From Candidatus Campbellbacteria bacterium (lineage in GTDB: Bacteria; Patescibacteriota; Minisyncoccia; Phycocordibacterales; GCA-2747955): a stretch of 64,000 bases of DNA. Below are positions 1 through 64,000 of this stretch, piece after piece; the first letter of the stretch is position 1, and each line of letters opens with the position of its first letter. The DNA lies in assembly GCA_002747955.1 (NCBI GenBank), contig PDQZ01000008.1:79425-143424 (forward strand), written 5' to 3'. Position numbers and translations under genes: made by a program. The notes under the pieces were generated by a model. The model did not search any database and was not told the DNA's origin. It saw only the letters and a list, made by a program, of their open reading frames with translations.

Positions 1-255
1 TGTTTTTTAAGTAAAATGAACTTCCAATGAAGACGCAAGAAATTAAAAAGTGAGAAAGTTTTCTTAAAAACTCTTTTTTATTTTGAAAATATTTTGTTTT
101 TTTCAACACTTCACTTGGAAGAAGTGAAAAGAAAATCAAAAAACAAAAAATAAAAACAGGTAATAAAAAATTAATAAAATTCATGAATTAATTTTAACAT
201 AAAATAAGTAAAAAACATCTTGCTTATTTATTTTCGTATTGTAAAATAAGATTAT

Positions 256-810
256 ATGCAGAATAAAAGTCAAAAAAACATTTATATTTTAATTATAATT
301 TCTGTAATTATGATTTTAAGTTTAGTGAGTCTATATTTTTACAAAAAAGATAATATTTTTTTTAACAAAAATCAAAAAAATATTCAAGAAAAAAGAGATG
401 ACACATCAAAAGTTTTGTTTGAGGAACAAGAAATCTTATTGAAAAATATTCAGTTTAGAGAAAATAAAATTTATGTTATTAAAAAAACAATAAATAAACC
501 TGAGAATATGTATTTATTTGAGTTGTATTTTCAGGCAAAAGATGGACAAAAAGAAATTTTTTATACTTTTAAAACAGAAGAAACAGATTCTTTGTTTCAA
601 GATTTGAAAGTCTATAACGATAAATATATAATTGTTTTAATCAAAAACTTTAATTCAGAAGGGTATTCTAACGACTTTTTGATTTTTGGAGAAGATAAAA
701 AGAGAAAAGAAGGTTTGGAGAATATTATATATAAAGATTTTTCAAAAAATTCTCAAATTATAGATAAAGTTGACACTATAATAAAAAAGATGGAAAAACT
801 TGATAAATAA
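256..810 (+). CDS. hypothetical membrane-anchored protein
   Basis: 184-aa ORF; N-terminal hydrophobic helix (IYILIIISVIMILSLVSLYFY); Lys/Asn-rich; no recognisable motif. Confidence 0.35.
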   Translation: MQNKSQKNIYILIIISVIMILSLVSLYFYKKDNIFFNKNQKNIQEKRDDTSKVLFEEQEILLKNIQFRENKIYVIKKTINKPENMYLFELYFQAKDGQKEIFYTFKTEETDSLFQDLKVYNDKYIIVLIKNFNSEGYSNDFLIFGEDKKRKEGLENIIYKDFSKNSQIIDKVDTIIKKMEKLDK

Positions 811-859
811 AAAGTCCAATCATTTTCAGGAGATTAAATATATGTTTTTTATTTAGATT

Positions 860-894
860 AAGCCCGAAAACAACGAAGTTGTTTTCGGGCTTTT
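860..894. terminator. rho-independent terminator hairpin using the AGCCCGAAAA arm shared by the dispersed hairpin family
   Basis: aagcccgaaaacaac-gaa-gttgttttcgggctttt directly after the 256..810 ORF. Confidence 0.6.
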
Positions 895-932
895 GTTTTA
901 TTTAAAAAATTGATATGTTATAATACTAATGT

Positions 933-1541
933 ATGACAGAATTAAAGAAAGATAAATCATTGGTTTTAATTAAACCAGATGGAGTTCAAAGAGGGCTTGT
1001 GGGAGATATTATCAACAGATTTGAAAAAAAAGGATTGAAAATTGTTGGAATGAAAATGATCGTACCAACAGTTGAACAATGTGAAGCACATTACAACAAA
1101 GACGATGAATGGTTTCAAAGAAAAGGAGAAGGAATTGTTGAAGACTTAGAAAAAGACGGAAAACCAGTTGAAAAAGAAGCAGTTGAATACGGAAAAGACA
1201 TCATCAGAACAATTGTAAAATACATGACAGGTGGACCTGTAGTAGCAATGGTTCTTGAAGGGCACAAAGCACCAGAGGTTGTAACATCACTTGTGGGAAC
1301 AACAGAACCAGTTACAGCTGATATGGGAACAATCAGAGGAGACTTTACAATCGACTCATTCTACATGGCAACAGTTGACAACAGAGCTGTAAGAAATATT
1401 GTTCACTGTTCAGAAGATGATCAAGAAGCTGCAAGAGAAACAAAAATTTGGTTTGCCGAAAACGAACTTATGGACTACACAAATGTTCACGAAAGAATTT
1501 TGTACGATGTAAGTGCAGACGGACACTGGAAACAAGCTTAA
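933..1541 (+). CDS. ndk: nucleoside diphosphate kinase (long form with insertions)
   Basis: LVLIKPDGVQRGLVGDIINRFEKKGLKIVGMKM and catalytic NIVHCSED motif; 202 aa versus about 140 typical; TGTTATAAT at 915-923, 9 nt before the ATG. Confidence 0.85.
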   Translation: MTELKKDKSLVLIKPDGVQRGLVGDIINRFEKKGLKIVGMKMIVPTVEQCEAHYNKDDEWFQRKGEGIVEDLEKDGKPVEKEAVEYGKDIIRTIVKYMTGGPVVAMVLEGHKAPEVVTSLVGTTEPVTADMGTIRGDFTIDSFYMATVDNRAVRNIVHCSEDDQEAARETKIWFAENELMDYTNVHERILYDVSADGHWKQA

Positions 1542-1562
1542 AAAGTAAAATGAAATATAAAG

Positions 1563-1600
1563 AAAAAACCAAATAACGCTGCGCGTTATTTGGTTTTTTT
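1563..1600. terminator. intrinsic terminator after ndk
   Basis: aaccaaataacgc-tgc-gcgttatttggtt followed by a T-run. Confidence 0.6.
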
Positions 1601-1619
1601 AAAAATAATTTGAAAACTT

Positions 1620-2075
1620 TTAGTCAAAAAGTTTTTGAACTACATTTTTCACATCAGCACCATCGGCTTTTCCACCAGTTTTTTTCATTACCGCTCCGAT
1701 TAAAATTCCCATTTTTGACTTATCATCAACTCCTAATTCTGCTTTTGTTTCCTGAGCGATTTTTTCAATCTCTTCTTGTGACATTGCTTCTGGTAAATAC
1801 TTTTGAATAATTTCAAGTTCTTGAGTTTCACTTTCTACCAAGTCATCACGTCCTGCTTGACCAAATTTTTCAATACTGTCTTTTCTTTGTTTTTGAAGCC
1901 TTTTTATAACAGAAAGCATTTGCTCATCTTCTAACTCATCTCTTGGAGTTTTTCCAATAGCCACAAGCTCGTTTGTAAATGCAGCCAAAATACTTTTTAA
2001 AGTATTTTTTTTCAACTCATTTTTTTCTTTGAAAGCAGTTTTCAAATCCTCTTTAATTTGTTCTTTTAAATTCAT
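1620..2075 (-). CDS. GatB/YqeY domain protein
   Basis: MNLKEQIKEDLKTAFKEKNELKKNTLKSILAAF...GADVKNVVQKLF is typical YqeY; start chosen at the internal Met (ATG 2073-2075), 1 nt after the recR stop; the longer ORF to 2159 overlaps recR. Confidence 0.7.
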   Translation of the reverse strand: MNLKEQIKEDLKTAFKEKNELKKNTLKSILAAFTNELVAIGKTPRDELEDEQMLSVIKRLQKQRKDSIEKFGQAGRDDLVESETQELEIIQKYLPEAMSQEEIEKIAQETKAELGVDDKSKMGILIGAVMKKTGGKADGADVKNVVQKLFD

Positions 2076-2076
2076 T

Positions 2077-2685
2077 TTAATGTATGTTTTTAAATGCTTC
2101 AAGAAGAGTGATCTTGTCCGAATACTGAATTTCAGAACCCAGTGACAAACCTCTTCCAAGCTGGTTTATTTTAAAATTATATTTTTCAGAATATGGTTTT
2201 AAAATATTGATAATATATTCTTTTGTTTTTTCTCCTTCCGGGTTAACAGACAAAGCAAAAGTTATTTCAGACAAAACTTCAAGTCTTGATTTTTGAAGTA
2301 AATTATTTAAATTAAATAAATTTTCTTTTTCCTGTTCATTTATTTTTAAATTTCTTCCCAAAACGAAATAAATTCCGTCCCAAACTCCAAAATTTTCAAT
2401 ATTTTCAACATCAACATTTTTTTCAACCACTAAAACTTTTGAATAGTCTCTTTTTTCATTAGAACAGATTTTACACAATTTTTCGTTTAAGTTTTTGTTT
2501 TCAAAAAAAATATTGCATATCTGACACTGAGAAATGTTGTTTTTTAGATTTAAAATCAAATCTGACATTTCTTTTAAGTAATTTTGATTTTGGTAAAGTA
2601 AAAAATTAACCATTCTTTTGGCTTGTGTTGGGCCAACAGAAGGGAAGTTTTTGAACAAAAGTTCAAGTTTTTCTTTTTTATTCAT
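2077..2685 (-). CDS. recR: recombination protein RecR
   Basis: HhH segment PSVGPTQAKRMVNFLL, C4 zinc finger CQICNIFFENKNLNEKLCKICSNEKR, Toprim-like C-terminus. Confidence 0.85.
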   Translation of the reverse strand: MNKKEKLELLFKNFPSVGPTQAKRMVNFLLYQNQNYLKEMSDLILNLKNNISQCQICNIFFENKNLNEKLCKICSNEKRDYSKVLVVEKNVDVENIENFGVWDGIYFVLGRNLKINEQEKENLFNLNNLLQKSRLEVLSEITFALSVNPEGEKTKEYIINILKPYSEKYNFKINQLGRGLSLGSEIQYSDKITLLEAFKNIH

Positions 2686-2820
2686 TTTATTTTTATCTGA
2701 AAAGATAAATTAAAGGAAGCGCTACCATTGAAACTGATACTAAAATTCCCATAATTATCCATACTGCTTTGATAAATCCTTTTGATTTTTTTCCGTACAT
2801 AATATATTATAATAACATAT

Positions 2821-3123
2821 ATGAAACTAAAAAAAAAGAAGCTATTTATTTTATTCAAAAATTATATTTTTTTGTTTTTAACAATTTTGATTTTAGGTTT
2901 TGTGGCTTATAAATATTTCATATTTAAAAGCGGAACTTTTTACAATTTGACCCAAGAAAAATCAGAAATTGAAACCAAGAAAAAAATGATCGAAGAAGAA
3001 ATACAAATGGTTAAAGAAAAAAAAGAATACTTAAAAACAGAAGATGGAAAAGAAAGAGTCAAAAGGGAAGTAAATCTATACAAAAAACCAGGCGAAAAAG
3101 TTATCAATATTGTTGATTTTTAA
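2821..3123 (+). CDS. septum formation initiator (FtsB/DivIC-like) small membrane protein
   Basis: 100 aa; single N-terminal TM, coiled coil, C-terminal ...EREVNLYKKPGEKVINIV resembling the DivIC/FtsB signature. Confidence 0.4.
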   Translation: MKLKKKKLFILFKNYIFLFLTILILGFVAYKYFIFKSGTFYNLTQEKSEIETKKKMIEEEIQMVKEKKEYLKTEDGKERVKREVNLYKKPGEKVINIVDF

Positions 3124-3195
3124 TTGGTTGATATAAACTATATTTTATTGTATAATATAAAAAATAATTTTACTTAACAAAAAAGGAGAAAATAA

Positions 3196-4047
3196 GTGAA
3201 ACAATACTTAGAAGCTTTAAATCACGTTTTTCAAAACGGAGATGAGCGCGAAGGCAGAAATGGTGTAACCAAATTCTGCACTTGTGTTCAAATGCGATTT
3301 AATCTTAAAGAAGGTTTCCCAGCAGTTACAACCAAGAAACTGCCTTTCAAATCAGTTCTTTCAGAACTTTTGTGGTTCTTGGAAGGAACGGGTGACGAAA
3401 GACGGCTTTGTGAGATACTGCACGGTATTCGCGATGAAAGTAAAAAAACAATATGGACAGCAAACGCGCTTGCTCCATATTGGGAAAAAAGGGGTTTGAA
3501 AAAACATAAGTACGACCTTGGTCGTGTTTATGGAGTTCAATGGAGACATTGGAAAAAATCAGACGGATCAGAGCTTGACCAAATTTCTGATTTAGTTGAA
3601 AAAATTAGAACAGATCCTTTCAACAGACGTTTGATTGTCACTGCCTGGAACCCAGCTGAACTTGATCAAATGGCACTCCCGCCCTGTCACAGAGACTTTC
3701 AAGTTTTTGTTGATTCAAAAGGTGGAATGTCGTTACACATGAATCAACGTTCATGCGATATGTTTTTAGGTGTTCCTTTTAACATTGCTTCGTATGCGTT
3801 ACTTTTACACATGATAGCAAGTGTTACTGGGTATGAAGCAAAAGAGTTGATTTTAACACTCAATGATGCGCATATTTATAAAGCGCATTATGAAGTTGTT
3901 CAAAAACAACTCCAAAGAACGCCACACAAACTTCCAAAGTTATGGATCAACCCAAACATCAATAGCATCGATAGTTTTTCAATGGGGGATTTCAAACTTT
4001 TGAACTATGAAAATGACCAGAGCTTAAAAGCTCCGATGGTTGTTTAA
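3196..4047 (+). CDS. thyA: thymidylate synthase
   Basis: GTG start 8 nt after AGGAG; motifs SELLWFLEGTGDERRL and ALPPCHRDFQVFV. Confidence 0.9.
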   Translation: MKQYLEALNHVFQNGDEREGRNGVTKFCTCVQMRFNLKEGFPAVTTKKLPFKSVLSELLWFLEGTGDERRLCEILHGIRDESKKTIWTANALAPYWEKRGLKKHKYDLGRVYGVQWRHWKKSDGSELDQISDLVEKIRTDPFNRRLIVTAWNPAELDQMALPPCHRDFQVFVDSKGGMSLHMNQRSCDMFLGVPFNIASYALLLHMIASVTGYEAKELILTLNDAHIYKAHYEVVQKQLQRTPHKLPKLWINPNINSIDSFSMGDFKLLNYENDQSLKAPMVV

Positions 4048-4072
4048 TTTCTTCTTTTTTAAAAAAGAAGAA

Positions 4073-4097
4073 AGCCCGCCGACTTCGTCGGCGGGCT
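4073..4097. terminator. GC-rich terminator hairpin 1 after thyA
   Basis: agcccgccgacttcgtcggcgggct plus T-run. Confidence 0.7.
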
Positions 4098-4116
4098 ATT
4101 TTATATAAAAAAGAAA

Positions 4117-4142
4117 AGCCCGCCAGTTTCACTGGCGGGCTT
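4117..4142. terminator. GC-rich terminator hairpin 2 (tandem) after thyA
   Basis: aagcccgccagtttcactggcgggctt plus T-run. Confidence 0.7.
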
Positions 4143-4172
4143 ATTTTATTTTGTTTTTTTATTTTTCAAATA

Positions 4173-4181
4173 TGATATAAT
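4173..4181 (+). promoter_or_regulatory. extended -10 promoter (TGATATAAT) giving a near-leaderless tyrS transcript
   Basis: TGATATAAT ends 6 nt before ATG 4188; no SD. Confidence 0.5.
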
Positions 4182-4187
4182 TTTTTT

Positions 4188-5378
4188 ATGACACAAATTA
4201 AAACAGACAAAGAAACTATTCAGAGGATTGCTTTCAGAGGAGTTGAAAAAAACTTTCCTTCAGATGACTTTTTAATTAAAAAACTCTCTTCTGGAGAAAA
4301 GTTAAGAATTTATATGGGGATTGACCCAACAGGACCCACTTTACACATGGGACACATGGTAACTATTAAAAAACTTTCCCAGTTCCAAAAAGCAGGACAC
4401 GAAGTAATATTATTGATTGGAAACTTCACAGCCACAATTGGAGATCCTGACAAAAAAGATGTAAGAAAACAGTTAACAGCAGAAGAAGTGATGGAAAACG
4501 CAAAACTTTATCAAAAACAAGCTTCACTTTATTTAGATTTTGAAGGAGAAAATCCTGCTTTTTTAAAATACAACAAAGACTGGTTGGGAGAAATGAAGTT
4601 TGAAGATGTTTTAAATTTGGCTTCAAAAATGACAGTCCAACAAATGTTACAAAGAGATATGTTCAAAAGAAGGCTTGATGAAGAAAAGCCAATTTACATT
4701 CACGAGTTTATGTATCCTTTAATGCAAGGTTATGATTCAGTGGCAATGGATGTTGACGGGGAAGTTGGAGGAAATGACCAGACTTTCAATATGTTGGCTG
4801 GAAGAACCATGCTAAAAGAAATAAAAGACAAAGAAAAATTCGTTGTCCCAATGAAGCTACTTGTTGATCCAAACGGAAATAAAATGGGAAAAACAACAGG
4901 GAATATGTTATCACTCTTAGACAGTCCTTTTGAAATGTTTTCAAAAATAATGTCTTGGACGGATGGAATGATTATGTCAGGTTTCGAACTTTTGACAGAT
5001 CAAAACTTAGAAGAAATCCAAAAAAGATTAGACGAAGGAGAAAATCCAAAAAATTTAAAAACCGAACTTGGAAAAAATATTGTAACTTTTTGTTTCTCAA
5101 AAGAAAAAGCAGATGAGGCCGAAAAAAACTGGACTTTACAATTTTCAAAAAAAGAAATTCCAGATAACTTAGAAGAAGTAGAAGTTCAAAAAGAAACAGG
5201 GATTTTAGATATTTTAGTTAATTTAGAAATGGTAAATTCTAAAAAAGAAGCCCGAAGAAAAATCGATGAGGGAGCAGTTTACATCAACGAACAAAAAGTT
5301 GACTCTTGGGACTTTACTCCACAAGAAGACTCCATTCTAAAACTTGGCAAAAAAATGAAAAAAATTATTTTGAAGTAA
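4188..5378 (+). CDS. tyrS: tyrosyl-tRNA synthetase
   Basis: class I HIGH (HMGHM), KMGKT (KMSKS variant), C-terminal S4-like domain EARRKIDEGAVYINEQKV. Confidence 0.85.
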   Translation: MTQIKTDKETIQRIAFRGVEKNFPSDDFLIKKLSSGEKLRIYMGIDPTGPTLHMGHMVTIKKLSQFQKAGHEVILLIGNFTATIGDPDKKDVRKQLTAEEVMENAKLYQKQASLYLDFEGENPAFLKYNKDWLGEMKFEDVLNLASKMTVQQMLQRDMFKRRLDEEKPIYIHEFMYPLMQGYDSVAMDVDGEVGGNDQTFNMLAGRTMLKEIKDKEKFVVPMKLLVDPNGNKMGKTTGNMLSLLDSPFEMFSKIMSWTDGMIMSGFELLTDQNLEEIQKRLDEGENPKNLKTELGKNIVTFCFSKEKADEAEKNWTLQFSKKEIPDNLEEVEVQKETGILDILVNLEMVNSKKEARRKIDEGAVYINEQKVDSWDFTPQEDSILKLGKKMKKIILK

Positions 5379-5464
5379 AAGACATTTTTTTTGCCAGTTA
5401 AAACAGGTTCATATTTTCATCTTTTTTAATAAATATGGTATAATGTTCATTATAATTTTAAAGC

Positions 5465-6148
5465 ATGTTTAACTTTAACAAAAAAGAAAAAAAAGAAAGT
5501 CAAAATAATAAAGACAGTCAAAAGTCAACTGATCACATTTTGAGCTTATCAAAAACAATAGAAGCTATTTTATTTTATAAAGCAGAAGAGGTTTCTGTTT
5601 CTTTTTTGGTAAAATTTCTAGGAGTTAAAAAAGAGGAAATTTTAAAAGCGATCGAAAGACTGCAAGAAAACTTAAAATCAAGCCCAATTGGAATTGTTTT
5701 GAATAACAACAAAGCTTTACTTGTAGTTAAAAAAGAATATTCAAACATTATCTCAGAATTAAAAGGAGAAGAAAAATCAGGTGAACTTTCAAACTCAGCC
5801 TTGGAAACTCTAGCTATTGTTTTATACAAAGGACCAATTTCAAAATCAGAAATCGACGAGATTCGTGGAGTAAACTCTTCGTACATTTTAAGAAATCTTT
5901 TGGTTCGAGGACTTGTTGAAAGAAAAATCCAAAACGCAAAAACAGTTTACACTCAAACAATTGACTTGATGAGATTTTTAGGAATTCAAGACAAAAGCGA
6001 ACTGCCAGGTTTTGAAAAGGTAAAAGAAACTCTAAACAAAATCGAAAACACAGATGTTAACGATGTTTTTAATACCAACAATTCAGAAACTTATGAAAAT
6101 GAAGTTGGAAAGAGTGAAAGTGAAAGTGAGGAAAATTTTAACAAATAA
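5465..6148 (+). CDS. scpB: segregation and condensation protein B
   Basis: IEAILFYKAEEVSVSFLVKFLGV...ALETLAIVLYKGPISKSEIDEIRGVNSSYILRNLLVRGLV, tandem winged-helix pattern of ScpB. Confidence 0.7.
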   Translation: MFNFNKKEKKESQNNKDSQKSTDHILSLSKTIEAILFYKAEEVSVSFLVKFLGVKKEEILKAIERLQENLKSSPIGIVLNNNKALLVVKKEYSNIISELKGEEKSGELSNSALETLAIVLYKGPISKSEIDEIRGVNSSYILRNLLVRGLVERKIQNAKTVYTQTIDLMRFLGIQDKSELPGFEKVKETLNKIENTDVNDVFNTNNSETYENEVGKSESESEENFNK

Positions 6149-6162
6149 TTTATAAAAAATTT

Positions 6163-7242
6163 ATGGAAAATTTTATGGACAAAGCAAAAGATTTTTATGA
6201 TGACTACAAAGGAATAATATTTTCTATTTTTTTTGTAATGTTAGGGGCATTTTTAATGTTTTTGTTTTTCAGTTACAAACAAGCTCAAAAAGAACAAGAG
6301 CTTTTGGAAAAACAAAAAGCACAAGCCTTGATTAAACAAAAAATAGAGCAAAAAATAAACTTCAATAAAAATTTACAAAAACAAATCCAAGAAAGCCTAA
6401 ACATTACAGCCGACTCTTACTTAGTAGTTGACTTTGAAACAGAAAAAGAATATTTTTATAAAAACAAAAACAAAAAGCAACCCATTGCTTCTTTAACAAA
6501 AATCGCAACTTCAGTTGTGGCATTAGAAAATTTTCTGCCTGACACTGAAATTCAAATTTCAAAAGAACATTTAAAACAAACAGAAAACAACGGTCTTATT
6601 GCAGGAGAAATTTTTCCCATCAAAAAACTTTTAGCTTTTATGATGATGGTTTCTTCAAACGACGCAGCTTATGCTGTTTCAACATCATACGAAAATAAAA
6701 GAGAAGGTTTTTTAAAAATGATGAATTTGCTTGCAAACAGAATCGGAATGAAATCAACTTTATTTTTCTCAGAATCAGGACTTGATTTAAAAAGAAGCAA
6801 TATTGCAGGTTCGTACTCAACTGTTAAAGACATTTCTCTTTTAGTTAAATATTTTTATCAAAATTTCCCAGAGTTTTCAAAAGAGTTTTCAGTTTCAAAC
6901 GGAAGGTTTTGTTCTAAAAACTTATGTCACAAAACTTACAACACAAACTCACTTTTTGGCACAACAGAGGTTAAAACAATTTTGACTCAAAAACCTCCAT
7001 ATGTAGGCCCAGAAAAAGAACCTGAAATTCAAATTGAAAAAAAACCAAATTTTGATTTTCCAATCTTGTTTTCAAAAACAGGTTACACAAACTTGGCTAA
7101 ACAGTCACTTGCAATTATAACCGAAGTTAAAGACAGGAAAATTATAATTGTAGTTTTAGGAGCAAAAAAAGGACACAGAGCAAACGATGTCAAAATTTTA
7201 ACAAAAGCAGTTGAAAAGTACTTAAAAGAAGAAAAAAAGTAA
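6163..7242 (+). CDS. D-alanyl-D-alanine carboxypeptidase (peptidase S11 / PBP5-like)
   Basis: SxxK (ASLTKI), SxN (VSSNDAA) and KTG (SKTGYT) motifs in order; N-terminal TM. Confidence 0.75.
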   Translation: MENFMDKAKDFYDDYKGIIFSIFFVMLGAFLMFLFFSYKQAQKEQELLEKQKAQALIKQKIEQKINFNKNLQKQIQESLNITADSYLVVDFETEKEYFYKNKNKKQPIASLTKIATSVVALENFLPDTEIQISKEHLKQTENNGLIAGEIFPIKKLLAFMMMVSSNDAAYAVSTSYENKREGFLKMMNLLANRIGMKSTLFFSESGLDLKRSNIAGSYSTVKDISLLVKYFYQNFPEFSKEFSVSNGRFCSKNLCHKTYNTNSLFGTTEVKTILTQKPPYVGPEKEPEIQIEKKPNFDFPILFSKTGYTNLAKQSLAIITEVKDRKIIIVVLGAKKGHRANDVKILTKAVEKYLKEEKK

Positions 7243-7264
7243 TTTATTGTTTTTGTTCTAAAAT

Positions 7265-7273
7265 ATGATATAA
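7265..7273 (+). promoter_or_regulatory. extended -10 promoter (TGATATAAT) for the hydrolase operon, leaderless
   Basis: TATAAT ends 7 nt before ATG 7281. Confidence 0.5.
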
Positions 7274-7280
7274 TTTTTTT

Positions 7281-10200
7281 ATGGATATGGGTCAGAAAAA
7301 ATTCAGAGAAATTTTTTTTAAAAACACTTTTACAAAAAAAGCAGTTGTTTTGACAGCTCTTTTTTTATTTATTTTTTTTGTTAGCACAGGGGTTTTTAGT
7401 AAAGATTTACAAAATCAAAAAGAACAAATAGAAAATATAAAACAAACAAAAAAAATGCAGGTTTTGCCTTCGGCAAAACTTGCCCAACAAGATTTAGAAA
7501 CTCCTTTAGAAAACCAAGAACCAGAAAACTCAACAGAAAAATCAGAAGAACAAAATTCAGAAAATCCAGTTGAGGAAAAACAAGAGGAAAACACACAAAA
7601 CAATCCAGCAACAAAAACACAAGTAGAACAGGAGGCACAAGAGGTAACAAATGAGCAAGAAATTGAAATAACCGTTCAAGAACCTTTAGAACTGAAAGCT
7701 GAAAAAATAGAAGAAAAAGTAGATAAAGAAGAAAAACAAGAAGAGAAAAAAGAAGAAGCAAAAAACCCAACAAAAAATCTTCTTGAAACTTACACCGGTT
7801 TTGGAAAAACCCTAAACATCACAATCCATTCTAAAGTTGGTCAAAACCTAAACTGGAACCAAGCATCTTCATGGGAAGAAGACCGTGTTCCCGAAGATCG
7901 TGATGTAGTATATATTTCCGAAAACTCAAATATTTTTATACCATTAAACACAATAATTAAATCAACAATAATAAACAGAGGAGAAATAGAGTTTGAAGAA
8001 ATACCAATATCTAGCATAGAAGACGAACAAATAAGAATTCTAACAAATTTACAGTGTCAAGATGGTTTTTGTCATTACAAGGCTAAAACAGAAACCAGCA
8101 TTAAAGATGTGTACAATGAAGGTAAAAGTACAGGATACGTAAAATTATATGGTAACGCTTACAACAGTGGTAACTGGAGTGCCTTTTCTGTAATTTATGA
8201 AAATTCAAACAAGACAGACAAAATTATTTTCAACAATAATTTTTTTAATACGGTGAACACAGAAAACTATATTGCTTTTAATAAAAATCAAAAATTTAAC
8301 TTTGATATTTATGGTGCTAAAATAACTCTAAAAAAAGACACTATATTTGAAGGTGCTGTAATAGATACGAGCTTTGGAAACAAAGAAGGAAAAAACAATT
8401 TGAATATTATTTTACAGAAAGGATTTTCTACTCTTACAATAAAAAGTGATGAGACAGTTTCAAACAACTTAATTTTATCTGGCACAAATCAAAATTATAT
8501 ATTCAATAGAATGGATGGTTTTGAAAAGATTACTGTTGAGAAAACAAATATGTTTTCTAAAGTTATGTTTGAAAACATATACTCAAATTTAATAAATCAT
8601 GGGAAAACCTCCCTTAACTTAATGAGTCGTGCATATTTTAGCGGAGATGTCATAAACACGGGTGAGATAAAAATAAACGGAGAAATATTTTTTAAATTAA
8701 AAAATAACAAAAAATTTAAATATTTGATATCGCACAATGAAACTTTAAACCAAGAGGAAAAAGATGAATTAGAACAAAAACAAGAAGTAATACAAACTTC
8801 AAATCTAATTCCTTATTTAGAGAACAAAGATCATTATAATTATATCCATACTTTACAAGAAAACAATTACAAGAGTTTTAAGCTTTTTTCATACAGTGAA
8901 AGTGATGACGAAGGTGAAAACGAAGAGGAAGTCGAAAACGAAGAGGAAACCGAAAACAACCAAGGCAAAGAAGAAAACAATGAAGAAGAACCAGTAGATG
9001 AGCAAGTTGAAAAACCTAAAAAACAAAAAAAGAAAAAAGGTTACAGAAGAAGAGTTGTCAATAATAATGTTAAGAAAAACCAGGAAGAACAAAACATTCA
9101 AGATAGAATCAAAGAGCTTGAAGAAAAAGTTAAAGAATTAAAAGAAAAATTAAAAGAGAAATTGGAAGACGAAGCAGTCAGAGCTGATGAGGGTAAAGGT
9201 GACGAAGAATTTGAGGAAGAAGAAATAGAAGATGAAATAAATTTAATTTCAAAATGTTTAGGTTTGAAATCAAAAGAAAGAGTTCTTTCTAAATGGAACG
9301 ATGACTCAAAGTCAACAAGACAAATTCAAAAATACTTAAACAAAAAAGGTTACAACGCAGGAACTCCTGACGGTATATTTGGAAACAAAACAAAAAATGC
9401 TTTAAAAGATTTTCAAAAAGATAACAGACTAACACCAGACGGAAAGTTTGGAAAACAAACAGTAAGATATATTGATAAACATTGTTACGATGATGTGATA
9501 GAAAACAAAAATGAAATAGAAAAGGAACCCGAAGAAGAGATCGAACAAGCAGAAGAAAAAGAAGAAACGCAAACTTCAAATGAAACAAAAAACGAAAATA
9601 CAGAAAATCCAGTTGAAATAACAGAAAATTCAGAAACCGAAACTCAAACTGAAAATTTAACACAAGAAGAAAGAATAGAAAATTTAAAAGAATTTCTTGA
9701 AAAAGCAAATTCAGAAAAAACAATTCCGCAATGTACAGAGGATGGTGTGGTGAATGAAGAAATTGAAGAAGAAAAAGAAAGAAAGCCGATATCTTTAATT
9801 TTTGAAAGACCAGATAAAACAATTTTAGAAATACCATATACTGAGTTATATGATATTGAGAAAAATGAGTTTAAAGATAATTATGCTTTGATAGAGAGTT
9901 TAGGTTTGAAGTGGAGTTCAACTGGTGGAAATTGTAAAGATAGAAACAATGGTTCATGTACATCTTTAAATGGTGTTAGAATAAATTCTATTTTAGGGGT
10001 AATAGACTTAAATCAGAAGTGTGGTAATTGTGGTGTTAAAATAACTGGTGGAAATGAGGTTGGACATTCTGGAGAAGGTGTTCCAGGATCAATTAGTCAC
10101 TGGAATGGGTGGAAGTTAGACATTGATATTACAAATCTTGAATTAAAAAAATATGTTGAAAAATTAAAGATTGCACAAAAAAAGTATTATTGTGTAGAAA

Positions 10201-10310
10201 ATTTTGAAAATAATTATGGGACAAATTATTGTAACGAGAGAAACCATCATTGGGATGTAATATTTAAAACAAATTATAAATTTAAAGAAATAAAATATGA
10301 AAAAGATTAA
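7281..10310 (+). CDS. giant membrane-anchored cell-wall hydrolase-like protein: acidic low-complexity linkers, PG_binding_1 domain, C-terminal M15/LAS-type zinc-peptidase-like domain
   Basis: N-terminal TM; PG-binding repeat IQKYLNKKGYNAGTPDGIFGNKTKNALKDFQKDNRLTPDGKFG; C-terminus has SISHWNGWKLDIDI (SxHxxGxAxD motif of VanY/M15 peptidases) and a downstream NHHW. Confidence 0.5.
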   Translation: MDMGQKKFREIFFKNTFTKKAVVLTALFLFIFFVSTGVFSKDLQNQKEQIENIKQTKKMQVLPSAKLAQQDLETPLENQEPENSTEKSEEQNSENPVEEKQEENTQNNPATKTQVEQEAQEVTNEQEIEITVQEPLELKAEKIEEKVDKEEKQEEKKEEAKNPTKNLLETYTGFGKTLNITIHSKVGQNLNWNQASSWEEDRVPEDRDVVYISENSNIFIPLNTIIKSTIINRGEIEFEEIPISSIEDEQIRILTNLQCQDGFCHYKAKTETSIKDVYNEGKSTGYVKLYGNAYNSGNWSAFSVIYENSNKTDKIIFNNNFFNTVNTENYIAFNKNQKFNFDIYGAKITLKKDTIFEGAVIDTSFGNKEGKNNLNIILQKGFSTLTIKSDETVSNNLILSGTNQNYIFNRMDGFEKITVEKTNMFSKVMFENIYSNLINHGKTSLNLMSRAYFSGDVINTGEIKINGEIFFKLKNNKKFKYLISHNETLNQEEKDELEQKQEVIQTSNLIPYLENKDHYNYIHTLQENNYKSFKLFSYSESDDEGENEEEVENEEETENNQGKEENNEEEPVDEQVEKPKKQKKKKGYRRRVVNNNVKKNQEEQNIQDRIKELEEKVKELKEKLKEKLEDEAVRADEGKGDEEFEEEEIEDEINLISKCLGLKSKERVLSKWNDDSKSTRQIQKYLNKKGYNAGTPDGIFGNKTKNALKDFQKDNRLTPDGKFGKQTVRYIDKHCYDDVIENKNEIEKEPEEEIEQAEEKEETQTSNETKNENTENPVEITENSETETQTENLTQEERIENLKEFLEKANSEKTIPQCTEDGVVNEEIEEEKERKPISLIFERPDKTILEIPYTELYDIEKNEFKDNYALIESLGLKWSSTGGNCKDRNNGSCTSLNGVRINSILGVIDLNQKCGNCGVKITGGNEVGHSGEGVPGSISHWNGWKLDIDITNLELKKYVEKLKIAQKKYYCVENFENNYGTNYCNERNHHWDVIFKTNYKFKEIKYEKD
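9289..9790 (+). repeat. PG-binding plus acidic-linker cassette, copy 1 (internal to the giant protein)
   Basis: About 90% nt identity to 11710..12200 and partially to 13436..13684. Confidence 0.8.
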
Positions 10311-11082
10311 AATAATAATAATGTGTTTTGCAACGATGTTGTTTTTACAAAGCAATGTTTTTTCAGAGAATGTTAATTTTAAAATAAAGTTAACAGAATT
10401 AGAGGGAAATGAAAAAGTTGATAATGTGGAATTTAAAAAAGAAGGTAGGGGTAAGATTTTTGTTGATGGAAACTTAATATTTAATGGAATGACAAATAAA
10501 CAGTTAGATCCTTTAAGACAGGTTTCTTTTAAAAAAATTGGAAGTGGAATATATTTTTTCGTTTGTTCGGAAGTTTGTGATGAGTTTATTTATTTTAACA
10601 AAAAAATACATAAAATAGATACTAATGTTAAATGGTACGGAGCGAATTACATAAAAGAAGTAGGTGGAAATATATTTTTTGCAACAATGTTGGATGATGT
10701 ATTCTCAGTTTTTGTATTTGATAAGGAAAAAGAAAAACAAGTTGGGGGTAGATCATTTATCCTTAAAGATGAGTTTAACGACTTTGAAGTTATAGACAAT
10801 AACTTAATCATTAAAAATGATAATAAAATTGTAAAAAAGGTTAGTTTAGATTCTTTTAGTGAGAGGAGTCTTTATAATGATAATAAAATTCGCACAGACA
10901 AGTTATTGAAAGAAGAAAAAAAGTTGGAAGAGGAAAAAGAGAAAGAGAAAGATGTTAAAAGTGATGAAGTAATCGAAAAATCAGAAAAAATATCAAATAA
11001 TAATCTAATCGTTGTTTCTACATTAGCAATTTTGATTTTATTTGTGATTTCACTATTTGTGATAAAAAGAAATAAAATATGA
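10297..11082 (+). CDS. hypothetical secreted protein with C-terminal TM anchor
   Basis: signal-peptide-like N-terminus MKKIKIIIMCFATMLFLQSNVFS; C-terminal LIVVSTLAILILFVISLFVI; overlaps the upstream gene by 14 nt. Confidence 0.4.
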   Translation: MKKIKIIIMCFATMLFLQSNVFSENVNFKIKLTELEGNEKVDNVEFKKEGRGKIFVDGNLIFNGMTNKQLDPLRQVSFKKIGSGIYFFVCSEVCDEFIYFNKKIHKIDTNVKWYGANYIKEVGGNIFFATMLDDVFSVFVFDKEKEKQVGGRSFILKDEFNDFEVIDNNLIIKNDNKIVKKVSLDSFSERSLYNDNKIRTDKLLKEEKKLEEEKEKEKDVKSDEVIEKSEKISNNNLIVVSTLAILILFVISLFVIKRNKI

Positions 11083-11669
11083 AGAAAAAAATAATACAAT
11101 TAATTATACTATTTTTTATAATAATAATTATCATTATAGTAGTAACAAAAAGTCAAAAAACCAATATAACAAATCAAGATAATATCATACAAGAAAGCGA
11201 TAAAAATTTTTGGAGTAAGAATAATTGTTTTAGACCTGTGCCAGAAAGTTTTGTTATAAAAAATAAATTTTTAAAAGATTATAGTGTTTCTTTAAATAAA
11301 GAAAAGGGTTATTTGTTAGAAAAATTTGTTCTAAATGATAAAAAATTTGAAGTAATACAATATGGCTGCAATTCTTTTATAATTAAATTTTTAGTTCCAA
11401 TTGATGAAAGTCAAGTTGTAAAAGAAATTAACAATAATTTTTTGCATTTCGTTGTTGATGAATTGGATGAAGTGAAAAAAGTTTATAAAGATGATTTTAT
11501 AAAAATAATATCTAATATTTTATTGGAAAAAAAAGATTTGGTGAAATTTAATCACGTGGTCTATTCTACTTGTGGTGGTGAATTGTGTAATAACTATATA
11601 GTTTTGTCCGAAATAAAAAAAATAGGTAATGAGTATTATGTGCCAGTTAAATTTGTTCAAGACTATTAA
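11079..11669 (+). CDS. hypothetical N-terminally anchored protein
   Basis: ATGA overlap with the upstream stop; N-terminal TM IIQLIILFFIIIIIIIVV; Cys-containing soluble domain. Confidence 0.4.
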   Translation: MKKKIIQLIILFFIIIIIIIVVTKSQKTNITNQDNIIQESDKNFWSKNNCFRPVPESFVIKNKFLKDYSVSLNKEKGYLLEKFVLNDKKFEVIQYGCNSFIIKFLVPIDESQVVKEINNNFLHFVVDELDEVKKVYKDDFIKIISNILLEKKDLVKFNHVVYSTCGGELCNNYIVLSEIKKIGNEYYVPVKFVQDY

Positions 11670-11702
11670 AAATTAAGAAATTTAAGTTCAAAACTAAATC
11701 TT

Positions 11703-12923
11703 TTGAAAAAAGGTTCAAAAGACAAAAAAGCAATCAAGCAACTTCAAAAATACTTAAACAAAAAAGGTTACAAAGCAGGTTATGCTGATGGAATATTTGG
11801 AAACAAAACAAAAAATGCTTTAAAAGATTTTCAAAAAGATAATAACTTAAAAGTTGATGGAAAGTTTGGAAGACAAACTGCAAGATATATTGATAAACAT
11901 TGTTACGATGATGTGATAGAAAGCAAAAATGAGATAGAAAAGGAAGCAGAAGAAGAGATTGAACAGGTGGAAGAGAAAGAAGAAACACAAACTTCAAACG
12001 AAACAGAAAACGAAAATACAGAAAATCCAGTTGAAACGACAGAGGATTCAGAAATTGAAACTCAAACTGAAAACCTAACACAAGAAGAAAGAGTAGAAAA
12101 TTTAAAAGAATTTCTTGAAAAAGCAAATTCAGAAAAAACAATTCCGCAATGTACGGAAGACGGAATTATTAATGAAGAGATTGAGGAAGAGGAAGCAGTT
12201 GTAGAGGAATTATTGACACAAGAAATTTTAAAACAAGCATTTGGCTTAAATGTAGATAAAGAGATTGTTGATAAATTTAATGAACTAATGCCTTTATACG
12301 AAATAGATAATAAATATAGAATTTCACATTTTTTAAGTCAGTTGGCGCATGAGTCAGGTATTAGAAATATTCCAGAACATCATAATTATAGCAAGACAAG
12401 ATTATTAAGACAATTTGGGTGCGGATATAAAACAGTGAATGGTAAAAGAATAAAACAGTGGGACAAGAGAAAAAAAACATGCAAACCAGGTTATAAAAAA
12501 AGAGTAAATACATTATGGAAAAATCCTGAAAAATATGTAAACAGCCCTAATTTGTTTAATTTAGTATATAGCAAGATAATAGGTAATGGAAGTGTTGAGA
12601 GTGGGGATGGGTTTAGGTATAGGGGGAGAGGTATAATTCAATTAACTGGAAAAGCAAATTATCGAAATTTTACAAAATATTATCAAAGAAAAACTGGAAA
12701 AAAAGTTGATTTTGTAAAAAATCCTGATTTGGTATTAGTTCCTGAATATTCTGTTTCATCAGCCTTTTGGTATTGGCATTCAAGAGGTGTTAATAAATAT
12801 GCTGTGGATGATAGGGAGGAAACTATTGTAGTTGTTACTAAAAAAGTAAATGGTGGAACTAACGGTTTAGAAGATAGAAAAAATAAATTTTATAAAATAT
12901 ATAATTTAATTAAAGATAAATAA
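11703..12923 (+). CDS. GH19-family lysozyme/chitinase-like peptidoglycan hydrolase with N-terminal PG_binding_1 domain and acidic linker
   Basis: TTG start; PG-binding module; C-terminal FLSQLAHESG and YRGRGIIQLTGKANYRNF...SAFWYWH match the GH19 signature (SHETG / GRGPIQL / AFWFWM). Confidence 0.65.
   Translation: MKKGSKDKKAIKQLQKYLNKKGYKAGYADGIFGNKTKNALKDFQKDNNLKVDGKFGRQTARYIDKHCYDDVIESKNEIEKEAEEEIEQVEEKEETQTSNETENENTENPVETTEDSEIETQTENLTQEERVENLKEFLEKANSEKTIPQCTEDGIINEEIEEEEAVVEELLTQEILKQAFGLNVDKEIVDKFNELMPLYEIDNKYRISHFLSQLAHESGIRNIPEHHNYSKTRLLRQFGCGYKTVNGKRIKQWDKRKKTCKPGYKKRVNTLWKNPEKYVNSPNLFNLVYSKIIGNGSVESGDGFRYRGRGIIQLTGKANYRNFTKYYQRKTGKKVDFVKNPDLVLVPEYSVSSAFWYWHSRGVNKYAVDDREETIVVVTKKVNGGTNGLEDRKNKFYKIYNLIKDK
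11710..12200 (+). repeat. PG-binding plus acidic-linker cassette, copy 2
   Basis: Near-identical to 9289..9790. Confidence 0.8.
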
Positions 12924-12928
12924 AAGAT

Positions 12929-13426
12929 ATGAAAAAATATATAACAATATTAATCACTATAATATTAATGGTATTATTAATTTGGTTTTTAAGTAAAGAA
13001 TATTATAAGCATGCAAGAGAAAATGATATAGGAAATAATATTATTATAGAACAAGATGAGTATGAAAAAGATAAAAGCATTTTTTTACATCATGAGGGCA
13101 AGAAGATAAAAATACATGATTTGAAACCAAAATACACTGTTCCAGAAAATTACATTGACCACTTTACCTATAAAACAAAAGATAATAAACAATATATTGT
13201 GTTGGTAGTAAGTTGGGAGGCAAAAGATGAAGAAGGATTTGTTGATAAAGATAATACAATATACATTTATGATTTAGAAGGAAAGAATGTTAATAAAGAT
13301 GAAAAATATGTTTGGTTTGGAAAATGGTTTGGCGAGAATGACGATCAAACGGTGATGTATGAAAAAAAAGATAGAAAATACATTATCGATGAGATGAAAA
13401 AACTTGAACTAGAAAATAAAATTTAA
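12929..13426 (+). CDS. hypothetical N-terminally anchored protein
   Basis: N-terminal TM ITILITIILMVLLIWFL; TAA stop at 13424-13426. Confidence 0.4.
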   Translation: MKKYITILITIILMVLLIWFLSKEYYKHARENDIGNNIIIEQDEYEKDKSIFLHHEGKKIKIHDLKPKYTVPENYIDHFTYKTKDNKQYIVLVVSWEAKDEEGFVDKDNTIYIYDLEGKNVNKDEKYVWFGKWFGENDDQTVMYEKKDRKYIIDEMKKLELENKI

Positions 13427-13684
13427 AAAAGAAAAGGTTCAAAAGACAAAACATCAATCAAACAACTTCAAAAATACTTAAACAAAAAAGGTTACAACGC
13501 AGGTTATCCTGACGGTATATTTGGAAACAAAACAAAAAGTGCTTTAAAAGATTTTCAAAAAGACAACAGTCTAACAGTTGACGGAAAGTTTGGGAAACAA
13601 ACAGTAAGATATATTGATAAACATTGTTACGATGATGTGATAGAAAACAAAAATGAAATAGAAAAGGAAAAACAAAAAACATAA
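13427..13684 (+). pseudogene. orphan PG_binding_1 cassette fragment (copy 3), in-frame with 12929..13426 across a single TAA
   Basis: Encodes KGSKDKTSIKQLQKYLNKKGYNAGYPDGIFGNKTKSALKDFQKDNSLTVDGKFGKQTVRYIDKHCYDDVIENKNEIEKE; no start codon; the stop of the upstream ORF lies immediately in-frame before it. Confidence 0.5.
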
Positions 13685-13747
13685 AAAACATTTAGCAGGA
13701 AAACAAATTTAATAGTTTGTTTTTCTTTTTTGTGTTAAAATGATTTT

Positions 13748-14575
13748 ATGAAATATATTGATACACATTCTCATTTGTATGATGATAAATATACGCAAGA
13801 AGAAAGAAAAGAAGTTTTGGAAGAAATGAAAAAACAAGACATTTGGACAGTTTCGATTTCTTGTGATCAAAAAACTTGTTTACAAGCCCTTGCTTTGGCT
13901 TTGGAAAATGAAAATATTTACGCGTCAGTTGGAAATCACCCTTTTGACAATAGGAAAGAAAAGTTTGATTCTGAATTTTATCAAAAAATTGTTAGTCAAA
14001 ATAAAGACCAGATTGTTTGTGTGGGGGAGTGTGGTCTTGATTATTATTATTTAAAACGCCAAATTAAAGAAGGAGAAATCACTCAGCAAGACTTTGAAAA
14101 TGATCAAAAAAGACAGTTTGAAATGTTTGAGCAACATATTGATTTTGCTGTTAAAAACAATTTGCCTTTAATGCTTCACGTTCGAAGTTACAAAAAGCAA
14201 GACGCTCACAAAGATGCTTTGGAAATTTTAGACAAAAAACAAAAAGAACATAATGGAAAAATCAAAGCTTGTTTTCACTTTTTCACTGAAAACAGAAAAA
14301 TCGCAAGGCAAATTTTGGAAAGAGGATATTATATTTCACTTCCAGGAGTGATTACTTTTGCCGATTTAGATTTGTTGGTTGCTGAGTTACCACTTGATAA
14401 AATTTTGTCTGAAACAGATTCACCTTATGCAGCACCTGTTCCTTACCGAGGAAAAAATAACAACCCAGTTTATGTAAAAGAAGTTGTTAAAAAAATAGCA
14501 GAAGTTAAAGGACTTGATCAGAAAGAGTGTAACGAGCAGTTGGTCAAAAATGCAAAAAATTTTTTTGGAATTTAG
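13748..14575 (+). CDS. tatD: TatD-family metal-dependent hydrolase
   Basis: MKYIDTHSHL N-terminal motif, GECGLDYY, C-terminal SETDSPY. Confidence 0.8.
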   Translation: MKYIDTHSHLYDDKYTQEERKEVLEEMKKQDIWTVSISCDQKTCLQALALALENENIYASVGNHPFDNRKEKFDSEFYQKIVSQNKDQIVCVGECGLDYYYLKRQIKEGEITQQDFENDQKRQFEMFEQHIDFAVKNNLPLMLHVRSYKKQDAHKDALEILDKKQKEHNGKIKACFHFFTENRKIARQILERGYYISLPGVITFADLDLLVAELPLDKILSETDSPYAAPVPYRGKNNNPVYVKEVVKKIAEVKGLDQKECNEQLVKNAKNFFGI

Positions 14576-14580
14576 AAAAT

Positions 14581-14668
14581 AAAGCCCCAAATTTTGAAAA
14601 ATTTTTTAGAAAAAACGAAAGACAAAGTCTTTCGTTTTTTCCAAAAAATTTTTCAAAATTTGGGGATT
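14581..14668. repeat. long perfect-palindrome hairpin element (family member); bidirectional terminator between tatD and rnhA
   Basis: about 43-bp arms aaagccccaaattttgaaaaatttttt... around gacaaagtc; right arm overlaps the rnhA stop. Confidence 0.7.
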
Positions 14669-15168
14669 TATTTTAAATAATTATCTTCTTTTCCAACATA
14701 CAAATCAAACTCTGTTCTCATGGCAGAAAATCTTGCAATATCGTCTACTCGTTCGTTGTACTTTTGTCCGTTGTGAGCTTTAACATGGAAGTATTTTATT
14801 TTGTTGTCAGTTTTAATCATCTTTTCCATATTGTAAATATTTTGCCAAAGTTTTTTATTTTTAACTTCTTTTTTAGCAGAATTTTTCCAGCCGTTTTTAA
14901 TCCAGCTTTCAATCCATTCAGTTAAACCTTGAATGACATATTTTGAATCAGAATAAATTTGAATATCATATTCTTGTGCATTTTTGGAAATAATAGTTTC
15001 AAAAGCTTTGTAAATAGCCATCATTTCCATTTGGTTGTTTGTGGCATTTGCTTGGTAGCCTGCCATCTCCATAACTTTTTTATTTGCAAAAAAAATCACA
15101 CCCCAGCCACCATCTCCTGGATTATTTAAACTTGAACCATCTGTATAAATTAGCATTTTTTTCATCAA
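14668..15168 (-). CDS. rnhA: ribonuclease HI
   Basis: MLIYTDGSSLNNPGDGGWGV, NNQMEMMAIYKAFE, YSDSKYVIQG and HNGQKYNERVDDIAR match the RNase H DEDD fold. Confidence 0.8.
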   Translation of the reverse strand: MMKKMLIYTDGSSLNNPGDGGWGVIFFANKKVMEMAGYQANATNNQMEMMAIYKAFETIISKNAQEYDIQIYSDSKYVIQGLTEWIESWIKNGWKNSAKKEVKNKKLWQNIYNMEKMIKTDNKIKYFHVKAHNGQKYNERVDDIARFSAMRTEFDLYVGKEDNYLK

Positions 15169-15204
15169 AGTTATTTTAACATTTTTTGAAAATAAAAACT
15201 AATA

Positions 15205-15285
15205 AAAAGCCCGAAAATTTAATTTTGAAAAAGCTGAGAGGCCTTGCCTCTCAACTTTTTCAAAATTAAATTTTCGGGCTTTTTA
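15205..15285. repeat. long perfect-palindrome hairpin element (family member) in a divergent intergenic region
   Basis: aaaaagcccgaaaatttaattttgaaaaagctgagaggc-cttg-gcctctcagctttttcaaaattaaattttcgggcttttt; apex carries the GGCCTTGCC core. Confidence 0.7.
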
Positions 15286-15313
15286 GATCAAAAAATGATA
15301 TAATGTTTTTATT

Positions 15314-16378
15314 ATGGAAAACATCACAAGAAAAATATCATATACAGTTTTTGCTCTTTTGGGAGTTCCTGTGTTTTTATATTACAGCCGAGAAATTTTA
15401 ATCCCAATTGTTTTTGCTTTTTTGATTTGGTTTATTATTTTAATTTTCAAAAAATTTCTAGAAAAAATTAAAGTTTTTAATCACCAAATACCAAACTTTT
15501 TACAAAATATTATTTCAACAATAATTGTTTTTGTTTTAATTTTTGCAATTTCGTCTTTGGTGGCAGATAACGCAAATGAATTTGCTAAAGTTTTTCCAGA
15601 GTATAAAGAAAATGTAAATGCTCAAATTTTAAAACTTTCAGAATACACAAATGTAAACATTGTGGAAGGTATTACAAATTACATCAAAGGAATTAATTTC
15701 TCAAAAGTTCTTTACAGTTCTTTCGGTTTTGTCACAAACGCTATGGGAACACTGTTTCTGATTTTAATTTACGTTATTTTCCTTTCAGGAGAGAAAAAAT
15801 ATTTTAAAAAGAAACTTCAAAGTTCATTTAAAAACTCTCAAAGTTTAAAACACACAGAACTTGTTTTAGAAAAAATTTCATACTCAATTCAAAGATATTT
15901 ATCTTTAAAATCAACAATCAGTTTGTTAACAGCAGGATTGTCTTATATTGTTTTGGTTTTTGTAGGAGTTGATTTTGCTTTCTTGTGGGCATTTTTGATC
16001 TTTATTTTTAACTTTTTGCCAAATATCGGATCAATTATTGCAACTTTTTTTCCAACAGCTATTGCTTTGATTCAGTTTCCAACAATTACCGAAGGTATAA
16101 TCGTGCTTATTTCGATCACTGTTATTCAACTTATAGTAGGAAATGTGGTTGAACCAAAAGTTATTGGAAATTCTTTAAACTTAAGTTCTTTTGTAGTTAT
16201 TTTGTCCTTGGTCTTTTGGGGAGCTGTTTGGGGAATTGCTGGAATGTTTTTGTCAGTTCCGTTGATGGTTATTTTGATGATTATTTTGTCAAATATTGAA
16301 AAAACAAAACCCATTGCTATTTGGCTTTCTGCCACAGGGGAAGTTTCAAAAGTAAAAGGAATCGAAAAAATTAAATAA
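15314..16378 (+). CDS. AI-2E family (PerM/UPF0118) membrane transporter
   Basis: 8 predicted TM helices; C-terminal NLSSFVVILSLVFWGAVWGIAGMFLSVPLMVIL is typical of the family. Confidence 0.6.
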   Translation: MENITRKISYTVFALLGVPVFLYYSREILIPIVFAFLIWFIILIFKKFLEKIKVFNHQIPNFLQNIISTIIVFVLIFAISSLVADNANEFAKVFPEYKENVNAQILKLSEYTNVNIVEGITNYIKGINFSKVLYSSFGFVTNAMGTLFLILIYVIFLSGEKKYFKKKLQSSFKNSQSLKHTELVLEKISYSIQRYLSLKSTISLLTAGLSYIVLVFVGVDFAFLWAFLIFIFNFLPNIGSIIATFFPTAIALIQFPTITEGIIVLISITVIQLIVGNVVEPKVIGNSLNLSSFVVILSLVFWGAVWGIAGMFLSVPLMVILMIILSNIEKTKPIAIWLSATGEVSKVKGIEKIK

Positions 16379-16391
16379 TTTTTGATTAAAT

Positions 16392-16430
16392 AAAAAGCAG
16401 AATTTGCCTTCGGCAAATTCTGCTTTTTTT
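16392..16430. terminator. bidirectional intrinsic terminator between the transporter gene and ssrA
   Basis: aaaaagcagaatttgcc-ttcg-gcaaattctgcttttttt. Confidence 0.7.
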
Positions 16431-16432
16431 TG

Positions 16433-16831
16433 TGGAGATGGAGGGATTTGCACCCTCGTTCAAATAAACCTAATAAAAGTATCTACAATAATAGTTTATT
16501 TTAAAATATCATTTTTAAAAATAAAAAATAAACAAAATTTTTTAAAAACTATCTCTTGTAAATTCAACTGCATTTCAGAGAGTAAATACAGTTTATCTTG
16601 AAAATATTATCAGACAAACTTTCGTATCAAGAAATCAGAAAGCCGTCTGCCAACATAGCTGGGAGAATTTATCTCAACCTAAAACTATGCGTACGCGTAT
16701 GCTGGAGCAAATGGACTTGCCACTGCTTGTTTGAATTTTTTTGCATTTATATTCTTTGGAATTTTTACAATATTTCCAAATTGTATTGCAACTTGAATTA
16801 AAATTTTACTTGTCAAAGCTGGTACATCCCC
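16433..16831 (-). ncRNA. ssrA: transfer-messenger RNA (tmRNA, ssrA)
   Basis: Minus-strand 5-prime end GGGGAUGUACCAGCUUUGACAAG and 3-prime end GAGGGUGCAAAUCCCUCCAUCUCCA-A match the tmRNA tRNA-like domain, with a G3-U wobble in the acceptor stem and discriminator A. Candidate tag ORF GCA AAA AAA UUC ... GCA UAC GCG UAC GCA UAG, i.e. (A)KKFKQAVASPFAPAYAYA. Length about 400 nt. Consensus promoter directly upstream. Confidence 0.65.
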
Positions 16832-16842
16832 AGTTAGACATA

Positions 16843-16870
16843 ATTATATTTATTTTTTTAACTTTGTCAA
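16843..16870 (-). promoter_or_regulatory. sigma70-type promoter TTGACA-N16-TATAAT driving ssrA
   Basis: Minus strand reads ttgacaaagttaaaaaaataaatataat, 11 nt before the tmRNA G1. Confidence 0.6.
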
Positions 16871-16949
16871 ATTCAAAACTTGAATTTACTATATTCCAAA
16901 ATCATTTTTTCTTTTACTAATTTTTTGTTTATGATAAAATATAAAATAT

Positions 16950-19900
16950 ATGACTGAAAATAAAAATACAGATGATCAAAAAGATTATGATAAACTTTAT
17001 CCAAAAACACCTACTGTTTTAGATGAAAACGAGATTTTAGATTTTTGGAATCAAAATAAAATTTTTGAAAAATCAATAGAACAAAACAAAGAAAAAGAAC
17101 AATTTGTTTTTTACGATGGTCCGCCATTTGCAACAGGAACTCCGCACTACGGACACATTGTTCCTGGAACCATCAAAGACGTTTTCCCAAGATACAAATC
17201 AATGAAAGGGTATTATGTAAAAAGGCAATGGGGTTGGGACTGTCACGGAATGCCTATTGAAAACATTGTTGAAAAAAAACACAACCTAAATTCAAAAAAA
17301 GATATTGAAGAATTTGGAATCGAAAACTTCACAAAATCAGCCGCAGAATCTATTTTCACTTACAAAGATGTTTGGGAAGAAACAATCCCAAAAACAGGAC
17401 GATGGGCCGACATGACAAAACCGTATTTAACAATGTCGCCCGACTATATCGAGTCTGTTTGGTGGGCTTTTAAAGAGCTTTACGACAAAGGACTTGTCAC
17501 AAAAGATTTCAAAGCAATGCACATTTGTCCGCGTTGTGAAACAACACTTTCAAACAGAGACGTTTCAGAAGGATACAAAGATATCAAAGACCTATCTTTG
17601 ATTGCAAAATTCAAACTTGAAGACCAAAAAAACACTTTTGTTTTAGCTTGGACAACAACTCCTTGGACACTTCCAGGAAACGTGGCTTTGGCTGTGGGTT
17701 CAGATATTGATTATGTAAAAGTAAAAGACGCAGAAACTGAAGAATTTTTCATTTTTGCCAAAAACAAAAAAGAAGAATTAGAACAAAAATCTCAGAAAAC
17801 TTTTGAAGTGATCGAAGAGTTAAAAGGAAGCGATTTGATTGGACAAAAATACGTTCCACTTTTTGATTACTACGCAAAGAACAAAGATTTAAAAAACCAA
17901 GAAAACGGTTGGTTAATTTACGATGCAGATTTTGTAACAACAGAAGACGGAACAGGGATTGTTCATATTGCGCCTGCTTTCGGTGAAGACGATATGGAGC
18001 TTGGAAGACAACAAAGCCTGCCATTTGTTCAACATGTTGGAATGAACGGAAAATTCAACAAAGAAGTAACAGACTTTGCTGGTTTGAAAGTTCGAAAAAC
18101 AGACTTTCACGAAGAAGCCGATATTGAAATTATCAAATTTTTAGCAGGCAAAGGAGCACTATTTCACAAAGAAAAATACGAACACTCATATCCACACTGT
18201 TGGAGATGTAAAACTCCACTTTTAAACTATGCAGCATCGTCTTGGTTTGTAGATGTGCCACAAGTTAGAGAACAACTTGCCGAAGAAAACAAAAAAGTAG
18301 GTTGGGTTCCAGAATACGTTGGACAAAAACGTTTCCAAAACTGGCTTGAAACTGCCAGACCTTGGGCTGTTTCTCGTTCTCGATATTGGGGTTCACCAAT
18401 TCCAATTTGGCAAAACACAGAAGATCAAAACGATTTTAAAGTTATTGGTTCTTTAGAAGAGTTAAAAAACTATACACGAGGAACAAACAACTTTTTTGCT
18501 ATAAGACACGGACAATCAAAAGCAAATGTCAATGACAATTTATCATCAGAAATCGGAAAACACGGAGACGAGTTAACCGAAGAAGGTAAAAAACAAGTTT
18601 TAGAAAGAGCAAAAGAACTAAAAGAAACTGATTTTATTCAAAAAAATTCACAAGTTCAAAATTCAGACAAAATTGACATTATCATCTCATCTCCATTTGT
18701 AAGAACAAAACAATCAGCCGAAATCATCGCAGAGGAACTTGGAATTTCAAAAGATTACATTGTATATGACGAAAGAATTCAAGAAAGAGATTTTGGAAGT
18801 GCTACTGGAAAACCAAATCCGCTTTTTGACAAATGGATTGAAAATGAAGCCAAAACAGAAAACCATAAATTTGAAGGAGGTGAAAGTCACGCTGATATTG
18901 TTAAAAGAACAATGGAATTTTTGTTTGAAATTAATCAAAAATATGAAGGTAAAAATATTTTGCTTGTCACTCACTTTACACCAACTTATGTTATGGTTGC
19001 AACTTCTTTGGGTTATAACATGGAAAGAGCAAGAAAAATGCTAACACAAGAATGGAAAACAGTTCAAAACTCACAAGTTTATCCAATAAATTTTGCTCCA
19101 TATCCACACGACCAAAATTTCAAATTAGATTATCACAGACCGTATATTGATGATGTAAAATTTGTTCACGACGGTAAAAACTATGAAGTTATAACAGATG
19201 TTTTTGACACCTGGTTTGACTCAGGTTCAATGCCTTACGCTTCAAGACATTATCCTTTTGAAAACACAGATTTATTTAATCCAGAAAAAGACTTATCATA
19301 CCCGGCTGACTTTATCTCAGAAGGACTTGATCAAACTCGTGGATGGTTTTACGTTCTGATGGTTTTGGGATATATTTTGTTTGGAAAATCTCCATACAAA
19401 AATGTAGTTGTCCACGGAATGCTAATGGCCGAAGACGGAAAGAAAATGTCAAAATCTTTGCAAAACTATCCTCCAATGGAAAAAGTTTTGAACATTTATG
19501 GAGCTGATGCTTTAAGATTGTTTTTGTTAACATCTTCAATTGTAAAAGGAGATTCTCCCGGATTTTCTGAAAAAGGAGTAGACGAAATTTTGAAAAAAGT
19601 TATCATGAAGTCAAAAAACATCTTATCTTTTTACAACCTTTACAAAAACGAAGTTTCAAATAAAGAACTTGACTACAAAAAATCTCCAAATGTTTTAGAC
19701 AAATGGATTGTTAAAAAAACAGAAAATTTGGTTCAAAAAGTTACAGATGGTTTAGAATCATACAAGCTTGATGAAGCTTCAAGAGAATTTGTTTCGTTCA
19801 TTGACGACTTTTCAACTTGGTATATCAGAAGATCAAGAGACAGATACAAAGGACAAAATCAAGAAGATAAAGACTTTGCAATTTTAACAACCAAAGAAGT

Positions 19901-20618
19901 TTTGAAAACTTTTGCTAAAACAATTTCTCCATTTGCTCCATTTTTGTCAGAAGTTTTGTGGAAAGATTTGAAAAGCAACGACGACAAAATCTCTGTTTGT
20001 TTGGAATCTTGGCCTGAAATAAAAAAGAACTTAAAAGACAAAATCGTTTCAAACAAACATATTTTGGAGCAAATGCAAATGGTCCGAGACATCGTTTCAT
20101 TTGGTCTTGAAGCAAGATCAGAGGCAGGAATAAAAGTTCGACAACCTTTGCAAAAAGCACTTGCGGTAGGAGATTTTTCAGAAATTTCTAAAAATGAACA
20201 ATTTGTAGAAATTATCAAAGATGAGTTAAATGTAAAAGAACTTGTTTTTGCAGAAAACCTAGATGAGGTTCAGGAAAAATACAAAGAATTTGAAAACAAG
20301 GCTTTGGAAAACAAAGAAAGTGACAATGAAATTTTTGTATTTTTAGATACAGTTCTAAATGACGAACTTAAAGAAGAGGGAAATTTCAGAGAGTTTTTGA
20401 GACTTGTTCAAACCTTAAGAAAGAAAGAAGGTTTGCAAGTTAAAGATGAAATTGAACTTAAAATTGACGTTGACCAAAACTCAAAAGACTTTATTGAAAA
20501 AAATAAAGAAGAGCTAAAAAACACAGCGGGAGTAAAAAATATAAATTATTCTGAAATTCCAACAGGGGAAAGTGTAAAAATCAACGATATTGAACTTAAA
20601 GTAATTTTAATTAAATAA
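16950..20618 (+). CDS. ileS: isoleucyl-tRNA synthetase (type 2) with an inserted histidine-phosphatase (phosphoglycerate-mutase-like) domain
   Basis: HIGH (PHYGHIV), KMSKS, WCISRQ-like SRSRYWGSPIPIW; 1222 aa; insertion of about 200 aa with RHGQS, SSPFVRTKQSAEI, GGESHADIVKR and LLVTHF motifs. Confidence 0.9.
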   Translation: MTENKNTDDQKDYDKLYPKTPTVLDENEILDFWNQNKIFEKSIEQNKEKEQFVFYDGPPFATGTPHYGHIVPGTIKDVFPRYKSMKGYYVKRQWGWDCHGMPIENIVEKKHNLNSKKDIEEFGIENFTKSAAESIFTYKDVWEETIPKTGRWADMTKPYLTMSPDYIESVWWAFKELYDKGLVTKDFKAMHICPRCETTLSNRDVSEGYKDIKDLSLIAKFKLEDQKNTFVLAWTTTPWTLPGNVALAVGSDIDYVKVKDAETEEFFIFAKNKKEELEQKSQKTFEVIEELKGSDLIGQKYVPLFDYYAKNKDLKNQENGWLIYDADFVTTEDGTGIVHIAPAFGEDDMELGRQQSLPFVQHVGMNGKFNKEVTDFAGLKVRKTDFHEEADIEIIKFLAGKGALFHKEKYEHSYPHCWRCKTPLLNYAASSWFVDVPQVREQLAEENKKVGWVPEYVGQKRFQNWLETARPWAVSRSRYWGSPIPIWQNTEDQNDFKVIGSLEELKNYTRGTNNFFAIRHGQSKANVNDNLSSEIGKHGDELTEEGKKQVLERAKELKETDFIQKNSQVQNSDKIDIIISSPFVRTKQSAEIIAEELGISKDYIVYDERIQERDFGSATGKPNPLFDKWIENEAKTENHKFEGGESHADIVKRTMEFLFEINQKYEGKNILLVTHFTPTYVMVATSLGYNMERARKMLTQEWKTVQNSQVYPINFAPYPHDQNFKLDYHRPYIDDVKFVHDGKNYEVITDVFDTWFDSGSMPYASRHYPFENTDLFNPEKDLSYPADFISEGLDQTRGWFYVLMVLGYILFGKSPYKNVVVHGMLMAEDGKKMSKSLQNYPPMEKVLNIYGADALRLFLLTSSIVKGDSPGFSEKGVDEILKKVIMKSKNILSFYNLYKNEVSNKELDYKKSPNVLDKWIVKKTENLVQKVTDGLESYKLDEASREFVSFIDDFSTWYIRRSRDRYKGQNQEDKDFAILTTKEVLKTFAKTISPFAPFLSEVLWKDLKSNDDKISVCLESWPEIKKNLKDKIVSNKHILEQMQMVRDIVSFGLEARSEAGIKVRQPLQKALAVGDFSEISKNEQFVEIIKDELNVKELVFAENLDEVQEKYKEFENKALENKESDNEIFVFLDTVLNDELKEEGNFREFLRLVQTLRKKEGLQVKDEIELKIDVDQNSKDFIEKNKEELKNTAGVKNINYSEIPTGESVKINDIELKVILIK

Positions 20619-20622
20619 AGTT

Positions 20623-20717
20623 AAAAAGCCCAGAATTTTGGAGAATTTTTGGCGGAAAAAAAACAGGCGAAGCCTGTTTTTTTTCCGCCAAAAATTCTCC
20701 AAAATTCTGGGCTTTTT
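20623..20717. repeat. long perfect-palindrome hairpin element (family member); terminator after ileS
   Basis: aaaaagcccagaattttggagaatttttggcggaaaaaaaacaggc-gaa-gcctg...gggcttttt, about 45-bp arms. Confidence 0.7.
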
Positions 20718-20805
20718 AACCACTCAAAACTTCCAGGTTTAAATCGACTGAAAGCATTGAAAATAAAAGAAAAACAGCACATTTAAGTACTGTAATTCCT
20801 GTTTT

Positions 20806-20879
20806 GGGTGCCTACTCGGAATCGAACCGAGATTGTCGGATCCACAAACCGAAGTAATAACCGTTATACCATAGGCACC
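20806..20879 (-). tRNA. tRNA-His (anticodon GTG)
   Basis: Cloverleaf on the minus strand: extra 5-prime G(-1) pairing with discriminator C73, anticodon loop UUGUGGA, T-arm CUCGG-UUCGAUU-CCGAG; CCA not encoded. Confidence 0.8.
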
Positions 20880-20987
20880 ATTTCTACAAAAAATCTATTT
20901 TTGTTTGTGTATTATAGCATTTTTTTTATTTTTTTTAAAGTATTTTATGCTATAATTTAAGTATTAAAAATTTAATTAAATAAATAT

Positions 20988-21638
20988 ATGGAAAAAATAG
21001 ATACAACAAATATAACAAAAACAGTAGAAAATTTTGCTTCTGAAAAAACAGGTTTAAGTCCCGTGTGGATTGCTGTTATAACAGTTGCTTTGGTATTTGT
21101 AGTTTGGGTTGTTAAAGTTTACAACTCTTTGGTACAAAAAAGAATTAGAACAAAAGATGCTTGGTCTGGAATTGATATTCAAATTAAAAACAGATACGAC
21201 TTGGTTCCAAACTTGGTTAACACTGTTAAGGGTTATGCATCTCATGAAAAAGAAACTCTAGAGAGGGTTTTAGAAGCTCGTTCAAAAGCAACAGCTATAA
21301 AAATTGACGCAGCAAACGTAACAAAAGAACAAATGGCGATGTTTGCAGGTGCTCAAGGAGAACTTACAGCAGGGCTTGGAAAACTTATGGCAATAGCTGA
21401 AAACTATCCAGAACTTAAAGCAAATGAAAACTTTTTAGAATTGCAAAGAACTTTGGAAGATTTAGAAGATAAAATTGCTGCAGCAAGAAGATTTTACAAT
21501 GGAACAGTTAGCGACTATAACGAACAAGTTAAAATGTTCCCATCAAATATTATTGCAAAAATTTTCAACTTCACTCAAAGAGAATTTTTTGAAGTTGCAG
21601 AAGAGGAGAAGAAAAATCCTGAAGTTAAGTTTGATTAA
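20988..21638 (+). CDS. lemA: LemA family protein
   Basis: N-terminal TM and LemA motifs (AWSGIDIQIKNRYDLVPNLVNTVKGYASHEKETLE). Confidence 0.8.
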   Translation: MEKIDTTNITKTVENFASEKTGLSPVWIAVITVALVFVVWVVKVYNSLVQKRIRTKDAWSGIDIQIKNRYDLVPNLVNTVKGYASHEKETLERVLEARSKATAIKIDAANVTKEQMAMFAGAQGELTAGLGKLMAIAENYPELKANENFLELQRTLEDLEDKIAAARRFYNGTVSDYNEQVKMFPSNIIAKIFNFTQREFFEVAEEEKKNPEVKFD

Positions 21639-21648
21639 AAAATAAAAA

Positions 21649-22620
21649 ATGGCAGTTAACGCGTATACCGAATCTGAAAAAAATGTTCTAAAAACCTGGC
21701 TTTTAATGAGCGGGTTTTTAGTGGTTGTTATTTTACTAGGTTGGTGGCTTTCTTATTATTTGCAAAATCCAGTTATTTTGTATGTAGCAGCAATTGGGTC
21801 TGTAACTACAAATTTTATTTCTTATTTTAATTCAGATAAAATTGCTTTGGCAGTTTCTGGAGCAAAAGAAGCTGACTATAAAAACACTTTACACAGACGA
21901 GCAATCAGAGCCGTTGAAAATATGTCTATTGCCGCAGGACTTAAAAAAACTCCAAAAGTGTATATTATACAAGACGATGCGATGAATGCTTTTGCAACAG
22001 GTCGTGGCCCAGAAAAATCTTCGGTTGCTTTTACAACGGGGATTTTGGAAAAACTAAATAAACTTGAACTTGAAGGGGTGGCTGCACATGAGATTTCTCA
22101 TATTAAAAACCGAGATATTTTAGTTATGACAGTGGTGGTGACTTTGGTTGGGTTAATTTCAATGGTTACAGACTTTTTTTTGAGAACTTCAATTACCGGC
22201 TCAACTACAAGCAATAGAAATAACAACAACGCAGTTTTGGTTTTAATCGGAATTGCTTTAACGGTATTTTCTTTGATTGCAGCTTATATTATTCAATTTA
22301 CAATTTCAAGAAAAAGAGAGTATCTAGCAGACTCTTCGTCAGTTTTGTTAACAAGGTATCCTGAAGGACTTGCAAGTGCTTTGGAAAAAATTAAAAATGA
22401 AGCAAAGCCATTAAAGAGAGCTAAAAATGCAACAGCACATTTGTTTATTTCAAACCCTGATGTCGAAGCAGATAAAGATCGAAGAAAGAAAAATCCATTT
22501 GCCTTTGTCCAAAATATGTTTTCAACTCATCCACCAATTCAAAAAAGAATTGATATATTGCGAGAAATTGATCAAAAGAAAAAAAGAGTGACAAAAACTG
22601 GAAGGGCGGTAGATGTTTAA
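21649..22620 (+). CDS. htpX: HtpX-like M48 zinc metalloprotease
   Basis: HEISHIKNRD (HExxH) with flanking TM helices; usual LemA-HtpX pairing. Confidence 0.8.
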   Translation: MAVNAYTESEKNVLKTWLLMSGFLVVVILLGWWLSYYLQNPVILYVAAIGSVTTNFISYFNSDKIALAVSGAKEADYKNTLHRRAIRAVENMSIAAGLKKTPKVYIIQDDAMNAFATGRGPEKSSVAFTTGILEKLNKLELEGVAAHEISHIKNRDILVMTVVVTLVGLISMVTDFFLRTSITGSTTSNRNNNNAVLVLIGIALTVFSLIAAYIIQFTISRKREYLADSSSVLLTRYPEGLASALEKIKNEAKPLKRAKNATAHLFISNPDVEADKDRRKKNPFAFVQNMFSTHPPIQKRIDILREIDQKKKRVTKTGRAVDV

Positions 22621-22664
22621 AACAAAACAACAAAAACTTTGTTGTTTGGTTTTTGTTTAACCGG

Positions 22665-22712
22665 GCCCGAAAATTGAACCAAACTCCAAAAACACAGGTT
22701 CAATTTTCGGGC
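22665..22712. repeat. short member of the palindromic hairpin family
   Basis: gcccgaaaattgaacc-aaactccaaaaacaca-ggttcaattttcgggc; related to 43853..43891. Confidence 0.6.
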
Positions 22713-23124
22713 TTCATCACTTGCTTTTTTATTTTAAAATGATAAAACATTCTTATGGCTCTGGGTGTTATTAAAGATCAGTTCCTCCTAAATACACAAT
22801 TGATTTTAACACCCAGAGCCCACCACCTTTTTTTGAAGGAGGTTTTTTATTTGTCTTAAAAATAAGCTTAAAAATTTGACTACACTTATCCACACAAGTC
22901 AAATTTTATATTTGCCTTATTATTTTGCTATGTTATAATTATCTTTGCTCAAGCGTGCTTTGCACGTCGTCAAATTGTTAAGTGACCAGATCTATCTGGC
23001 ACGCTTGAGCAACCACCCTTCTGTTTTGAAGGCGGTTTTTTTATTTACCAACAATTTTCAAACAACCGTCAAGTTAATACTTGACAAATAAAATATATTT
23101 GTTAAAATATATTCAGAACTAAAA

Positions 23125-23477
23125 AAATTGTTTAGATTCAAAAAAGCCGGAGCGTATCCTAGCACGGTGACCAAACAATATTTTTAGTTTTAGAAAATAA
23201 GTGTGAGCTGGGAAACTTATTTTCGAAACTTCTTGCCTTGCTCTTAAGTAGTAGGCAAGAGTGAGGGCTGCAAAATGCTGCCCAATATAGGGGCTGCCGA
23301 AACGCCCCAAAAATAGGGAGCCCGCCCAAACCAATTTGGCTCCCAAAATCCCTCATCGACCTAATATGGTATTGAGGGTTGAGATTAAACACATCAATAA
23401 AATAGGTAAGACTTTAAAAATTTAATCTTACCAGGGTTTTGTCCCGGGCAATTTCAAGTGTTTTTAAGCAAGGATGC
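23125..23477 (-). ncRNA. rnpB: candidate RNase P RNA (rnpB)
   Basis: Minus strand contains GGUUUGGGCGGGCUCCCUAUU (resembles P4 5-prime strand GAAAGUCCGGGCUCCAUAG), GAGCAAGGCAAGAAG (resembles GGAGCAAGGCCAAAUAG) and near the 3-prime end AUACGCUCCGGCUUU (resembles ACAGAACCCGGCUUA). TGTTACAAT -10 upstream. No long ORF. Boundaries approximate. Confidence 0.35.
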
Positions 23478-23490
23478 TTAAGAGATTGTA

Positions 23491-23525
23491 ACAACCGTTG
23501 ATAATTATTTTATCAACGGTTTTTA
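23491..23525 (+). terminator. intrinsic terminator in the noncoding island
   Basis: aaccgttgata-attatttt-atcaacggttttt. Confidence 0.5.
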
Positions 23526-23807
23526 TTTTATTGAAATTTTATTTAGTTTACTTTTTATTTGAAAATGTTATAATTTTTATTGTTCGGGTGTGTTTTTTGT
23601 TTTTTTTCCTGCTCCTGGGTTTCTCAATAAAAAGCACGCCTGAACCTCCACCACTTTATTTTAAGTGGTTTTTTATTTTTTTAAATAAAAATTTGGAGAT
23701 ATGATTTTTTTATGTTATAATACTGAAAGTTTTTTTGTGAAAATGCTTGTAAAATAAGGGTTTTTACAAAGTTTTAGGTTAAATTTTCATTAAATTCGGA
23801 GGAAAAA

Positions 23808-24233
23808 ATGAAAAAAATTTTAGTTATGTTGCTAACTTTTTTGTTTTGTAAATTTGTATTTGCAAGCGAGGTGACTTGTCTTGCGGATACAATTTACAAT
23901 GAGGCTCGTAGCGAACCTCTTATTGGTCAAAAAGCAGTTGCAGCTGTTGTTTTCAATCGTATAAAAAGTAAAAGCGCTATTTACAAAGAAAACACAGTTT
24001 GTGCCACTGTAAAGAAAAAAGCGCAGTTTGCTTCTGGCAAGCCTGCGAAAAAAGGATTTGAAAGAGAAAAATACTATAAAATAAGAAGAAATTCTTTGAA
24101 ATGGTATTATGAGTTTGTTAACAAAAAATTTGTTGATCCAACTTATGGCTCTTTACTTTTTGCTTCACGTGGATACATTCACAAAGGCAAGAAAAAAACA
24201 GTAAAAATTGGTGGTCACCAATTTTTTAAGTAA
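23808..24233 (+). CDS. SleB-like cell wall hydrolase (Hydrolase_2 family), secreted
   Basis: signal peptide, then CLADTIYNEARSEPLIGQKAVAAVVFNRIKS...TVCATV...QF matching the SleB/Hydrolase_2 domain; GGAGG SD. Confidence 0.65.
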   Translation: MKKILVMLLTFLFCKFVFASEVTCLADTIYNEARSEPLIGQKAVAAVVFNRIKSKSAIYKENTVCATVKKKAQFASGKPAKKGFEREKYYKIRRNSLKWYYEFVNKKFVDPTYGSLLFASRGYIHKGKKKTVKIGGHQFFK

Positions 24234-24350
24234 GCATATTTCTAAGGCTTGAGCTTTTGTTCAAGCCTTTTTTGTTTTAAAATTTCGGGTAAAAATATTT
24301 TTAATAAAAAACACTTTATGATATAATGTTAAAGATTTAATAAATATAAA

Positions 24351-25937
24351 ATGAGCGATTTAATTTTAGAAAAAATAAAAAGAGAAATAGAAAATTTTTC
24401 TTTAAATACAGAAGAAAATTTACAAACAGGAATAGTGTCTTCTGTTGCAGACGGTGTTGTTGAAATCAAAGGGCTTGAAAATGCTTTTATTTCAGAAATG
24501 CTTGTATTAACAAACCAAACTGACAAAAGTTTGAAAGAGTTGATTGAAAATCAAGACGAACAATCAGTTGTGGCTTTAGTTTTGAACGTTGAAGCAGATT
24601 CTATCAAAGCTGTTGTTTTAGGACAAGATGCAAATATCAAAGAAGGTTCACAAGTTTTAAGAACAGAAAAGATTCTTTCACTTGGAGTTTCAGATGAAAT
24701 TATCGGAAGAGTTGTTGATGCGCTTGGAAAACCAATTGACGGGAAAGGAGAAATCAAAGTTGATAAAGAAATGTTTTTGGAAAGAGAAGCTTTCGGAGTT
24801 ATGGATAGAGACTCTGTAAATGAACCTTTGCAAACAGGGATCAAAGCTGTTGACTCAATGATTCCAATCGGAAGAGGACAAAGAGAGCTTATCATTGGTG
24901 ACAGACAAACTGGAAAAACAACAATCGCTATTGATACAATTTTGAACCAAATCAACGAACCGGTTGAAACAAGACCTATTTGTGTTTATGTTTCTGTAGG
25001 ACAAAAAGACTCAAAAACAGCACAAATTGTTGCAAACCTTGAGAAAAACGGAGCGATGGATTATACAGTTGTGGTTTCTGCTGGTGCGTCAGCTGAAGCT
25101 GCACTTCAGTACTTGGCTCCTTTTGCAGGAGTTGCTATTGCGGAATACTTTATGGAAAAAGGAAAAGATGTTTTGATTATTTACGATGACTTGTCAAAAC
25201 ACGCGGTTGCTTACAGGCAGATGTCTTTGATTTTAAGAAGACCTCCTGGACGTGAAGCTTATCCTGGTGATGTATTTTATTTGCACTCAAGACTTTTGGA
25301 AAGATCAGCTAAGGTAAATGAAAAACTTGGAGGAGGTTCAATTACAGCACTTCCGATTATTGAAACACAAGAAGGTGACGTATCTGCATATATTCCAACA
25401 AACGTTATTTCAATTACAGATGGGCAAATTTTCCTTGATTTAACTTTGTTTAACAAAGGAATTAAACCTGCTGTTGATGTTGGACTTTCTGTTTCTCGTG
25501 TGGGTTCTGCTGCTCAAACAAAAGCTATGAAGTCAGTTTCAGGACCTGTGAAGCTTCAACTAGCACAGTTTAGAGAACTTGAAGCTTTTGCTCAGTTTGC
25601 TTCAGATCTTGATCAAGGAACAAAAGATAAAATGGACGCATCTGCAAAAGTTGTTGAAGCTTTGAAACAAGAAAATAACTCACCACTTTCTTTTGAAAAA
25701 CAAGCAGTAGTTCTGTTTTTTGTAACAAACGCTGACTTTGTGAAAGAAATTCCAGTTTCTGAAATTCAAAGAGTAGAAAAAGAATTTTTGGAAATTTTAG
25801 AAAATGAAAAACCAGAGATTTTAAAAGATATTAAAGAAACAAAGAAAATTACAGACGAGACAAAAGAAGATTTAACAAAATTTATTTTGGATTTTGTAAA
25901 AACTTTTAAAGAAGAATATTCGACAGAAGAGAAATAA
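24351..25937 (+). CDS. atpA: F-type ATP synthase alpha subunit (solitary)
   Basis: GDRQTGKTTIAID Walker A; alpha-specific regions (PGREAYPGDVFYLHSRLLER, ITDGQIFL); no flanking atp genes. Confidence 0.9.
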   Translation: MSDLILEKIKREIENFSLNTEENLQTGIVSSVADGVVEIKGLENAFISEMLVLTNQTDKSLKELIENQDEQSVVALVLNVEADSIKAVVLGQDANIKEGSQVLRTEKILSLGVSDEIIGRVVDALGKPIDGKGEIKVDKEMFLEREAFGVMDRDSVNEPLQTGIKAVDSMIPIGRGQRELIIGDRQTGKTTIAIDTILNQINEPVETRPICVYVSVGQKDSKTAQIVANLEKNGAMDYTVVVSAGASAEAALQYLAPFAGVAIAEYFMEKGKDVLIIYDDLSKHAVAYRQMSLILRRPPGREAYPGDVFYLHSRLLERSAKVNEKLGGGSITALPIIETQEGDVSAYIPTNVISITDGQIFLDLTLFNKGIKPAVDVGLSVSRVGSAAQTKAMKSVSGPVKLQLAQFRELEAFAQFASDLDQGTKDKMDASAKVVEALKQENNSPLSFEKQAVVLFFVTNADFVKEIPVSEIQRVEKEFLEILENEKPEILKDIKETKKITDETKEDLTKFILDFVKTFKEEYSTEEK

Positions 25938-25938
25938 A

Positions 25939-26039
25939 AAACAAAGCCCAAAATTTTAGAAAAGTTTTTGGTACAAAAAAAGCAGACTTCGTCTGCTTTT
26001 TTTGTACCAAAAACTTTTCTAAAATTTTGGGCCTTGTTT
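25939..26039. repeat. long perfect-palindrome hairpin element (family member) after atpA
   Basis: aaacaaagcccaaaattttagaaaagtttttggtacaaaaaaagcagac-ttcg-gtctgc...gggccttgttt. Confidence 0.7.
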
Positions 26040-26097
26040 TTATTTTTAACTAAAATTATGTTACAATAAACACAATGTATATAGTAAATATCATCTT

Positions 26098-28074
26098 ATG
26101 ACAAACTTATTAAATTCAGAAGAAGTTAGAAAAAGGTATTTTGACTTGTTCCAAAAAGATCATGGAAATGTTAAAGTTCCTTCTTCTCCGCTCTTGCCAG
26201 AAAACGACGCTACAACTTTGTTTACAGGTTCAGGGATGCAACCAATGTTGCCATATTTGTTAGGAGAGTCACACCCTTTGGGAAAAAGAATTTGTGATAT
26301 TCAAAAATGTTTTCGTTCAGGAGATATTGATGATGTAGGGGACAACAGACATACAACATTTTTTGAAATGATTGGGAATTGGTCTTTTGGGGACTATTTT
26401 AAAGAAGAGCAAATTGAGTGGATGTTTGAGTTTTTAACAAGTAAAACTCGTGGTTTGGGACTTGATCCCAGAAAACTTTATTTCTCAGCTTTTGGAGGAG
26501 ACAAAGAGAATGGTTTAGACAAAGACACACAAGCTGCTATTAAATGGCAGGAGCTTTTGGCAGACATTGATATTGAAGCACCCATTGTTACTTTTGAAAA
26601 TGCAAAACAAGCAAGTCAGAAAGGAATGGAAGACGGAAGAATTTTCTTTTACGATGCAGACGAAAATTGGTGGTCAAGATCAGGAAGTCCTGAGAAAATG
26701 CCAATAGGTGAACCAGGGGGTCCTGACTCTGAGATGTTTTATAATTTTGGAACAGAACACAACCCGAAGTTTGGGAAACACTGTCATCCAGCTTGTGATT
26801 GTGGACGATTTATGGAAATTGGAAACAATGTTTTTATGACTTATAAAAAAGTTTCTGAACACAAGTTTGAAGAACTCCCAGCAAAAAACATTGATCACGG
26901 AAGTGGACTTGAAAGACTAACCGCTGCTTGCCAAAATCAGCCTGATATTTTTAAAACTGATTTGTTCGAAGATATTATTCAAAGTTTGGAAAATGCAAGT
27001 GCTAAAAAATATGAAGACCCAAAATATCAAAAAGATTTTAGAATCGTTGCGGACCACTTAAAATCATCTGTAATGATTATGGCTGATAAGCTTACACCTT
27101 CAAACAAAGATGCTGGATATATTTTAAGAAAACTTTTGAGAAAACTTATTTTATCAGCCCAAAACTTAGATATTCAAAATGAATATTATGAAAATATTAT
27201 AAACGGAATCATTGGAAAGTATAAAGATGTTTATCCAGAAGTTGCTGAAAATTCTGAATTTATCAAAAACGAATTTAAAAAAGAAGTTGAGAAGTTTTCA
27301 AGGGCTTTAAAGTCAGGAACCAAAGAACTTGAAAACATTATTTCCAAAAAAGAAGTTGTAAAAGTAAATCCAGACAGAAAAGATTGTTTTACAGGTGAGT
27401 TTCAAACTTTTGAAGCCAAAAACACTTTAACTGGAAAAGAGGTTTTTGATTTGTTTACAAGTTTTGGACTTCCTTTGGATGTTATCAGGCAAGAAGCTCA
27501 AAAAAGAGGATTTTGTATTGATGAAGATGCTTTTGGTCTTTTGTTTAAAGAACATATTCAAAATTCAAAAAACACATCAGCAGGAAAGTTTAAAGGAGGA
27601 CTTGCTGGAGATAGCCCAAAAATCAAAGCTTTTCATACAGCAACACACTTAATGTTGGCTGGATTGCGAAAGTATTTGGGAGACGGTGTTAATCAAGCAG
27701 GATCAAACATTACAGAAGAAAGAACAAGGTTTGATTTTACACATTCTGAAAAAGTTCCAAGAGAAATTTTAGATAAAGTAGAAGAATACGTAAATGATGT
27801 AATTGAAAAAGAACTTGATATGGAAATTACAGAAATGGAAAAAACAAAAGCCAAAGAACAAGGAGTGGTTGGATCATTCTGGGAAAAATATCCTGAGATT
27901 GTAAAAGTTTGGACAATCAAAGATGACCAAAATATTTACACTCAAGAACTTTGTGGAGGTCCGCATGTAAAAAATACGAAAGAAATGAAGGAGTTTGGAA
28001 GGTTTAAGATTAAGAAGGAGGAGTCATCGTCAGCGGGAGTCAGAAGAATTAAAGCTGTTTTTACAAGAGATTAA
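26098..28074 (+). CDS. alaS: alanyl-tRNA synthetase, short form lacking the C-terminal C-Ala/DHHA1 region
   Basis: class II core (FTGSGMQPM..., HTTFFEMIGNWSFGDYFK), editing-domain HxxxH (HTATHLMLAGL) and CGGPHV; 658 aa versus about 875 typical. Confidence 0.85.
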   Translation: MTNLLNSEEVRKRYFDLFQKDHGNVKVPSSPLLPENDATTLFTGSGMQPMLPYLLGESHPLGKRICDIQKCFRSGDIDDVGDNRHTTFFEMIGNWSFGDYFKEEQIEWMFEFLTSKTRGLGLDPRKLYFSAFGGDKENGLDKDTQAAIKWQELLADIDIEAPIVTFENAKQASQKGMEDGRIFFYDADENWWSRSGSPEKMPIGEPGGPDSEMFYNFGTEHNPKFGKHCHPACDCGRFMEIGNNVFMTYKKVSEHKFEELPAKNIDHGSGLERLTAACQNQPDIFKTDLFEDIIQSLENASAKKYEDPKYQKDFRIVADHLKSSVMIMADKLTPSNKDAGYILRKLLRKLILSAQNLDIQNEYYENIINGIIGKYKDVYPEVAENSEFIKNEFKKEVEKFSRALKSGTKELENIISKKEVVKVNPDRKDCFTGEFQTFEAKNTLTGKEVFDLFTSFGLPLDVIRQEAQKRGFCIDEDAFGLLFKEHIQNSKNTSAGKFKGGLAGDSPKIKAFHTATHLMLAGLRKYLGDGVNQAGSNITEERTRFDFTHSEKVPREILDKVEEYVNDVIEKELDMEITEMEKTKAKEQGVVGSFWEKYPEIVKVWTIKDDQNIYTQELCGGPHVKNTKEMKEFGRFKIKKEESSSAGVRRIKAVFTRD

Positions 28075-28393
28075 AAAATTTCTTTTTTCTTGACAAAAAA
28101 AAGAAAAAAACCAACACGCTGATAAACGCAAACCAAAATTAGCGTACTCGGAAATACTTTAAATCAAGACTTCAAATTTCTTGCTTGTCGAGCACTCAAT
28201 ATGCTTGAACAGTAAAAAATTAACTGTCGTCTCCACACAAAAACAAAAATCATACGGTTTTTGTTTTTGATTTTTTATAAAAAATACTATGAATTGACGA
28301 AAATCTTTTTAGCAACCCTTAAAAAATAGATAATCATCGATATTTTTAATTTAATATATTTTTATTTAATTGAAATTTTGATATAATAAGTTT

Positions 28394-29497
28394 ATGGAAA
28401 AAGATATAATAATAAATATAAATACTTCTGCAGTGGTTGCTTCTGTTGTTTCATATGGTAAAAAAAATGCAAAACCGAAAATTGAATATACAGAAGTAAA
28501 CTACATAGATTTTAAAAAAGATATTGATTTTGATCTTTTAAAACAAAACACTCAAAAATCTTTAGAGTTTGTTTTAGAAAAAATTTATAATTTTTTACAT
28601 TTAACAGGAAACTTAAATACTGTTAATAGAGGCTACGTTTTTTTGTCTTCTCCGTGGATTAAAAAGAAATTTTATCAAATTAAAGATGAAAACCTAAAGC
28701 CTTTTTTGGCAAATTCAGAATATTTAGAAAAATTTATTGGAGACAACGGAACTGTTAGTCAGGACTCAGAAATCGTTTCAGCTGAAATTTTGTCTGTTAA
28801 AGCAAATGGTTACAATCTTTCTTTAACAGATATTGTTGATAAGAAAATTAATAAAATTGAAGCTTCGATTTTAGATACTCAAATCAAAACAGAAGATAAA
28901 AACTTTATTGAGGAAATTATTTTAAATAAATTTAACACATTAAAAATTACTTTTTCTGCTTTTTTGCCAGTATTTTTAAATCAGATTCAAAATATTGTTG
29001 GAGATAAAAAAGATTTTGCCTTTTTAGATTTTACAGGTGAAATGATGGAATATGGAATTTATAAAAATCATGAAATTAAAGATGTTGTGATTGTTCAGGA
29101 GGGAAGAAATGAAATTATAAGAAGTCTAGTTTCAGAAAAAATTTCAGAAAACAATATCGAGGCTGAAAAAACTTTTATTTTATTTTTAAAAGAGCAATTA
29201 AAGGATGAAAAGAAAAAGCAAGTTCAAGAAGTTATTGATAAGCATATAGAAAGAATTAAAAAGGAGATTCAAAAACAGACAGAGAAATATGATTTTTTGG
29301 AATTACCTCAAAAAACTTTTGTGCTTTCTTATGGCCTAATGAATTTGATTTTGGAAAATTACACTTTTTTAAATCAAATTATTTTTATTAACAAGTCATA
29401 TATTAAGCAATTTGTTAATTTTGAAAATGACAACCATTACAATATTTTTACTGCTGTTGAAGCAGACTATATTTATCAGACTCAGAAAACTAATTAA
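28394..29497 (+). CDS. hypothetical protein, possibly a divergent actin-like (ASKHA) ATPase
   Basis: N-terminal IININTSAVVASVV and later FAFLDFTGEMMEYG are reminiscent of phosphate-1/phosphate-2 motifs; weak. Confidence 0.3.
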   Translation: MEKDIIININTSAVVASVVSYGKKNAKPKIEYTEVNYIDFKKDIDFDLLKQNTQKSLEFVLEKIYNFLHLTGNLNTVNRGYVFLSSPWIKKKFYQIKDENLKPFLANSEYLEKFIGDNGTVSQDSEIVSAEILSVKANGYNLSLTDIVDKKINKIEASILDTQIKTEDKNFIEEIILNKFNTLKITFSAFLPVFLNQIQNIVGDKKDFAFLDFTGEMMEYGIYKNHEIKDVVIVQEGRNEIIRSLVSEKISENNIEAEKTFILFLKEQLKDEKKKQVQEVIDKHIERIKKEIQKQTEKYDFLELPQKTFVLSYGLMNLILENYTFLNQIIFINKSYIKQFVNFENDNHYNIFTAVEADYIYQTQKTN

Positions 29498-29569
29498 AAT
29501 TTTATTTTTCAAACTTTTATTATTAAAATTTTAGTGTATAATTATAAACAATTAAGATATTGAAATATT

Positions 29570-30496
29570 ATGTTGACAAGAAACAATTCAAGGCAGCTGG
29601 CTTTACAGACAATGTTTGTTTTAGATACAAGATTTTTTGGTTTGGATTATCAAGAAAACCAAAATCTAGACACTGACAAAATCAGTGAGGTTTACTCTTA
29701 TGTTTTTGAAAATTTTTATAAAGATAAATCAAGTGGTGAGGATGAATTTTCTAAAAATTTAATTTTTGGAGTTGTCAAAAATCTAGAAGAAATTGATCAA
29801 TATATTCAAAAATTTGCTAAAAATTGGTCACTTGAAAAAACTGCGATTGTTGATAAAAATATTTTAAGAATTGCTATTTATGAGCTTTTGTTTTTTGAAA
29901 GTGAGTTACCAGGGAAAGTGGTAATCAACGAGGCTATTGAACTTGCTAAAAAATATGGACATAAAAAATCTCATTTATTTATTTCAGGACTTTTAGGTGC
30001 TTTATATGAGAACATGGGTTTGGAGAAAAAAGACCAGAAGTTGAATAGTTTACCCAAAAAAATTACCGAAAAGAAAAAAGTGGGTGCTTTGTGTTTTTAT
30101 AAAAAAGAAGGAAAAATTAAATATCTTTTAGTTCATAATATTTTTGGAAAATGGACACTACCTAAAGGTTCTGTTGAACAAGATTTTGACAACATAAACG
30201 ACGCTTTAAATTCAATTTTGAAAAGTAAAGTAAATGTTGAAGGAAAAGCAGGTGATATTATTGGTAAGAATGAATACAGTTCTTTAAAAGATGTTAGAAA
30301 TATTGTTAAAAAAGACATTGTTTATTTTATTTTTGAAGTTTCAAATCCAGGTGAAACTGAAGTGAAACAGAAAAATGGAGGTTTAAATAACGTAAAATGG
30401 TTTACTGAGGAAAATTTAAAAAAAGCTCAAACTTACGAAGATTTAGAAGAAATTATTCAAAAAGGAGTGGAATTAATTAAAAAACAAAATGTCTAA
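29570..30496 (+). CDS. nusB: NusB-like antitermination factor fused to a C-terminal Nudix-like domain
   Basis: N-terminal RQLALQTMFVLDTRFF...LEKTAIVDKNILRIAIYEL matches NusB; C-terminal VGALCFYKKEGKIKYLLVHNIFGKWTLPKGSVE resembles the Nudix fold but lacks REx2EE. Confidence 0.55.
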   Translation: MLTRNNSRQLALQTMFVLDTRFFGLDYQENQNLDTDKISEVYSYVFENFYKDKSSGEDEFSKNLIFGVVKNLEEIDQYIQKFAKNWSLEKTAIVDKNILRIAIYELLFFESELPGKVVINEAIELAKKYGHKKSHLFISGLLGALYENMGLEKKDQKLNSLPKKITEKKKVGALCFYKKEGKIKYLLVHNIFGKWTLPKGSVEQDFDNINDALNSILKSKVNVEGKAGDIIGKNEYSSLKDVRNIVKKDIVYFIFEVSNPGETEVKQKNGGLNNVKWFTEENLKKAQTYEDLEEIIQKGVELIKKQNV

Positions 30497-31175
30497 TTTA
30501 AATAAATTTGAAGAAAAAATCAACATAGAGTTTAAAAACAAAAAACTTTTAGAACTTGCTTTTACTCATAGATCATATTTAAATGAAGCTAAAAAATCAA
30601 ACCAGCACAACGAACGAATTGAGTTTTTAGGTGATGCGGTTTTAGAACTTGCTAGTACTGAATTTTTATACAAAAAATTTCCAGAAAAAAAAGAAGGAGA
30701 ACTTACGGCTTTAAGGTCTGCTTTGGTAAACACTTTTTCTTTGTTTCAAGCAGCAGAAAAACTTGGTTTAAATGACTATTTGCTTTTATCAAAGGGAGAA
30801 AAAACATCGGTTAAAGGTCGAGATCATATTTTAGCAAATACTTTTGAGGCGTTAATTGGAGCAATCTATTTAGAGTTTGGTTTTCGGAAAGTTCAAGAGT
30901 TTTTAGATCAAAATCTTTTTGGATATTTAGATGAAATTATCCAAAATAATTTACACAAAGACCCAAAGTCTTATTTTCAAGAACTTGCTCAAGAACACAA
31001 AAAAGTAACTCCTGAATACAAACTTCAAGATCATATTGGTCCTGATCATGATAAAGAGTTTGTAATGGCGGTTTTTTTGGGAGATGAAAAGATTGCCGAA
31101 GGCATAGGAACTTCAAAACAAAAAGCAGAAATTGAAGCGGCTAGAAATGCTTTAAAAAAAATGGCTTGGGATTAG
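30489..31175 (+). CDS. rnc: ribonuclease III
   Basis: ERIEFLGDAVLELASTEFLYKKFP RNase III signature plus C-terminal dsRBD. Confidence 0.85.
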   Translation: MSNLNKFEEKINIEFKNKKLLELAFTHRSYLNEAKKSNQHNERIEFLGDAVLELASTEFLYKKFPEKKEGELTALRSALVNTFSLFQAAEKLGLNDYLLLSKGEKTSVKGRDHILANTFEALIGAIYLEFGFRKVQEFLDQNLFGYLDEIIQNNLHKDPKSYFQELAQEHKKVTPEYKLQDHIGPDHDKEFVMAVFLGDEKIAEGIGTSKQKAEIEAARNALKKMAWD

Positions 31176-31200
31176 TAAAAAATATGTTAAAATAGTTATT

Positions 31201-31929
31201 ATGTTTTACAAAAAAATGAAAAGAGGAAAATACGATAAGTATATTGAAAACGCGATATTTTTTGTCGGAGTTTTGGCAATTTTGGCAATGTGGTACTATT
31301 TTTTTATGGTTTCTGAAATTTTCAAAAATTTTTTAGAATGGTTAGATCACTTTGTTCAAACTCAAACAAGATATGCTTATTTAATAGCATATCTTGCAGC
31401 AGTAGCAGAAGGAACGATTATTTTAGGAATGGTTCCTGGTACCACTTTTGTTATTACAATGGGGGTATTTTTAGCCAGAGGCACAATTGACCCTTACATT
31501 TTATTCCCGATTGTTATAATCGGTGCGTTTTTGGGAGATTTGTTGGGTTATGCAATAGGAAGTTTTGTTAAAAAATGGTTTGTAAATTCTGAAATAGAAA
31601 AAAGTGTTCAATTTCAATTAGGAGAAAAGTTTGTTCACAAACACGGAGCAAAATCTGTATTTCTAGCAAGATTTATTTCAGGAATTAAAGAAGTTATTCC
31701 GTTTTTAGCAGGGGTTTTGAAAATGAATATGAAAAGATTTATGGCATACAACTTTTTAGGGGCAATAGGTTGGTCTATTTTGTGGATTGGTGTTGGGTAT
31801 GTTTCAGGTTTGTTTGTGACAGATATTGAAAGTATTGTAAAATCAATCGGTCTTGTTTTGTTGGTAATATTTTTGTTTGCAGTTTTTGCATATTACAAAA
31901 AAAACCTTGAAACTTTTACAGAGAAATAA
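31201..31929 (+). CDS. DedA/VTT-domain membrane protein
   Basis: multi-TM protein; FISGIKEVIPFLAGVLKMNMKRFMAYNFLGAIGWSILWIGVGYVSG matches the DedA core. Confidence 0.7.
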   Translation: MFYKKMKRGKYDKYIENAIFFVGVLAILAMWYYFFMVSEIFKNFLEWLDHFVQTQTRYAYLIAYLAAVAEGTIILGMVPGTTFVITMGVFLARGTIDPYILFPIVIIGAFLGDLLGYAIGSFVKKWFVNSEIEKSVQFQLGEKFVHKHGAKSVFLARFISGIKEVIPFLAGVLKMNMKRFMAYNFLGAIGWSILWIGVGYVSGLFVTDIESIVKSIGLVLLVIFLFAVFAYYKKNLETFTEK

Positions 31930-31950
31930 AAAAACAAAAAACAAAAAAAC

Positions 31951-31971
31951 ACCCGCGCCTCCGGCGCGGGT
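31951..31971. terminator. GC-rich bidirectional terminator between convergent genes
   Basis: acccgcgcc-tcc-ggcgcgggt flanked by A-run and T-run. Confidence 0.7.
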
Positions 31972-31984
31972 TTGTGTTAACTGT

Positions 31985-32281
31985 TTAAGCAGCAACTTTT
32001 TTCTTTTCATATTGTTGTTGCTTTTTGATTTTATCTAGAACTCTAATGGCAAGTTCTAGTTTTTTGTGTTCTTCATGACTCAAATGAGTTTGGTTTACAC
32101 ATCTACCTTTTAGGTATTTGCGAATCCGTTTAAAGCTTGTAAAAGCTTTAAGAGAAACCTTTTTCGACTGGACTTCATCCAGTTGTCCGTTTAGGAACAA
32201 ACGAAGCTCTTCTGGCTCGTTTGTTCTGAAATATTTTTCTAAGGTTTCCCTTAGCTTTTGATCGTTTTTTTGAAACGCCAT
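31985..32281 (-). CDS. hypothetical small basic protein
   Basis: 98 aa, Lys/Arg-rich, no confident family assignment. Confidence 0.3.
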   Translation of the reverse strand: MAFQKNDQKLRETLEKYFRTNEPEELRLFLNGQLDEVQSKKVSLKAFTSFKRIRKYLKGRCVNQTHLSHEEHKKLELAIRVLDKIKKQQQYEKKKVAA

Positions 32282-32397
32282 ATTTTTTCTCCTATATTTT
32301 AGAGATTTAAAAAATTCAACTTTCGTTGAAAACCAAAGAGTATTTTAATATAAAATTATTTTTTGTCAATTTCTTTAAAATTATTTTTGTGGATATT

Positions 32398-32492
32398 TAA
32401 AATCAGCCCGAAATTTTTTTGTATTTTTTAAATCCGTGAGGCCTTGCCTCACGGATTTAAAAAATGCAAAAAAAAATTTCGGTCTGATTTTA
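32398..32492. repeat. long perfect-palindrome hairpin element (family member) in a divergent intergenic region
   Basis: aaaatcagcccgaaatttttttgtattttttaaatccgtgaggc-cttg-gcctcacgg...cggtctgatttt; GGCCTTGCC core at the apex. Confidence 0.7.
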
Positions 32493-32532
32493 AAATTTGA
32501 TTATCTTTAATCAAATATGTTATAATTACCGA

Positions 32533-34311
32533 ATGAAAAATATTATTAAAAAATTAAAAGCAAAACTAAAAAAAAGAAAAGAAAATAAAAAAAAAGCTCA
32601 AAAAGGTTTTCAGAAAAAAAGTAAATGGAAAGTTTTCAGAAAAATCATTTTTTGGTTAATAATTATTTCACTTTTAGGGTGGGCTTTTCACAATATCGCT
32701 AAAAAGTTTTATGGCAACCAAGAAAAAGAACAGAACTTTTTAATCATTGAGCCAGTTTCAAAAGGCGATGTTTCTTCTTCTTTTACGGCCGAAGGAATGA
32801 TTAAAGCTGAAAGAAAACAAAACTTAGATGTTTACAAAAAAAACTACAGATTAGACTTGTTAAAAGTTAAAAACGGTTCTTCTGTAAAAAAAGGAGATAT
32901 TTTGTTTGCTTTTGATTCATCAGATTACTCAACAAGTATTCAAAGAGCATACATATCTTATCAAAAAGCACTTTTAGATTTTCAAAATCAAAAAGTTTTA
33001 AAGCAAATCTCACAAGATATTGGAAACTCAGAAATTGCTTTGGGTTCTTTAGAAAGAACGATTTTAAGAAAAAAACAAGAAGTAAAAGAATTAAGAGAAA
33101 AGTTTTATTCTAAAAATTTAGAACTTATCCCAAACGAAGATGGGGTGAGTGATGATGAAGATATAGAAAAACCAACCATTTCAGGAGAGTATAAGTTAGA
33201 AAAAGAAGGACAATACGAAATCGAAATATATAATTCTTCTACAAAATCAGGTTACTCTTTTAGATATACAGGACTTGAAAATGGGGTTGGTTCTGTTATT
33301 TTTGGAAAACCACAAGATCTTGGGAAAAATGGTTTAGAGATCAATTTTTCACCTCAAAGTTTAGATGATTGTAGAAAATGGATTTTAAAAGTTCCAAACA
33401 CAGAACATAAAGATTATAAAGATAATGAAAGGGAATACAAAGAAGCTTTAGAAGATTTGATCGACTTTTACAAAAGAAATGAATTGGATTTGAAATCTTC
33501 AAAACAAAAACTTAAACACGACATTGAAGTTGATCAACACAATTTCGATATTCAAGAGGGAAGACTTGCTTTAAATGAGGCTTTAAAAGCTTATCAGGAT
33601 GCAAAAAGAGACAGAGACGAACTTGTGGTCAAAGCTCCTTTTGACGGAATAATAAATGGAATGCAAGATGTAACAGTGGGTGAAAAACCCAAAGACACAG
33701 ACGATGTAATGAAATTTGGAACTTTGATTTCAAATGATTTTGTGGTTGAGTTTGCACTTCAAATTACTGATTTGGAGAAAATTAAAATTGGGCAAGAAAT
33801 AGATGTCGATGCAAATTTAGGTTTTGAAACAAAAACTTTAAAAGCCGAAATTGAACAAATCGGAGCGCTTCCGGAGGGTGGACTTTATCCTGTTGTGGCG
33901 AAAATTGTTTTGGGAGAGGAAAAAGTTTTCTTGAAAGAAGGTGTTGCAGCAACAGTTAAAATCATAAGTGAAAGCAAAGAAGATGTTTTAAAAATCCCAA
34001 ACAGTGCTATTTCTTATGATGCTGATAAAAAATATGTTCTTCTAGTTATCCAAACACAAGAATTGCAAAAAAGCAAAGACGACAAAAATTCAGAAGACGG
34101 AATTGTTAGTTTAGAAGAAAATAAAGTAATAACTGAAAAGAAATTTATTGTAACAGGCCTTGAAGGTTTACAATACACAGAGATTAAAGAAGGACTGAAA
34201 GAGGGGGATAAAATTGTTACAACAACTCAAATTCAGTCTGGACAAACAGATTATGATGAGTTTGGGGGTGGCGGAAAAATGGATGAAGAAATGAGTGTGG
34301 AAGAATACTAA
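32533..34311 (+). CDS. membrane fusion / periplasmic adaptor protein (HlyD/MacA-like) with a large insertion
   Basis: N-terminal TM, long coiled coil, C-terminal beta-barrel-like region; followed by a MacB-type ATPase and permease; start set at the ATG 6 nt after TGTTATAAT. Confidence 0.55.
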   Translation: MKNIIKKLKAKLKKRKENKKKAQKGFQKKSKWKVFRKIIFWLIIISLLGWAFHNIAKKFYGNQEKEQNFLIIEPVSKGDVSSSFTAEGMIKAERKQNLDVYKKNYRLDLLKVKNGSSVKKGDILFAFDSSDYSTSIQRAYISYQKALLDFQNQKVLKQISQDIGNSEIALGSLERTILRKKQEVKELREKFYSKNLELIPNEDGVSDDEDIEKPTISGEYKLEKEGQYEIEIYNSSTKSGYSFRYTGLENGVGSVIFGKPQDLGKNGLEINFSPQSLDDCRKWILKVPNTEHKDYKDNEREYKEALEDLIDFYKRNELDLKSSKQKLKHDIEVDQHNFDIQEGRLALNEALKAYQDAKRDRDELVVKAPFDGIINGMQDVTVGEKPKDTDDVMKFGTLISNDFVVEFALQITDLEKIKIGQEIDVDANLGFETKTLKAEIEQIGALPEGGLYPVVAKIVLGEEKVFLKEGVAATVKIISESKEDVLKIPNSAISYDADKKYVLLVIQTQELQKSKDDKNSEDGIVSLEENKVITEKKFIVTGLEGLQYTEIKEGLKEGDKIVTTTQIQSGQTDYDEFGGGGKMDEEMSVEEY

Positions 34312-34316
34312 AAAAT

Positions 34317-35012
34317 ATGAAAAAAAATAGTTTAGAAATTATAAATTTAGAACACATAGAAAAAGAATATTTTTTAAGTCAAACTCAGTCTTTTAAAGCC
34401 TTAAGAGATATTACTTTAAAAATCAATAAAGGAGAATTTGTTGCTATTGTAGGAAGTTCTGGTTCTGGGAAATCAACTTTAATGAATATTATTGGTTTTT
34501 TAGATATTCCAACAGCGGGTGAGTATGAATACAAAGGTATTAAATTTGATGAATTATCTGAAGATGAGTTAACAGAATTAAGGTCAAAAGAAATTGGTTT
34601 TATCTTTCAATCTTTTCACTTGCTTCCATCTAAGACTGTTTTTGAAAATGTAAAATTGCCACTTGTTTATTCAGGTGTTGTGAATACAAAAAAACAATAT
34701 GAAGAATATGTAACTTCAGCTTTGGAAAAATCAGATTTAGACAAAAGTTTATGGTATAAGAAACCAAACCAGCTTTCTGGTGGTCAAAGACAAAGAGTGG
34801 CAATTGCAAGAGCCCTTGTAAACAAACCTGAGGTTTTGCTTGCAGATGAGCCTACTGGAAACTTGGACTCAAAAACTGGGCAAAAAGTTTTAGAAGAGTT
34901 AAAACAACTCAATCGAGAAGAAAATGTAACCGTGATTATGATTACTCACGACAAAAATATTGCCAAAAATGCAGATAGAGTCATCACCGTTAAAGACGGA
35001 ATTATTATATAA
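34317..35012 (+). CDS. ABC transporter ATP-binding protein (MacB/LolD-type)
   Basis: Walker A GSSGSGKST, signature LSGGQRQRVAIARAL, Walker B LLADEPTGNLD. Confidence 0.85.
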   Translation: MKKNSLEIINLEHIEKEYFLSQTQSFKALRDITLKINKGEFVAIVGSSGSGKSTLMNIIGFLDIPTAGEYEYKGIKFDELSEDELTELRSKEIGFIFQSFHLLPSKTVFENVKLPLVYSGVVNTKKQYEEYVTSALEKSDLDKSLWYKKPNQLSGGQRQRVAIARALVNKPEVLLADEPTGNLDSKTGQKVLEELKQLNREENVTVIMITHDKNIAKNADRVITVKDGIII

Positions 35013-35016
35013 AATT

Positions 35017-36207
35017 ATGAAAAGATACTTAAGTTTAATCAAGGAAGGATTTATTTCACTAAAATCAAATATTTTGCGTTCAAGTTTAACAGTTTTGGGA
35101 ATTGTTATTGGTATTTTTTCTGTAACAGCCATGCTTGCTTTGGGAGATTCATTGTCAAAATCTGTCGAAGATCAATTTAATGCTTTTTCATCTGGAGATT
35201 TAGAATTTTATATCACAGGGCAAAGGGCTGTGGGTGAAGATGTTTTAGATTTTATCGCTGAAAAAAAATATATTAAAGATACAGTTGGAGTTTTAACTTC
35301 AAGTGAACCTTTTTCTTTTAAAGACAAAGAATTTTATCCAACTTTTCATGGTATTTTAGGGGATTATTCAAAATTTAATAAATATGAAATTTTAGAGGGT
35401 GAAGTTTTTGATTTTAAGGATAGAAAGAACACAGATTATATTGGCGTGGTGGACAATACTTTTGAAAAAAAATTCAAAGAGCAGACTAAAAAAAGCTCGG
35501 TTGGAAAAACCATTTTGTACAATAAAAAAACCCCCATTAAAATTATCGGTGTAATTAAAAAACAAGGTTTTCCATCTTTTGGAGATGGGGAGGTTTTTTT
35601 GCCTTACAAAACCGCTAAAATTATATTTGGAAAAAGAGGTTTTGATAGAATTGGTCTGAATTTAAACAATATAGAACATAAAAAAGTTGTTCAAAAGAGT
35701 TTAAAAGAATCAATTAATTTAATGTATAAAATGCCAAAAAATAGTAGTGACATTTTAAATTCTGATAATGATGATACTTTTATAGAACAACAGCAGCAAG
35801 TTATGTTTTATTTTAGTTTGTTTTTGGGGGCAATTGGAGTTATTGCATTGCTTGTGGGTGGAATTGGTACTATGAATATGATTTTAACAACAGTAACTGA
35901 AAGAAAAAAGGAAATTGGTTTAAGAAAAGCCATTGGGGCAAGATCTTCTGATATTGTAACTCAGGTTTTGTTTGAATCAATTATTTTAACTTTAAGTGGT
36001 GGAATTTTGGGGGTTTTGTTTACAAATTTTATAATTTTTGTGGCAAATAAATTAATTCCAGAAGATTGGGAGATTACACTTTCGGTTTCATATTCTGTAA
36101 TGTTAATGTCAATTGCAGTTTCTGTTTTAATTGGACTTATTTTTGGAATTTCTCCAGCCAGAAAGGCAGCTAGAATGCAACCAACAGAAGCTTTGAGAAG
36201 TGAGTAG
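35017..36207 (+). CDS. ABC transporter permease, FtsX/MacB family
   Basis: MacB-type periplasmic domain between TM1 and TM2; C-terminal TERKKEIGLRKAIGARSSDIVTQVLFESIILTL FtsX motif. Confidence 0.75.
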   Translation: MKRYLSLIKEGFISLKSNILRSSLTVLGIVIGIFSVTAMLALGDSLSKSVEDQFNAFSSGDLEFYITGQRAVGEDVLDFIAEKKYIKDTVGVLTSSEPFSFKDKEFYPTFHGILGDYSKFNKYEILEGEVFDFKDRKNTDYIGVVDNTFEKKFKEQTKKSSVGKTILYNKKTPIKIIGVIKKQGFPSFGDGEVFLPYKTAKIIFGKRGFDRIGLNLNNIEHKKVVQKSLKESINLMYKMPKNSSDILNSDNDDTFIEQQQQVMFYFSLFLGAIGVIALLVGGIGTMNMILTTVTERKKEIGLRKAIGARSSDIVTQVLFESIILTLSGGILGVLFTNFIIFVANKLIPEDWEITLSVSYSVMLMSIAVSVLIGLIFGISPARKAARMQPTEALRSE

Positions 36208-36209
36208 AA

Positions 36210-36300
36210 AAACAAAGCCCGAAATTTTTGGTGAGTTTTTTGAAAAAATAAAAGGCAATGCCTTTTATTTTTTCAAAAAACTCACCAAAAATTTCGGGAT
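36210..36300. repeat. long perfect-palindrome hairpin element (family member)
   Basis: aaacaaagcccgaaatttttggtgagttttttgaaaaaataaaaggc-aatg-gcctttt...cgggat; about 80% identical to 41933..42030 with mirrored substitutions. Confidence 0.7.
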
Positions 36301-36388
36301 AGTTTAAAATTTAAAACTTTACTTTTTTTAAAAAAGGTATATAATGTATTTATAAATCTCCGAAAGGAGTTTTTTAATAAAAAAAATT

Positions 36389-36568
36389 ATGAAAGTTATA
36401 GAATATTTAAAAGATGTAAACGCAGAAACAAAAAATATCAAATGGCCTACAAAAAAAATCACAATGTATTTTACATTAGGAGTTTTGGCAATTTCTTTAT
36501 TTTTTGCAATTTATTTAGGGCTTTTGGACTACGTTTTTACTCAAATTACAAGTAAATTTATAATATAA
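36389..36568 (+). CDS. secE: preprotein translocase subunit SecE (59 aa, below the ORF-track cutoff)
   Basis: MKVIEYLKDVNAETKNIKWPTKKITMYFTLGVLAISLFFAIYLGLLDYVF: conserved KxVxWP motif and a single TM; immediately precedes nusG. Confidence 0.7.
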   Translation: MKVIEYLKDVNAETKNIKWPTKKITMYFTLGVLAISLFFAIYLGLLDYVFTQITSKFII

Positions 36569-36571
36569 TTT

Positions 36572-37135
36572 ATGGATAATACACAAACAAAAAAACAGGC
36601 AGGAGACGGAAAAAGAAATTGGTATGCAATTTACACAAACACAGGTTACGAAAATGCAGTTGTAAAAAACTTGAAACAAAGAATTGATTCGATGAATATG
36701 CAAGATTATATTTTCGATGCAGTTGTGCCAACCGAAAAAGTAACAAAAATCAAAAACGGAAAAAAGGTTACAGAAGATGTGAGACTTTATCCAGGTTATG
36801 TAATGGTTGATATGATTGTTAACGATGAATCTTGGGGAGTGGTTCGAAACACACCAAGAGTTTCTGGTATTTTAGGAACAGATATTCACCCAGTACCAAT
36901 TACAGATGAGGAGATGCTTGCTGTTGTTAACAAAATGAAAGGAGATGATACAAAAATTGACGATAACTTATTTAAGGTTGGAGAATTTGTAAAAATCACA
37001 GAAGGACCTTTCAAAGACACAGAGGGAAAAATTTTAGAAATAAATCAGAAAGAAGGAGTTTTGAAACTTGTCATTTCAATGTTTGGAAAAGACACAGAAA
37101 TGGAACTTTCTTTTTCACAAGTTAAATATATTTAA
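36572..37135 (+). CDS. nusG: transcription termination/antitermination factor NusG
   Basis: NGN domain (NWYAIYTNTGYENAV) and KOW (KVGEFVKITEGPFKDTEGKI). Confidence 0.85.
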   Translation: MDNTQTKKQAGDGKRNWYAIYTNTGYENAVVKNLKQRIDSMNMQDYIFDAVVPTEKVTKIKNGKKVTEDVRLYPGYVMVDMIVNDESWGVVRNTPRVSGILGTDIHPVPITDEEMLAVVNKMKGDDTKIDDNLFKVGEFVKITEGPFKDTEGKILEINQKEGVLKLVISMFGKDTEMELSFSQVKYI

Positions 37136-37188
37136 ATTGAAATTTTTTAGAAATAATGTATAATATAGTAACTTTTTAATAAAAAAAT

Positions 37189-37611
37189 ATGGCAAAAGAA
37201 ATAACAAAAGTATTAAAACTACAAATTCCAGCAGGAAAAGCACTTCCTGCACCACCACTTGGACCAGCACTTGGACAAGCTGGAATTAACATTGGAGAAT
37301 TTACAAAAGAATTTAACGACAAAACAAAAGACCAAATGGGAGACTTAATTCCAGTTGTGGTAAATGTTTTTGATGATAGATCTTACGAAATTCAATACAG
37401 GAAACCACCAGCATCATTTTTAATTTTGAAAAAACTTGGTATTAAATCAGGTTCTTCAAAAAATGTTACAAAAAAAGTGGGAACTTTAACAAAACAACAA
37501 GTTCAAGAAATCGCAGAAGAGAAAATGGAAGACTTGTCAGCAACAAGTGTCGAAGCAGCGATGAAAATTATAGAAGGGACTGCCAGATCAATGGGAGTCG
37601 AAATCAAATAA
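37189..37611 (+). CDS. rplK: 50S ribosomal protein L11
   Basis: [38 protein letters not shown]. Confidence 0.9.
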
Positions 37612-37614
37612 AAA

Positions 37615-37860
37615 TAGTAGAAATTGGCGAAAATCTTTGTCGATTTCATAAAAAAAAACGCTCACCGTATATCAAATACGTATCGCGATTTTTTTTATTC
37701 ATCTCCTCGATTTTCATCCAATTTCTGCTATTTTTTAAAAACTTGAAAAACAAGAGGCTAACTTTGTCAGCTGCACAAAAAAACCCCTCACCGTATGTGT
37801 TATTACGGTGAGGAGATTTTTTGTTTAGCTGACAAAGTTATTCGCTCATTTTTTAGGTTT
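37615..37860. repeat. about 240-bp structured noncoding element after rplK (copy A of a duplicated element), containing nested hairpins and a terminator
   Basis: Shares ...aaattggcga...ttcataaaaaaa-cgctca-cgta...acgtatcgcgatttttttatt...cgattttcatccaatttctgct-ttttaaaaacttgaaaaacaag-gctaactttgtcagctgcacaaaaaaa-cccctcaccgtatgt with 57405..57660. Confidence 0.7.
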
Positions 37861-37861
37861 T

Positions 37862-39775
37862 TTAGAATACTTGGATGGCTGTCATGATAATCGGTGTCTT
37901 GTTAGTTTTCTTCAAAAGCAACAACTCCACCTTTGACCTTATTTCTTCTTTTAGTTTATCCACATCGATTTTTCCACCTTCAGCAGAGTGAATTTCATCG
38001 GCCACCAGTTTTGAAACAATAATCCTTGTCTCGCTTAAAAGTTCTTGTGAATCTCGCAGGTAAACAAATCCTCTTGATAAAATATCTGGAGATTTTTGAA
38101 TTCTCTTTTTTGCCATATTGATTAGAACTACAATATTTACAAAACCTTCTTTGGCAAGCAAGCTTCTGTCTGCAATCACGGCTTTTTGTGATTCTGTAAT
38201 TGTAAATCCATCAACCAAAATTGGTTCTGAAGGAATTTTTTGTTTCAAAACTTTTACTTTTTCAGGACCTGAAATTTCAATAATATTTCCATTGTCAGGC
38301 ACGATTGTGTTTGATTCTGGAATGTTTGCATAGTTTACAACCAAGTTTCTGTGTTCTTTAAGCATTGAGTGGAAACCATATCCTGGCACAAAAAATGTTG
38401 GGTTTACAGTTTTAGCAATCCAAATCATTTCTTCTGCGTTTCCGTGTCCTGTTGAGTGAATCTCGGCTGTTCTATAAGTAATCAGCTTCAAGTCATTTCT
38501 TAAAAGTTGATCTTTCAGTTTCCTGATTGAAATTTCGTTTCCAGGAATTGCTGATGAAGACAAAATCACAGTATCTCTTTTGTTAAGTTTGATAAACTTG
38601 TGATCACCACGGGCCATTCTTGGTAAGGCTGCGTATTCTTCACCTTGACCTCCAGTACAGATTACCACAATTTTTTCCGGTGGATATTTATCAACATCTT
38701 TCATTTGAATTAAAGTGTCTTTTTTAGGTTTATAGTATCCAGCTTTAATAGCAATATCCATATTTGTTTTAATAGATCGACCTTCCAAAACAACTTTTTT
38801 TCCTAAGTCTTCGGCGTTTTTGGCAAAGGACATCATTCTTTCAAACTGTGAAGCAAAAGTTGCAATAATAACTCTTGATTTTGCGTCTCTGATGATGTTC
38901 CCAACATTTCTTTGAATTGTTGGTTCTTGGATTGACCAACCTGGCTGTTCAACGTTTGTTGAGTCAGAAATTAAAAGAACATTTTTTTCTTTTGCAATTC
39001 GAGCCCAGTTTTCTTTTTCAAAATCAGCTACTTCTCCATCTGTGTGAGCAAGTTTTAAGTCACCAGTTACAACAATATTTCCGTGTTCTGTTTTCATTGA
39101 AAATCCCATTGATTGAGGAATTGAGTGGGTTACGTGAAAAAATTCAAAAGAATAATCTCCAATTTTGATTTTATCTTGTGCATCAACAACTTTAATATCG
39201 ATCGGATCTAAAGAGGGGAACTCTTCCATTCTTTTTTTGATCAAAAGTGATGAAAGCTCTCTTGTATAAATTGGCGGGTTTCCAAGTTTTGTCATTAAAA
39301 AGGGAATACCTCCAATGTGGTCTAAGTGAGCGTGAGTAATAATAATTCCTTTGATTTTTTCTTTGTTTTCAACCAAGTATTTTACGTTTGGAAGTTTATA
39401 GTCGATCCCTGGTGTTTCTTCTTCGGTTGTAAACTCAAAACCAACATCGGAAATATAAATGCAGTTCTTGCTCTCAATGGCAAACATATTTCTTCCAACC
39501 TCTTCAAAACCACCAATAGTTAAAACTCGAACTTCGTTTCCTTTGATTTCTGGAATATTTTTTAAAGGAGTTTTAAAGTCAAAGTCCATTTTGTAGTTTT
39601 GCGGAACTTGTTTTGGAAATCCACCTGCTTTTTTTGAAGCAAGAGATTTTGTTTTCTTTCGTCCTGAATTTTTTGAGTTTCCAAAATTGTTTTTTTTTGA
39701 ATTTTTTGAATTTTTATTATATTTATTTTTATGAAAATTACTTTTGTTATTTTCTTTATTGTTATTTTTATTCAT
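37862..39775 (-). CDS. rnj: ribonuclease J (metallo-beta-lactamase/beta-CASP) with a Lys/Asn-rich N-terminal extension
   Basis: GIIITHAHLDHIGGIPFL (HxHxDH), beta-CASP motifs; ATG chosen at MNKNNNKEN (the longer ORF to 39853 starts at TTG). Confidence 0.8.
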   Translation of the reverse strand: MNKNNNKENNKSNFHKNKYNKNSKNSKKNNFGNSKNSGRKKTKSLASKKAGGFPKQVPQNYKMDFDFKTPLKNIPEIKGNEVRVLTIGGFEEVGRNMFAIESKNCIYISDVGFEFTTEEETPGIDYKLPNVKYLVENKEKIKGIIITHAHLDHIGGIPFLMTKLGNPPIYTRELSSLLIKKRMEEFPSLDPIDIKVVDAQDKIKIGDYSFEFFHVTHSIPQSMGFSMKTEHGNIVVTGDLKLAHTDGEVADFEKENWARIAKEKNVLLISDSTNVEQPGWSIQEPTIQRNVGNIIRDAKSRVIIATFASQFERMMSFAKNAEDLGKKVVLEGRSIKTNMDIAIKAGYYKPKKDTLIQMKDVDKYPPEKIVVICTGGQGEEYAALPRMARGDHKFIKLNKRDTVILSSSAIPGNEISIRKLKDQLLRNDLKLITYRTAEIHSTGHGNAEEMIWIAKTVNPTFFVPGYGFHSMLKEHRNLVVNYANIPESNTIVPDNGNIIEISGPEKVKVLKQKIPSEPILVDGFTITESQKAVIADRSLLAKEGFVNIVVLINMAKKRIQKSPDILSRGFVYLRDSQELLSETRIIVSKLVADEIHSAEGGKIDVDKLKEEIRSKVELLLLKKTNKTPIIMTAIQVF

Positions 39776-39868
39776 AATTTTTAATTTAATCAAGTATTGT
39801 TTTAAAAACAATATAAAGTTATAAAATAAAATATTTTTTATTTTATAACTCAAACTGTTTTTAAGTTT

Positions 39869-41545
39869 TTAAAAACTAATAATGTTACCAATATTTACAT
39901 ACCAGTTGTTTATATCTGAAAATCTAAGCTCTCTTGAATCAATTGTTTTTCTTTCAAAACCTTTTACTCTTTTGTCTACTATATAAATATAGTCTGGTGA
40001 ATAAATCGGAATAAATAAATTTTCTTTTTGAATTTCTTCTTTAATAACTTGATATTTTTTTTCTCTTTCTTGTTTTGGAATAACTTTTCTTAAATCAGCC
40101 ACTGCCTGGTCAATTTTTTTGTTATTTGTTTTTGAAATATTAATTTGTGGGTCATCAATTTGAGATGAGTGAAACAGGAAATAATAATCAGGAATCACAG
40201 ATGTTTGATATCCATACAAAGCCATGTCAAAAGATCTTGGTCTGATTACATTTTGAATTAAGTCATTGTTGGTGTAGTGGGTAATGTTAACTCCAATTCC
40301 GTATTCTGTTAAACTTTTAGAAATTTCAGAAGCTATATTTTTAAATTCTTCAGAATTTAAAACAGCTAAATTAATTCTAAATTCTTTTTTGGTTTTAGAA
40401 TTTGTTAAAATATTTGTTTGATCGTTTTTTTGGTAACCAGCTTCTTTAAAAAGTTTTTCAATGTCTTTTTTGTCTGTTTTTTGTTCAACAAAAGTATCAA
40501 AGTATAAAGGGGAGTTTGTTGTTTTTGCATATCCAGATAAGTTTTCTTTCACAATCTTTTCTCTATTTATAATTTTTGAAATAGCTTCTCTTGCTTTTAA
40601 AGAAGATAAGTTTTGGTTTTTTGGACTTAAAAATAGACCAAAAATTCTTGTTGAGTTTAGATTCTGAACTCCATATTTTGAATCATTTTCTTGATTTACA
40701 AATTGAGAAATCTCTTCTGGTGGAACTGCAAAAATATTTTTAATTACTTTTTCATTTGAATAAAGCAAAGATTTTTTGTAAGCTTCTAGGTTGTTGAAGA
40801 CAACCAAGTTAACCTCATCTAAATAAGCTTTTTTGTCAAAATAATAAGGGTTTCTTTTTAAAACATATTTTTTAATTTTTCCAAACTGGTCATCTCTTGT
40901 TGTTTTATCAATCTTGAAAGGGCCAGAACCAATAGGGTGGTTGTTAAGTTCGAAGAAAGGAAATTCAGCTGGTGTAATATCTTGCCAAAGTTTTTTGGGT
41001 AAAATATACAAATTTGCCAATGTGTTTTTGAATTGATCGTATTCTTTAGGAAGAATTATTTTTAAATTTTTCTGATCGATTTTTTCTGTTTCAACATCAA
41101 TCCATTCACTAAAATAAGGTGATTGGATTAAAGGGTCTTGGATTTTCTCGATTGTAAAAATAATATCATCACTTGTTAACAAATCTCCATTTGAAAATTT
41201 TACATTTTCTTTGATTGTTAAAGTGTAGGTCTTACTATCTTCTGAAATTTTAAAATCAGCAATGTTTGGTACAATTTCTTGTTTTTGGTTGATTTTTAAA
41301 ACGGTTGAATAAATCAAAGGTAAAATGTCTTTATCTGTTTTTGAAGTTGCTAAAACTGGGTTTACATTTCTTGGGTTTTTTCCAATTATAATTTCTGTAA
41401 TACTTCCACCATTTTTTGGCACTTCTTCTAAATATCTTCCTGTGAAACTTGAAACTATAATCAAGATAATCAAAGGAATAGTAAAAATTAAAATGTTTTT
41501 TTTGTTTTTTAAAATTATTTTTTTTAAACTAATTGTTTTTGTCAT
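39869..41545 (-). CDS. ABC-type substrate-binding protein, family 5 (peptide/nickel-like), membrane-anchored
   Basis: N-terminal TM, about 520-aa bilobed SBP-like sequence (FDMALYGYQTSVIPDYYFLFHSSQ); no adjacent permease genes. Confidence 0.45.
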   Translation of the reverse strand: MTKTISLKKIILKNKKNILIFTIPLIILIIVSSFTGRYLEEVPKNGGSITEIIIGKNPRNVNPVLATSKTDKDILPLIYSTVLKINQKQEIVPNIADFKISEDSKTYTLTIKENVKFSNGDLLTSDDIIFTIEKIQDPLIQSPYFSEWIDVETEKIDQKNLKIILPKEYDQFKNTLANLYILPKKLWQDITPAEFPFFELNNHPIGSGPFKIDKTTRDDQFGKIKKYVLKRNPYYFDKKAYLDEVNLVVFNNLEAYKKSLLYSNEKVIKNIFAVPPEEISQFVNQENDSKYGVQNLNSTRIFGLFLSPKNQNLSSLKAREAISKIINREKIVKENLSGYAKTTNSPLYFDTFVEQKTDKKDIEKLFKEAGYQKNDQTNILTNSKTKKEFRINLAVLNSEEFKNIASEISKSLTEYGIGVNITHYTNNDLIQNVIRPRSFDMALYGYQTSVIPDYYFLFHSSQIDDPQINISKTNNKKIDQAVADLRKVIPKQEREKKYQVIKEEIQKENLFIPIYSPDYIYIVDKRVKGFERKTIDSRELRFSDINNWYVNIGNIISF

Positions 41546-41625
41546 AGATAAAATAAGTTATTTTTAAAAATAACTGGTTATTTTTTTAATACATTTATAA
41601 TATAGAATTATTATTTAAATAATAA

Positions 41626-41859
41626 TTATTTAACAAGTAAAGCCAAAACTGCAGTTAGGAAAAACAAAATTGCTAAAAATGTTGTAAATTTTAACATTGT
41701 TTTTTCAAAACCTCTTCTTGTTGAAATGTGGTTTGAAGAATCAGCTCCTCCAAATCCTGCTCCCAATCCAGCACCTGTTTGTTGTAGCAAAACAGAAATG
41801 ATAAGTAGTACTGAAATTACTATTTGTACTGTCGGTAATATTTTAGTTATAAATTCCAT
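41626..41859 (-). CDS. secG: preprotein translocase subunit SecG
   Basis: VISVLLIISVLLQQTGAGLGAGFGGADSSNHISTRRGFEKTMLKFTTFLAILFF matches SecG. Confidence 0.75.
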   Translation of the reverse strand: MEFITKILPTVQIVISVLLIISVLLQQTGAGLGAGFGGADSSNHISTRRGFEKTMLKFTTFLAILFFLTAVLALLVK

Positions 41860-41932
41860 ATAGGTAACATTTTAACAAAATAAGATTTTTTTGCAACAAG
41901 TAAATAAGAAGTTTAAAACATAAACTTGAATG

Positions 41933-42030
41933 AAACAAAGCCCGAAATTTTTGATAAGTTTTTTTGAAAAAACAAAAGGCGTTGCCTTTTGTTTTTTCAA
42001 AAAAACTTATCAAAAATTTCGGGATTTGTT
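41933..42030. repeat. long perfect-palindrome hairpin element (family member)
   Basis: aaacaaagcccgaaatttttgataagtttttttgaaaaaacaaaaggc-gttg-gccttttg...cgggatttgtt. Confidence 0.7.
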
Positions 42031-42031
42031 C

Positions 42032-42670
42032 TCAATGTGCCATTGCAATAAAATAAACTCTTTTTGCTCCTGCTTTTTTTAAAACTTTTTCGGCCTCCTT
42101 TAAAGTGGATCCTGTTGTATAAATATCATCAAACAAAATTACATTTTTATTTTTTAAATCAAAACCTTTTTTAACATCAAAAGCATTTTTAACATTTTCT
42201 TTTCTTTTTTTTATATTTTTCATTTTGTTTTGAGGTTTGGTGTGTTTTTTCTTTTTTAAAATATTTTCAATTCTAACAAAATTAGAGCCGCCCATTTTTT
42301 CAAAATATCTTAAAATCAAAATATTTTGACTATAAGTTCTTTTCAGTCTTCTTAATATGAAACAGGGAACTGGAACTAGTACAAAATCATTAAAATTTTT
42401 TTCAAATTTTAACTTTTCCTGAATATCAAAAATATTTTGATACAAAATCTGAGCAAAGACGAAAGCTGGTTTTTTATTTTTGTGAAATTTCAATTGCCAA
42501 AACATTTCTTTGATTTTTTTATTTTTATAGTCTAAAAAATAAAAAAGTTTTTCGTCACTTTTAAAAATTAATTTATAATTAATTTTTTTTGCTTGCAATT
42601 TTTGTGGTAAAAAAATATCTAAATATTTTTTTAATATTTTTAAAAAATCTTTTTTTCTGTTATAATACAT
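42032..42670 (-). CDS. comF: ComF-family phosphoribosyltransferase-domain protein
   Basis: C-terminal PRTase motif VILFDDIYTTGSTLKEAEKVLKKAGAKRVYFIAMAH. Confidence 0.65.
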   Translation of the reverse strand: MYYNRKKDFLKILKKYLDIFLPQKLQAKKINYKLIFKSDEKLFYFLDYKNKKIKEMFWQLKFHKNKKPAFVFAQILYQNIFDIQEKLKFEKNFNDFVLVPVPCFILRRLKRTYSQNILILRYFEKMGGSNFVRIENILKKKKHTKPQNKMKNIKKRKENVKNAFDVKKGFDLKNKNVILFDDIYTTGSTLKEAEKVLKKAGAKRVYFIAMAH

Positions 42671-42688
42671 AAGATAATAAAACTAATT

Positions 42689-43786
42689 ATGTCTTTTTTA
42701 GATAATATAACAAAACTTTTTAATAGTAAAGTAGAAGAGGGAAAAATTCTAGGAGTAGACATTGGTTCTTCTTCTATTAAAATTGTGCAACTTTCCTTAA
42801 AAAAAGGTGTTGCAGTTTTAGATACATTTGGTGAAATTTCACTTGCTGTATATGCAAACAAAGAAGTGGGTAAGCCAGTAAACCTAAGTGAAGACAAATA
42901 TGTCGAAGCCTTAAAAGATTTAATGAAAGAGTCTCAGGTTGATGCAACAAGTGCTTGTTTTGCTATTCCGTTAAAATCAACTTTGATGTTTAATCTGAAA
43001 TTACCAAAAACAATTGAAAAATCAAAGTTAAACGATGTGGTAATGGTTGAAGCTCGAAAATATATTCCAGTTCCTATCACAGAAGTCCAACTCGACTGGT
43101 CTGTTATCCCTGCCACTTCAAGACAACAAGAACAATCAGACCATTATGATATATTAGTTGTAGCCATTCATAAAGAAACTATAAATAAGTACGCAAACAT
43201 AGCCACAAACACAGGTTTAACATTGAAGTTTTTAGAAATTGAAACATTTGCCACAATTCGTTCTGTTGTAAAACACGAAAGAAATACAACGGCTATCGTG
43301 GATATTGGTTCATCAATTACAAAATTTTATATTGTTGAAAAAGGGGTGGTTAAAAAATCTCATGTTATAAATATTGGATACACAAAATCTTTAAAAGAAA
43401 GTGAGGCTACTCCTGAAAACCCAGAGGAAAAAGTTTCAGTTGGATCAGGTGTTAGTGGAAATGCTGCAAAACTTTTAAGAGAAACAATTGTCGATGGAAA
43501 CAGCATACCTCTTGATATTACAAGAATTATAAGTAACGTTAAAAAAGCCATTTTAGAATATCAAAGAGATACTAAAAGTGATGTCCCAGAAGTTGTTTTC
43601 ACAGGAGGGGGTTCTTTGTTTGACCATATTATTTCTTATGTTGAAAAAGAGCTTTCCGTTAAGGTTTTGAAAGCAGATCCATTTTCAAAAGTTCAATCTC
43701 CAGCCTTTTTAGATGACGCCCTGCGTGACGCAGGCCCCGAGTTTGCAGTAGCAATAGGAATTGCTTTAAGAGGTTTAAGGTTATAA
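42689..43786 (+). CDS. pilM: type IV pilus assembly protein PilM (actin-like ATPase)
   Basis: ILGVDIGSSSIKIVQLSLKKG N-terminus and overall PilM architecture; no pilN/pilO downstream. Confidence 0.7.
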   Translation: MSFLDNITKLFNSKVEEGKILGVDIGSSSIKIVQLSLKKGVAVLDTFGEISLAVYANKEVGKPVNLSEDKYVEALKDLMKESQVDATSACFAIPLKSTLMFNLKLPKTIEKSKLNDVVMVEARKYIPVPITEVQLDWSVIPATSRQQEQSDHYDILVVAIHKETINKYANIATNTGLTLKFLEIETFATIRSVVKHERNTTAIVDIGSSITKFYIVEKGVVKKSHVINIGYTKSLKESEATPENPEEKVSVGSGVSGNAAKLLRETIVDGNSIPLDITRIISNVKKAILEYQRDTKSDVPEVVFTGGGSLFDHIISYVEKELSVKVLKADPFSKVQSPAFLDDALRDAGPEFAVAIGIALRGLRL

Positions 43787-43836
43787 AAAAAACACGATTT
43801 TGGCAAACACAACCACACAGCCAAAATCGTGTTTTT
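43787..43836. terminator. intrinsic terminator after pilM
   Basis: aaaaacacgattttggc-aaacacaaccacaca-gccaaaatcgtgttttt. Confidence 0.6.
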
Positions 43837-43852
43837 ATTTATTCTAAATTAA

Positions 43853-43891
43853 GGGCCGAAAATTTGACCCCACCCAACCACCCAGGTCAAA
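43853..43891. repeat. short member of the palindromic hairpin family
   Basis: gggccgaaaatttgacc-ccacccaaccaccca-ggtcaaattttcggccc. Confidence 0.6.
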
Positions 43892-43970
43892 TTTTCGGCC
43901 CACCCAAACCTTTAAAGTTATCAACATTTTTTCTTAACTTATCTTTCTTTTTTTGATAAAATGAATATGT

Positions 43971-45749
43971 ATGAACAAATCAAAAAAATATATTTTAATA
44001 TTAACAACAGCGTTGGTGGCAACGCTAACAGCAGTGGCAGGAAGTGTTCTTGCTACAAACTGGACAGAGCCAGTTTCAGGTCCTCCAGGATCTAACACAC
44101 CAGCTCCTCTTAACGTAAGTGGAGTAGGACAAACAAAATCAGGAAAGCTAACAGTCGGAAGTTTTCAGTTTGTAGGCGGAGATGTGTCACTTACAGGTAA
44201 CGCTGGTAACATTTTTTTAAAGAAAAATGGAGCAACAGAATTGGGAAAGATTATCACAGATATTGATTATCTTGGTTTTGGAAAAGGTGATAAAAAAATT
44301 TTAAAAGCTTTCAAGAAAGCATCAACTGGTGTTGGGGCTTTCCAATACTGTGACTTAAATGGAGGAAATTGTGTGGCAACTGAAAATATAGTAGATATAA
44401 ACTATATTACCAATGTTCTAACAGGTTATTGTGCAATTGGAAGTTCGGTAGAAGAATGTCGTAGAGCAACAGGTTCTCCAACAGATGGCACAGATGGTAC
44501 AGGTGGCACAGATGGTACAAATGGTACAAATGGTAAACCAGGAGATACAGGACCTAGTGGTTATACAGGTGCAGCTGGTCAAGATGGACGAGATGGACAA
44601 GATGGAGTAGTTGATGAAACAGTACTTAGACAATACGTTACACATGCCTACTTAAAAAGTCGTTATTGTTCTCCAAAGAATAGTTTCTTAAATATGATTC
44701 CACTATATGGTCAAGATTTTGATAGAGATAATAATAACGCTAACTATCTTTGTCATACTTGGAAAAGAACTGGCTGGGAAGGTTATTTAACATTAGACGA
44801 GGGTAATCCACCTTCTGGTGCAGTAAATAGATCACCGGGAGACAGAGAACCTTTGCTAAAAGGAATTGAGTTTTCATCAAGTCAAAATATAAAACTTGGA
44901 GATATTATAATAGGACGAGGAGATGCTAGTTCTTTCACAATGGCCGACCCGTTACTTTCAGAAGGGGTAAATTCGCCAAGGATTGAAAATGGAGAAGTGG
45001 TAACAGATTCAAGTGGTAACCCTGTACTTCGTTCAGAGGCTGAAGTAAGAAGAGCTATAGAGGATGCTTTTTCTGGACCAATGTTAAATGTAGAAGGAGG
45101 AGGATTGAAGTTAGGTGGAAATTTGTATGTAAGAGGGGGGTCTGCAGAAGGATCAGTAATAGATGGTGGTTTAACTGTTAGAGGTACTAATTTTGAAGAG
45201 GGTAGTGATTTTTCTCTTTCAACAACTCACGGTATAGCAACAAAAAAACTTTCAGTATGGGGAGGTGAGATACATCTTTTTAGTGGTGGAGATAGAGAAG
45301 GTGTAACGGATGAACAAGTGGGTGAGATAAGTATTAAACACGACACAATTACAATTAAAAATGGACAAGCAGGTGATAATGGTAGTGTTATTTTAACAGG
45401 TGGAGGAGCAAGTAAAATCCCTAACTTGGAAATTGGTACTTCTGATACTGAAAATCCTGTTTCTGGAAAACTTGTAGTAAACGGGACAGCAACAATTGAA
45501 AAACTGGAACTTAAAGCACAAGGTGCTGGAGAAGGAACAGAAATAAGCGCAGTTAATGGAGGCGTTAAGCTTGGTGAAGTTACTATAACACAAGGTGCTA
45601 GTGCTAATGAAGTTACAATAGGCAATGTAACTATTGCTGTTGTTAACGGTAATGTAACTATTGGTGGAGTGACTATACCTCAAAATTTAGATCAAAGAAT
45701 TCGGAATTTGGAGAGTTTGGCACACAGTAGGGTAAGTTGTGGAAATTGA
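43971..45749 (+). CDS. secreted collagen-like (G-x-y) repeat protein with a tail-fibre-like C-terminal region
   Basis: signal-like N-terminus; GTDGTGGTDGTNGTNGKPGDTGPSGYTGAAGQDGRDGQDG collagen triplets; Gly/Val/Thr-rich beta-like repeats and a C-terminal coiled-coil segment. Confidence 0.5.
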   Translation: MNKSKKYILILTTALVATLTAVAGSVLATNWTEPVSGPPGSNTPAPLNVSGVGQTKSGKLTVGSFQFVGGDVSLTGNAGNIFLKKNGATELGKIITDIDYLGFGKGDKKILKAFKKASTGVGAFQYCDLNGGNCVATENIVDINYITNVLTGYCAIGSSVEECRRATGSPTDGTDGTGGTDGTNGTNGKPGDTGPSGYTGAAGQDGRDGQDGVVDETVLRQYVTHAYLKSRYCSPKNSFLNMIPLYGQDFDRDNNNANYLCHTWKRTGWEGYLTLDEGNPPSGAVNRSPGDREPLLKGIEFSSSQNIKLGDIIIGRGDASSFTMADPLLSEGVNSPRIENGEVVTDSSGNPVLRSEAEVRRAIEDAFSGPMLNVEGGGLKLGGNLYVRGGSAEGSVIDGGLTVRGTNFEEGSDFSLSTTHGIATKKLSVWGGEIHLFSGGDREGVTDEQVGEISIKHDTITIKNGQAGDNGSVILTGGGASKIPNLEIGTSDTENPVSGKLVVNGTATIEKLELKAQGAGEGTEISAVNGGVKLGEVTITQGASANEVTIGNVTIAVVNGNVTIGGVTIPQNLDQRIRNLESLAHSRVSCGN

Positions 45750-46052
45750 AGTGGTTCTGGATCTGGTTCAGGAACTGAACATGGAAATTTAGGTGGCCCA
45801 TCACGTGGAGAATAAAACAGAATCAAAACTTAAATAAAAAACTGAAAAACTTTCAGTTTTTTTGTTTTTTAAAAACAAGGCCTTGCCTGTCACACTTAAA
45901 GTATTCCTTATTAATTGAATCGGAGGGACTCGGCTAACATCGCTGAAAAAACATACTCGTTTCACTCGTTGTTTTTCTAGCGCCTTAGCCATTACGCGCA
46001 CCATTTTTACCCAAACAACGACCACGCAGGGTAAAAATATGGTTGCGCTCTT

Positions 46053-46080
46053 TTCGAATCCCTCCGGAAGCTACAAGACA
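46053..46080. repeat. inverted duplicate of the tRNA-Arg 3-prime portion plus 9 nt of its trailer
   Basis: tcgaatccctccggaagctacaagacac is the reverse complement of 46122..46148 (gtgtcttgtgcttccggagggattcga) with one indel; an internal terminator hairpin lies between the copies. Confidence 0.7.
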
Positions 46081-46122
46081 CAGAAAAAACTTAAAGCTGT
46101 CGCTTTAAGTTTTTGTGTCTTG

Positions 46123-46194
46123 TGCTTCCGGAGGGATTCGAACCCCCAAAAGCGGTTTCGAAGACCGCTGTGATATCCATTTCACCACGAAAGC
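46123..46194 (-). tRNA. tRNA-Arg (anticodon TCG)
   Basis: Minus-strand cloverleaf GCTTTCG / GTGA-AATGGATA-TCAC / GCGGT-CTTCGAA-ACCGC / TTCGAAT T-loop / CGGAAGC, discriminator A. Confidence 0.8.
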
Positions 46195-46253
46195 ATAAAG
46201 ATATTTTAACATAAAAATGATTAAAAAACAGTATTTAATGTTATAATATAAAA

Positions 46254-46829
46254 ATGGAAATAAAAAAAGCAGAATTTATCAAAGGAATAAAAGGAACAGA
46301 TGACATTTTAGAAAGCGATATTTTAAACATCGCTTTTTATGGTCGTTCAAACGTGGGGAAGTCATCTTGCATCAACGCAATTTTAGGCAGAAAAAATTTA
46401 GTTAAATCTTCTTCAAAACCAGGAAAAACAAAAGAGATAAATTTTTTCAACCTAAATGACCAAATGTATTTTGTAGATCTACCAGGTTACGGTTATGCCA
46501 AAATGTCACAAAAAGAAAGAGAGAAATTAAGAAAAAATATTTTATGGTACATCATGTATTCAGAAGTAAAAAACCGAATAAACATAATTGTGCTTGATGC
46601 AAAAGTTGGTTTGTCTGATTTTGACAAACAAATTCTACATCAGCTTTTAGAACAAAAAGAAAAAGTTATTTTGTTATTTAATAAAATTGATAAGTTAAAT
46701 CAAAAAACCTTAAGTGCAAATATCAAAAAACTTAAAGAAGAAATTTCTGATCAAATTGAAATTGTAAAAATGTCAGCTTTAAAACAAAAAGGCACAAAAG
46801 ACTTTTGGAAAATTTTAGAAAAAAATTAG
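46254..46829 (+). CDS. engB: ribosome biogenesis GTP-binding protein EngB/YsxC
   Basis: GRSNVGKSSCINAILG (G1), VDLPGYGYAK (G3), NKIDK (G4). Confidence 0.8.
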   Translation: MEIKKAEFIKGIKGTDDILESDILNIAFYGRSNVGKSSCINAILGRKNLVKSSSKPGKTKEINFFNLNDQMYFVDLPGYGYAKMSQKEREKLRKNILWYIMYSEVKNRINIIVLDAKVGLSDFDKQILHQLLEQKEKVILLFNKIDKLNQKTLSANIKKLKEEISDQIEIVKMSALKQKGTKDFWKILEKN

Positions 46830-46849
46830 AATAGAAAAAAATCAAAAAT

Positions 46850-46898
46850 CAAGGCCTTGCCTTGAGATAGGCAAGGCCTATCTCAAGGCAAGGCCTTG
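46850..46898. repeat. 49-bp perfect palindrome (triple-hairpin/cruciform capable), copy 1 of 2 identical copies
   Basis: caaggccttgccttgagataggc-aag-gcctatctcaaggcaaggccttg; identical to 60313..60361 with about 8 bp of shared flanks. Confidence 0.8.
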
Positions 46899-47012
46899 TT
46901 TTTTCTTTTTTAAATTCAAAAAATATGCTATTATTTATATTAAGATAAGTTAAAATAGGCTAAATAGATCTGTTATTGACAAATTGAAATAAAGTAGTAT
47001 AATAAAATAAAC

Positions 47013-47285
47013 ATGAATCAAAAAAATAATAATTTAGATGTGGAACAAACAGTAAAAATAATTTCATTTTTTATCCAAAACTTAGATGTGGAAGATGAAA
47101 TCAAAGCGTTCTTTTTTGACTATATTCAGAAAATAGAAGACCCTGAAGAAATGCAAAACTTTTTTGATTTTTTAGAAAATACTTATGTAAATCAAGAAAT
47201 GGTTAAAAAAGAAAAAGATTATATTCAGAAGATAGAAGAGATTGACAGCCAAACTATTAAAGAGCTTAATAAAATTTTAAAATAA
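47013..47285 (+). CDS. hypothetical small acidic protein
   Basis: 90 aa, Glu/Asp-rich; immediately upstream of the 1025-aa gene. Confidence 0.3.
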   Translation: MNQKNNNLDVEQTVKIISFFIQNLDVEDEIKAFFFDYIQKIEDPEEMQNFFDFLENTYVNQEMVKKEKDYIQKIEEIDSQTIKELNKILK

Positions 47286-47289
47286 TATT

Positions 47290-50200
47290 ATGAACGAGAA
47301 ACAACCAAAAAAAATATCAAATGCAGAAGTACCTAAAATAAAAGGTGGTTTTGAAATTGAAGAAATAAAAATGGAGAAAGGGGATGTTGTTTTGAAATCA
47401 GAGAATAGTAATGGTAAATTAAGCGCTGAACAAAAAGATAAAATTTATTTAGAACAAATTAAAAATTTACCAGACACAGAAAAGGGTAGAGAATTAAAAA
47501 AAAAATATTCAAAACTTTTAAGTTCTAGTGCAAAAGTTGATGAAAATAAAAAAGAGCAAAAAGAAATTTCTAATAGTTTAAAATATGTCAAAGAACAGTT
47601 TGAAGAAGGGAAAAATTTAAAAAATAGCAAAGACTTAAAAAACTTTGTTGATAGTTTAACTTTAGATGAGAAAATCAAAGCAAGGCAGATTTTTTATGAT
47701 ATTCAAAGACAAAAAAAGAAAGGAAAATTGGAAAAAGAAATAGAAAAAAAACAAATTGAAGATAATCAAGATGGTGTTTTTGAAGTGCAAGAAGATGAGG
47801 AGAATTTATTTGGTTATAAAAAACTTAATCGAGTTTTAGACAAAGATGAAGGCAAAAAAGTTAAAGAAAAACTAGAAAAACTTCAAGGACAAGAGAAAGA
47901 AAGAAGAAAAGAAAATATTCAAAGTGTGAAAGAACAAAAAGAAGAAGAAAAGAAAAATAAAAAAGGTTTTTTCAAAAGACTTTTTTCAAAAAACACTTTA
48001 AAGTTTGGAGTAGAAACAGCAAAAGATATTGGTTTAAAAATGTCTGGACTGAAGGCTTTTACCCTTTGGAGAGAGAGCAGACATTTTCAAAAAAATAAAA
48101 AAGCTGAAATTGAAAGTTTTAAAGATAATAATATTCCAGAACACATTTCAGATCTTGTAGATGTAATAAAAAATGGTGACAATTCAGAAGAAAACAAAGT
48201 TTTAAGAATTGAACTTAAAAATAAACTAAGAGAAGAAAAAGAAACAAATCCTGAACAATACAAAAAAGCAGTTGAGGTTTTGTTTAAAAGCAGAAACCAA
48301 AAAAATAAGGTAAAAGAAGAAGTTTTAAAAAACTTGGAAAAAACATATTCAAAAGAAGAACTTGATAGAAAAAGAGAGCTTGCAAAAGAGTCAATTAACA
48401 CAGCTTTGATTTGGATGGGTGCAATAACTGGTGGTGCAACAGCTTATGGTGCTGTTATAACAAGAACTTTCAACAATATTGGTTTTACAGCTGCAAAACA
48501 ATTTGAAAACAAAGACGGAAAAATTCAATTTTCTGAAATGAAAAATATTTTCAAAAATATTTCAAAAAATTGGCAAGAGAAAAGCGCTGTTGGGAAAATT
48601 TCAACTGCTGTGATGTATGGAGCACTTGGATACATGCTTTACAACGGTTACGATATGTCAAAAAATGGAACCATTGATGAATACAACACACTTGTAGGAA
48701 AAATTATTCGCGGGGAACTTCCTTATTATCCAACTGGAGATGAAAAAAGTGTGAATACAGGAAAAATTGAGACAACTTCAGACATAGAAGCTGATGGAAA
48801 AGTTCCGTTTGCTCCTTTAAAAGATGCAGTCGATAGACAAGAAGCACTTGCAGATTATAAGCAAAATGTTGCAGAGGCAAAAAATACTTATAAAATAAGT
48901 GTGGAAAAAGACAGCTCAATTTGGAAAGTTTTAGAAAGAGAAGACAGTTTTTGGGAAAAATTAGGAGCTGAAAAATTAACAGATCAACAAAAGGAAAATG
49001 TAATTGGAAATATTGTAAAAAGGCTTCAAAATAATTCTGAATTTGCAGATTTAAAAGAGGAATTTTTAAATTTAAATTCAAATGAAAACATAGATTTGAT
49101 GAAACTTCAAAAAGTGATTGATCAAGACATCGAAGTTAAAGGGCAAAAATTTGATAACTTAATTCAAAGAGCAGATATGCTTGATGGACATAAAGATGTT
49201 TTGTCATACAAAGAAGCTGATATTGATCAATATTTACACCCAAAAACAGCCCAAGAAGTTACTGTTATTGAAAATTCTGATCCTAATGATATTATTGAAA
49301 AAACTCATGACCCAAAAAATGCTTGGAAAACTTTGGATTTGAAAAATGCTGGAAAAGTTCACAATGGTTTTTATGAAATCACTTCAAAAGATGGAGCAAA
49401 AGGAATGTGGGGCATTTTACGAGAAGAAGTTTTCAAAAATGCCATGAATTTAGATAAACCAAAAGGAGCTGAGCTTTCTTTGGATTATGATGAATTAAAC
49501 AACCTAACAGCAAACACCATTGAAAGAATCAAATATTTAATAGCTCACGATAAAGTTTTTGCAGAAAAAATCGGAATTTATAATGTAACAGAAATTTACC
49601 CAGGTCAAAAGTTAAATGTTGAACTTATTAGAGATAAAATTTTAAACAAAAGGTTTGGAAACTATGAAACTATGGTTGACCGAGCTCGAGATTTTGATAA
49701 GCCAAATATTACTTTTGCTGAACAAAACGCTATTGAGCAAGTACATACACAGGTTGAAATAAAACCAAAACCAAGTGCTGTATACCAGCCAACAATAACT
49801 CAAACACCAGAAGGGGAAGTGGAAATTTCTAATGTTGCTTATGACGATGAAAAACCAGTTTCTGTTTCACAAGTTGAGGTTGAAATGCATCCAGATGTTC
49901 AAAGTACTGGAGTTCAAAGTGGAACAGAAGCAGTTTATGATCCAAACAATCAAAACATTTCTAGTTATCCAGAAGAAACAATGATAAATCAAAATATAAA
50001 TGTTGAGCAAGGTGTTCAAAATCAGAATCAAGAAATAACAAGCAATGAAAAACCAGTTTCTGAACAAAAAATGAAAGTTCCAGAAAAAGACTTTTACAAA
50101 GATGCAAAAGAAATACCATATAAAAATCAAGGTATTATAGTAGGAACAACAAGTGATGGGATAAATTATGCAATCCCAACAAAAGTTTTAGAAGATGCAT

Positions 50201-50367
50201 ATAAAAAATTAAGCCCTGATGAAGTGATGGAAAAAGTATATAATCCTGATGATTTATTAAATAAATATACTGATTTAAACACAAAATCAAAAGGAATTGA
50301 TTTTCTAAAAAGACAGGCACAAGAAAGCATTGATTGGGAAATAAAAAGAAGTGGTAATGATAGGTAA
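47290..50367 (+). CDS. large hypothetical membrane protein (charged coiled-coil N-terminus, two central TM helices, about 550-aa C-terminal domain)
   Basis: Lys/Glu-rich first 350 aa; TM pair around SINTALIWMGAITGGATAYGAVI and VGKISTAVMYGALGYMLY; no recognisable catalytic motif. Confidence 0.35.
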   Translation: MNEKQPKKISNAEVPKIKGGFEIEEIKMEKGDVVLKSENSNGKLSAEQKDKIYLEQIKNLPDTEKGRELKKKYSKLLSSSAKVDENKKEQKEISNSLKYVKEQFEEGKNLKNSKDLKNFVDSLTLDEKIKARQIFYDIQRQKKKGKLEKEIEKKQIEDNQDGVFEVQEDEENLFGYKKLNRVLDKDEGKKVKEKLEKLQGQEKERRKENIQSVKEQKEEEKKNKKGFFKRLFSKNTLKFGVETAKDIGLKMSGLKAFTLWRESRHFQKNKKAEIESFKDNNIPEHISDLVDVIKNGDNSEENKVLRIELKNKLREEKETNPEQYKKAVEVLFKSRNQKNKVKEEVLKNLEKTYSKEELDRKRELAKESINTALIWMGAITGGATAYGAVITRTFNNIGFTAAKQFENKDGKIQFSEMKNIFKNISKNWQEKSAVGKISTAVMYGALGYMLYNGYDMSKNGTIDEYNTLVGKIIRGELPYYPTGDEKSVNTGKIETTSDIEADGKVPFAPLKDAVDRQEALADYKQNVAEAKNTYKISVEKDSSIWKVLEREDSFWEKLGAEKLTDQQKENVIGNIVKRLQNNSEFADLKEEFLNLNSNENIDLMKLQKVIDQDIEVKGQKFDNLIQRADMLDGHKDVLSYKEADIDQYLHPKTAQEVTVIENSDPNDIIEKTHDPKNAWKTLDLKNAGKVHNGFYEITSKDGAKGMWGILREEVFKNAMNLDKPKGAELSLDYDELNNLTANTIERIKYLIAHDKVFAEKIGIYNVTEIYPGQKLNVELIRDKILNKRFGNYETMVDRARDFDKPNITFAEQNAIEQVHTQVEIKPKPSAVYQPTITQTPEGEVEISNVAYDDEKPVSVSQVEVEMHPDVQSTGVQSGTEAVYDPNNQNISSYPEETMINQNINVEQGVQNQNQEITSNEKPVSEQKMKVPEKDFYKDAKEIPYKNQGIIVGTTSDGINYAIPTKVLEDAYKKLSPDEVMEKVYNPDDLLNKYTDLNTKSKGIDFLKRQAQESIDWEIKRSGNDR

Positions 50368-50499
50368 AATAAAAAGTAAGTCAAAAGGCTTGACTTTTTA
50401 TTTTTTTATGTTACAATATGGTTAGTTTTGGTTAGGAGTAATTTAAGTATTTCTAATTCGTTCTTTAATTTTAATGCCTTAACCGGCAGGAGTTCAGAG

Positions 50500-50793
50500 A
50501 TGAACAATTTTAAAAAAGGTTTAGCAATAACCTTAATTATTGCTGTTATGGGGTCTTTGATTGGTTGTTCATCAGCCAATCAACGGATCCATGAGATTCA
50601 AACCTTGAATTCCAAAACTTCTACCATTGCAAATAAACAAGCAATGGTGGAAAGCAACCTTACACAAATTAAAAATTCGTGTAATGGTTGTTCAATGGGA
50701 ACTTTAAGAAATACCCACCGAGCAAATCAAATTTCCGCTGCAGTTAACGCAGCAATCGGAGAAAAGATCGCGGAAAAAGCCAACGATCTTTGA
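50500..50793 (+). CDS. small lipoprotein
   Basis: AGGAG SD then MNNFKKGLAITLIIAVMGSLIGCSS (lipobox LIGC); start and 5-prime UTR paralogous to the gene at 51070. Confidence 0.45.
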   Translation: MNNFKKGLAITLIIAVMGSLIGCSSANQRIHEIQTLNSKTSTIANKQAMVESNLTQIKNSCNGCSMGTLRNTHRANQISAAVNAAIGEKIAEKANDL

Positions 50794-50863
50794 TCTTAAA
50801 ACAAATTATAAACCCAGACAGGAGGCTGGGTTTTTTTATTTTTAAATATGTTCACAAAAAGAC

Positions 50864-50891
50864 TTGACAAATAAATTATTTATGATACAAT
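50864..50891 (+). promoter_or_regulatory. strong sigma70 promoter TTGACA-N16-TGaTACAAT
   Basis: cttgacaaataaattatttatgatacaat; drives a 170-nt leader before the gene at 51070. Confidence 0.55.
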
Positions 50892-50959
50892 ACTATTGTG
50901 ATTATAAATCACACAGTTCTTTAAAAAAGTTTCATTTGAATTCCAAAATAAATTTTAAA

Positions 50960-51030
50960 ATGACCTATGCAGAATTTTGCAAAAAAGTAAACATAAAAAA
51001 CTTTTTTCCAAAATTCTGCATAGCAGAGTT
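50960..51030 (+). promoter_or_regulatory. terminator-like hairpin in the leader (possible attenuator) upstream of 51070
   Basis: tatgcagaattttgcaaaaaag...aaacttttttccaaaattctgcata with about 22-bp arms, followed by gcagagtttttt, 40 nt before the SD. Confidence 0.4.
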
Positions 51031-51069
51031 TTTTAAATTTATAAAAGTCCGAAAGGACAGGAGTTCGTA

Positions 51070-52119
51070 ATGAACAATTTATTTAAGGGATTGATTACCA
51101 CCTTAACGGTAATCGTTTTTGCAGCAAATGCTCAGTCGCCTGAGCAACTTGTTGCAAACTATGTTGGGTCTTACACTGGTTGTAAAACCAGTGTAAGTCG
51201 AGTTTCTGGCTCGAAATTTCGGGTCAGTTCGTGCGGAAAAAGTAGAAACATTACTTTTTCTAAAAAAACAAGAGCTCGCATGGCGAAGGCTATGTCGAAC
51301 CCAAGTTCGAACGCGAGCCTATATAGCGTCTGTCCTCAACAGGCAGGTGCTATTCAGCAGCTTGCAGCTGCTAAGCCATCAAAAGTGGTTTATAAGGATC
51401 GGGTAGTGGAAAAGGTTGTTGTTCAAAAAAAACAGTTACCTTTTTTCAGCGTTCAAGATGAGCAGTTTGCTGATCTTGGATCGAACAAAAATGTTCGAGC
51501 AGCAACAACTGCTGTGATTAGAGGGGTTACTGCTGTTAGCGTAGCAGGGATCAATGCTGCTGCTTCTGAGCAATGGGGTGATGACTACGTGGCTGGACAA
51601 GCTGCGCGTCGTCCGAATCAGATTATTAATAATCTGAGTTCTTCTGCCACTGGTGGTAGTGTTGGTAATATTAATAATTCCAACACTAACTCCAACACTG
51701 CCTATGGTGGTGCTGGTGGTCAAGGTGGCGCTGGTGGAGCTGGTGGGATTGGTGTTGGTGGTACTAACATCAATACCAACAATAATAACAACACCAATAA
51801 CCCTACAACTACCATTAATCCACCGTCTGACTCCAACACTGATCCAGATAATGGAGGTTGGATCAACGATGGATCGTCTGATTCAAACACAAACCCATCA
51901 GCTGATGCTGGTGGAAGTGATTGGGTCAATGATGGAGGAGCTGCCGCTGATGACATCACTGGCAATGCTGACAACAGCAACACCGATGATGGTGCTTGGG
52001 GTGGTGGCTTCAATGACTTCAGTGACACAGGAAGTGTTGTTGAAGATAATAATTTTGCCGATAACGCAGGAAGTGATTTCGGCAACGGGGATGATGGAAA
52101 CACCAACCCTGATTGGTAA
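51070..52119 (+). CDS. secreted Gly/Asn/Thr/Asp-rich low-complexity protein (higher-GC gene)
   Basis: signal peptide MNNLFKGLITTLTVIVFAANAQS; GGAGGQGGAGGAGGIGVGG and N/T/D-rich tail; local GC clearly above the genome background. Confidence 0.45.
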   Translation: MNNLFKGLITTLTVIVFAANAQSPEQLVANYVGSYTGCKTSVSRVSGSKFRVSSCGKSRNITFSKKTRARMAKAMSNPSSNASLYSVCPQQAGAIQQLAAAKPSKVVYKDRVVEKVVVQKKQLPFFSVQDEQFADLGSNKNVRAATTAVIRGVTAVSVAGINAAASEQWGDDYVAGQAARRPNQIINNLSSSATGGSVGNINNSNTNSNTAYGGAGGQGGAGGAGGIGVGGTNINTNNNNNTNNPTTTINPPSDSNTDPDNGGWINDGSSDSNTNPSADAGGSDWVNDGGAAADDITGNADNSNTDDGAWGGGFNDFSDTGSVVEDNNFADNAGSDFGNGDDGNTNPDW

Positions 52120-52484
52120 TAAAATCCTAATTTTTTTAGGTAACGGCATTCAAGCGAATGCCGTTTTTTTTTGTGTCTGGTTTTTGGAGAGTGTGTGGCG
52201 GAAAAACTGGGTGGTTGTGTTTGTTTTTCCGCCTTTTATGTTTTTAAATTTGATAAATGATTAAAATAAAATTTGAAAAGTATTTTAACGTTAAAAAAAC
52301 AAGTAGAGCTCGGTGCCTTCGGCAGTGTATAAACTGTGCATTTCTATATTAGAGTAAACACTTGACTTTATGTCAATTATGTGTTAATATTCTCTCACAA
52401 TACATATTACGAAGGTAAACTCTTGACAAATTAAATAAATTTGTGTATAATATGTTTGTTATAAATATAAATTAATTAAAAAAT

Positions 52485-55262
52485 ATGAAAAAATTATTAC
52501 AAAAATTTAAAGCAATTATTGTTGCAATTGTTGCATTTTCAACAATTGTAGCAACTTCTTATGCTACAAGTTTGGGAACAACAACAAATATTCCTGAATT
52601 GCAAGCAAATGTTAAACACAACGGTTCTTGGAGTGGTTATAGCACATCAAGAAGTGTTAATAAGGGTGATGAACTTGTTTTTCAAATTCATGCTTATGCA
52701 AACGGTGGAGACGTTTCAGGTTTAAAAGCTAGAATGGATAATTTAAACCAAGCTACATTTAATGCAGGGCAAAGAATAACAGTTAAATCACAAGTTAGAG
52801 CATCAAATGCTTCATCAGAATCAGGTACAACAAGAATTACTTTTAACGATAAAGTAAAACTTGTTTACAAAGGTTACAAATGGGGAATTAGACGAGAAGG
52901 TGGAAACCCAGGAACTGAACAATTCAGAACTTTACCAAATGGACAAAACGGAGCTAAAACTTTAACTTCAAGTGGAGTTTATTTAGGATCTTTAAGTCAA
53001 GATTACAGAAGTAACTTATTGATTAGATTTGATGTTTTAGATGCTGGTACAACTCCTGCTGAAGAAGAAGCAACAGTTGATACTTTAAATGCAACAGGCA
53101 TTACAAAATACTGTGCTACACTAAAAGCAGATATTGACTTGAATGACGATGATTCTACAAATGTAAGATTTAAATACGGAACATCTTCAACAAATCTTTC
53201 AAAAGTAACTTCATATGTTACAAGAAATTCTGACGGAACTTATTCTGAAAGAGTTTGTGGTTTAAATGAAAATGAAAGATATTATTTCCAAGCTTATTTA
53301 AATAATGGAAATAAAGGTGGAATTAAAAATTTCAAAACAGATGAGGATAACAATCCTTCAAATGAGGACGCAACAGTTGATACTTTAAGTGCAACAGATA
53401 TTACAAAACACTGTGCAGAACTTAGAGCAGATATTGACTTGAATGATGATAATTCTACAAAAGTAAGGTTTAGATATGGAACATCTTCAACAAATCTTTC
53501 AAAAGTAACTTCATATGTTACAAGAAATTCTGACGGAACTTATTCCGAGAGAGTTTGTAATCTAAGTGAAAACAAAAGATATTATTTCCAAGCTTATTTA
53601 AATAATGGAAATAAAGGTGGAATTAAAAACTTCAAAACAGATGAGAATAACAATCCTTCAAATGAAGAAGCAGAAGTTACAACAAAACCCGCAACAAATG
53701 TTTCAGAACATTGTGCAACTTTGAAAGGTTATTTAAATTTAAACGATGACGATGATGCTCATGTTAAGTTTAAATATGGAACAGATAGAGATGATTTAAG
53801 CAAAACTGTTTCTGCTGGAACACTTTCAAGCAATGGAAATTTTTCAAAAAAAGTTTGTAGTTTGAAAAAAAACAAAAAATATTACTTTAAAGCTTACATC
53901 CCAGGTGGAGATGAAGGTTCTGTAAAATCATTTAGAACAGATAGAGATGATGATGATGACGATGATGATGATGATGATGATGATGATGATCAAAAAGCAG
54001 AAGTTACAACAAAAAGAGCAACAGAAATTTACTCATATACAGCTCAACTTAACGGGCATGTAGATGTAAATGATACAAAAGGTCCAAGAGTTTACTTTGA
54101 ATATGGAACTTCAAGAAGTAATTTAAACAAAGAAACTTCAAAAGCAAGAGTGCATGACAATACTTATTTCCAATCTATTGTTGGATTAACACCAAACACA
54201 AAATACTACTTCAGAGCAATGGTTGAAAATAGAGATGGAGATATTGTAGACAGAGGAAGTATTTTATCATTTGTTACAAAAAGACAAGTTGTTTCATCAA
54301 GAACAGATGCAATGACAACAGGAGCTTATGCTGGAACTTATGCAGCTGATGTTTATGGACAAATTGTAGGGGGAGACGAAAGAGTGATTTGTTATTTCAA
54401 ATACGGAAGAACAACTTCTCTTGGTTCAAGAACTGCTTCTGTTACAAAAAATGCAAACTTAAACAAGGCTTGTTCTGCAAAAATCAGAGGTTTGAAACCA
54501 GGAAAAAGATACTACTATCAAGCAGTTGTGGTTGATGATGGAAAAACTTATACAGGTGTGATTAAATCTTTTGTAACAAAAAGAGTTTATACAACACCAA
54601 GACCTAGCAAACCTAGACCTTCAAGACCGATTACAATTAACGAAAACGTTACTGTTTCTGTTGAAGAAGTGATCGAGGAAGAAGGTATCAGATTGCAAAT
54701 CAACAAATGGGTATCAGAAGATAAAGTTGATAACTATGGACTTGAAACAACAGCTCAAATTGGAGATACTGTTTACTATAAAGTTCGAGTTAAAAACAAC
54801 ACAAATGATGATATTGAAGATGTAACAGTTACAGATCATATTCCTTATGAACTTGAACTTTCAGATCAAAGAGACATTGACGATGATGTTGATAAATACT
54901 TAACTTGGAAAATTGGAAAGATGAGACCTGGTGAAGTAAGAACATTTATCACAGAGATGACTGTTTCTGACAAAGCTCAATATGGAGATACAATCTCATC
55001 AAGAGCTGAAATCTCAAAAGATGGAGAAAGAGAATATACAAACTATGTTGATATTTTCGTGAGAAGATCTGACCAAGCTGCATCTATTTTCGGAGCAAAT
55101 TCATCATTTTTCCCAACAAGTTTAATCGGATGGTTAAGTTTGTTAGCATTAATTCTTTTTATTGGATTTTTGATTTCAAAAATCTTTACAACAAAAAGAG
55201 AAAATGATATACAATTAGCTGCTTTCAAAGAAGCTCAAAGAGAAAGATATATTAGAAAATAA
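52485..55262 (+). CDS. cell-surface protein: signal peptide, five about 100-aa Ig/FN3-like tandem repeats, poly-Asp tract, DUF11-like domain, C-terminal TM anchor
   Basis: two near-identical 102-aa repeats (EEEATVDTLNATGITKYCATLKADIDLNDDDSTNVRFKYGTSSTNLSKV...) plus three diverged copies; DDDDDDDDDDDDDDDDD; GDTVYYKVRVKNNTNDDIEDVTVTDHIPYEL (DUF11-like); C-terminal LIGWLSLLALILFIGFLI. Confidence 0.55.
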   Translation: MKKLLQKFKAIIVAIVAFSTIVATSYATSLGTTTNIPELQANVKHNGSWSGYSTSRSVNKGDELVFQIHAYANGGDVSGLKARMDNLNQATFNAGQRITVKSQVRASNASSESGTTRITFNDKVKLVYKGYKWGIRREGGNPGTEQFRTLPNGQNGAKTLTSSGVYLGSLSQDYRSNLLIRFDVLDAGTTPAEEEATVDTLNATGITKYCATLKADIDLNDDDSTNVRFKYGTSSTNLSKVTSYVTRNSDGTYSERVCGLNENERYYFQAYLNNGNKGGIKNFKTDEDNNPSNEDATVDTLSATDITKHCAELRADIDLNDDNSTKVRFRYGTSSTNLSKVTSYVTRNSDGTYSERVCNLSENKRYYFQAYLNNGNKGGIKNFKTDENNNPSNEEAEVTTKPATNVSEHCATLKGYLNLNDDDDAHVKFKYGTDRDDLSKTVSAGTLSSNGNFSKKVCSLKKNKKYYFKAYIPGGDEGSVKSFRTDRDDDDDDDDDDDDDDDQKAEVTTKRATEIYSYTAQLNGHVDVNDTKGPRVYFEYGTSRSNLNKETSKARVHDNTYFQSIVGLTPNTKYYFRAMVENRDGDIVDRGSILSFVTKRQVVSSRTDAMTTGAYAGTYAADVYGQIVGGDERVICYFKYGRTTSLGSRTASVTKNANLNKACSAKIRGLKPGKRYYYQAVVVDDGKTYTGVIKSFVTKRVYTTPRPSKPRPSRPITINENVTVSVEEVIEEEGIRLQINKWVSEDKVDNYGLETTAQIGDTVYYKVRVKNNTNDDIEDVTVTDHIPYELELSDQRDIDDDVDKYLTWKIGKMRPGEVRTFITEMTVSDKAQYGDTISSRAEISKDGEREYTNYVDIFVRRSDQAASIFGANSSFFPTSLIGWLSLLALILFIGFLISKIFTTKRENDIQLAAFKEAQRERYIRK
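53061..53672 (+). repeat. two tandem near-identical 306-bp coding repeats inside the surface-protein gene
   Basis: 53061..53366 and 53367..53672 differ at only a few positions. Confidence 0.75.
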
Positions 55263-55641
55263 GTTAATTAAAAAACCTCATTTATTAAACTATTTGTAGG
55301 TTTTTTAATTTATGATATAATATAAGTATGGAAGAATTAAGAATTAAAACAGGCGCAGGATCTTCTGATAGTTCAAAAACAGAAGTTACGACTCCAGCAC
55401 AAACACAAACAGCAAGTATTGTAAATTCAAACTCAAAATTTTTACCACAAGATATAATCTTTTGGTCTGAGATGTTGATAATCACTTTTTTGATTTTGTT
55501 TTTGACATTTAAATATCTTGTTCCTAAAGAAAAATAGAAAGTTTGTTTGTGAAATTTAAAAAACTAAAATTAAATTTTAATTTTAGTTTTTTAATTTAAA
55601 ATTATTTTTTGATTTGGGTTTTTTGTGTTATAATTTGGAGC

Positions 55642-56100
55642 ATGGTTTATTTAAGTAAAGAGAAGTTAGAAGAACTTAAAAAAGAGTTGGAAGAATTAAC
55701 AACTGTTGGTCGAAAAGAAATTGCAGAAAGACTTGATGAAGCAAAATCTTATGGTGATTTGAAAGAAAATGCAGAGTATCATCAAGCTCGAGAAGATCAA
55801 GGAATTATGGAGTCAAGAATTTTAGAAATTGATGACATAATTAAAAATTCAGAAGTTTTTAAAAAACACAAAGCAACAAAGGTAGAACTTGGTTGTGTTG
55901 TTGTGATTGCTAAAAAAGGTTCAAAAGAAAAAAATACTTATGAAATTGTAGGCTCTCAAGATGCTGATATTTTTGCAGGAAAACTTGACAGACACGCTCC
56001 ACTTGCAGTTGCGATGATGGAAAAAACAGAAGGTGAGTTTTTTGATTTTAAAAAACCAAATGGTGAAAGTATAACTTATAAAGTTGTTGATATTAAGTAA
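55642..56100 (+). CDS. greA: transcription elongation factor GreA
   Basis: MVYLSKEKLEELKKELEELTTVGRKEIAERLDEAKSYGDLKENAEYHQAREDQ; start 8 nt after TGTTATAAT. Confidence 0.8.
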   Translation: MVYLSKEKLEELKKELEELTTVGRKEIAERLDEAKSYGDLKENAEYHQAREDQGIMESRILEIDDIIKNSEVFKKHKATKVELGCVVVIAKKGSKEKNTYEIVGSQDADIFAGKLDRHAPLAVAMMEKTEGEFFDFKKPNGESITYKVVDIK

Positions 56101-56118
56101 GTTTTTGGGGGAGGTTGA

Positions 56119-56213
56119 TTAAAGCTCGAAATTTTGAAGCAAATTTTTGGAAAAAAGAACAAGCGACGCTTGTTCTTTTTTCCAAAAATTTGCTTCAAAA
56201 TTTCGGGCTTTAA
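56119..56213. repeat. long perfect-palindrome hairpin element (family member) after greA
   Basis: aaagctcgaaattttgaagcaaatttttggaaaaaagaacaagcg-acg-cgcttgtt...aaatttcgggcttt. Confidence 0.7.
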
Positions 56214-56224
56214 TTTCCAACTTT

Positions 56225-56377
56225 CTTTTTTTAAATTTTGTGTTATAATACTTGCATAAAAGAAACCAGAGAAAGCGGGTATTTATAAATCCTGTCGAGG
56301 TTAACTTTGAGTTAAACTATTATCTGGCTTTCGTTATATGTATAATGAAAGTTTTTCTTTTATATAAATTATAAAAT
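56225..56377 (+). promoter_or_regulatory. putative structured 5-prime leader of the rplJ-rplL operon (L10 leader-like)
   Basis: TGTTATAAT promoter at about 56241, then a 130-nt untranslated leader with internal pairing potential before rplJ; typical location of the L10(L12) autoregulatory leader. Confidence 0.3.
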
Positions 56378-56869
56378 ATGGCAATTACAAGACAAAAAAA
56401 AGAAGAGATTTTTGCAAAAACAAAAGACATATTTGATAATTCAGAAGCATTAGTGTTTGTTCACTTTGATAAAGTATCAGGTGAAGAAATCAGAGATATG
56501 AGAGCCGAATTAGAAAAAGAAGGTGTTTCATATTCTGTAATCAAAAAAACATTGATTAAAAAAGCAGCTGATGAATCAAAAGTTAAAGGTTCATTGCCAG
56601 AACTTGAAGGTGAAATTGCTGTTGCATATTCAACAGAAGATATGACAGCACCTGCAAGAAAAGTTAAAGAATTTTCAAAAACTCTAAAAGACAGAATTAG
56701 TATTGTTGGAGGATTTTTTGAAGGGGAATTTAAAAATCAAGCAGAAATGACAGAAATCGCAAATATTCCATCACTTGATGTATTAAGAGGAATGTTTGTA
56801 AATGTTATTAACTCACCAATTCAAAGATGTGCAATTGCACTTGGACAAATTGCAGAGAAAAAATCTTAA
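56378..56869 (+). CDS. rplJ: 50S ribosomal protein L10
   Basis: MAITRQKKEEIFAKTKDIFDNSEALVFVHFDKVSGEEIRDMRAELEKEGVSYSVIKKTLIKKA. Confidence 0.9.
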   Translation: MAITRQKKEEIFAKTKDIFDNSEALVFVHFDKVSGEEIRDMRAELEKEGVSYSVIKKTLIKKAADESKVKGSLPELEGEIAVAYSTEDMTAPARKVKEFSKTLKDRISIVGGFFEGEFKNQAEMTEIANIPSLDVLRGMFVNVINSPIQRCAIALGQIAEKKS

Positions 56870-56898
56870 AAATAAATTATAAATTATAAAAAAATATT

Positions 56899-57402
56899 AT
56901 GACAGAAGAAGTAAAAAACACAACAGAAGAAGTTGTAGAAAATACTGAAGCACAAGCTACAGAAGAAGTTAAAACAGAAGAAGTTAAAGAAGAAGCTCCG
57001 GCAGTAGCTGAAGAAACAAAAGAAGTTGAAGTTCCAGCAGAATTTAAAGACATTGTAGAAAAAATTGAAAAAATGTCAGTGATGGAATTAAATGAACTTG
57101 TAAAAGTTTTTGAAGACAAATTTGGAGTTTCAGCAACAGCAGTTGCAGCAGGACCAGCAGCTGGTTCAGATGCAGCAGGAGCTGAAGAAAAATCAGAATT
57201 TGATGTTGAATTAACAGATGCAGGAGCTTCAAAAATCGGAGTTATTAAAGCTGTAAAAGCAGCATTGGGACTTGGACTAAAAGAAGCAAAAGATGCAGTA
57301 GATGGAGCACCATCAGTTTTGAAAGCAGGAGTGAAAAAAGAAGAAGCAGAGGAGATGAAAAAAGCGTTAGAAGAAGCAGGGGCAACAGTTACCCTAAAAT
57401 AA
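56899..57402 (+). CDS. rplL: 50S ribosomal protein L7/L12 with an about 45-aa acidic N-terminal extension
   Basis: C-terminal ...[71 protein letters not shown]; the extra N-terminal segment [45 protein letters not shown] has no alternative in-frame start. Confidence 0.85.
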
Positions 57403-57404
57403 AA

Positions 57405-57660
57405 AACTTGAAAAATTGGCGACTTGCTTTGTTGCCTTCATAAAAAAATCGCTCAACGTAATAACACATACGTATCGCGATTTTTTTATTCGGCGCCGCG
57501 CAATTCATCCAATTTTTCAAGTTTTTTTAGTGTTTAAACAAATCTTTGTCGATTTTCATCCAATTTCTGCTGTTTTTAAAAACTTGAAAAACAAGCAGCT
57601 AACTTTGTCAGCTGCACAAAAAAATCCCCTCACCGTATGTCCAATATGGCTCGGGGTTTT
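57405..57660. repeat. structured noncoding element after rplL (copy B of the element after rplK), with an internal partial duplication
   Basis: aligned blocks as described for 37615..37860; the CATCCAATTTCTGCTGTTTT motif recurs at about 57555 and about 57815. Confidence 0.7.
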
Positions 57661-57932
57661 TTTGTTTGCTTCCGCGTTATCCATCTTGTTTTTTGAGTTT
57701 TTTAAAACACCAGAAATTAGCACCAAGCTTTGTTGGCTTCGTGTAAAAATATTTTCAACGTACTTCAAGTACGTCTCAAATATTTTTCACTCGCCGCCTC
57801 GCTCGGCATCCAATTTCTGCTGTTTTGACTCCAGAAAAGGTTAAAAGTTGAACTAAAAAATATAAAAAATCAAGTTTTAAATGTTTATAAAAAATTTGAT
57901 TATTTTTTTATATATTTTATCATTTAGAAAAT

Positions 57933-59225
57933 ATGAGTAAAGTTATAAATAAAAAATATATTATTTTTATTGGTTCAGTTCCAAAAAGTGTTTTAGAAAG
58001 TATTAATAATTATATTTTAGAAACAAATAAAAATTTAGAAGTTATTGTTTTTCAAAATGAAAAAAATATAACTAACGATTTTTTAAAAAATAATAGTATT
58101 TTTATTGTTGATTTTGATGATAAAAAAAATATAAGAGAAAATTTAAAAAAGGTTGGTGAAAAAAATATTTTTTCAGTTACAGCTCGTGGTGAAAAAAATA
58201 TACCATTATATCAAAAAATAATACCTTTTTTGCCTAACCATGTAAAAACTCCAAAAGCTAAAGCTTTAAGTTTTTCAACTGAAAAAACTTTGATGAGACA
58301 AAAGTTTGAAAAAAAATGTAAAAAGTTAAATCCTAAGTTTAAAATTATACATAAAAAAACAAAAAAAATAGTTGATGAAATATGTAAAGATATAGGTTTT
58401 CCTTTAATCATAAAACCTGCTGGGTTGTCTGCAAGTATTTTAGTTTCTTCTGCTTATTATAGAGAGGAGCTCGAAGAAGGTTTAGATTTAATTTTTAAAA
58501 AAATAAATACAATTTATCAAAAGAAAAAGGGTCGAGGAAAACCAACAGTTTTAGTTGAAGAAATGATGGAGGGCGATATTTATTCTGTCGATGTACATAT
58601 AGATAGTAAGGGTAAAATTTATTTTAATCCTTTTGTCGCATATACAACAGCTAGACAAAAAGGCTTTGATGATTTCTTTTTGTATGAAAGAATAATACCT
58701 TCTGGTTTGGATGATGATCAAATTAAAAAAGGTCAAGAAATAGCGAAAACTGGTATAAAAGCTTTAGGTTTGAAAAATTCAACTGCGCACATAGAACTTA
58801 TAAATAAAGGAAATAATTGGAAAATTATTGAAATTGGACCAAGGGTGGGTGGTTATCGTTCAGTTCTGTATAAAAAAACTTATAATATTAATATAGATTT
58901 AAATGATGTTTTGATTAAAACCGATGAAAAAATAAAAATACCAAAAAAGAAAATTGGTAACATGACTACAATCCAACTTTATCCCAAAGAAGAAGGATAT
59001 ATTAAAAAAATAGAAGGTATTAACAAAATTAAAAAACTTGAAAGTTTTTATAGTTTGAGCAAACAGTTAAGAAAAGGACAGAAATCAATTTGGTCGAAAA
59101 ATGGTGGAGATGGAGTTTTAAGAATAACTTTATTTAATGAAAATTATGAACAGTTTATAGCAGACAAAAGAAGGGCAGAGAAGATGATAAAAATAGAAAC
59201 TGTTAAACAAAGAAAAAAGATTTAA
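57933..59225 (+). CDS. ATP-grasp domain protein
   Basis: EEMMEGDIYSVDVHIDSKGKIYF and HIELINKGNNWKIIEIGPRVGG match ATP-grasp central and C-terminal lobes. Confidence 0.5.
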   Translation: MSKVINKKYIIFIGSVPKSVLESINNYILETNKNLEVIVFQNEKNITNDFLKNNSIFIVDFDDKKNIRENLKKVGEKNIFSVTARGEKNIPLYQKIIPFLPNHVKTPKAKALSFSTEKTLMRQKFEKKCKKLNPKFKIIHKKTKKIVDEICKDIGFPLIIKPAGLSASILVSSAYYREELEEGLDLIFKKINTIYQKKKGRGKPTVLVEEMMEGDIYSVDVHIDSKGKIYFNPFVAYTTARQKGFDDFFLYERIIPSGLDDDQIKKGQEIAKTGIKALGLKNSTAHIELINKGNNWKIIEIGPRVGGYRSVLYKKTYNINIDLNDVLIKTDEKIKIPKKKIGNMTTIQLYPKEEGYIKKIEGINKIKKLESFYSLSKQLRKGQKSIWSKNGGDGVLRITLFNENYEQFIADKRRAEKMIKIETVKQRKKI

Positions 59226-59270
59226 AAAACAAATTTAACTTCGTTAAATTTGTTTTTTTGTTTTTTAAAA

Positions 59271-59295
59271 TCCCCGCCGCCTTCGGCGGCGGGGA
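59271..59295. terminator. GC-rich terminator (second of two tandem hairpins) after the ATP-grasp gene
   Basis: tccccgccgcc-ttcg-ggcggcgggga plus T-run; preceded by the AT-rich hairpin 59231..59259. Confidence 0.65.
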
Positions 59296-59478
59296 AAGTT
59301 TTTTTAATTCAATAAAATTTTTTAGAATTGACAAAACAATCAGTTGTGTTAAAATATCTTTGGTGAAACGATTTTTTTACTGTAAAAAAAACAGTGCCGA
59401 CGTAAGTCGGCACTGAAAATAAATTTTTATAAGTAAAAAATATTTTTTTAAAAACGGTGGAAACACTAGGAGAAAATA

Positions 59479-60240
59479 ATGAACGCACAAGAACATATTT
59501 TAGTGAAGTTAATCGCAAGGGGTATTTTGGTTGACTTTGACAAAGTTGATTCAAAAGAATTTCCATTCGCTTTTGAAACCCAAGGGGATTTGAAGAGACA
59601 CTTGTCAAATATCGAGAAGGAGTGTCGTGATGTTTTAAAAGAAAGGTATGAAAAACTTTCGCACTTTGAGGTTCCAGAGGTAACTTTTGGATCTTCTCTA
59701 AAACCGATCCATATTGCAGGGATATTTTCTTTGCACAAGTTAATGGAAGGACTTGATTTTTCTTACAAAAATCTGTATGAAAGATTTTTAAAAGAATTAT
59801 GGATAGGTAAAGATCCTGATGATGTTTCTGTTAATAGACAAAAAAGTTTTGAAGAAAGTGCACAAAAAAGAGCAGAATATCTTTCGGAAACAGCGAAAAA
59901 ATTGCTTTCGAAAAAGGATAGGTCTGTTGTGATATTTAAAACAGAATATTGGCCTGTCACAAAAGAAGATGGACCACTCGATGTAATTGACTTTACAAGA
60001 GGGTATGCTGATTTTCTCTTGAAAGACAAAGAGCAGTTTGATTCATTTTTGTGTTCTTTGTTTTCAGAACGAATTTCTGTGTTCAAAGATCTCCTTGGGT
60101 CTTTCAATCCTTACATAGTCTTTGATCAGTCTAGTAAAAACCATAAGGTGATAAGATTGAAAAGTGATAAAGGGGAACATACTGTTTACCGTGACAGTTC
60201 AGGATATGAATGCCGGATCTATATAGCACTTATGATATAA
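59479..60240 (+). CDS. hypothetical protein (AGGAG SD, GC slightly above background)
   Basis: 253 aa, no recognisable motif; canonical SD unlike most neighbours. Confidence 0.35.
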   Translation: MNAQEHILVKLIARGILVDFDKVDSKEFPFAFETQGDLKRHLSNIEKECRDVLKERYEKLSHFEVPEVTFGSSLKPIHIAGIFSLHKLMEGLDFSYKNLYERFLKELWIGKDPDDVSVNRQKSFEESAQKRAEYLSETAKKLLSKKDRSVVIFKTEYWPVTKEDGPLDVIDFTRGYADFLLKDKEQFDSFLCSLFSERISVFKDLLGSFNPYIVFDQSSKNHKVIRLKSDKGEHTVYRDSSGYECRIYIALMI

Positions 60241-60312
60241 GTTTTTAACAAACCCCCGTCAGCGAAGCTGGCGGGGTATTTTTTTAAATTCACAAAAACA
60301 TTCCAGCAAAAT

Positions 60313-60361
60313 CAAGGCCTTGCCTTGAGATAGGCAAGGCCTATCTCAAGGCAAGGCCTTG
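60313..60361. repeat. 49-bp perfect palindrome, copy 2 (identical to 46850..46898)
   Basis: caaggccttgccttgagataggcaaggcctatctcaaggcaaggccttg. Confidence 0.8.
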
Positions 60362-60421
60362 ATTTTTTCTTTTAACTTTTAGGGAAATGTTTTTGGGGGA
60401 AAATATGATATAATATTTCAT

Positions 60422-62779
60422 ATGTCAGAAATAAAAGATGAAGCAAAATCTTTGAGTAAATTTAATAGACTTTCAAACTATTTAAGTGTTGCTCAAATTT
60501 TTCTAAATGATAATTTTTTAGTAGAGGAAAAACTTCAAAAAAAAGATATTAAAAAAAGACTTTTAGGGCACTGGGGAACTTGTCCTGGGATTTCTTATGT
60601 TTACGGGCAAACCAACAGGCAAATTATTAAGAACAAAAAACATGATTTTATTTTAACAGTCGGAACAGGACACGGTTTTCCTGCTTTTCAGTCTGGAATT
60701 TTTGTTGACGGTTCTTTGTCGCATTTTTATCTTAAAAAAATTCCTTATTCTAAAAAAGGCTTTGAAGAAATCATTAAAAACTTTTCAACTCCTTATGGCT
60801 ATCCATCACACTTAAACCCAGAAGCACCCGGGGTGGTTGCAGAAGGGGGAGAGCTTGGATATTCTTTGGCCATTGCTGCTGGAACAGTTTTGGACAATAA
60901 AAACTTAATCAATGTTTGTATTATCGGCGACGGGGAAGCTGAAACTGGTCCTCTTTCTGCCTCTTGGAATATGAACAAGTTTTTATCACCCAAAACAGAC
61001 GGGGCAGTTTTGCCAGTTTTACATTTAAACGGTTACAAAATTTCAGGTCCAACTGTGTTTGGAAGAATGAATAATTCTGAAATTAAAAATTATTTTTCAG
61101 GGCTTGGTTACAAAGTTTATTTTATTGATCAACATAAAATTAGAAAAGATATTCAGATTAAAGGAATGGAAGTTTTTGATAAAGCTGTCCAGAGAATTTT
61201 AAAAATTCAACAAAAAGCAAGAAGTGGCCAAAAAGTTCTAAAACCAAAATGGCCTGTTATTATTTTAAAAACAGACAAAGGGCTTACTGGGCCTGAAGAA
61301 GTTGGTCATAAAAAAATTGCAGGAAACTGTTTTGCTCATCAAGTTGTTTTTGACAGTTATAAAGATTTAGCAGACAATCAGAAAAATTTAGATATTTTAG
61401 AAGAGTGGTTGAAGTCTTATAAAGTCAACGAACTGATTTCTTTTGATAAAAAAGGAAAACTTGTTTTGGATAAAGATATTAAAAAATTTATTCCAAAAAT
61501 TGAAAAGACTCTTGGGGCAAACAAAAATTCTTTTGCTCAATTTATGCAAAAAGAAATTAAGTTTCCAAAAGAAAATTTGTATATTAAACAAAATCTGGAG
61601 GAAGAAACTGGAAATAGCAGCATGAAGGAAGCCGGAAAGTTTTTGGAAAAAATTATGTCTAAAAACAAAAATGTTCGACTTTTTTCTCCCGATGAAACTT
61701 ATTCAAACAAGCTTGATGATGTTTTCAAAACTACAAAAAGAGTGTGGCAGTTACCGATTAAAGCTTTTGATAAAGATATGGCTCAAGAAGGAAAAGTTGT
61801 TGAAGTTCTTTCAGAACACTTACTTTTTGGTATGCTTTGGGGTTATACCCAAACAGGAAGAAACGGGTTTTTTGTAACATATGAAGCCTTTGCCCAGATT
61901 ATTTCTTCAATGGCTGACCAATATGTAAAATTCTTAAAAGCTTCAAAAAATGTAAAATTTAGAAAAGAAGTTCCGTCTTTGAATGTTGTTTTGTCGTCAC
62001 TTTTGGAAAGACAGGATCACAATGGTTTTTCACATCAGAATCCGTCTTTTATTGCGTCAAGTTTGGACAGAGATCGAGAGCTTACAAATGTTTACTTTCC
62101 AGCAGATAAAAACTTAACAGTAGAGGCGTTTAAAAAAGCTTTAAAAACAAAAAACGCTTTAAATGTTATTGTAGCAGGGAAGAAAATGAAAAGAACATTT
62201 TTAACGCAAAAAGAAGTTCAAAAAGCCTCCAAAGATGAAATTTTGATTTGGGAGAAATACTCAGACAAAAATCCAGATATTGTCTTTGTGACTTGTGGTG
62301 ATTATGTAACCCAAGAGGCTGTGGTTGGTTTGCAGTTATTTAAAGAATTTTTACCAGATGTTAAAGTTCGGTTTGTAAATATTTTCAAACTTGATGTTTT
62401 AGCTGAAGAAAATTCTGCTGTTTCAAACAAAGATATTTTAAAAAAATATTTTACAGAAGACAAAGGGATTTTGTTTAACTTCCACGGTTATGCAGAAACA
62501 ATTAAAAAACTTTTGTTTGACTATCATCTATCAGAAAGAATTATTGTAAACGGTTACAACGAAGAAGGATCAACAACATCTCCTTTTGATATGTTGTCTC
62601 GAAACGGCTTGTCAAGATTTAATATTGTCAGAAATTTAACCCAACTTGCCTTTGAGCAAAAACTTGTTTCTAAAAAAGAATTTGATACAATTACGCAACA
62701 AATGGATAAGGCTTTAAAAGATGAGGTTGATTATATTGTAAAACATAAAGTTGATCCAGATTATATTAAAAATTGGTAA
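60422..62779 (+). CDS. xfp: xylulose-5-phosphate/fructose-6-phosphate phosphoketolase
   Basis: LGHWGTCPG, EGGELGYSLA and GDGEAETGP signature motifs; 785 aa. Confidence 0.85.
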   Translation: MSEIKDEAKSLSKFNRLSNYLSVAQIFLNDNFLVEEKLQKKDIKKRLLGHWGTCPGISYVYGQTNRQIIKNKKHDFILTVGTGHGFPAFQSGIFVDGSLSHFYLKKIPYSKKGFEEIIKNFSTPYGYPSHLNPEAPGVVAEGGELGYSLAIAAGTVLDNKNLINVCIIGDGEAETGPLSASWNMNKFLSPKTDGAVLPVLHLNGYKISGPTVFGRMNNSEIKNYFSGLGYKVYFIDQHKIRKDIQIKGMEVFDKAVQRILKIQQKARSGQKVLKPKWPVIILKTDKGLTGPEEVGHKKIAGNCFAHQVVFDSYKDLADNQKNLDILEEWLKSYKVNELISFDKKGKLVLDKDIKKFIPKIEKTLGANKNSFAQFMQKEIKFPKENLYIKQNLEEETGNSSMKEAGKFLEKIMSKNKNVRLFSPDETYSNKLDDVFKTTKRVWQLPIKAFDKDMAQEGKVVEVLSEHLLFGMLWGYTQTGRNGFFVTYEAFAQIISSMADQYVKFLKASKNVKFRKEVPSLNVVLSSLLERQDHNGFSHQNPSFIASSLDRDRELTNVYFPADKNLTVEAFKKALKTKNALNVIVAGKKMKRTFLTQKEVQKASKDEILIWEKYSDKNPDIVFVTCGDYVTQEAVVGLQLFKEFLPDVKVRFVNIFKLDVLAEENSAVSNKDILKKYFTEDKGILFNFHGYAETIKKLLFDYHLSERIIVNGYNEEGSTTSPFDMLSRNGLSRFNIVRNLTQLAFEQKLVSKKEFDTITQQMDKALKDEVDYIVKHKVDPDYIKNW

Positions 62780-62784
62780 CATCT

Positions 62785-63768
62785 ATGACGTATTTAATTA
62801 TATTTAGCTTGATATTATTATCAGCTCTATTTTCAGGTCTAACTATTGGACTTTTGGGACTTGACCAAACAGAACTTCAAAGAAAATCAAAATTAGGAGA
62901 GAAAAAGGCGGTAAAAATTCTGTCAGTAAGAAAAAACGGAAACTTTCTTTTGGTAACTTTACTTTTGGGAAATGTTTTGGTGAACTCAATTTTATCTGTG
63001 TACTTGGGAAGTACTTTTACAGGGCTTTGGGCTGTTTTGATTTCAACAGCTTTGATTGTTGTTTTTGGAGAAATTGTACCACAAGCGGTTTTTTACAGAC
63101 ATGCTTTAAAATTTGGTCCGTATTTTGTACCAATTGTAAAGTTTTTTCAGTTTTTACTTTTTCCAATTGCATACCCGATTGGAAAAATTTTAGACAAAAT
63201 TTTAGGAACAGAAGAGGAAACTGTTTGGTCTAAAAAGGAGTTAAAAGAAATTATCAAACACCATGAAGATTCTGAAAAATCACAAGTGGACGAAGATGAG
63301 GAAAATATTGTTTTGGGAGCTTTGTCTTTTTCTGACAAAAAAGTAAATCAAGTCATGACACCAAAAAGGGCTGTCTTTTCTGTAAAAGTTGATGATGTGT
63401 TGAACTATAAACTTTTGGAGAAAATTGAGAAAAAGGGTTTTTCAAGAATTCCTGTTTTCGGAGAAAGTGAAGATGAAATTTTAGGTGTTTTAAATGTTAA
63501 AAAACTAATTTCTGCAAAACAAGACAGTTTGGTAAGCAACCTTTATTATAAAAATAGAATTTTCTATGTAAATGAAAATGATAAACTTGATGATGTTTTA
63601 AATAAGTTTATCCAAAAGAAAATTCATTTAGCAGCGGTTTTTAATACCCATAAAACATTTTTGGGTATTGTGACAATGGAAGATGTAATGGAAGAGATTT
63701 TGGCAAAAGAAATTGTTGATGAAACAGATTTACATGTTGATATGAGAAGAGTTGAAAAAAATGTTTAA
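62785..63768 (+). CDS. CNNM/CorC-family protein (DUF21 transmembrane domain plus CBS pair)
   Basis: LLSALFSGLTIGLLGLDQTELQ DUF21 motif and two CBS-like segments; ATG 62785 preferred over the TTG 62773 that overlaps the xfp stop. Confidence 0.7.
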   Translation: MTYLIIFSLILLSALFSGLTIGLLGLDQTELQRKSKLGEKKAVKILSVRKNGNFLLVTLLLGNVLVNSILSVYLGSTFTGLWAVLISTALIVVFGEIVPQAVFYRHALKFGPYFVPIVKFFQFLLFPIAYPIGKILDKILGTEEETVWSKKELKEIIKHHEDSEKSQVDEDEENIVLGALSFSDKKVNQVMTPKRAVFSVKVDDVLNYKLLEKIEKKGFSRIPVFGESEDEILGVLNVKKLISAKQDSLVSNLYYKNRIFYVNENDKLDDVLNKFIQKKIHLAAVFNTHKTFLGIVTMEDVMEEILAKEIVDETDLHVDMRRVEKNV

Positions 63769-63770
63769 AT

Positions 63771-63838
63771 AAAAAGCCCGAAAATTTTTGAATGATTTGA
63801 AAAAAAAACCAAATTCAGTTTCGCTGAATTTGGTTTTT
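63771..63838. terminator. terminator hairpin preceded by a family-type left arm (AAAGCCCGAAAATTTTT) with no right partner
   Basis: aaccaaattcag-tttcg-ctgaatttggttttt between convergent genes. Confidence 0.55.
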
Positions 63839-63842
63839 AACT

Positions 63843-64000
63843 TTAATATTTTGCTTTAAACTTTTGCAAATCACTTGCAGAAAAACTTTTTCCATCGCCT
63901 GAAATTTTGTATTTTTCTTTCCATCGTTTTAAAGATTTTTCAGTTGTACTTCCAAACATTCCATTTGCTGAAATATTTCTTGGAAATACTTTTTCGTATT
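63843..64000 (-). CDS. 3-prime end of a minus-strand gene whose C-terminus resembles a peptidoglycan-binding (PG_binding_1-like) domain; partial, runs off the window
   Basis: Reverse translation gives ...NTKKYFQEISANGMFGSTTEKSLKRWKEKYKISGDGKSFSASDLQKFKAKY-stop, resembling the NGxFGxxTxxAxKxFQ PG-binding pattern. Confidence 0.3.
   Translation of the reverse strand, partial: YEKVFPRNISANGMFGSTTEKSLKRWKEKYKISGDGKSFSASDLQKFKAKY

Follow-up and report, generated by a model that had tools for sequence, protein, structure and literature searches.

Here we describe a gene-free island of 1,187 nt (positions 22621-23807) in a 64-kb window, the whole stretch of DNA analyzed, from a genome of Candidatus Campbellbacteria (CPR/Patescibacteria). 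Its upstream neighbor is htpX and its downstream neighbor is a gene encoding a SleB-like hydrolase (23808-24233; Pfam Hydrolase_2), and the neighboring genes and the RNA units described below all lie on the plus strand. The NCBI locus tag of the SleB-like gene is CSB11_01515, with an identical copy in SRR6011893. On a crude map of open reading frames of at least 90 aa, no other gap in the window comes near the island in length; the second-largest measures 571 nt and contains the tmRNA (16430-16831), and the median gap is approximately 140 nt. The GC content peaks at 46% in the island versus a background of 30%, and its segments fold beyond chance, with z-scores of -7.85 (plus) and -7.43 (minus) for the central core and of -5.1 to -8.6 for three smaller units. 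The island is non-coding and densely filled with structured-RNA candidates, as the original prediction of an approximately 1.1-kb gene-free stretch of this kind had it. Coordinates of all features are collected in Table 1.

Public gene callers called zero genes inside 22621-23807, the 77-aa open reading frame of the island has no homologue among 5.8 billion protein clusters, and the island frames gave zero Pfam matches. The codon-phase GC of the core is flat (0.400/0.400/0.395; the range of real genes is 0.219), and none of 63 coding windows is as flat. We therefore rejected a protein-coding gene or pseudogene, including the short minus-strand frames at 23119..23392, which had been suspected from the outset of not being genes. 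ARAGORN found no tRNA-like gene in the island, and a replication origin or DnaA-box cluster was rejected on the basis of a single lone box and a uniform GC skew. The segment 23694..23807, with the promoter and the 5' UTR of the SleB-like hydrolase gene, is the end of the island and lies outside the RNA cluster.

Table 1. Predicted features of the island between htpX and the SleB-like hydrolase gene
Feature	Position	Strand	Score or remark
Perfect 16-bp palindrome, GCCCGAAAATTGAACC / GGTTCAATTTTCGGGC, right after the htpX stop codon	22665..22712	.	z = -5.7
Predicted promoter of unit A: TTGCTT, 16-nt spacer with TG, TAAAAC	22721..22748	+	repeat family D1
Candidate RNA of unit A, ~95 nt	22755..22852	+	-38.1 kcal/mol, z = -7.3
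11-bp palindrome between A and B, related to the dispersed family	22871..22907	.	81% identity to 43859-43895
Predicted promoter of unit B: TTGCCT, 16 nt, TG-TATAAT	22912..22939	+	10/12 consensus matches, with TG
Candidate RNA of unit B, ~100 nt	22945..23046	+	-38.0 kcal/mol, z = -5.1
Predicted promoter of the large RNA: TTGACA, 16 nt, TG-TAAAAT	23081..23108	+	11/12 matches with TG; best in region
Large structured RNA candidate, ~415 nt, between B and C	23115..23533	+ (probable)	hairpin chain, fold z = -7.85
H1, 17-bp stem, from the predicted +1	23115-23191 (helix 23117-23189)	+	
H2; H3; H4; H5	23193-23224; 23228-23262; 23265-23283; 23290-23308	+	fold
H6; H7; H8; H9; H10	23316-23344; 23350-23379; 23406-23433; 23435-23446; 23449-23488	+	fold
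Predicted terminator of the large RNA, 12 bp, then UUUUAUUUUAUU	23493-23521	+	best terminator in region
Two extended -10 boxes, TGTTACAAT and TGATAAAAT	23493->23485 and 23515->23507	-	inside the plus-strand terminator hairpin
Predicted promoter of unit C: TTTACT, 16 nt, TG-TATAAT	23547..23574	+	10/12 consensus matches, with TG
Candidate RNA of unit C, ~96 nt	23581..23678	+	-37.2 kcal/mol, z = -8.6
Predicted promoter TGGAGA, 16 nt, TG-TATAAT	23694-23721	+	consensus scan; serves the SleB-like hydrolase gene
5' UTR of the SleB-like hydrolase gene, ~80 nt, with SD (GGAGG)	within 23694..23807	+	

A consensus scan of the island returned four plus-strand promoters with TG-extended -10 boxes and flagged three plus-strand terminators, at 23017-23032, 23493-23521, and 23650-23669; a fourth terminator, at 22822-22843, came from an architecture descriptor, and the U-tracts are found on the plus strand only. 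The promoter of unit A was missed by the scan because its -10 hexamer has a C at the end, and its box TGATAAAAC (22740-22748) was picked up by the descriptor. Outside the island, a gene or RNA gene follows 25 of the 27 extended -10 boxes in intergenic DNA; 13 of them have their end 4-10 nt upstream of the start codon, and the box of tRNA-Arg ends 8 nt before the mature 5' end. The position of the boxes relative to genes therefore makes them good promoter predictors and places the +1 at the base of each stem. By these signals, the three small units and the large RNA are each predicted to possess a sigma-70-type promoter of their own. A Shine-Dalgarno sequence is present in just 5 of 51 genes, and wide use of leaderless mRNAs appears to be the rule in this genome, judging from the placement of its boxes.

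Two paralogous elements with perfect 14-bp stems had been proposed upstream of the core. Both exist, with stems at 22757-22770/22807-22820 and 22945-22958/22999-23012, each followed as described by CCACC, a U-run, GAAGG(A/C)GG, and a second U-run, but they form a triplet rather than a pair: the promoter-to-terminator unit noticed separately at 23565..23680, which the promoter and terminator scan and the fold both support, is a third paralogue. Unit A folds into a perfect 14-bp stem (22757-22820) with a 9-bp upper stem and a 14-nt apical loop containing CCUCCU, followed by CCACC, the terminator hairpin (22822-22843), and U6. Unit B has a 14-15-bp stem (22945-23012), CCACCC, a terminator hairpin (23017-23032), and U7, and unit C a 20-bp stem that includes four G.U pairs (23582-23645), then CUCCACCAC, a terminator hairpin (23650-23669), and a U-run. 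The minus strand of unit C reaches only -20.7 kcal/mol (z = -2.7), so that the good fold is restricted to the plus strand.

The stem arms of units B and C are 69% identical. Among 13 aligned stem pairs, six are changed and all still pair, two of them being altered on both sides and four on one side via G.U, with none broken. Unit A is too diverged for an in-register alignment with B and C, and all covariation evidence comes from this one pair of paralogues because no relatives were found. The comparison suggests that units A, B, and C are paralogues whose stems have been kept paired under sequence drift. The full architecture, i.e., a box, a stem of at least 10 bp beginning 4-10 nt later, and a terminator, occurs exactly three times on both strands of the window, always in the island; the count is zero in 100 kb of relatives' loci and 0.03 per shuffle. 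Likewise, the terminator pattern CCACC...AAGKNGK-T5 is found only at the three units, with zero occurrences expected. A tRNA-minihelix or CCA reading of the CCACC motif was rejected, since in each unit the motif is the 5' arm of the terminator. The apical loops share no common seed sequence, and duplexes of the loops with mRNAs or with the large RNA were no better than those of shuffled loops, so that no target was found; the few Shine-Dalgarno sequences of this genome leave the CCUCC loop of unit A little to mimic.

The candidate large RNA between units B and C is a chain of approximately ten mostly GC-rich hairpins joined by A-rich linkers, with a GC content of up to 46%. With no homologues known, it has no covariation support. 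A CsrB-like sponge was set aside on the sequence, as the RNA holds four GGA motifs only, one of them in a loop (GCAAGGAUGC, H10). A large RNA had been proposed on the minus strand, but the promoter and terminator evidence favors, though not with certainty, the plus strand: its promoter matches 11 of 12 consensus positions, its 12-bp terminator has a U-tract, H1 begins at the predicted +1, and the local fold of the core is both lower in energy and richer in G.U pairs (-113.9 with nine G.U on the plus strand versus -108.5 with three on the minus strand). A minus-strand transcript of the core, alone or paired with the plus-strand one as sense and antisense, is unlikely, yet it has a case. The boxes TGTTACAAT and TGATAAAAT could drive an antisense transcript from about 23478, five of the seven minus-strand intergenic boxes outside the island precede real minus-strand genes, the fold z-scores of the two strands are almost equal, and on the minus strand H5 has a UUCG-type loop and short U-rich tracts follow H7, H6, and H5. 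Neither box, however, has a usable -35 element, the sole minus-strand terminator candidate is weak (23087-23066; nine pairs, three of them GC, with the tail UUGUUUGAAA), and the neighboring genes and units are all on the plus strand, from which the large RNA is probably transcribed.

No DNA relatives of the island were found by blastn in phages or plasmids (one Streptomyces match was spurious) or in two metagenome probes, and viral contigs scanned with the signature of units B and C yielded 16 chance matches in high-GC coding DNA. The nearest homologue of HtpX is 57% identical and that of the SleB-like protein 40%, and a scan of genome contigs with HtpX returned Chloroflexota matches only, at approximately 40%. 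The spacer after htpX is only 25-170 nt long in four relatives, the htpX neighborhoods in the contig sets of seven relatives show no conserved island, and blastn and nhmmer searches against the relatives' loci found no relative of the island. One of these relatives (L013) carries an analogous but non-homologous promoter-hairpin-terminator unit. Among RNA families, SRP, 6S, tRNA-like, riboswitch, ribozyme, intron, and OLE/ROOL/GOLLD/raiA models were rejected with no match at E<=10, and the only Rfam matches in the island are generic hairpin-plus-terminator look-alikes (Phe/His leader, L10 leader, and miRNA models) at 15-27 bits. A literature search found no paper on regulatory RNAs in CPR/Patescibacteria.

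Taken together, we lean towards interpreting the island as a lineage-specific group of four non-coding RNA genes on the plus strand, each transcribed independently, and not as an RNase P RNA. The evidence that carries this interpretation is the absence of a coding signal, the strong folding, the promoter and terminator architecture, the pair-preserving paralogy of the units, the plus-strand-specific fold of unit C, and the lack of RNase P features described below; the transcripts themselves and their exact ends are inferred from these signals, as are the strand of the large RNA and all functions proposed below.

The palindromes of this genome provide a different, rather improbable explanation, namely that DNA-level REP- or MITE-like palindromes and decayed spacer have accumulated in the island. 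The hairpins would then be selfish or structural features of the DNA, the promoter- and terminator-like strings would reflect no more than its AT-richness, and a functional RNA would not be made. Like REP/BIME elements, long palindromes are dispersed in the spacers of the window, and hairpins cluster at gene ends. The window contains 378 perfect 11-mer hairpin seeds compared with 4.6 in shuffles, many of its spacers have perfect palindromes of 38-44 bp, and extended -10-like strings occur at 3.7 per kb of spacer. Two palindromes of the island recur as REP/BIME elements do. The first, next to htpX, belongs to a dispersed family beginning with GCCCGAAAATTT, with relatives at 43853-43901, 15203-15285, 36218-36298, and elsewhere; the second, between units A and B, holds in its loop the perfect DnaA-box consensus TTATCCACA (22886-22894), the lone box noted above. 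Most island stems are perfect Watson-Crick helices, as expected of DNA palindromes, and conservation is absent in every relative compared. Recurrence is confined to these two elements, however, whereas units A-C and the core have no similar sequence elsewhere in the window, and the core hairpins are unique rather than copies of the dispersed family. The stem of unit C needs its four G.U pairs and folds far better on one strand than on the other, and therefore is not a DNA palindrome. The B-to-C changes keep RNA pairing via G.U and double changes, the promoter, stem, and terminator are phased precisely three times, far above the shuffled expectation, and nearly all intergenic boxes of this genome mark real promoters.

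A cluster of RNA genes also accounts for the units better than a set of tiny leaderless protein genes (34-48 aa) would, possibly encoding hydrophobic peptides like type I toxins, which we regard as very unlikely. The habit of boxes ending shortly before start codons and the rarity of Shine-Dalgarno sequences would suit such genes, an ATG lies 6 nt past the -10 box in unit A and a TTG 5 nt past it in unit B, one frame is common to all three terminators with AAG a codon in each, and the frame of unit C yields the hydrophobic CFLFFFLLLGF. But the stop codon lies past the terminator U-run in every unit, and the transcripts would thus end without a stop codon; unit C has no start codon at the predicted +1 despite being clearly homologous to B, the B/C differences preserve RNA pairing and not protein sequence, and the frames have no Pfam match and were not called by gene callers.

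The core had been taken for an RNase P RNA on the minus strand (approximately 23125..23477). It does recall the RF00010 (type A) and RF00011 (type B) RNAs, which are about 350-400 nt long, in forming a GC-rich island in an AT-rich small genome, and the size (approximately 350 nt) and GC enrichment are compatible with that assignment. The three strings on which it was based are present, as reverse complements of 23312-23327, 23229-23243, and 23143-23154, and they resemble parts of CR-I (GGGCUCC), CR-IV (GAGCAAGGC), and CR-V (CCGGCUU) in that order, although the resemblance proved superficial. In addition, the minus-strand box TGTTACAAT would give a start near 23478, and rnpB was not seen elsewhere in the 64-kb window at E<=1. 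The organism needs RNase P activity, as its tRNA-His leader is approximately 25 nt and its tmRNA leader approximately 4-5 nt long. CPR RNase P RNAs can escape default Rfam thresholds, and in 10 of 35 circular CPR genomes the RNA was detectable only at about 5 bits with RF00010 (Lui et al. 2021, PMC8172020); therefore, a blank Rfam result alone is weak evidence.

Rfam scans of both strands for RNase P, SRP, and 6S RNA, proposed earlier as the check, gave no match at E<=10 in the island, and together with the absence of conservation this is the outcome that was to count against the original prediction. For RNase P families, there was no match at gathering score or at E<=1 in the window, nor at E<=10 on slices of 1,351 and 441 nt, the latter scanned with the laxest filters; matches below approximately 13-15 bits would not be listed in these scans. 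In the P4 helix, a CR-I strand AAG(U)CCNNN pairs at long range with a CR-V strand NNNGGCUU; the losses in diverged RNase P RNAs of CPR concern peripheral helices (P12-P18), whereas the P4 core is kept (Lui et al., PMC8172020). No such pairing is found here. A search of both strands for P4 helices (8 bp, P4 bulge, span of at least 150 nt) found no partner for CCGGCUU, there being no AAG(N)CCGG-type sequence upstream of it, and the matches obtained were AU-rich chance helices. By hand, AAAGUCU (23415) and GGCUU (23148) form a maximum of five pairs, and both are sequestered in local hairpins. The motifs GAAAGUC, AAGUCC, ACAGAA, GGCUUA, and GGAAAGUCC are absent from both strands of the island, and the only AAAGUC and the only GGCUU lie on the minus strand, the former overlapping the 3' arm of the perfect 7-bp hairpin H8. 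The local 17-bp hairpin H1 carries the CR-V-like block in its loop, which prevents the ends of the RNA from closing P1/P2 around that block. Each look-alike string is part of a local hairpin, as an arm or in a loop. The CR-IV-like string is one arm of H3 with its partner upstream, on the wrong side for P15, and the flanking terminator is functional on the plus strand only. Both strands fold as linear chains of local hairpins, unlike the multi-junction fold of RNase P RNA, which is closed by its own ends. A genuine Paceibacteria rnpB for comparison was sought in approximately 90 kb of relatives' loci, where there was none. We conclude that the core is not RNase P RNA, and that it represents a highly diverged CPR version of it on the minus strand (approximately 23477->23125) is extremely improbable. 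In annotating CPR genomes, a few RNase P-like strings in a GC-rich structured island are not reason enough to name it rnpB; it should also be possible to draw a P4 core.

In the favored interpretation of four RNA genes, each would be transcribed from the standard extended -10 promoter of the genome, with a start predicted 6-9 nt past the box. A long helix would begin with the very first nucleotides of each transcript, and an intrinsic terminator would mark the other end. Because the 5' end would lie within a helix and the 3' end within a terminator hairpin, these RNAs should be protected from exonucleases, with only the apical and internal loops left exposed. Their role is probably in regulation or in protein binding: units A, B, and C would most likely act via their loops, as trans-acting antisense (kissing-loop) regulators or protein decoys, and the ~415-nt RNA would most likely serve as a protein-binding scaffold or sponge. 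These functions are a guess, because nothing similar was found in any collection searched. A bolder version, which we consider quite unlikely, would make the ~415-nt RNA the first example of a new CPR class of large structured RNAs, functionally coupled to the three flanking hairpin RNAs, for example as one ribonucleoprotein system or a scaffold-plus-regulator set; more radically still, it might be a rearranged replacement of a housekeeping RNA such as RNase P RNA, with an unrecognizable P4 core. A large part of bacterial diversity belongs to CPR/Patescibacteria, and four phased non-coding units, each running from promoter to terminator, that together occupy 1.2 kb of so small a genome probably bring it some benefit. 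If expressed, these RNAs would supply concrete riboregulator candidates, of which there are few, for a genome-reduced lineage of episymbionts whose translation seems to rely mostly on leaderless mRNAs.

Comparison with known RNAs places the units and the core near several systems. The small SRP (4.5S) RNA (RF00169) is likewise an RNA of about 100 nt in which a single long hairpin, closed by the two ends, precedes a terminator, and the ends of unit A (GGCUCUG...CAGAGCCCACC) recall those of E. coli 4.5S RNA; however, the family gave no match at E<=10, and the unit has neither the GNRA tetraloop nor the symmetric/asymmetric loop motif of domain IV. The large RNA is reminiscent of OLE, ROOL, GOLLD, and raiA, large 'ornate' bacterial non-coding RNAs whose function is unknown or recently emerging, in being longer than 400 nt, GC-enriched, multi-hairpin, free of any obvious function, and located in a long GC-rich intergenic region of an AT-rich genome. 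None of these families scores at E<=10, and the predicted fold of the large RNA consists of hairpins in simple succession, with neither junctions nor pseudoknots demonstrated.

Tandem paralogous trans-acting small RNAs with their own promoters and intrinsic terminators include Qrr1-5, OmrA/B, PrrF1/2, LhrC1-5 of Listeria, and the streptococcal csRNAs. The island RNAs differ from them in that their loops share no seed, their stems of 14-23 bp are nearly perfect and begin at +1, no targets were found in a genome where Shine-Dalgarno sequences are rare, and no homology to an Rfam sRNA family was detected. The csRNAs and LhrC have anti-SD loops, to which the CCUCCU apical loop of unit A is similar, and as in these families several paralogues of about 100 nt are gathered in one spacer, each with a promoter and a Rho-independent terminator.

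Between htpX and the gene for a SleB-like hydrolase lies the largest gap in the window (22621-23807, 1,187 nt), which agrees with the original prediction of a gene-free island; on a crude ORF map of the window, the second-largest gap, holding the tmRNA gene, is 571 nt and the median gap is ~140 nt. The source MAG, Candidatus Campbellbacteria (Parcubacteria/CPR), has a GC content of ~30%, and within the island GC peaks at 46% (23200-23399) against a 30% background. Nearly all genes of the window are carried by the plus strand. The HtpX protein of the window shares 100% identity with an NCBI entry for Candidatus Campbellbacteria, and a Logan assembly of SRR6011893 contains 5.3 kb of the locus in identical form. 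Based on architecture, we interpret the island as a lineage-specific orphan cluster comprising four putative ncRNA genes, namely three small hairpin units (A, B, and C) and a large RNA of ~415 nt, from promoter to terminator, located between B and C. The SleB-like hydrolase is itself almost an orphan, its sole other homologue in 5.8 billion clusters being 40% identical, and its gene is one of few in the window to combine a strong GGAGG Shine-Dalgarno (SD) sequence with a long 5' UTR.

Features of the island and of the surrounding window
Feature	Position	Strand	Remarks
htpX	21649-22620	+	upstream island flank
Unit A RNA	~22755-22852	+	stem starts 8 nt past box
Unit B RNA	~22945-23046	+	stem starts 5 nt past box
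Large-RNA promoter	23081-23108	+	TTGACA, 16 nt, TG-TAAAAT; 11/12 matches; region's best
Large-RNA terminator	23493-23521	+	12-bp stem + UUUUAUUUUAUU; region's best
Unit C RNA	~23581-23678	+	stem starts 7 nt past box
SleB-like Hydrolase_2 gene	23808-24233	+	downstream island flank
tmRNA	16430-16880	-	promoter TTGACA-17-TATAAT, ~4-5-nt leader
tRNA-His	20806-20919	-	~25-nt leader
tRNA-Arg	46122-46211	-	promoter box ends 8 nt before mature 5' end
Dispersed palindromes	20625-20715, 25946-26032, 36218-36298, 41941-42023, 56127-56205		
Dispersed palindromes, same family	15203-15285, 14585-14665, 43853-43901, 22665-22712		
Boxes near start codons (e.g.)	ending at 924, 4181, 7274, 13741, 15304, 16940		
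Further boxes near start codons (e.g.)	ending at 28387, 31193, 43962, 46247, 50417, 60414		

The island is non-coding. Public gene callers placed no genes in it, none of its five notable ORFs matched Pfam, and a 77-aa minus-strand ORF, itself never gene-called, had no homologues in 5.8 billion clusters. Codon-phase GC in the core, the segment of the large RNA, is flat (0.400/0.400/0.395), compared with mean GC1/2/3 values of 0.42/0.28/0.22 in genuine genes here, and none of 63 coding windows is equally flat, which bears out the earlier dismissal of the short minus-strand ORFs as genes. The small ORFs of units A and B, which start at +1, are probably not genes, since their stop codons come only after the U-run of the terminator and a start codon is missing at +1 in unit C.

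Extended -10 promoter boxes (TGnTAnAAT) occur in spacers at ~5 times their density in genes, and of the 27 intergenic boxes outside the island, 25 are followed by a correctly oriented gene or RNA gene. A start codon comes just 4-10 nt after the end of 13 boxes, and an SD-like motif was present in only 5 of 51 genes; this short spacing and the rarity of SD motifs indicate widespread leaderless mRNAs, on which the genome appears largely to rely. From the box-to-start spacing, +1 was set ~6-9 nt past the box.

Units A, B, and C have an identical order of elements, comprising a promoter, a long stem from the predicted +1, 1-4 unpaired nucleotides, a terminator hairpin containing CCACC, and finally a U-run. 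Both perfect 14-bp stems and their tails (CCACC, U-run, GAAGGNGG, U-run) are present as originally described, as is the unit near 23565-23680; the supposed twins both exist, but belong to a family of three paralogous units. Across both strands of the window, a whole-architecture descriptor matched A, B, and C and no other site (0.03 matches per shuffled window); it matched nothing in loci of Paceibacteria relatives totalling 100 kb, and the unit terminator pattern is confined to these three loci within the window, with 0 expected. B and C are clearly homologous: their arms are 69% identical, and among 13 aligned stem pairs two carry changes on both sides and four a one-sided change via G.U, with every pair kept intact. 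Unit A shares the architecture, its sequence being too diverged for in-register alignment. The B/C signature gave 16 viral matches; these lie in high-GC coding DNA without hairpin or terminator and were rejected as chance.

The main rival explanation is that much of the island reflects accumulation of palindromes at the DNA level, as long perfect palindromes abound in the genome and the island itself contains two. The window contains 378 perfect 11-mer hairpin seeds versus 4.6 in shuffles. The dispersed palindromes are intergenic and perfect, with stems of up to 44 bp and 3-nt loops, many starting with (A)GCCCGAAAATTT, and resemble bidirectional terminators or elements of the REP/MITE type; another family (CAAGGCCTTGCCTTGAGATAGGC) occurs at 46850-46898 and 60308-60366. 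However, such accumulation leaves unexplained the phased promoters and terminators, the pair-preserving B/C changes, and the G.U-dependent stem of unit C. The latter 20-bp stem, with four G.U pairs, has a folding energy of -37.2 kcal/mol (z = -8.6) for the plus strand versus -20.7 (z = -2.7) for the minus strand, and is therefore an RNA-level feature of the plus strand and not a mere DNA palindrome.

The large RNA is predicted to fold into roughly ten hairpins in a chain (H1-H10), of which H1 begins at the predicted +1, a design shared with the small units. The 426-nt core folds at -140.8 kcal/mol (z = -7.85) on the plus strand and -132.6 (z = -7.43) on the minus strand, so that folding is far past chance. 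The idea of a structured-RNA island is reasonable. H4-H6 form a run of GGG...CCC hairpins between AUAGGG and CCCAAAA, and direct reading of the sequence reveals GCCSAAAC in both the H5 and H6 loops. Local-fold energies are -113.9 (plus) versus -108.5 (minus), with 9 versus 3 G.U pairs. The strand call is insecure: the two strands hardly differ in z-score, the terminator hairpin contains two extended -10 boxes of the minus strand (23493 to 23485 and 23515 to 23507), and on that strand H7, H6, and H5 each have a short U-tract after them; a plus-strand origin is fairly probable.

The original assignment of the minus-strand core to RNase P RNA was rejected. At gathering score, Rfam detected only tmRNA, two tRNAs, and an L10 leader in the whole window; RNase P, SRP, and 6S models had no match at E<=10 on slices 22550-23900 and 23100-23540, nor RNase P at E<=1 anywhere in the window. 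In 10 of 35 circular CPR genomes, RNase P RNA is detectable only at ~5 bits, with P12-P18 often missing (Lui et al. 2021, PMC8172020); because of such low scores, the core architecture was tested directly. The three RNase P-like strings are present on the minus strand as originally described. The conserved strings GGAAAGUCC, ACAGAA, and GGCUUA are lacking on both strands, and for the single CCGGCUU block no partner able to form a bulged P4 helix exists upstream. This block lies within the loop of H1, a local 17-bp hairpin (23117-23189), so that the RNA ends are unable to close P1/P2 around it. The sole AAAGUC overlaps the 3' arm of H8, a perfect local 7-bp hairpin, and the 'GAGCAAGGC' string is one arm of the local hairpin H3. 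The observation of the island is real, and the RNase P label, which is not supported, should be dropped.

Since the tRNA-His and tmRNA precursors have leaders, RNase P activity is required, and rnpB or a protein-only enzyme must therefore sit outside the window. The tRNA-Arg precursor, judged by its promoter box, is essentially leaderless. Its 3' CCA is not encoded, and a 19-nt inverted copy of its 3' end (TTCGAATCCCTCCGGAAGC; 46053-46071 versus 46124-46142), 52 nt from the gene, could be a scar of integration at the tRNA. Among the plus-strand protein genes, isoleucyl-tRNA synthetase (16950-20618, 1,222 aa) has a His_Phos_1 histidine-phosphatase insert (residues 517-697) in its catalytic domain, AlaRS (26098-28074) is short (658 aa), with the catalytic core and tRNA_SAD domain only, and NusB (29570-30496, 308 aa) has a fused C-terminal NUDIX domain.

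A replication origin was rejected given uniform GC skew and a lone DnaA box, a perfect consensus (TTATCCACA, 22886-22894) in the loop of a small palindrome between A and B, which is not oriC because there is no cluster or GC-skew switch, and is either chance or a DnaA-regulated site. A second perfect DnaA box occurs just past htpX in the Paceibacteria relative L013 (6940-6948).

A helix at the 5' end and a terminator at the 3' end would make the candidate RNAs resistant to exonucleases and let them present their loops. Such a buried-ends design fits A-C as possible antisense/kissing-loop regulators or protein decoys, and the large RNA as a possible protein-binding scaffold or sponge. Specific targets found no support, since the loops formed no better duplexes than shuffled loops did, either with the large RNA or with translation-initiation regions. 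The core had no similarity elsewhere in the window, in relatives' loci, or in phage/plasmid records, and no metagenome contig matched two 19-nt probes.

The nearest homologue of HtpX shares 57% identity, and the space after htpX is 25-170 nt in four other Paceibacteria. In L013, a 650-nt gap contains an analogous, non-homologous promoter, G.U-containing hairpin, and terminator. At 6990-7110 of this Pacebacteria locus, and also in L014 and L015, a TATAAT box lies right after htpX with the RNA 5' end ~6 nt on; in the L013 unit this end forms part of a stem of 11 bp, three of them G.U (AUUCAUUUGAU / AUCGGGUGAAU), and the terminator CUCAGCUUCGGCUGGGG-U5 comes next. Although it has no sequence similarity to units A-C, the L013 unit matches their architecture.

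Follow-up and report, generated by a model that had tools for sequence, protein, structure and literature searches.

A palindromic hairpin repeat family downstream of rplK and rplL in a Candidatus Campbellbacteria genome and at other loci of the Paceibacterota

Described hairpin repeats and the units downstream of rplK and rplL

Known MITEs include elements that lie in frame within genes (RPEs), elements that resemble terminators (SPRITE) and elements that cluster (PMC10969869). The RPEs of Rickettsia are palindromic repeats of about 100-150 bp, present as many diverged copies in a reduced genome (PMC10969869). SPRITE, BOX and RUP in Streptococcus pneumoniae and ERIC in the enterobacteria are small, non-autonomous hairpin repeats located at operon ends and in 3' UTRs, which bunch and insert beside or into one another; SPRITE has a Rho-independent terminator-like core, and ERIC, at about 126 bp, is co-transcribed with its flanking genes (PMC10969869). 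The REP/REPIN-RAYT (HUH) repeats are likewise hairpins, with REP units of 20-40 bp carrying a conserved GTAG or CGTC head (PMC3733652), while TIGR-Tas systems with stem-loop arrays have been reported in CPR bacteria (PMC12045711).

The repeats described here occur in a stretch of 64,000 nucleotides (the window) from a Campbellbacteria MAG (Paceibacterota, CPR), whose RNase J protein matches CSB11_01585 from a Candidatus Campbellbacteria MAG at 100% identity. The features at the two loci are:

36389..37611, +, secE-nusG-rplK block
36389-36568, +, secE (Pfam SecE)
36572-37135, +, nusG (Pfam NusG/KOW)
37189-37611, +, rplK (Pfam Ribosomal_L11)
37612..37733, +, repeat unit U1 (cmsearch 118 bits on +, 34-43 on -)
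37739..37861, +, repeat unit U2 (cmsearch 70-75 bits on +, 60-64 on -)
37862..39853, -, RNase J gene, convergent with rplK (Pfam RNase_J domains)
56248-56366, +, L10 leader (Rfam RF00557, 45.9 bits)
56378-56869, +, rplJ (Pfam Ribosomal_L10)
56899-57402, +, rplL (Pfam Ribosomal L12)
57404..57524, +, repeat unit U3 (cmsearch 114 bits on +, 42 on -)
57530..57576, +, repeat unit U4, U1-like with its interior deleted (alignment with U1-U2)
57580..57700, +, repeat unit U5 (cmsearch 111-119 bits on +, 25 on -)
57705..57825, +, repeat unit U6, the last of the array (cmsearch 108-113 bits on +, 26-27 on -)
from 57933, ATP-grasp enzyme gene, the next gene after U6 (Pfam ATP-grasp_4)

An earlier note on this DNA had described a duplicated noncoding element of about 230 bp after rplK and rplL. 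The two homologous noncoding stretches are real, as is the duplication, but the size is not: both consist of tandem, head-to-tail units of a single family of about 120 nt (full units 119-123 nt). The locus after rplK holds two units (37612-37861), the first of which begins immediately past the rplK stop codon, while the locus after rplL extends to 57825 and comprises the full units U3, U5 and U6 and the internally deleted U4. U3 begins 1 nt past the rplL stop codon and its basal stem, read from the sequence, is a perfect 13 bp (CTTGAAAAATTGG/CCAATTTTTCAAG). The shared strings quoted in the earlier note are present; they bridge the U1/U2 junction and are matched by the U4/U5 junction, the two junctions being near-identical over about 95 nt. 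What had been noticed as an internal partial duplication of the second copy is U4, where the 5' part through CTTTGT is fused to the 3' arm at the short direct repeat TCGATTT (nhmmer match weak and partial, 57550-57578), while the 3' arm of U6 accounts for the motif recurring near 57815; CATCCAATTTCTGCTG occurs at 37715 (one mismatch), 57557 and 57807. U5 and U2 share 78% identity overall and 95% across 56 nt of the 5' half. U2 is a 'palindromised' copy, and its conserved asymmetric loops are gone because the 3' arm reads as the reverse complement of the 5' arm (64-nt arms, 80% complementary); an independently made assembly of the same organism has a break within U2. Copies are found at only two sites in approximately 75 kb of the source genome, both 3' of r-protein genes; the 11 kb or so of this that exact-protein look-ups contributed (L201 and L204) contained none. 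The model also gives 25-40 bits to other long hairpins in the window, but does so on either strand alike; the asymmetric motifs are missing from them, and they are a separate family.

Hairpin structure and covariation

The nested hairpins anticipated in the earlier note are borne out, with both regions folding far better than shuffled sequences on either strand (z -12 to -14). Each unit forms a long, imperfect, rod-like hairpin of five helices, which is kept well beyond chance. The RNAalifold consensus contains 35 pairs, 27 of them with compensatory double changes, and 90.3% of the cells are paired, as against 65.7% in shuffles (0 of 500 as high) and 34-51% once the partners are slid. A terminal stem of 13-16 bp is present in every copy, with covariation at 14 of 16 pairs; its sequence varies across copies and genomes, being conserved within L004 only. 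Conserved among the units are the A4/T4 helix and the asymmetric internal motifs GCG, CTTTGT, TCAC/CTCA, CCTCG and CATC. A local hairpin around CTTTGT was dropped in favour of long-range P2/P3 pairing with better covariation support. Most of the window copies retain 30-33 of the 35 Watson-Crick pairs (33 in U1) despite sharing only 52-78% identity, which implies that some force, possibly a host function, maintains them.

The 13 copies identified in total (see below) share no consistently open reading frame. The stop-free ORF at 57416-57844 matched, among 1.84 billion representative proteins, only two TPR-repeat proteins, both spurious, so that annotated proteins do not commonly contain the element. 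No Rfam 15 family matches the element at the gathering threshold, and searching both loci in E-value mode returned only sub-threshold long-hairpin (miRNA-type) noise; across the whole window the gathering thresholds are passed by a tmRNA, two tRNAs and the L10 leader only. The window also encodes an RNase III (30489-31175).

Strong covariation and unpaired motifs conserved over deeply diverged genomes are also features that would suit a structured ncRNA family on the + strand, made up of trans-acting sRNAs or protein-sponge RNAs, with the tandem units as paralogous sRNA genes and the internal loops CUUUGU/CCUCG, UCAC/CUCA and GCG/CAUC binding a protein or target mRNAs. The model scores prefer one strand (about 110 versus 25-45 bits), eight of the ten sites are co-oriented with the adjoining genes, the hairpins persist through the sequence divergence of the window copies and the C-rich CCUC motif is, in our reading, anti-Shine-Dalgarno-like. 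In the stems, however, G.U (14) and A.C (18) are about equally frequent, with no strand bias of the wobble pairs, as is expected of a DNA palindrome rather than of an RNA selected on one strand. Furthermore, no promoter-like site recurs upstream of the copies, no context is conserved, the element matches no Rfam family and U2 has been retained despite the loss of all conserved loops. Copies in other genomes are patchily distributed, with the nearest relatives lacking the element, and include one antisense within the essential ileS gene (L003) and another antisense between + strand genes (L004). An RNA family of this kind is thus a doubtful alternative, albeit one that merits some weight.

The tandem stem-loop units, their variable yet consistently palindromic stems and the CPR host also recall the TIGR guide-RNA arrays (PMC12045711). 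Neither strand of any of the 13 copies, however, contains box C (RUGAUGA), and CUGA is only sporadic, while no Nop-domain or other Tas-like protein is encoded among the window ORFs. The units measure about 120 nt, their loops are conserved and their stems vary, which is the opposite of spacers, and single dispersed copies exist, including the one inside ileS. With its defining motifs missing, a TIGR-Tas array was rejected, and we attach almost no probability to it.

With the REP/REPIN repeats the units share the hairpin form, maintained complementarity, clustering and possibly both a lack of target-site duplication and a strand bias. Unlike in REP sequences, GTAG or CGTC is not conserved at the unit ends (alignment A4), the GTAG in U1 being a chance occurrence, and the units are 120 nt long. 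No RAYT gene or Y1/HUH transposase domain was found in the ORFs scanned, and a REP/RAYT, IS200/IS605 or IS110 partner was likewise not found among these ORFs.

Copies in other Paceibacterota genomes and the missing rplA

Covariance models R1 and R2 were run over 81 sources (1.37 Mb), the sampled loci lying around rplK or rplL except for the relatives' loci L201-L203, and detected 13 full copies at ten sites in five genomes. Eight of these lie outside the window, in four other Paceibacterota genomes (L003, from assembly CAYUZR01; L004, CAYWWH01; L013, JBAXLH01; and L041, DLQJ01), and each copy scores approximately 50-120 bits on one strand and much lower on the opposite one. Copies in L003, L004 and L013 were also located by nhmmer, and unit homology is likewise evident in MAFFT alignments A2, A3 and A4; the units are homologous both within a genome and between genomes. 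The three L004 copies are 77-86% identical, while mean copy identity is 65% within genomes versus 51% between them, and NusG identity between carriers is only about 50%. A metagenome-wide scan with the 3' arm pattern CATCCAATTTYTNNNRTTTT was discarded, as its hits (at least 119 loci) were all due to chance by blastn and nhmmer and the pattern is too permissive; of 14 loci that the 5' core pattern picked out among viral contigs, none fits the model.

Occupancy of orthologous sites differs between genomes. Only the window and L003 have a copy at the rplK 3' site, and only L013 and L041 have one in the nusG-rplK spacer. A second L003 copy (10201-10320) is inserted in frame, and antisense, within ileS, where the extra 36-40 residues are missing from 15 orthologues, including the IleRS of the window; this is the only intragenic copy among the 13. 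Elsewhere, copies lie between the DsbD and SIMPL genes and after SHMT, one L004 copy is antisense between two + strand genes, and in both L003 and L004 the genes next to the copies are housekeeping genes of unrelated kinds. No copy is present in L006 or L005, the closest relatives of L003 and L013 respectively, nor in the nearest RNase J relatives (L202 and L203), where rplK is not adjacent, and the carrier genomes do not form a clade. TA...TA borders flank two of the three youngest copies (L004), although TA is its own reverse complement and the flanking sequence is rich in A/T, and the other copies are ambiguous in this respect; no copy has an unambiguous target-site duplication. No transposase, recombinase, RT or HUH enzyme was found in the 64-kb window or beside the L003 and L004 copies.

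The window copies lie solely after rplK and rplL, and a tie to r-protein operons was one of the possibilities proposed in the earlier note. As a cis-acting RNA, the element would be an autoregulatory site or a 3'-UTR stability element of rplK and rplJL, and might make up for the L11 operon no longer being regulated through L1. Four of the ten independent sites do touch rplK, above random placement by a rough estimate from the rplK/rplL-centred sampling (p about 1e-3). These copies are, however, 5' of rplK in two genomes and 3' in two, where a cis-regulator of r-proteins would be expected to keep one position, and the six other sites flank unrelated genes or fall within ileS. Near rplK, a copy is missing from most L1-less relatives, including the closest, L002; after rplL, none is present in the eight closest loci; and rplJL retains its own L10 leader, with which it forms an intact, separately regulated operon (56248..57402, +). 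The tie to r-protein operons is not supported, and a cis-acting role is unlikely. Occurrence as a generic repeat at many unrelated loci, which the earlier note had named as counting against its readings, is seen across genomes, given that the family lies at unrelated loci in other genomes; within the window there are two sites only.

The absence of rplA and the separation of the rplK and rplJL blocks (placed by Pfam), as first reported in the earlier note, were upheld: tblastn with two L1 queries gave no match to L1 within the window, and the 60 larger window ORFs scanned (mostly at least 110 aa) contained no Ribosomal_L1 domain. In approximately 50 closely related loci, carrying Paceibacterota/Parcubacteria names, rplA is similarly missing after rplK and rplJ-rplL is not found within 10 kb of rplK, whereas other CPR and non-CPR loci do carry rplA after rplK. 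The lack of an rpL1 gene is a published trait of the OD1-L1 group of Parcubacteria (PMC5220378; bioRxiv 10.1101/2022.01.07.475337), with which both the missing L1 in the window and the ~50 related loci and the placement of the lineage within the Parcubacteria/Paceibacterota agree; an rplA elsewhere in the source genome is improbable. The absence of rplA and the rplK/rplJL split are thus old, lineage-wide OD1-L1 traits rather than a local rearrangement, and are independent of the repeats.

This bears on the second suggestion of the earlier note, that the element is the breakpoint footprint of a rearrangement which split rplKAJL and deleted rplA. Homologous sequence does lie exactly at the rplK and rplL 3' ends, and the dimer junction is common to both loci. 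The split and the loss of rplA are, however, older than the divergence of the ~50 related lineages, the element being absent from most of them, and copies occur elsewhere in other genomes. A footprint would also be expected between rplK and rplJ, upstream of rplJ, while the second cluster in fact comes after rplL. No remnant of L1 is present, and tblastn showed no similarity of the element to L1, ruling out an origin from rplA; it is no remnant of rplA or any known gene, an outcome that the earlier note had listed as refuting its readings. We regard a footprint as very improbable.

Operon ends and the nature of the family

In the L1-less clade, rplK is the end of its transcription unit, and relatives have a plain terminator 20-60 nt past this gene. 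Plain bidirectional intrinsic terminators follow both rplK and rplL in relatives without the element, and the window repeats sit exactly where these terminators are kept. Terminator-like sites are predicted on both strands of U2 (37786-37815), whose apex is predicted to terminate transcription strongly in both directions, with the convergent rplK and RNase J genes on either side. The terminator scan flags U2 alone; the A-run, hairpin and T-run of the other units were seen by inspection only, and some copies in other genomes have merely a 4-nt A/T run. The apex shares with ordinary bidirectional intrinsic terminators its make-up of A-run, GC hairpin and T-run and, as in the relatives, its place immediately past the final gene of an operon and between convergent genes. 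Unlike such terminators, the units are about 120 nt long, have three additional helices that covary and internal loops that are conserved, are tandemly repeated and have homologous copies in other genomes. The repeats thus sit at operon ends, where they probably serve as terminators.

Taken together, the element is best read, with a probability of roughly 0.6, as a multi-copy palindromic repeat family of about 120 bp in the Paceibacterota, non-autonomous, mobile or formerly mobile and MITE-like, and the hairpin repeat family is apparently undescribed so far. In common with MITEs in general, it is small (below about 500 bp) and non-coding, and its copies are dispersed over sites that are filled in some genomes and empty in others; a terminal stem is present, but its sequence differs between copies. 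In general kind it belongs with MITEs such as the RPEs, ERIC and SPRITE. It resembles the RPEs in its palindromic form and size, in its diverged copies, in its reduced host genome, in being both intergenic and, in the single case of L003 ileS, in frame in a housekeeping gene that stays open, and in lacking a transposase of its own. It differs from them in that only one of 13 copies is intragenic, there is no consistently open frame, the apex is terminator-like and tandem arrays are formed. Because the host is a member of the CPR and not Rickettsia, the likeness is one of analogy and not membership. With SPRITE, BOX, RUP and ERIC the family shares its small, hairpin-forming, non-autonomous units, their place at operon ends and their clustering, and with SPRITE also a terminator-like core. 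From these elements it differs in its variable termini and conserved internal asymmetric motifs, the extensive compensatory change in its stems and the very deep divergences that it spans.

As a MITE-like family, the units would insert into A/T-rich (possibly TA) targets lying at or adjacent to stop codons and beside existing copies, and such insertions may be tolerated because the stop codon is regenerated. The A-run, GC hairpin and T-run of the apex would now give the rplK and rplL transcripts their terminator and 3'-end hairpin. Complementarity of the arms may be upheld by selection and/or by arm-to-arm conversion, of which U2 is an example, and the conserved asymmetric loops could offer a recognition surface for a putative trans-acting protein. 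Counter to a classical MITE, it is the internal loop motifs that are conserved and not the termini, a pattern that appears closer to that of an RNA or ssDNA structure bound by a protein. A tentative and considerably less probable reading is accordingly that of a structure-defined, non-TIR element of the CPR, whose loops GCG/CATC, CTTTGT/CCTCG and TCAC/CTCA would be read by a putative protein as ssDNA or RNA, with conversion between the arms and with copies domesticated by the streamlined genomes as modular terminators and 3'-end hairpins, preferentially at highly expressed translation-gene operons.

The genomes of the CPR/Patescibacteria are regarded as extremely streamlined, and a literature search found no paper that pairs MITEs with this group. 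A hairpin repeat that spreads in such genomes would be worth knowing, having landed in frame in an essential aminoacyl-tRNA synthetase gene and taken the place of ordinary terminators at the ends of r-protein operons. The repeat also breaks short-read assemblies at these points, with consequences in the CPR for assembling and annotating MAGs, for predicting operons and for screening ncRNAs, while a false lead is removed in that the absence of rplA and the split of rplKAJL are unconnected to the repeats. The conserved asymmetric loops within freely covarying stems are the one feature that could repay experiments. Should the structure-defined reading be true, the family would represent a new mechanism of mobilisation or maintenance and, in a lineage regarded as almost free of repeats, a new class of repeat that is useful to its host.

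Repeat units behind rplK and rplL

The gene calls of the earlier note (secE-nusG-rplK and rplJ-rplL) are upheld, and the two noncoding stretches that it placed behind these blocks are real, sharing long near-identical strings and, on each strand, forming much more stable folds than shuffled controls (z -12 to -14). They were rightly read as homologous and structured and not as a gene remnant, and have no match in Rfam. The proposed 230-bp element, however, resolves into tandem units of a single family of approximately 120 nt, here termed U1 to U6.

Genes and repeat units at the two loci (window coordinates)
36389-36568, +, secE
36572-37135, +, nusG
37189-37611, +, rplK
37612-37733, U1 (locus 1)
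37739-37861, U2 (locus 1)
37862-39853, -, RNase J gene, convergent with rplK; protein 100% identical to CSB11_01585 of a Candidatus Campbellbacteria MAG
55609-56100, greA, about 19 kb beyond the secE-nusG-rplK block
56248-56366, L10 leader (Rfam)
56378-56869, rplJ
56899-57402, rplL; L7/L12 protein 100% identical to one of the same MAG
57404-57524, U3 (locus 2)
57530-57576, U4 (locus 2), U1-like with the interior deleted
57580-57700, U5 (locus 2)
57705-57825, U6 (locus 2)
57933 (start), ATP-grasp enzyme gene, the next gene after rplL

The units of locus 2 are spaced by 4-5 nt, and alignment of the five full units in the window gives a mean column identity of 73%, with CTTTGT invariant. The strings quoted in the earlier note straddle the U1/U2 junction, which is nearly identical to the U4/U5 junction, indicating that one locus acquired a dimer from the other by copying or conversion. 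Each unit folds into a rod of five helices, comprising a basal stem of 13-16 bp (P1), two short stems (P2, P3), a helix of an A-run and a T-run in which four A-T pairs are invariant (P4) and an apical stem-loop (P5), separated by conserved non-complementary motifs (GCG vs CATC, CTTTGT vs CCTCG, TTC vs TTC and TCAC vs (G)CTCA). The exception is U2, whose entire 3' arm is the reverse complement of its own 5' arm; this remodelling has erased the asymmetric loops and left a strong predicted bidirectional terminator between rplK and RNase J.

Other repeats occur in the window. Two 95%-identical G+C-rich hairpins (AAGGCCTTGCCTTGAGATAGGC...; 46838-46911 and 60305-60373) are separated by 13.4 kb, and both follow the end of a gene. 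Three dispersed 300-nt repeats (9303-9602, 11721-12020 and 13445-13744; 76-87% identical) occur among consecutive genes for peptidoglycan-binding and unknown proteins, and a 2 x 300-nt tandem repeat (53039-53638) lies within a 925-aa DUF11-domain protein. For a four-ORF block at 47013-52119 (90, 1025, 121 and 349 aa) neither Pfam nor NCBIfam gave a match, and the ORFs at 256-810, 10297-11669, 12929-13426, 28394-29497 and 59479-60240 are likewise without annotation. Independently assembled sequence of the same organism breaks inside U2 (a 1556-bp Logan contig, SRR6011893) and starts inside the 60305-60373 hairpin (L204), and several contigs of relatives (L219, L221, L222, L226) end 30-170 nt past rplL, at their own terminators. 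At operon ends, hairpin repeats and terminators seem to act as break points in the short-read assembly of these genomes.

Maintenance of the hairpin

In an independent MAFFT alignment of 13 copies, RNAalifold predicted 35 pairs, and compensatory double changes occur at 27 of these. Pairing was observed in 90.3% of cells; column shuffles gave 65.7%, and none of 500 reached the observed value. Pairing fell to 34-51% when partners were slid by 1-3 columns, and the covariation score was 0.645, against 0.204 in shuffles. As the window copies are mutually 52-78% identical and yet each, U2 excepted, keeps 30-33 of the 35 Watson-Crick pairs, the hairpin is actively maintained. The stems contain 14 G.U pairs and 18 A.C mismatches, the latter being G.U on the opposite strand; G.U is therefore not the commoner, and there is no sign of selection for pairing in the RNA of one strand. 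This balance fits a DNA palindrome, arm-to-arm conversion, which is visible in U2, or master-copy selection for a mobilisation hairpin. The conserved asymmetric loops give the element an orientation and are the feature least expected of a simple miniature element of the MITE type.

Near-perfect palindromes of about 95 nt with a conserved base (AAAGCCCGAAATTTT ... AAAATTTCGGGCTTT) make up a second family, found at 14576-14674, 15203-15285, 20620-20720, 25932-26046, 36211-36298, 41934-42030 and 56118-56214, mostly directly after stop codons. The apex consists of an A-run, a GC hairpin and a T-run, and the arms are 95-100% complementary in copies only 62-76% alike, which suggests homogenisation of palindrome arms in this genome.

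Stem-loop arrays of the TIGR-Tas type have been reported in CPR bacteria (PMC12045711). The present units were excluded from this class, a next to negligible candidate, as box C/D motifs and a Nop protein are absent and the variation lies in the stems, not in spacers.

Distribution of the repeats and loss of rplA

A profile of the window's units retrieved copies in related GTDB loci, and two covariance models, R1 (9 copies) and R2 (13 copies), were searched against 81 sources (1.37 Mb). Full-length copies, each scoring 50-120 bits on one strand and much lower on the other, were found only in the window and four loci of other genomes, L003 (three), L004 (three), L013 (one) and L041 (one).

Copies outside the window
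L003, directly 3' of rplK, as in the window
L003, after a hypothetical gene, upstream of ileS
L003, 10201-10320, inside ileS, in frame, antisense orientation
L004, between the DsbD and SIMPL genes, antisense to both
L004, after SHMT
L004, divergent intergenic region
L013 and L041, nusG-rplK spacer

The ileS copy lengthens the protein by 36-40 residues, placed between its catalytic and anticodon-binding regions, and is missing from 15 orthologous IleRS, including that of the window. The window IleRS (16950-20618, about 1220 aa) itself carries a His_Phos_1 (histidine-phosphatase) domain inserted at residues 517-697, inside the catalytic domain, and this RHGE-type insert is also visible in the L003 orthologue (7493-11164).

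No copy was found in the closest relative of the window (L002) or the nearest relatives of L003 (L006) and L013 (L005), so the carriers do not form a clade, and the multi-copy distribution is patchy, with presence and absence at orthologous sites. Copies were likewise absent from about 11 kb of source-genome sequence beyond the window, two RNase J relatives, eight loci with the closest rplL genes and viral contigs. With search filters off, no further copy was found in the window, residual hits being generic long terminator hairpins with equal scores on both strands. Mean identity is 65% within genomes (77-86% in L004) and 51% between genomes. A 98-nt hairpin in another relative (L223, 10559-10656) reaches 41 bits with the repeat model; its basal stem (CAGATTTGG/CCAAATCTG) is similar but the conserved loops are missing, and it may be a degenerate or related element.

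A family of trans-acting sRNAs would account for the covariation, for the conservation of the loops and for motifs that are asymmetric between strands, but is unlikely, since some copies are antisense or intragenic, no promoter recurs, G.U and A.C counts are similar and the distribution is patchy. A dedicated cis-element of r-protein operons, a tie suggested in the earlier note, is less probable still: four of ten independent sites touch rplK, more than random intergenic placement would give (p ~1e-3, a rough estimate from relatives' loci which, all but three (L201-L203), were sampled around rplK or rplL), but most relatives lack a copy, the side of rplK varies, the rplL site is not conserved and copies elsewhere lie at unrelated loci.

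L1 was absent from the whole window by tblastn with two L1 queries, and from Pfam scans of 60 larger ORFs (mostly at least 110 aa). A GTDB scan with L11 yielded 80 loci, in all of which NusG, L11, L1, L10 and L12 were tabulated. In about 50 of the closest Paceibacterota/Parcubacteria loci nusG-rplK is present while rplA and rplJ-rplL are absent within 10 kb; in other CPR lineages and non-CPR bacteria rplA lies directly 3' of rplK. The missing rplA and split rplKAJL cluster are a trait of the lineage, matching the "OD1-L1" group defined by absence of rpL1 (PMC5220378; bioRxiv 10.1101/2022.01.07.475337). Relatives carry an ordinary bidirectional intrinsic terminator 20-60 nt after rplK, and likewise after rplL, so both genes close transcription units across the clade. 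With loss and split common to so many related loci, that old event cannot have left the repeats as its footprint, contrary to the suggestion in the earlier note; a rearrangement footprint, contradicted by the phylogenetic distribution, is very improbable.

Proposed insertion and termination

Several copies abut or overlap the stop codon of the gene before them; in the window these genes are rplK and rplL, in L003 rplK and one ORF, and in both L013 and L041 nusG. Insertion would occur at A/T-rich, possibly TA, sites, with stop codons a tolerated target in compact genomes, where an element beginning with A would restore TAA; fresh copies would land beside older ones. The A-run/GC hairpin/T-run apex would terminate the rplK and rplL transcripts and form their 3' hairpin in this A/T-rich genome.

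A mobilising enzyme was found neither in the window nor adjoining any copy, the ends of the units lack sequence conservation and candidate target-site duplications are ambiguous; the element is therefore classed as working like the RPE, ERIC and SPRITE-type MITEs (PMC10969869), without assignment to a named family. A literature search found no publication describing such repeats in Paceibacterota. That the unusual combination of conserved asymmetric loops and freely covarying stems reflects something mechanistically new is possible but unlikely. The description that fits best is that of a new family of Paceibacterota repeats, small, palindromic and either mobile or once mobile, which in this genome occupy the terminator positions of two operons.
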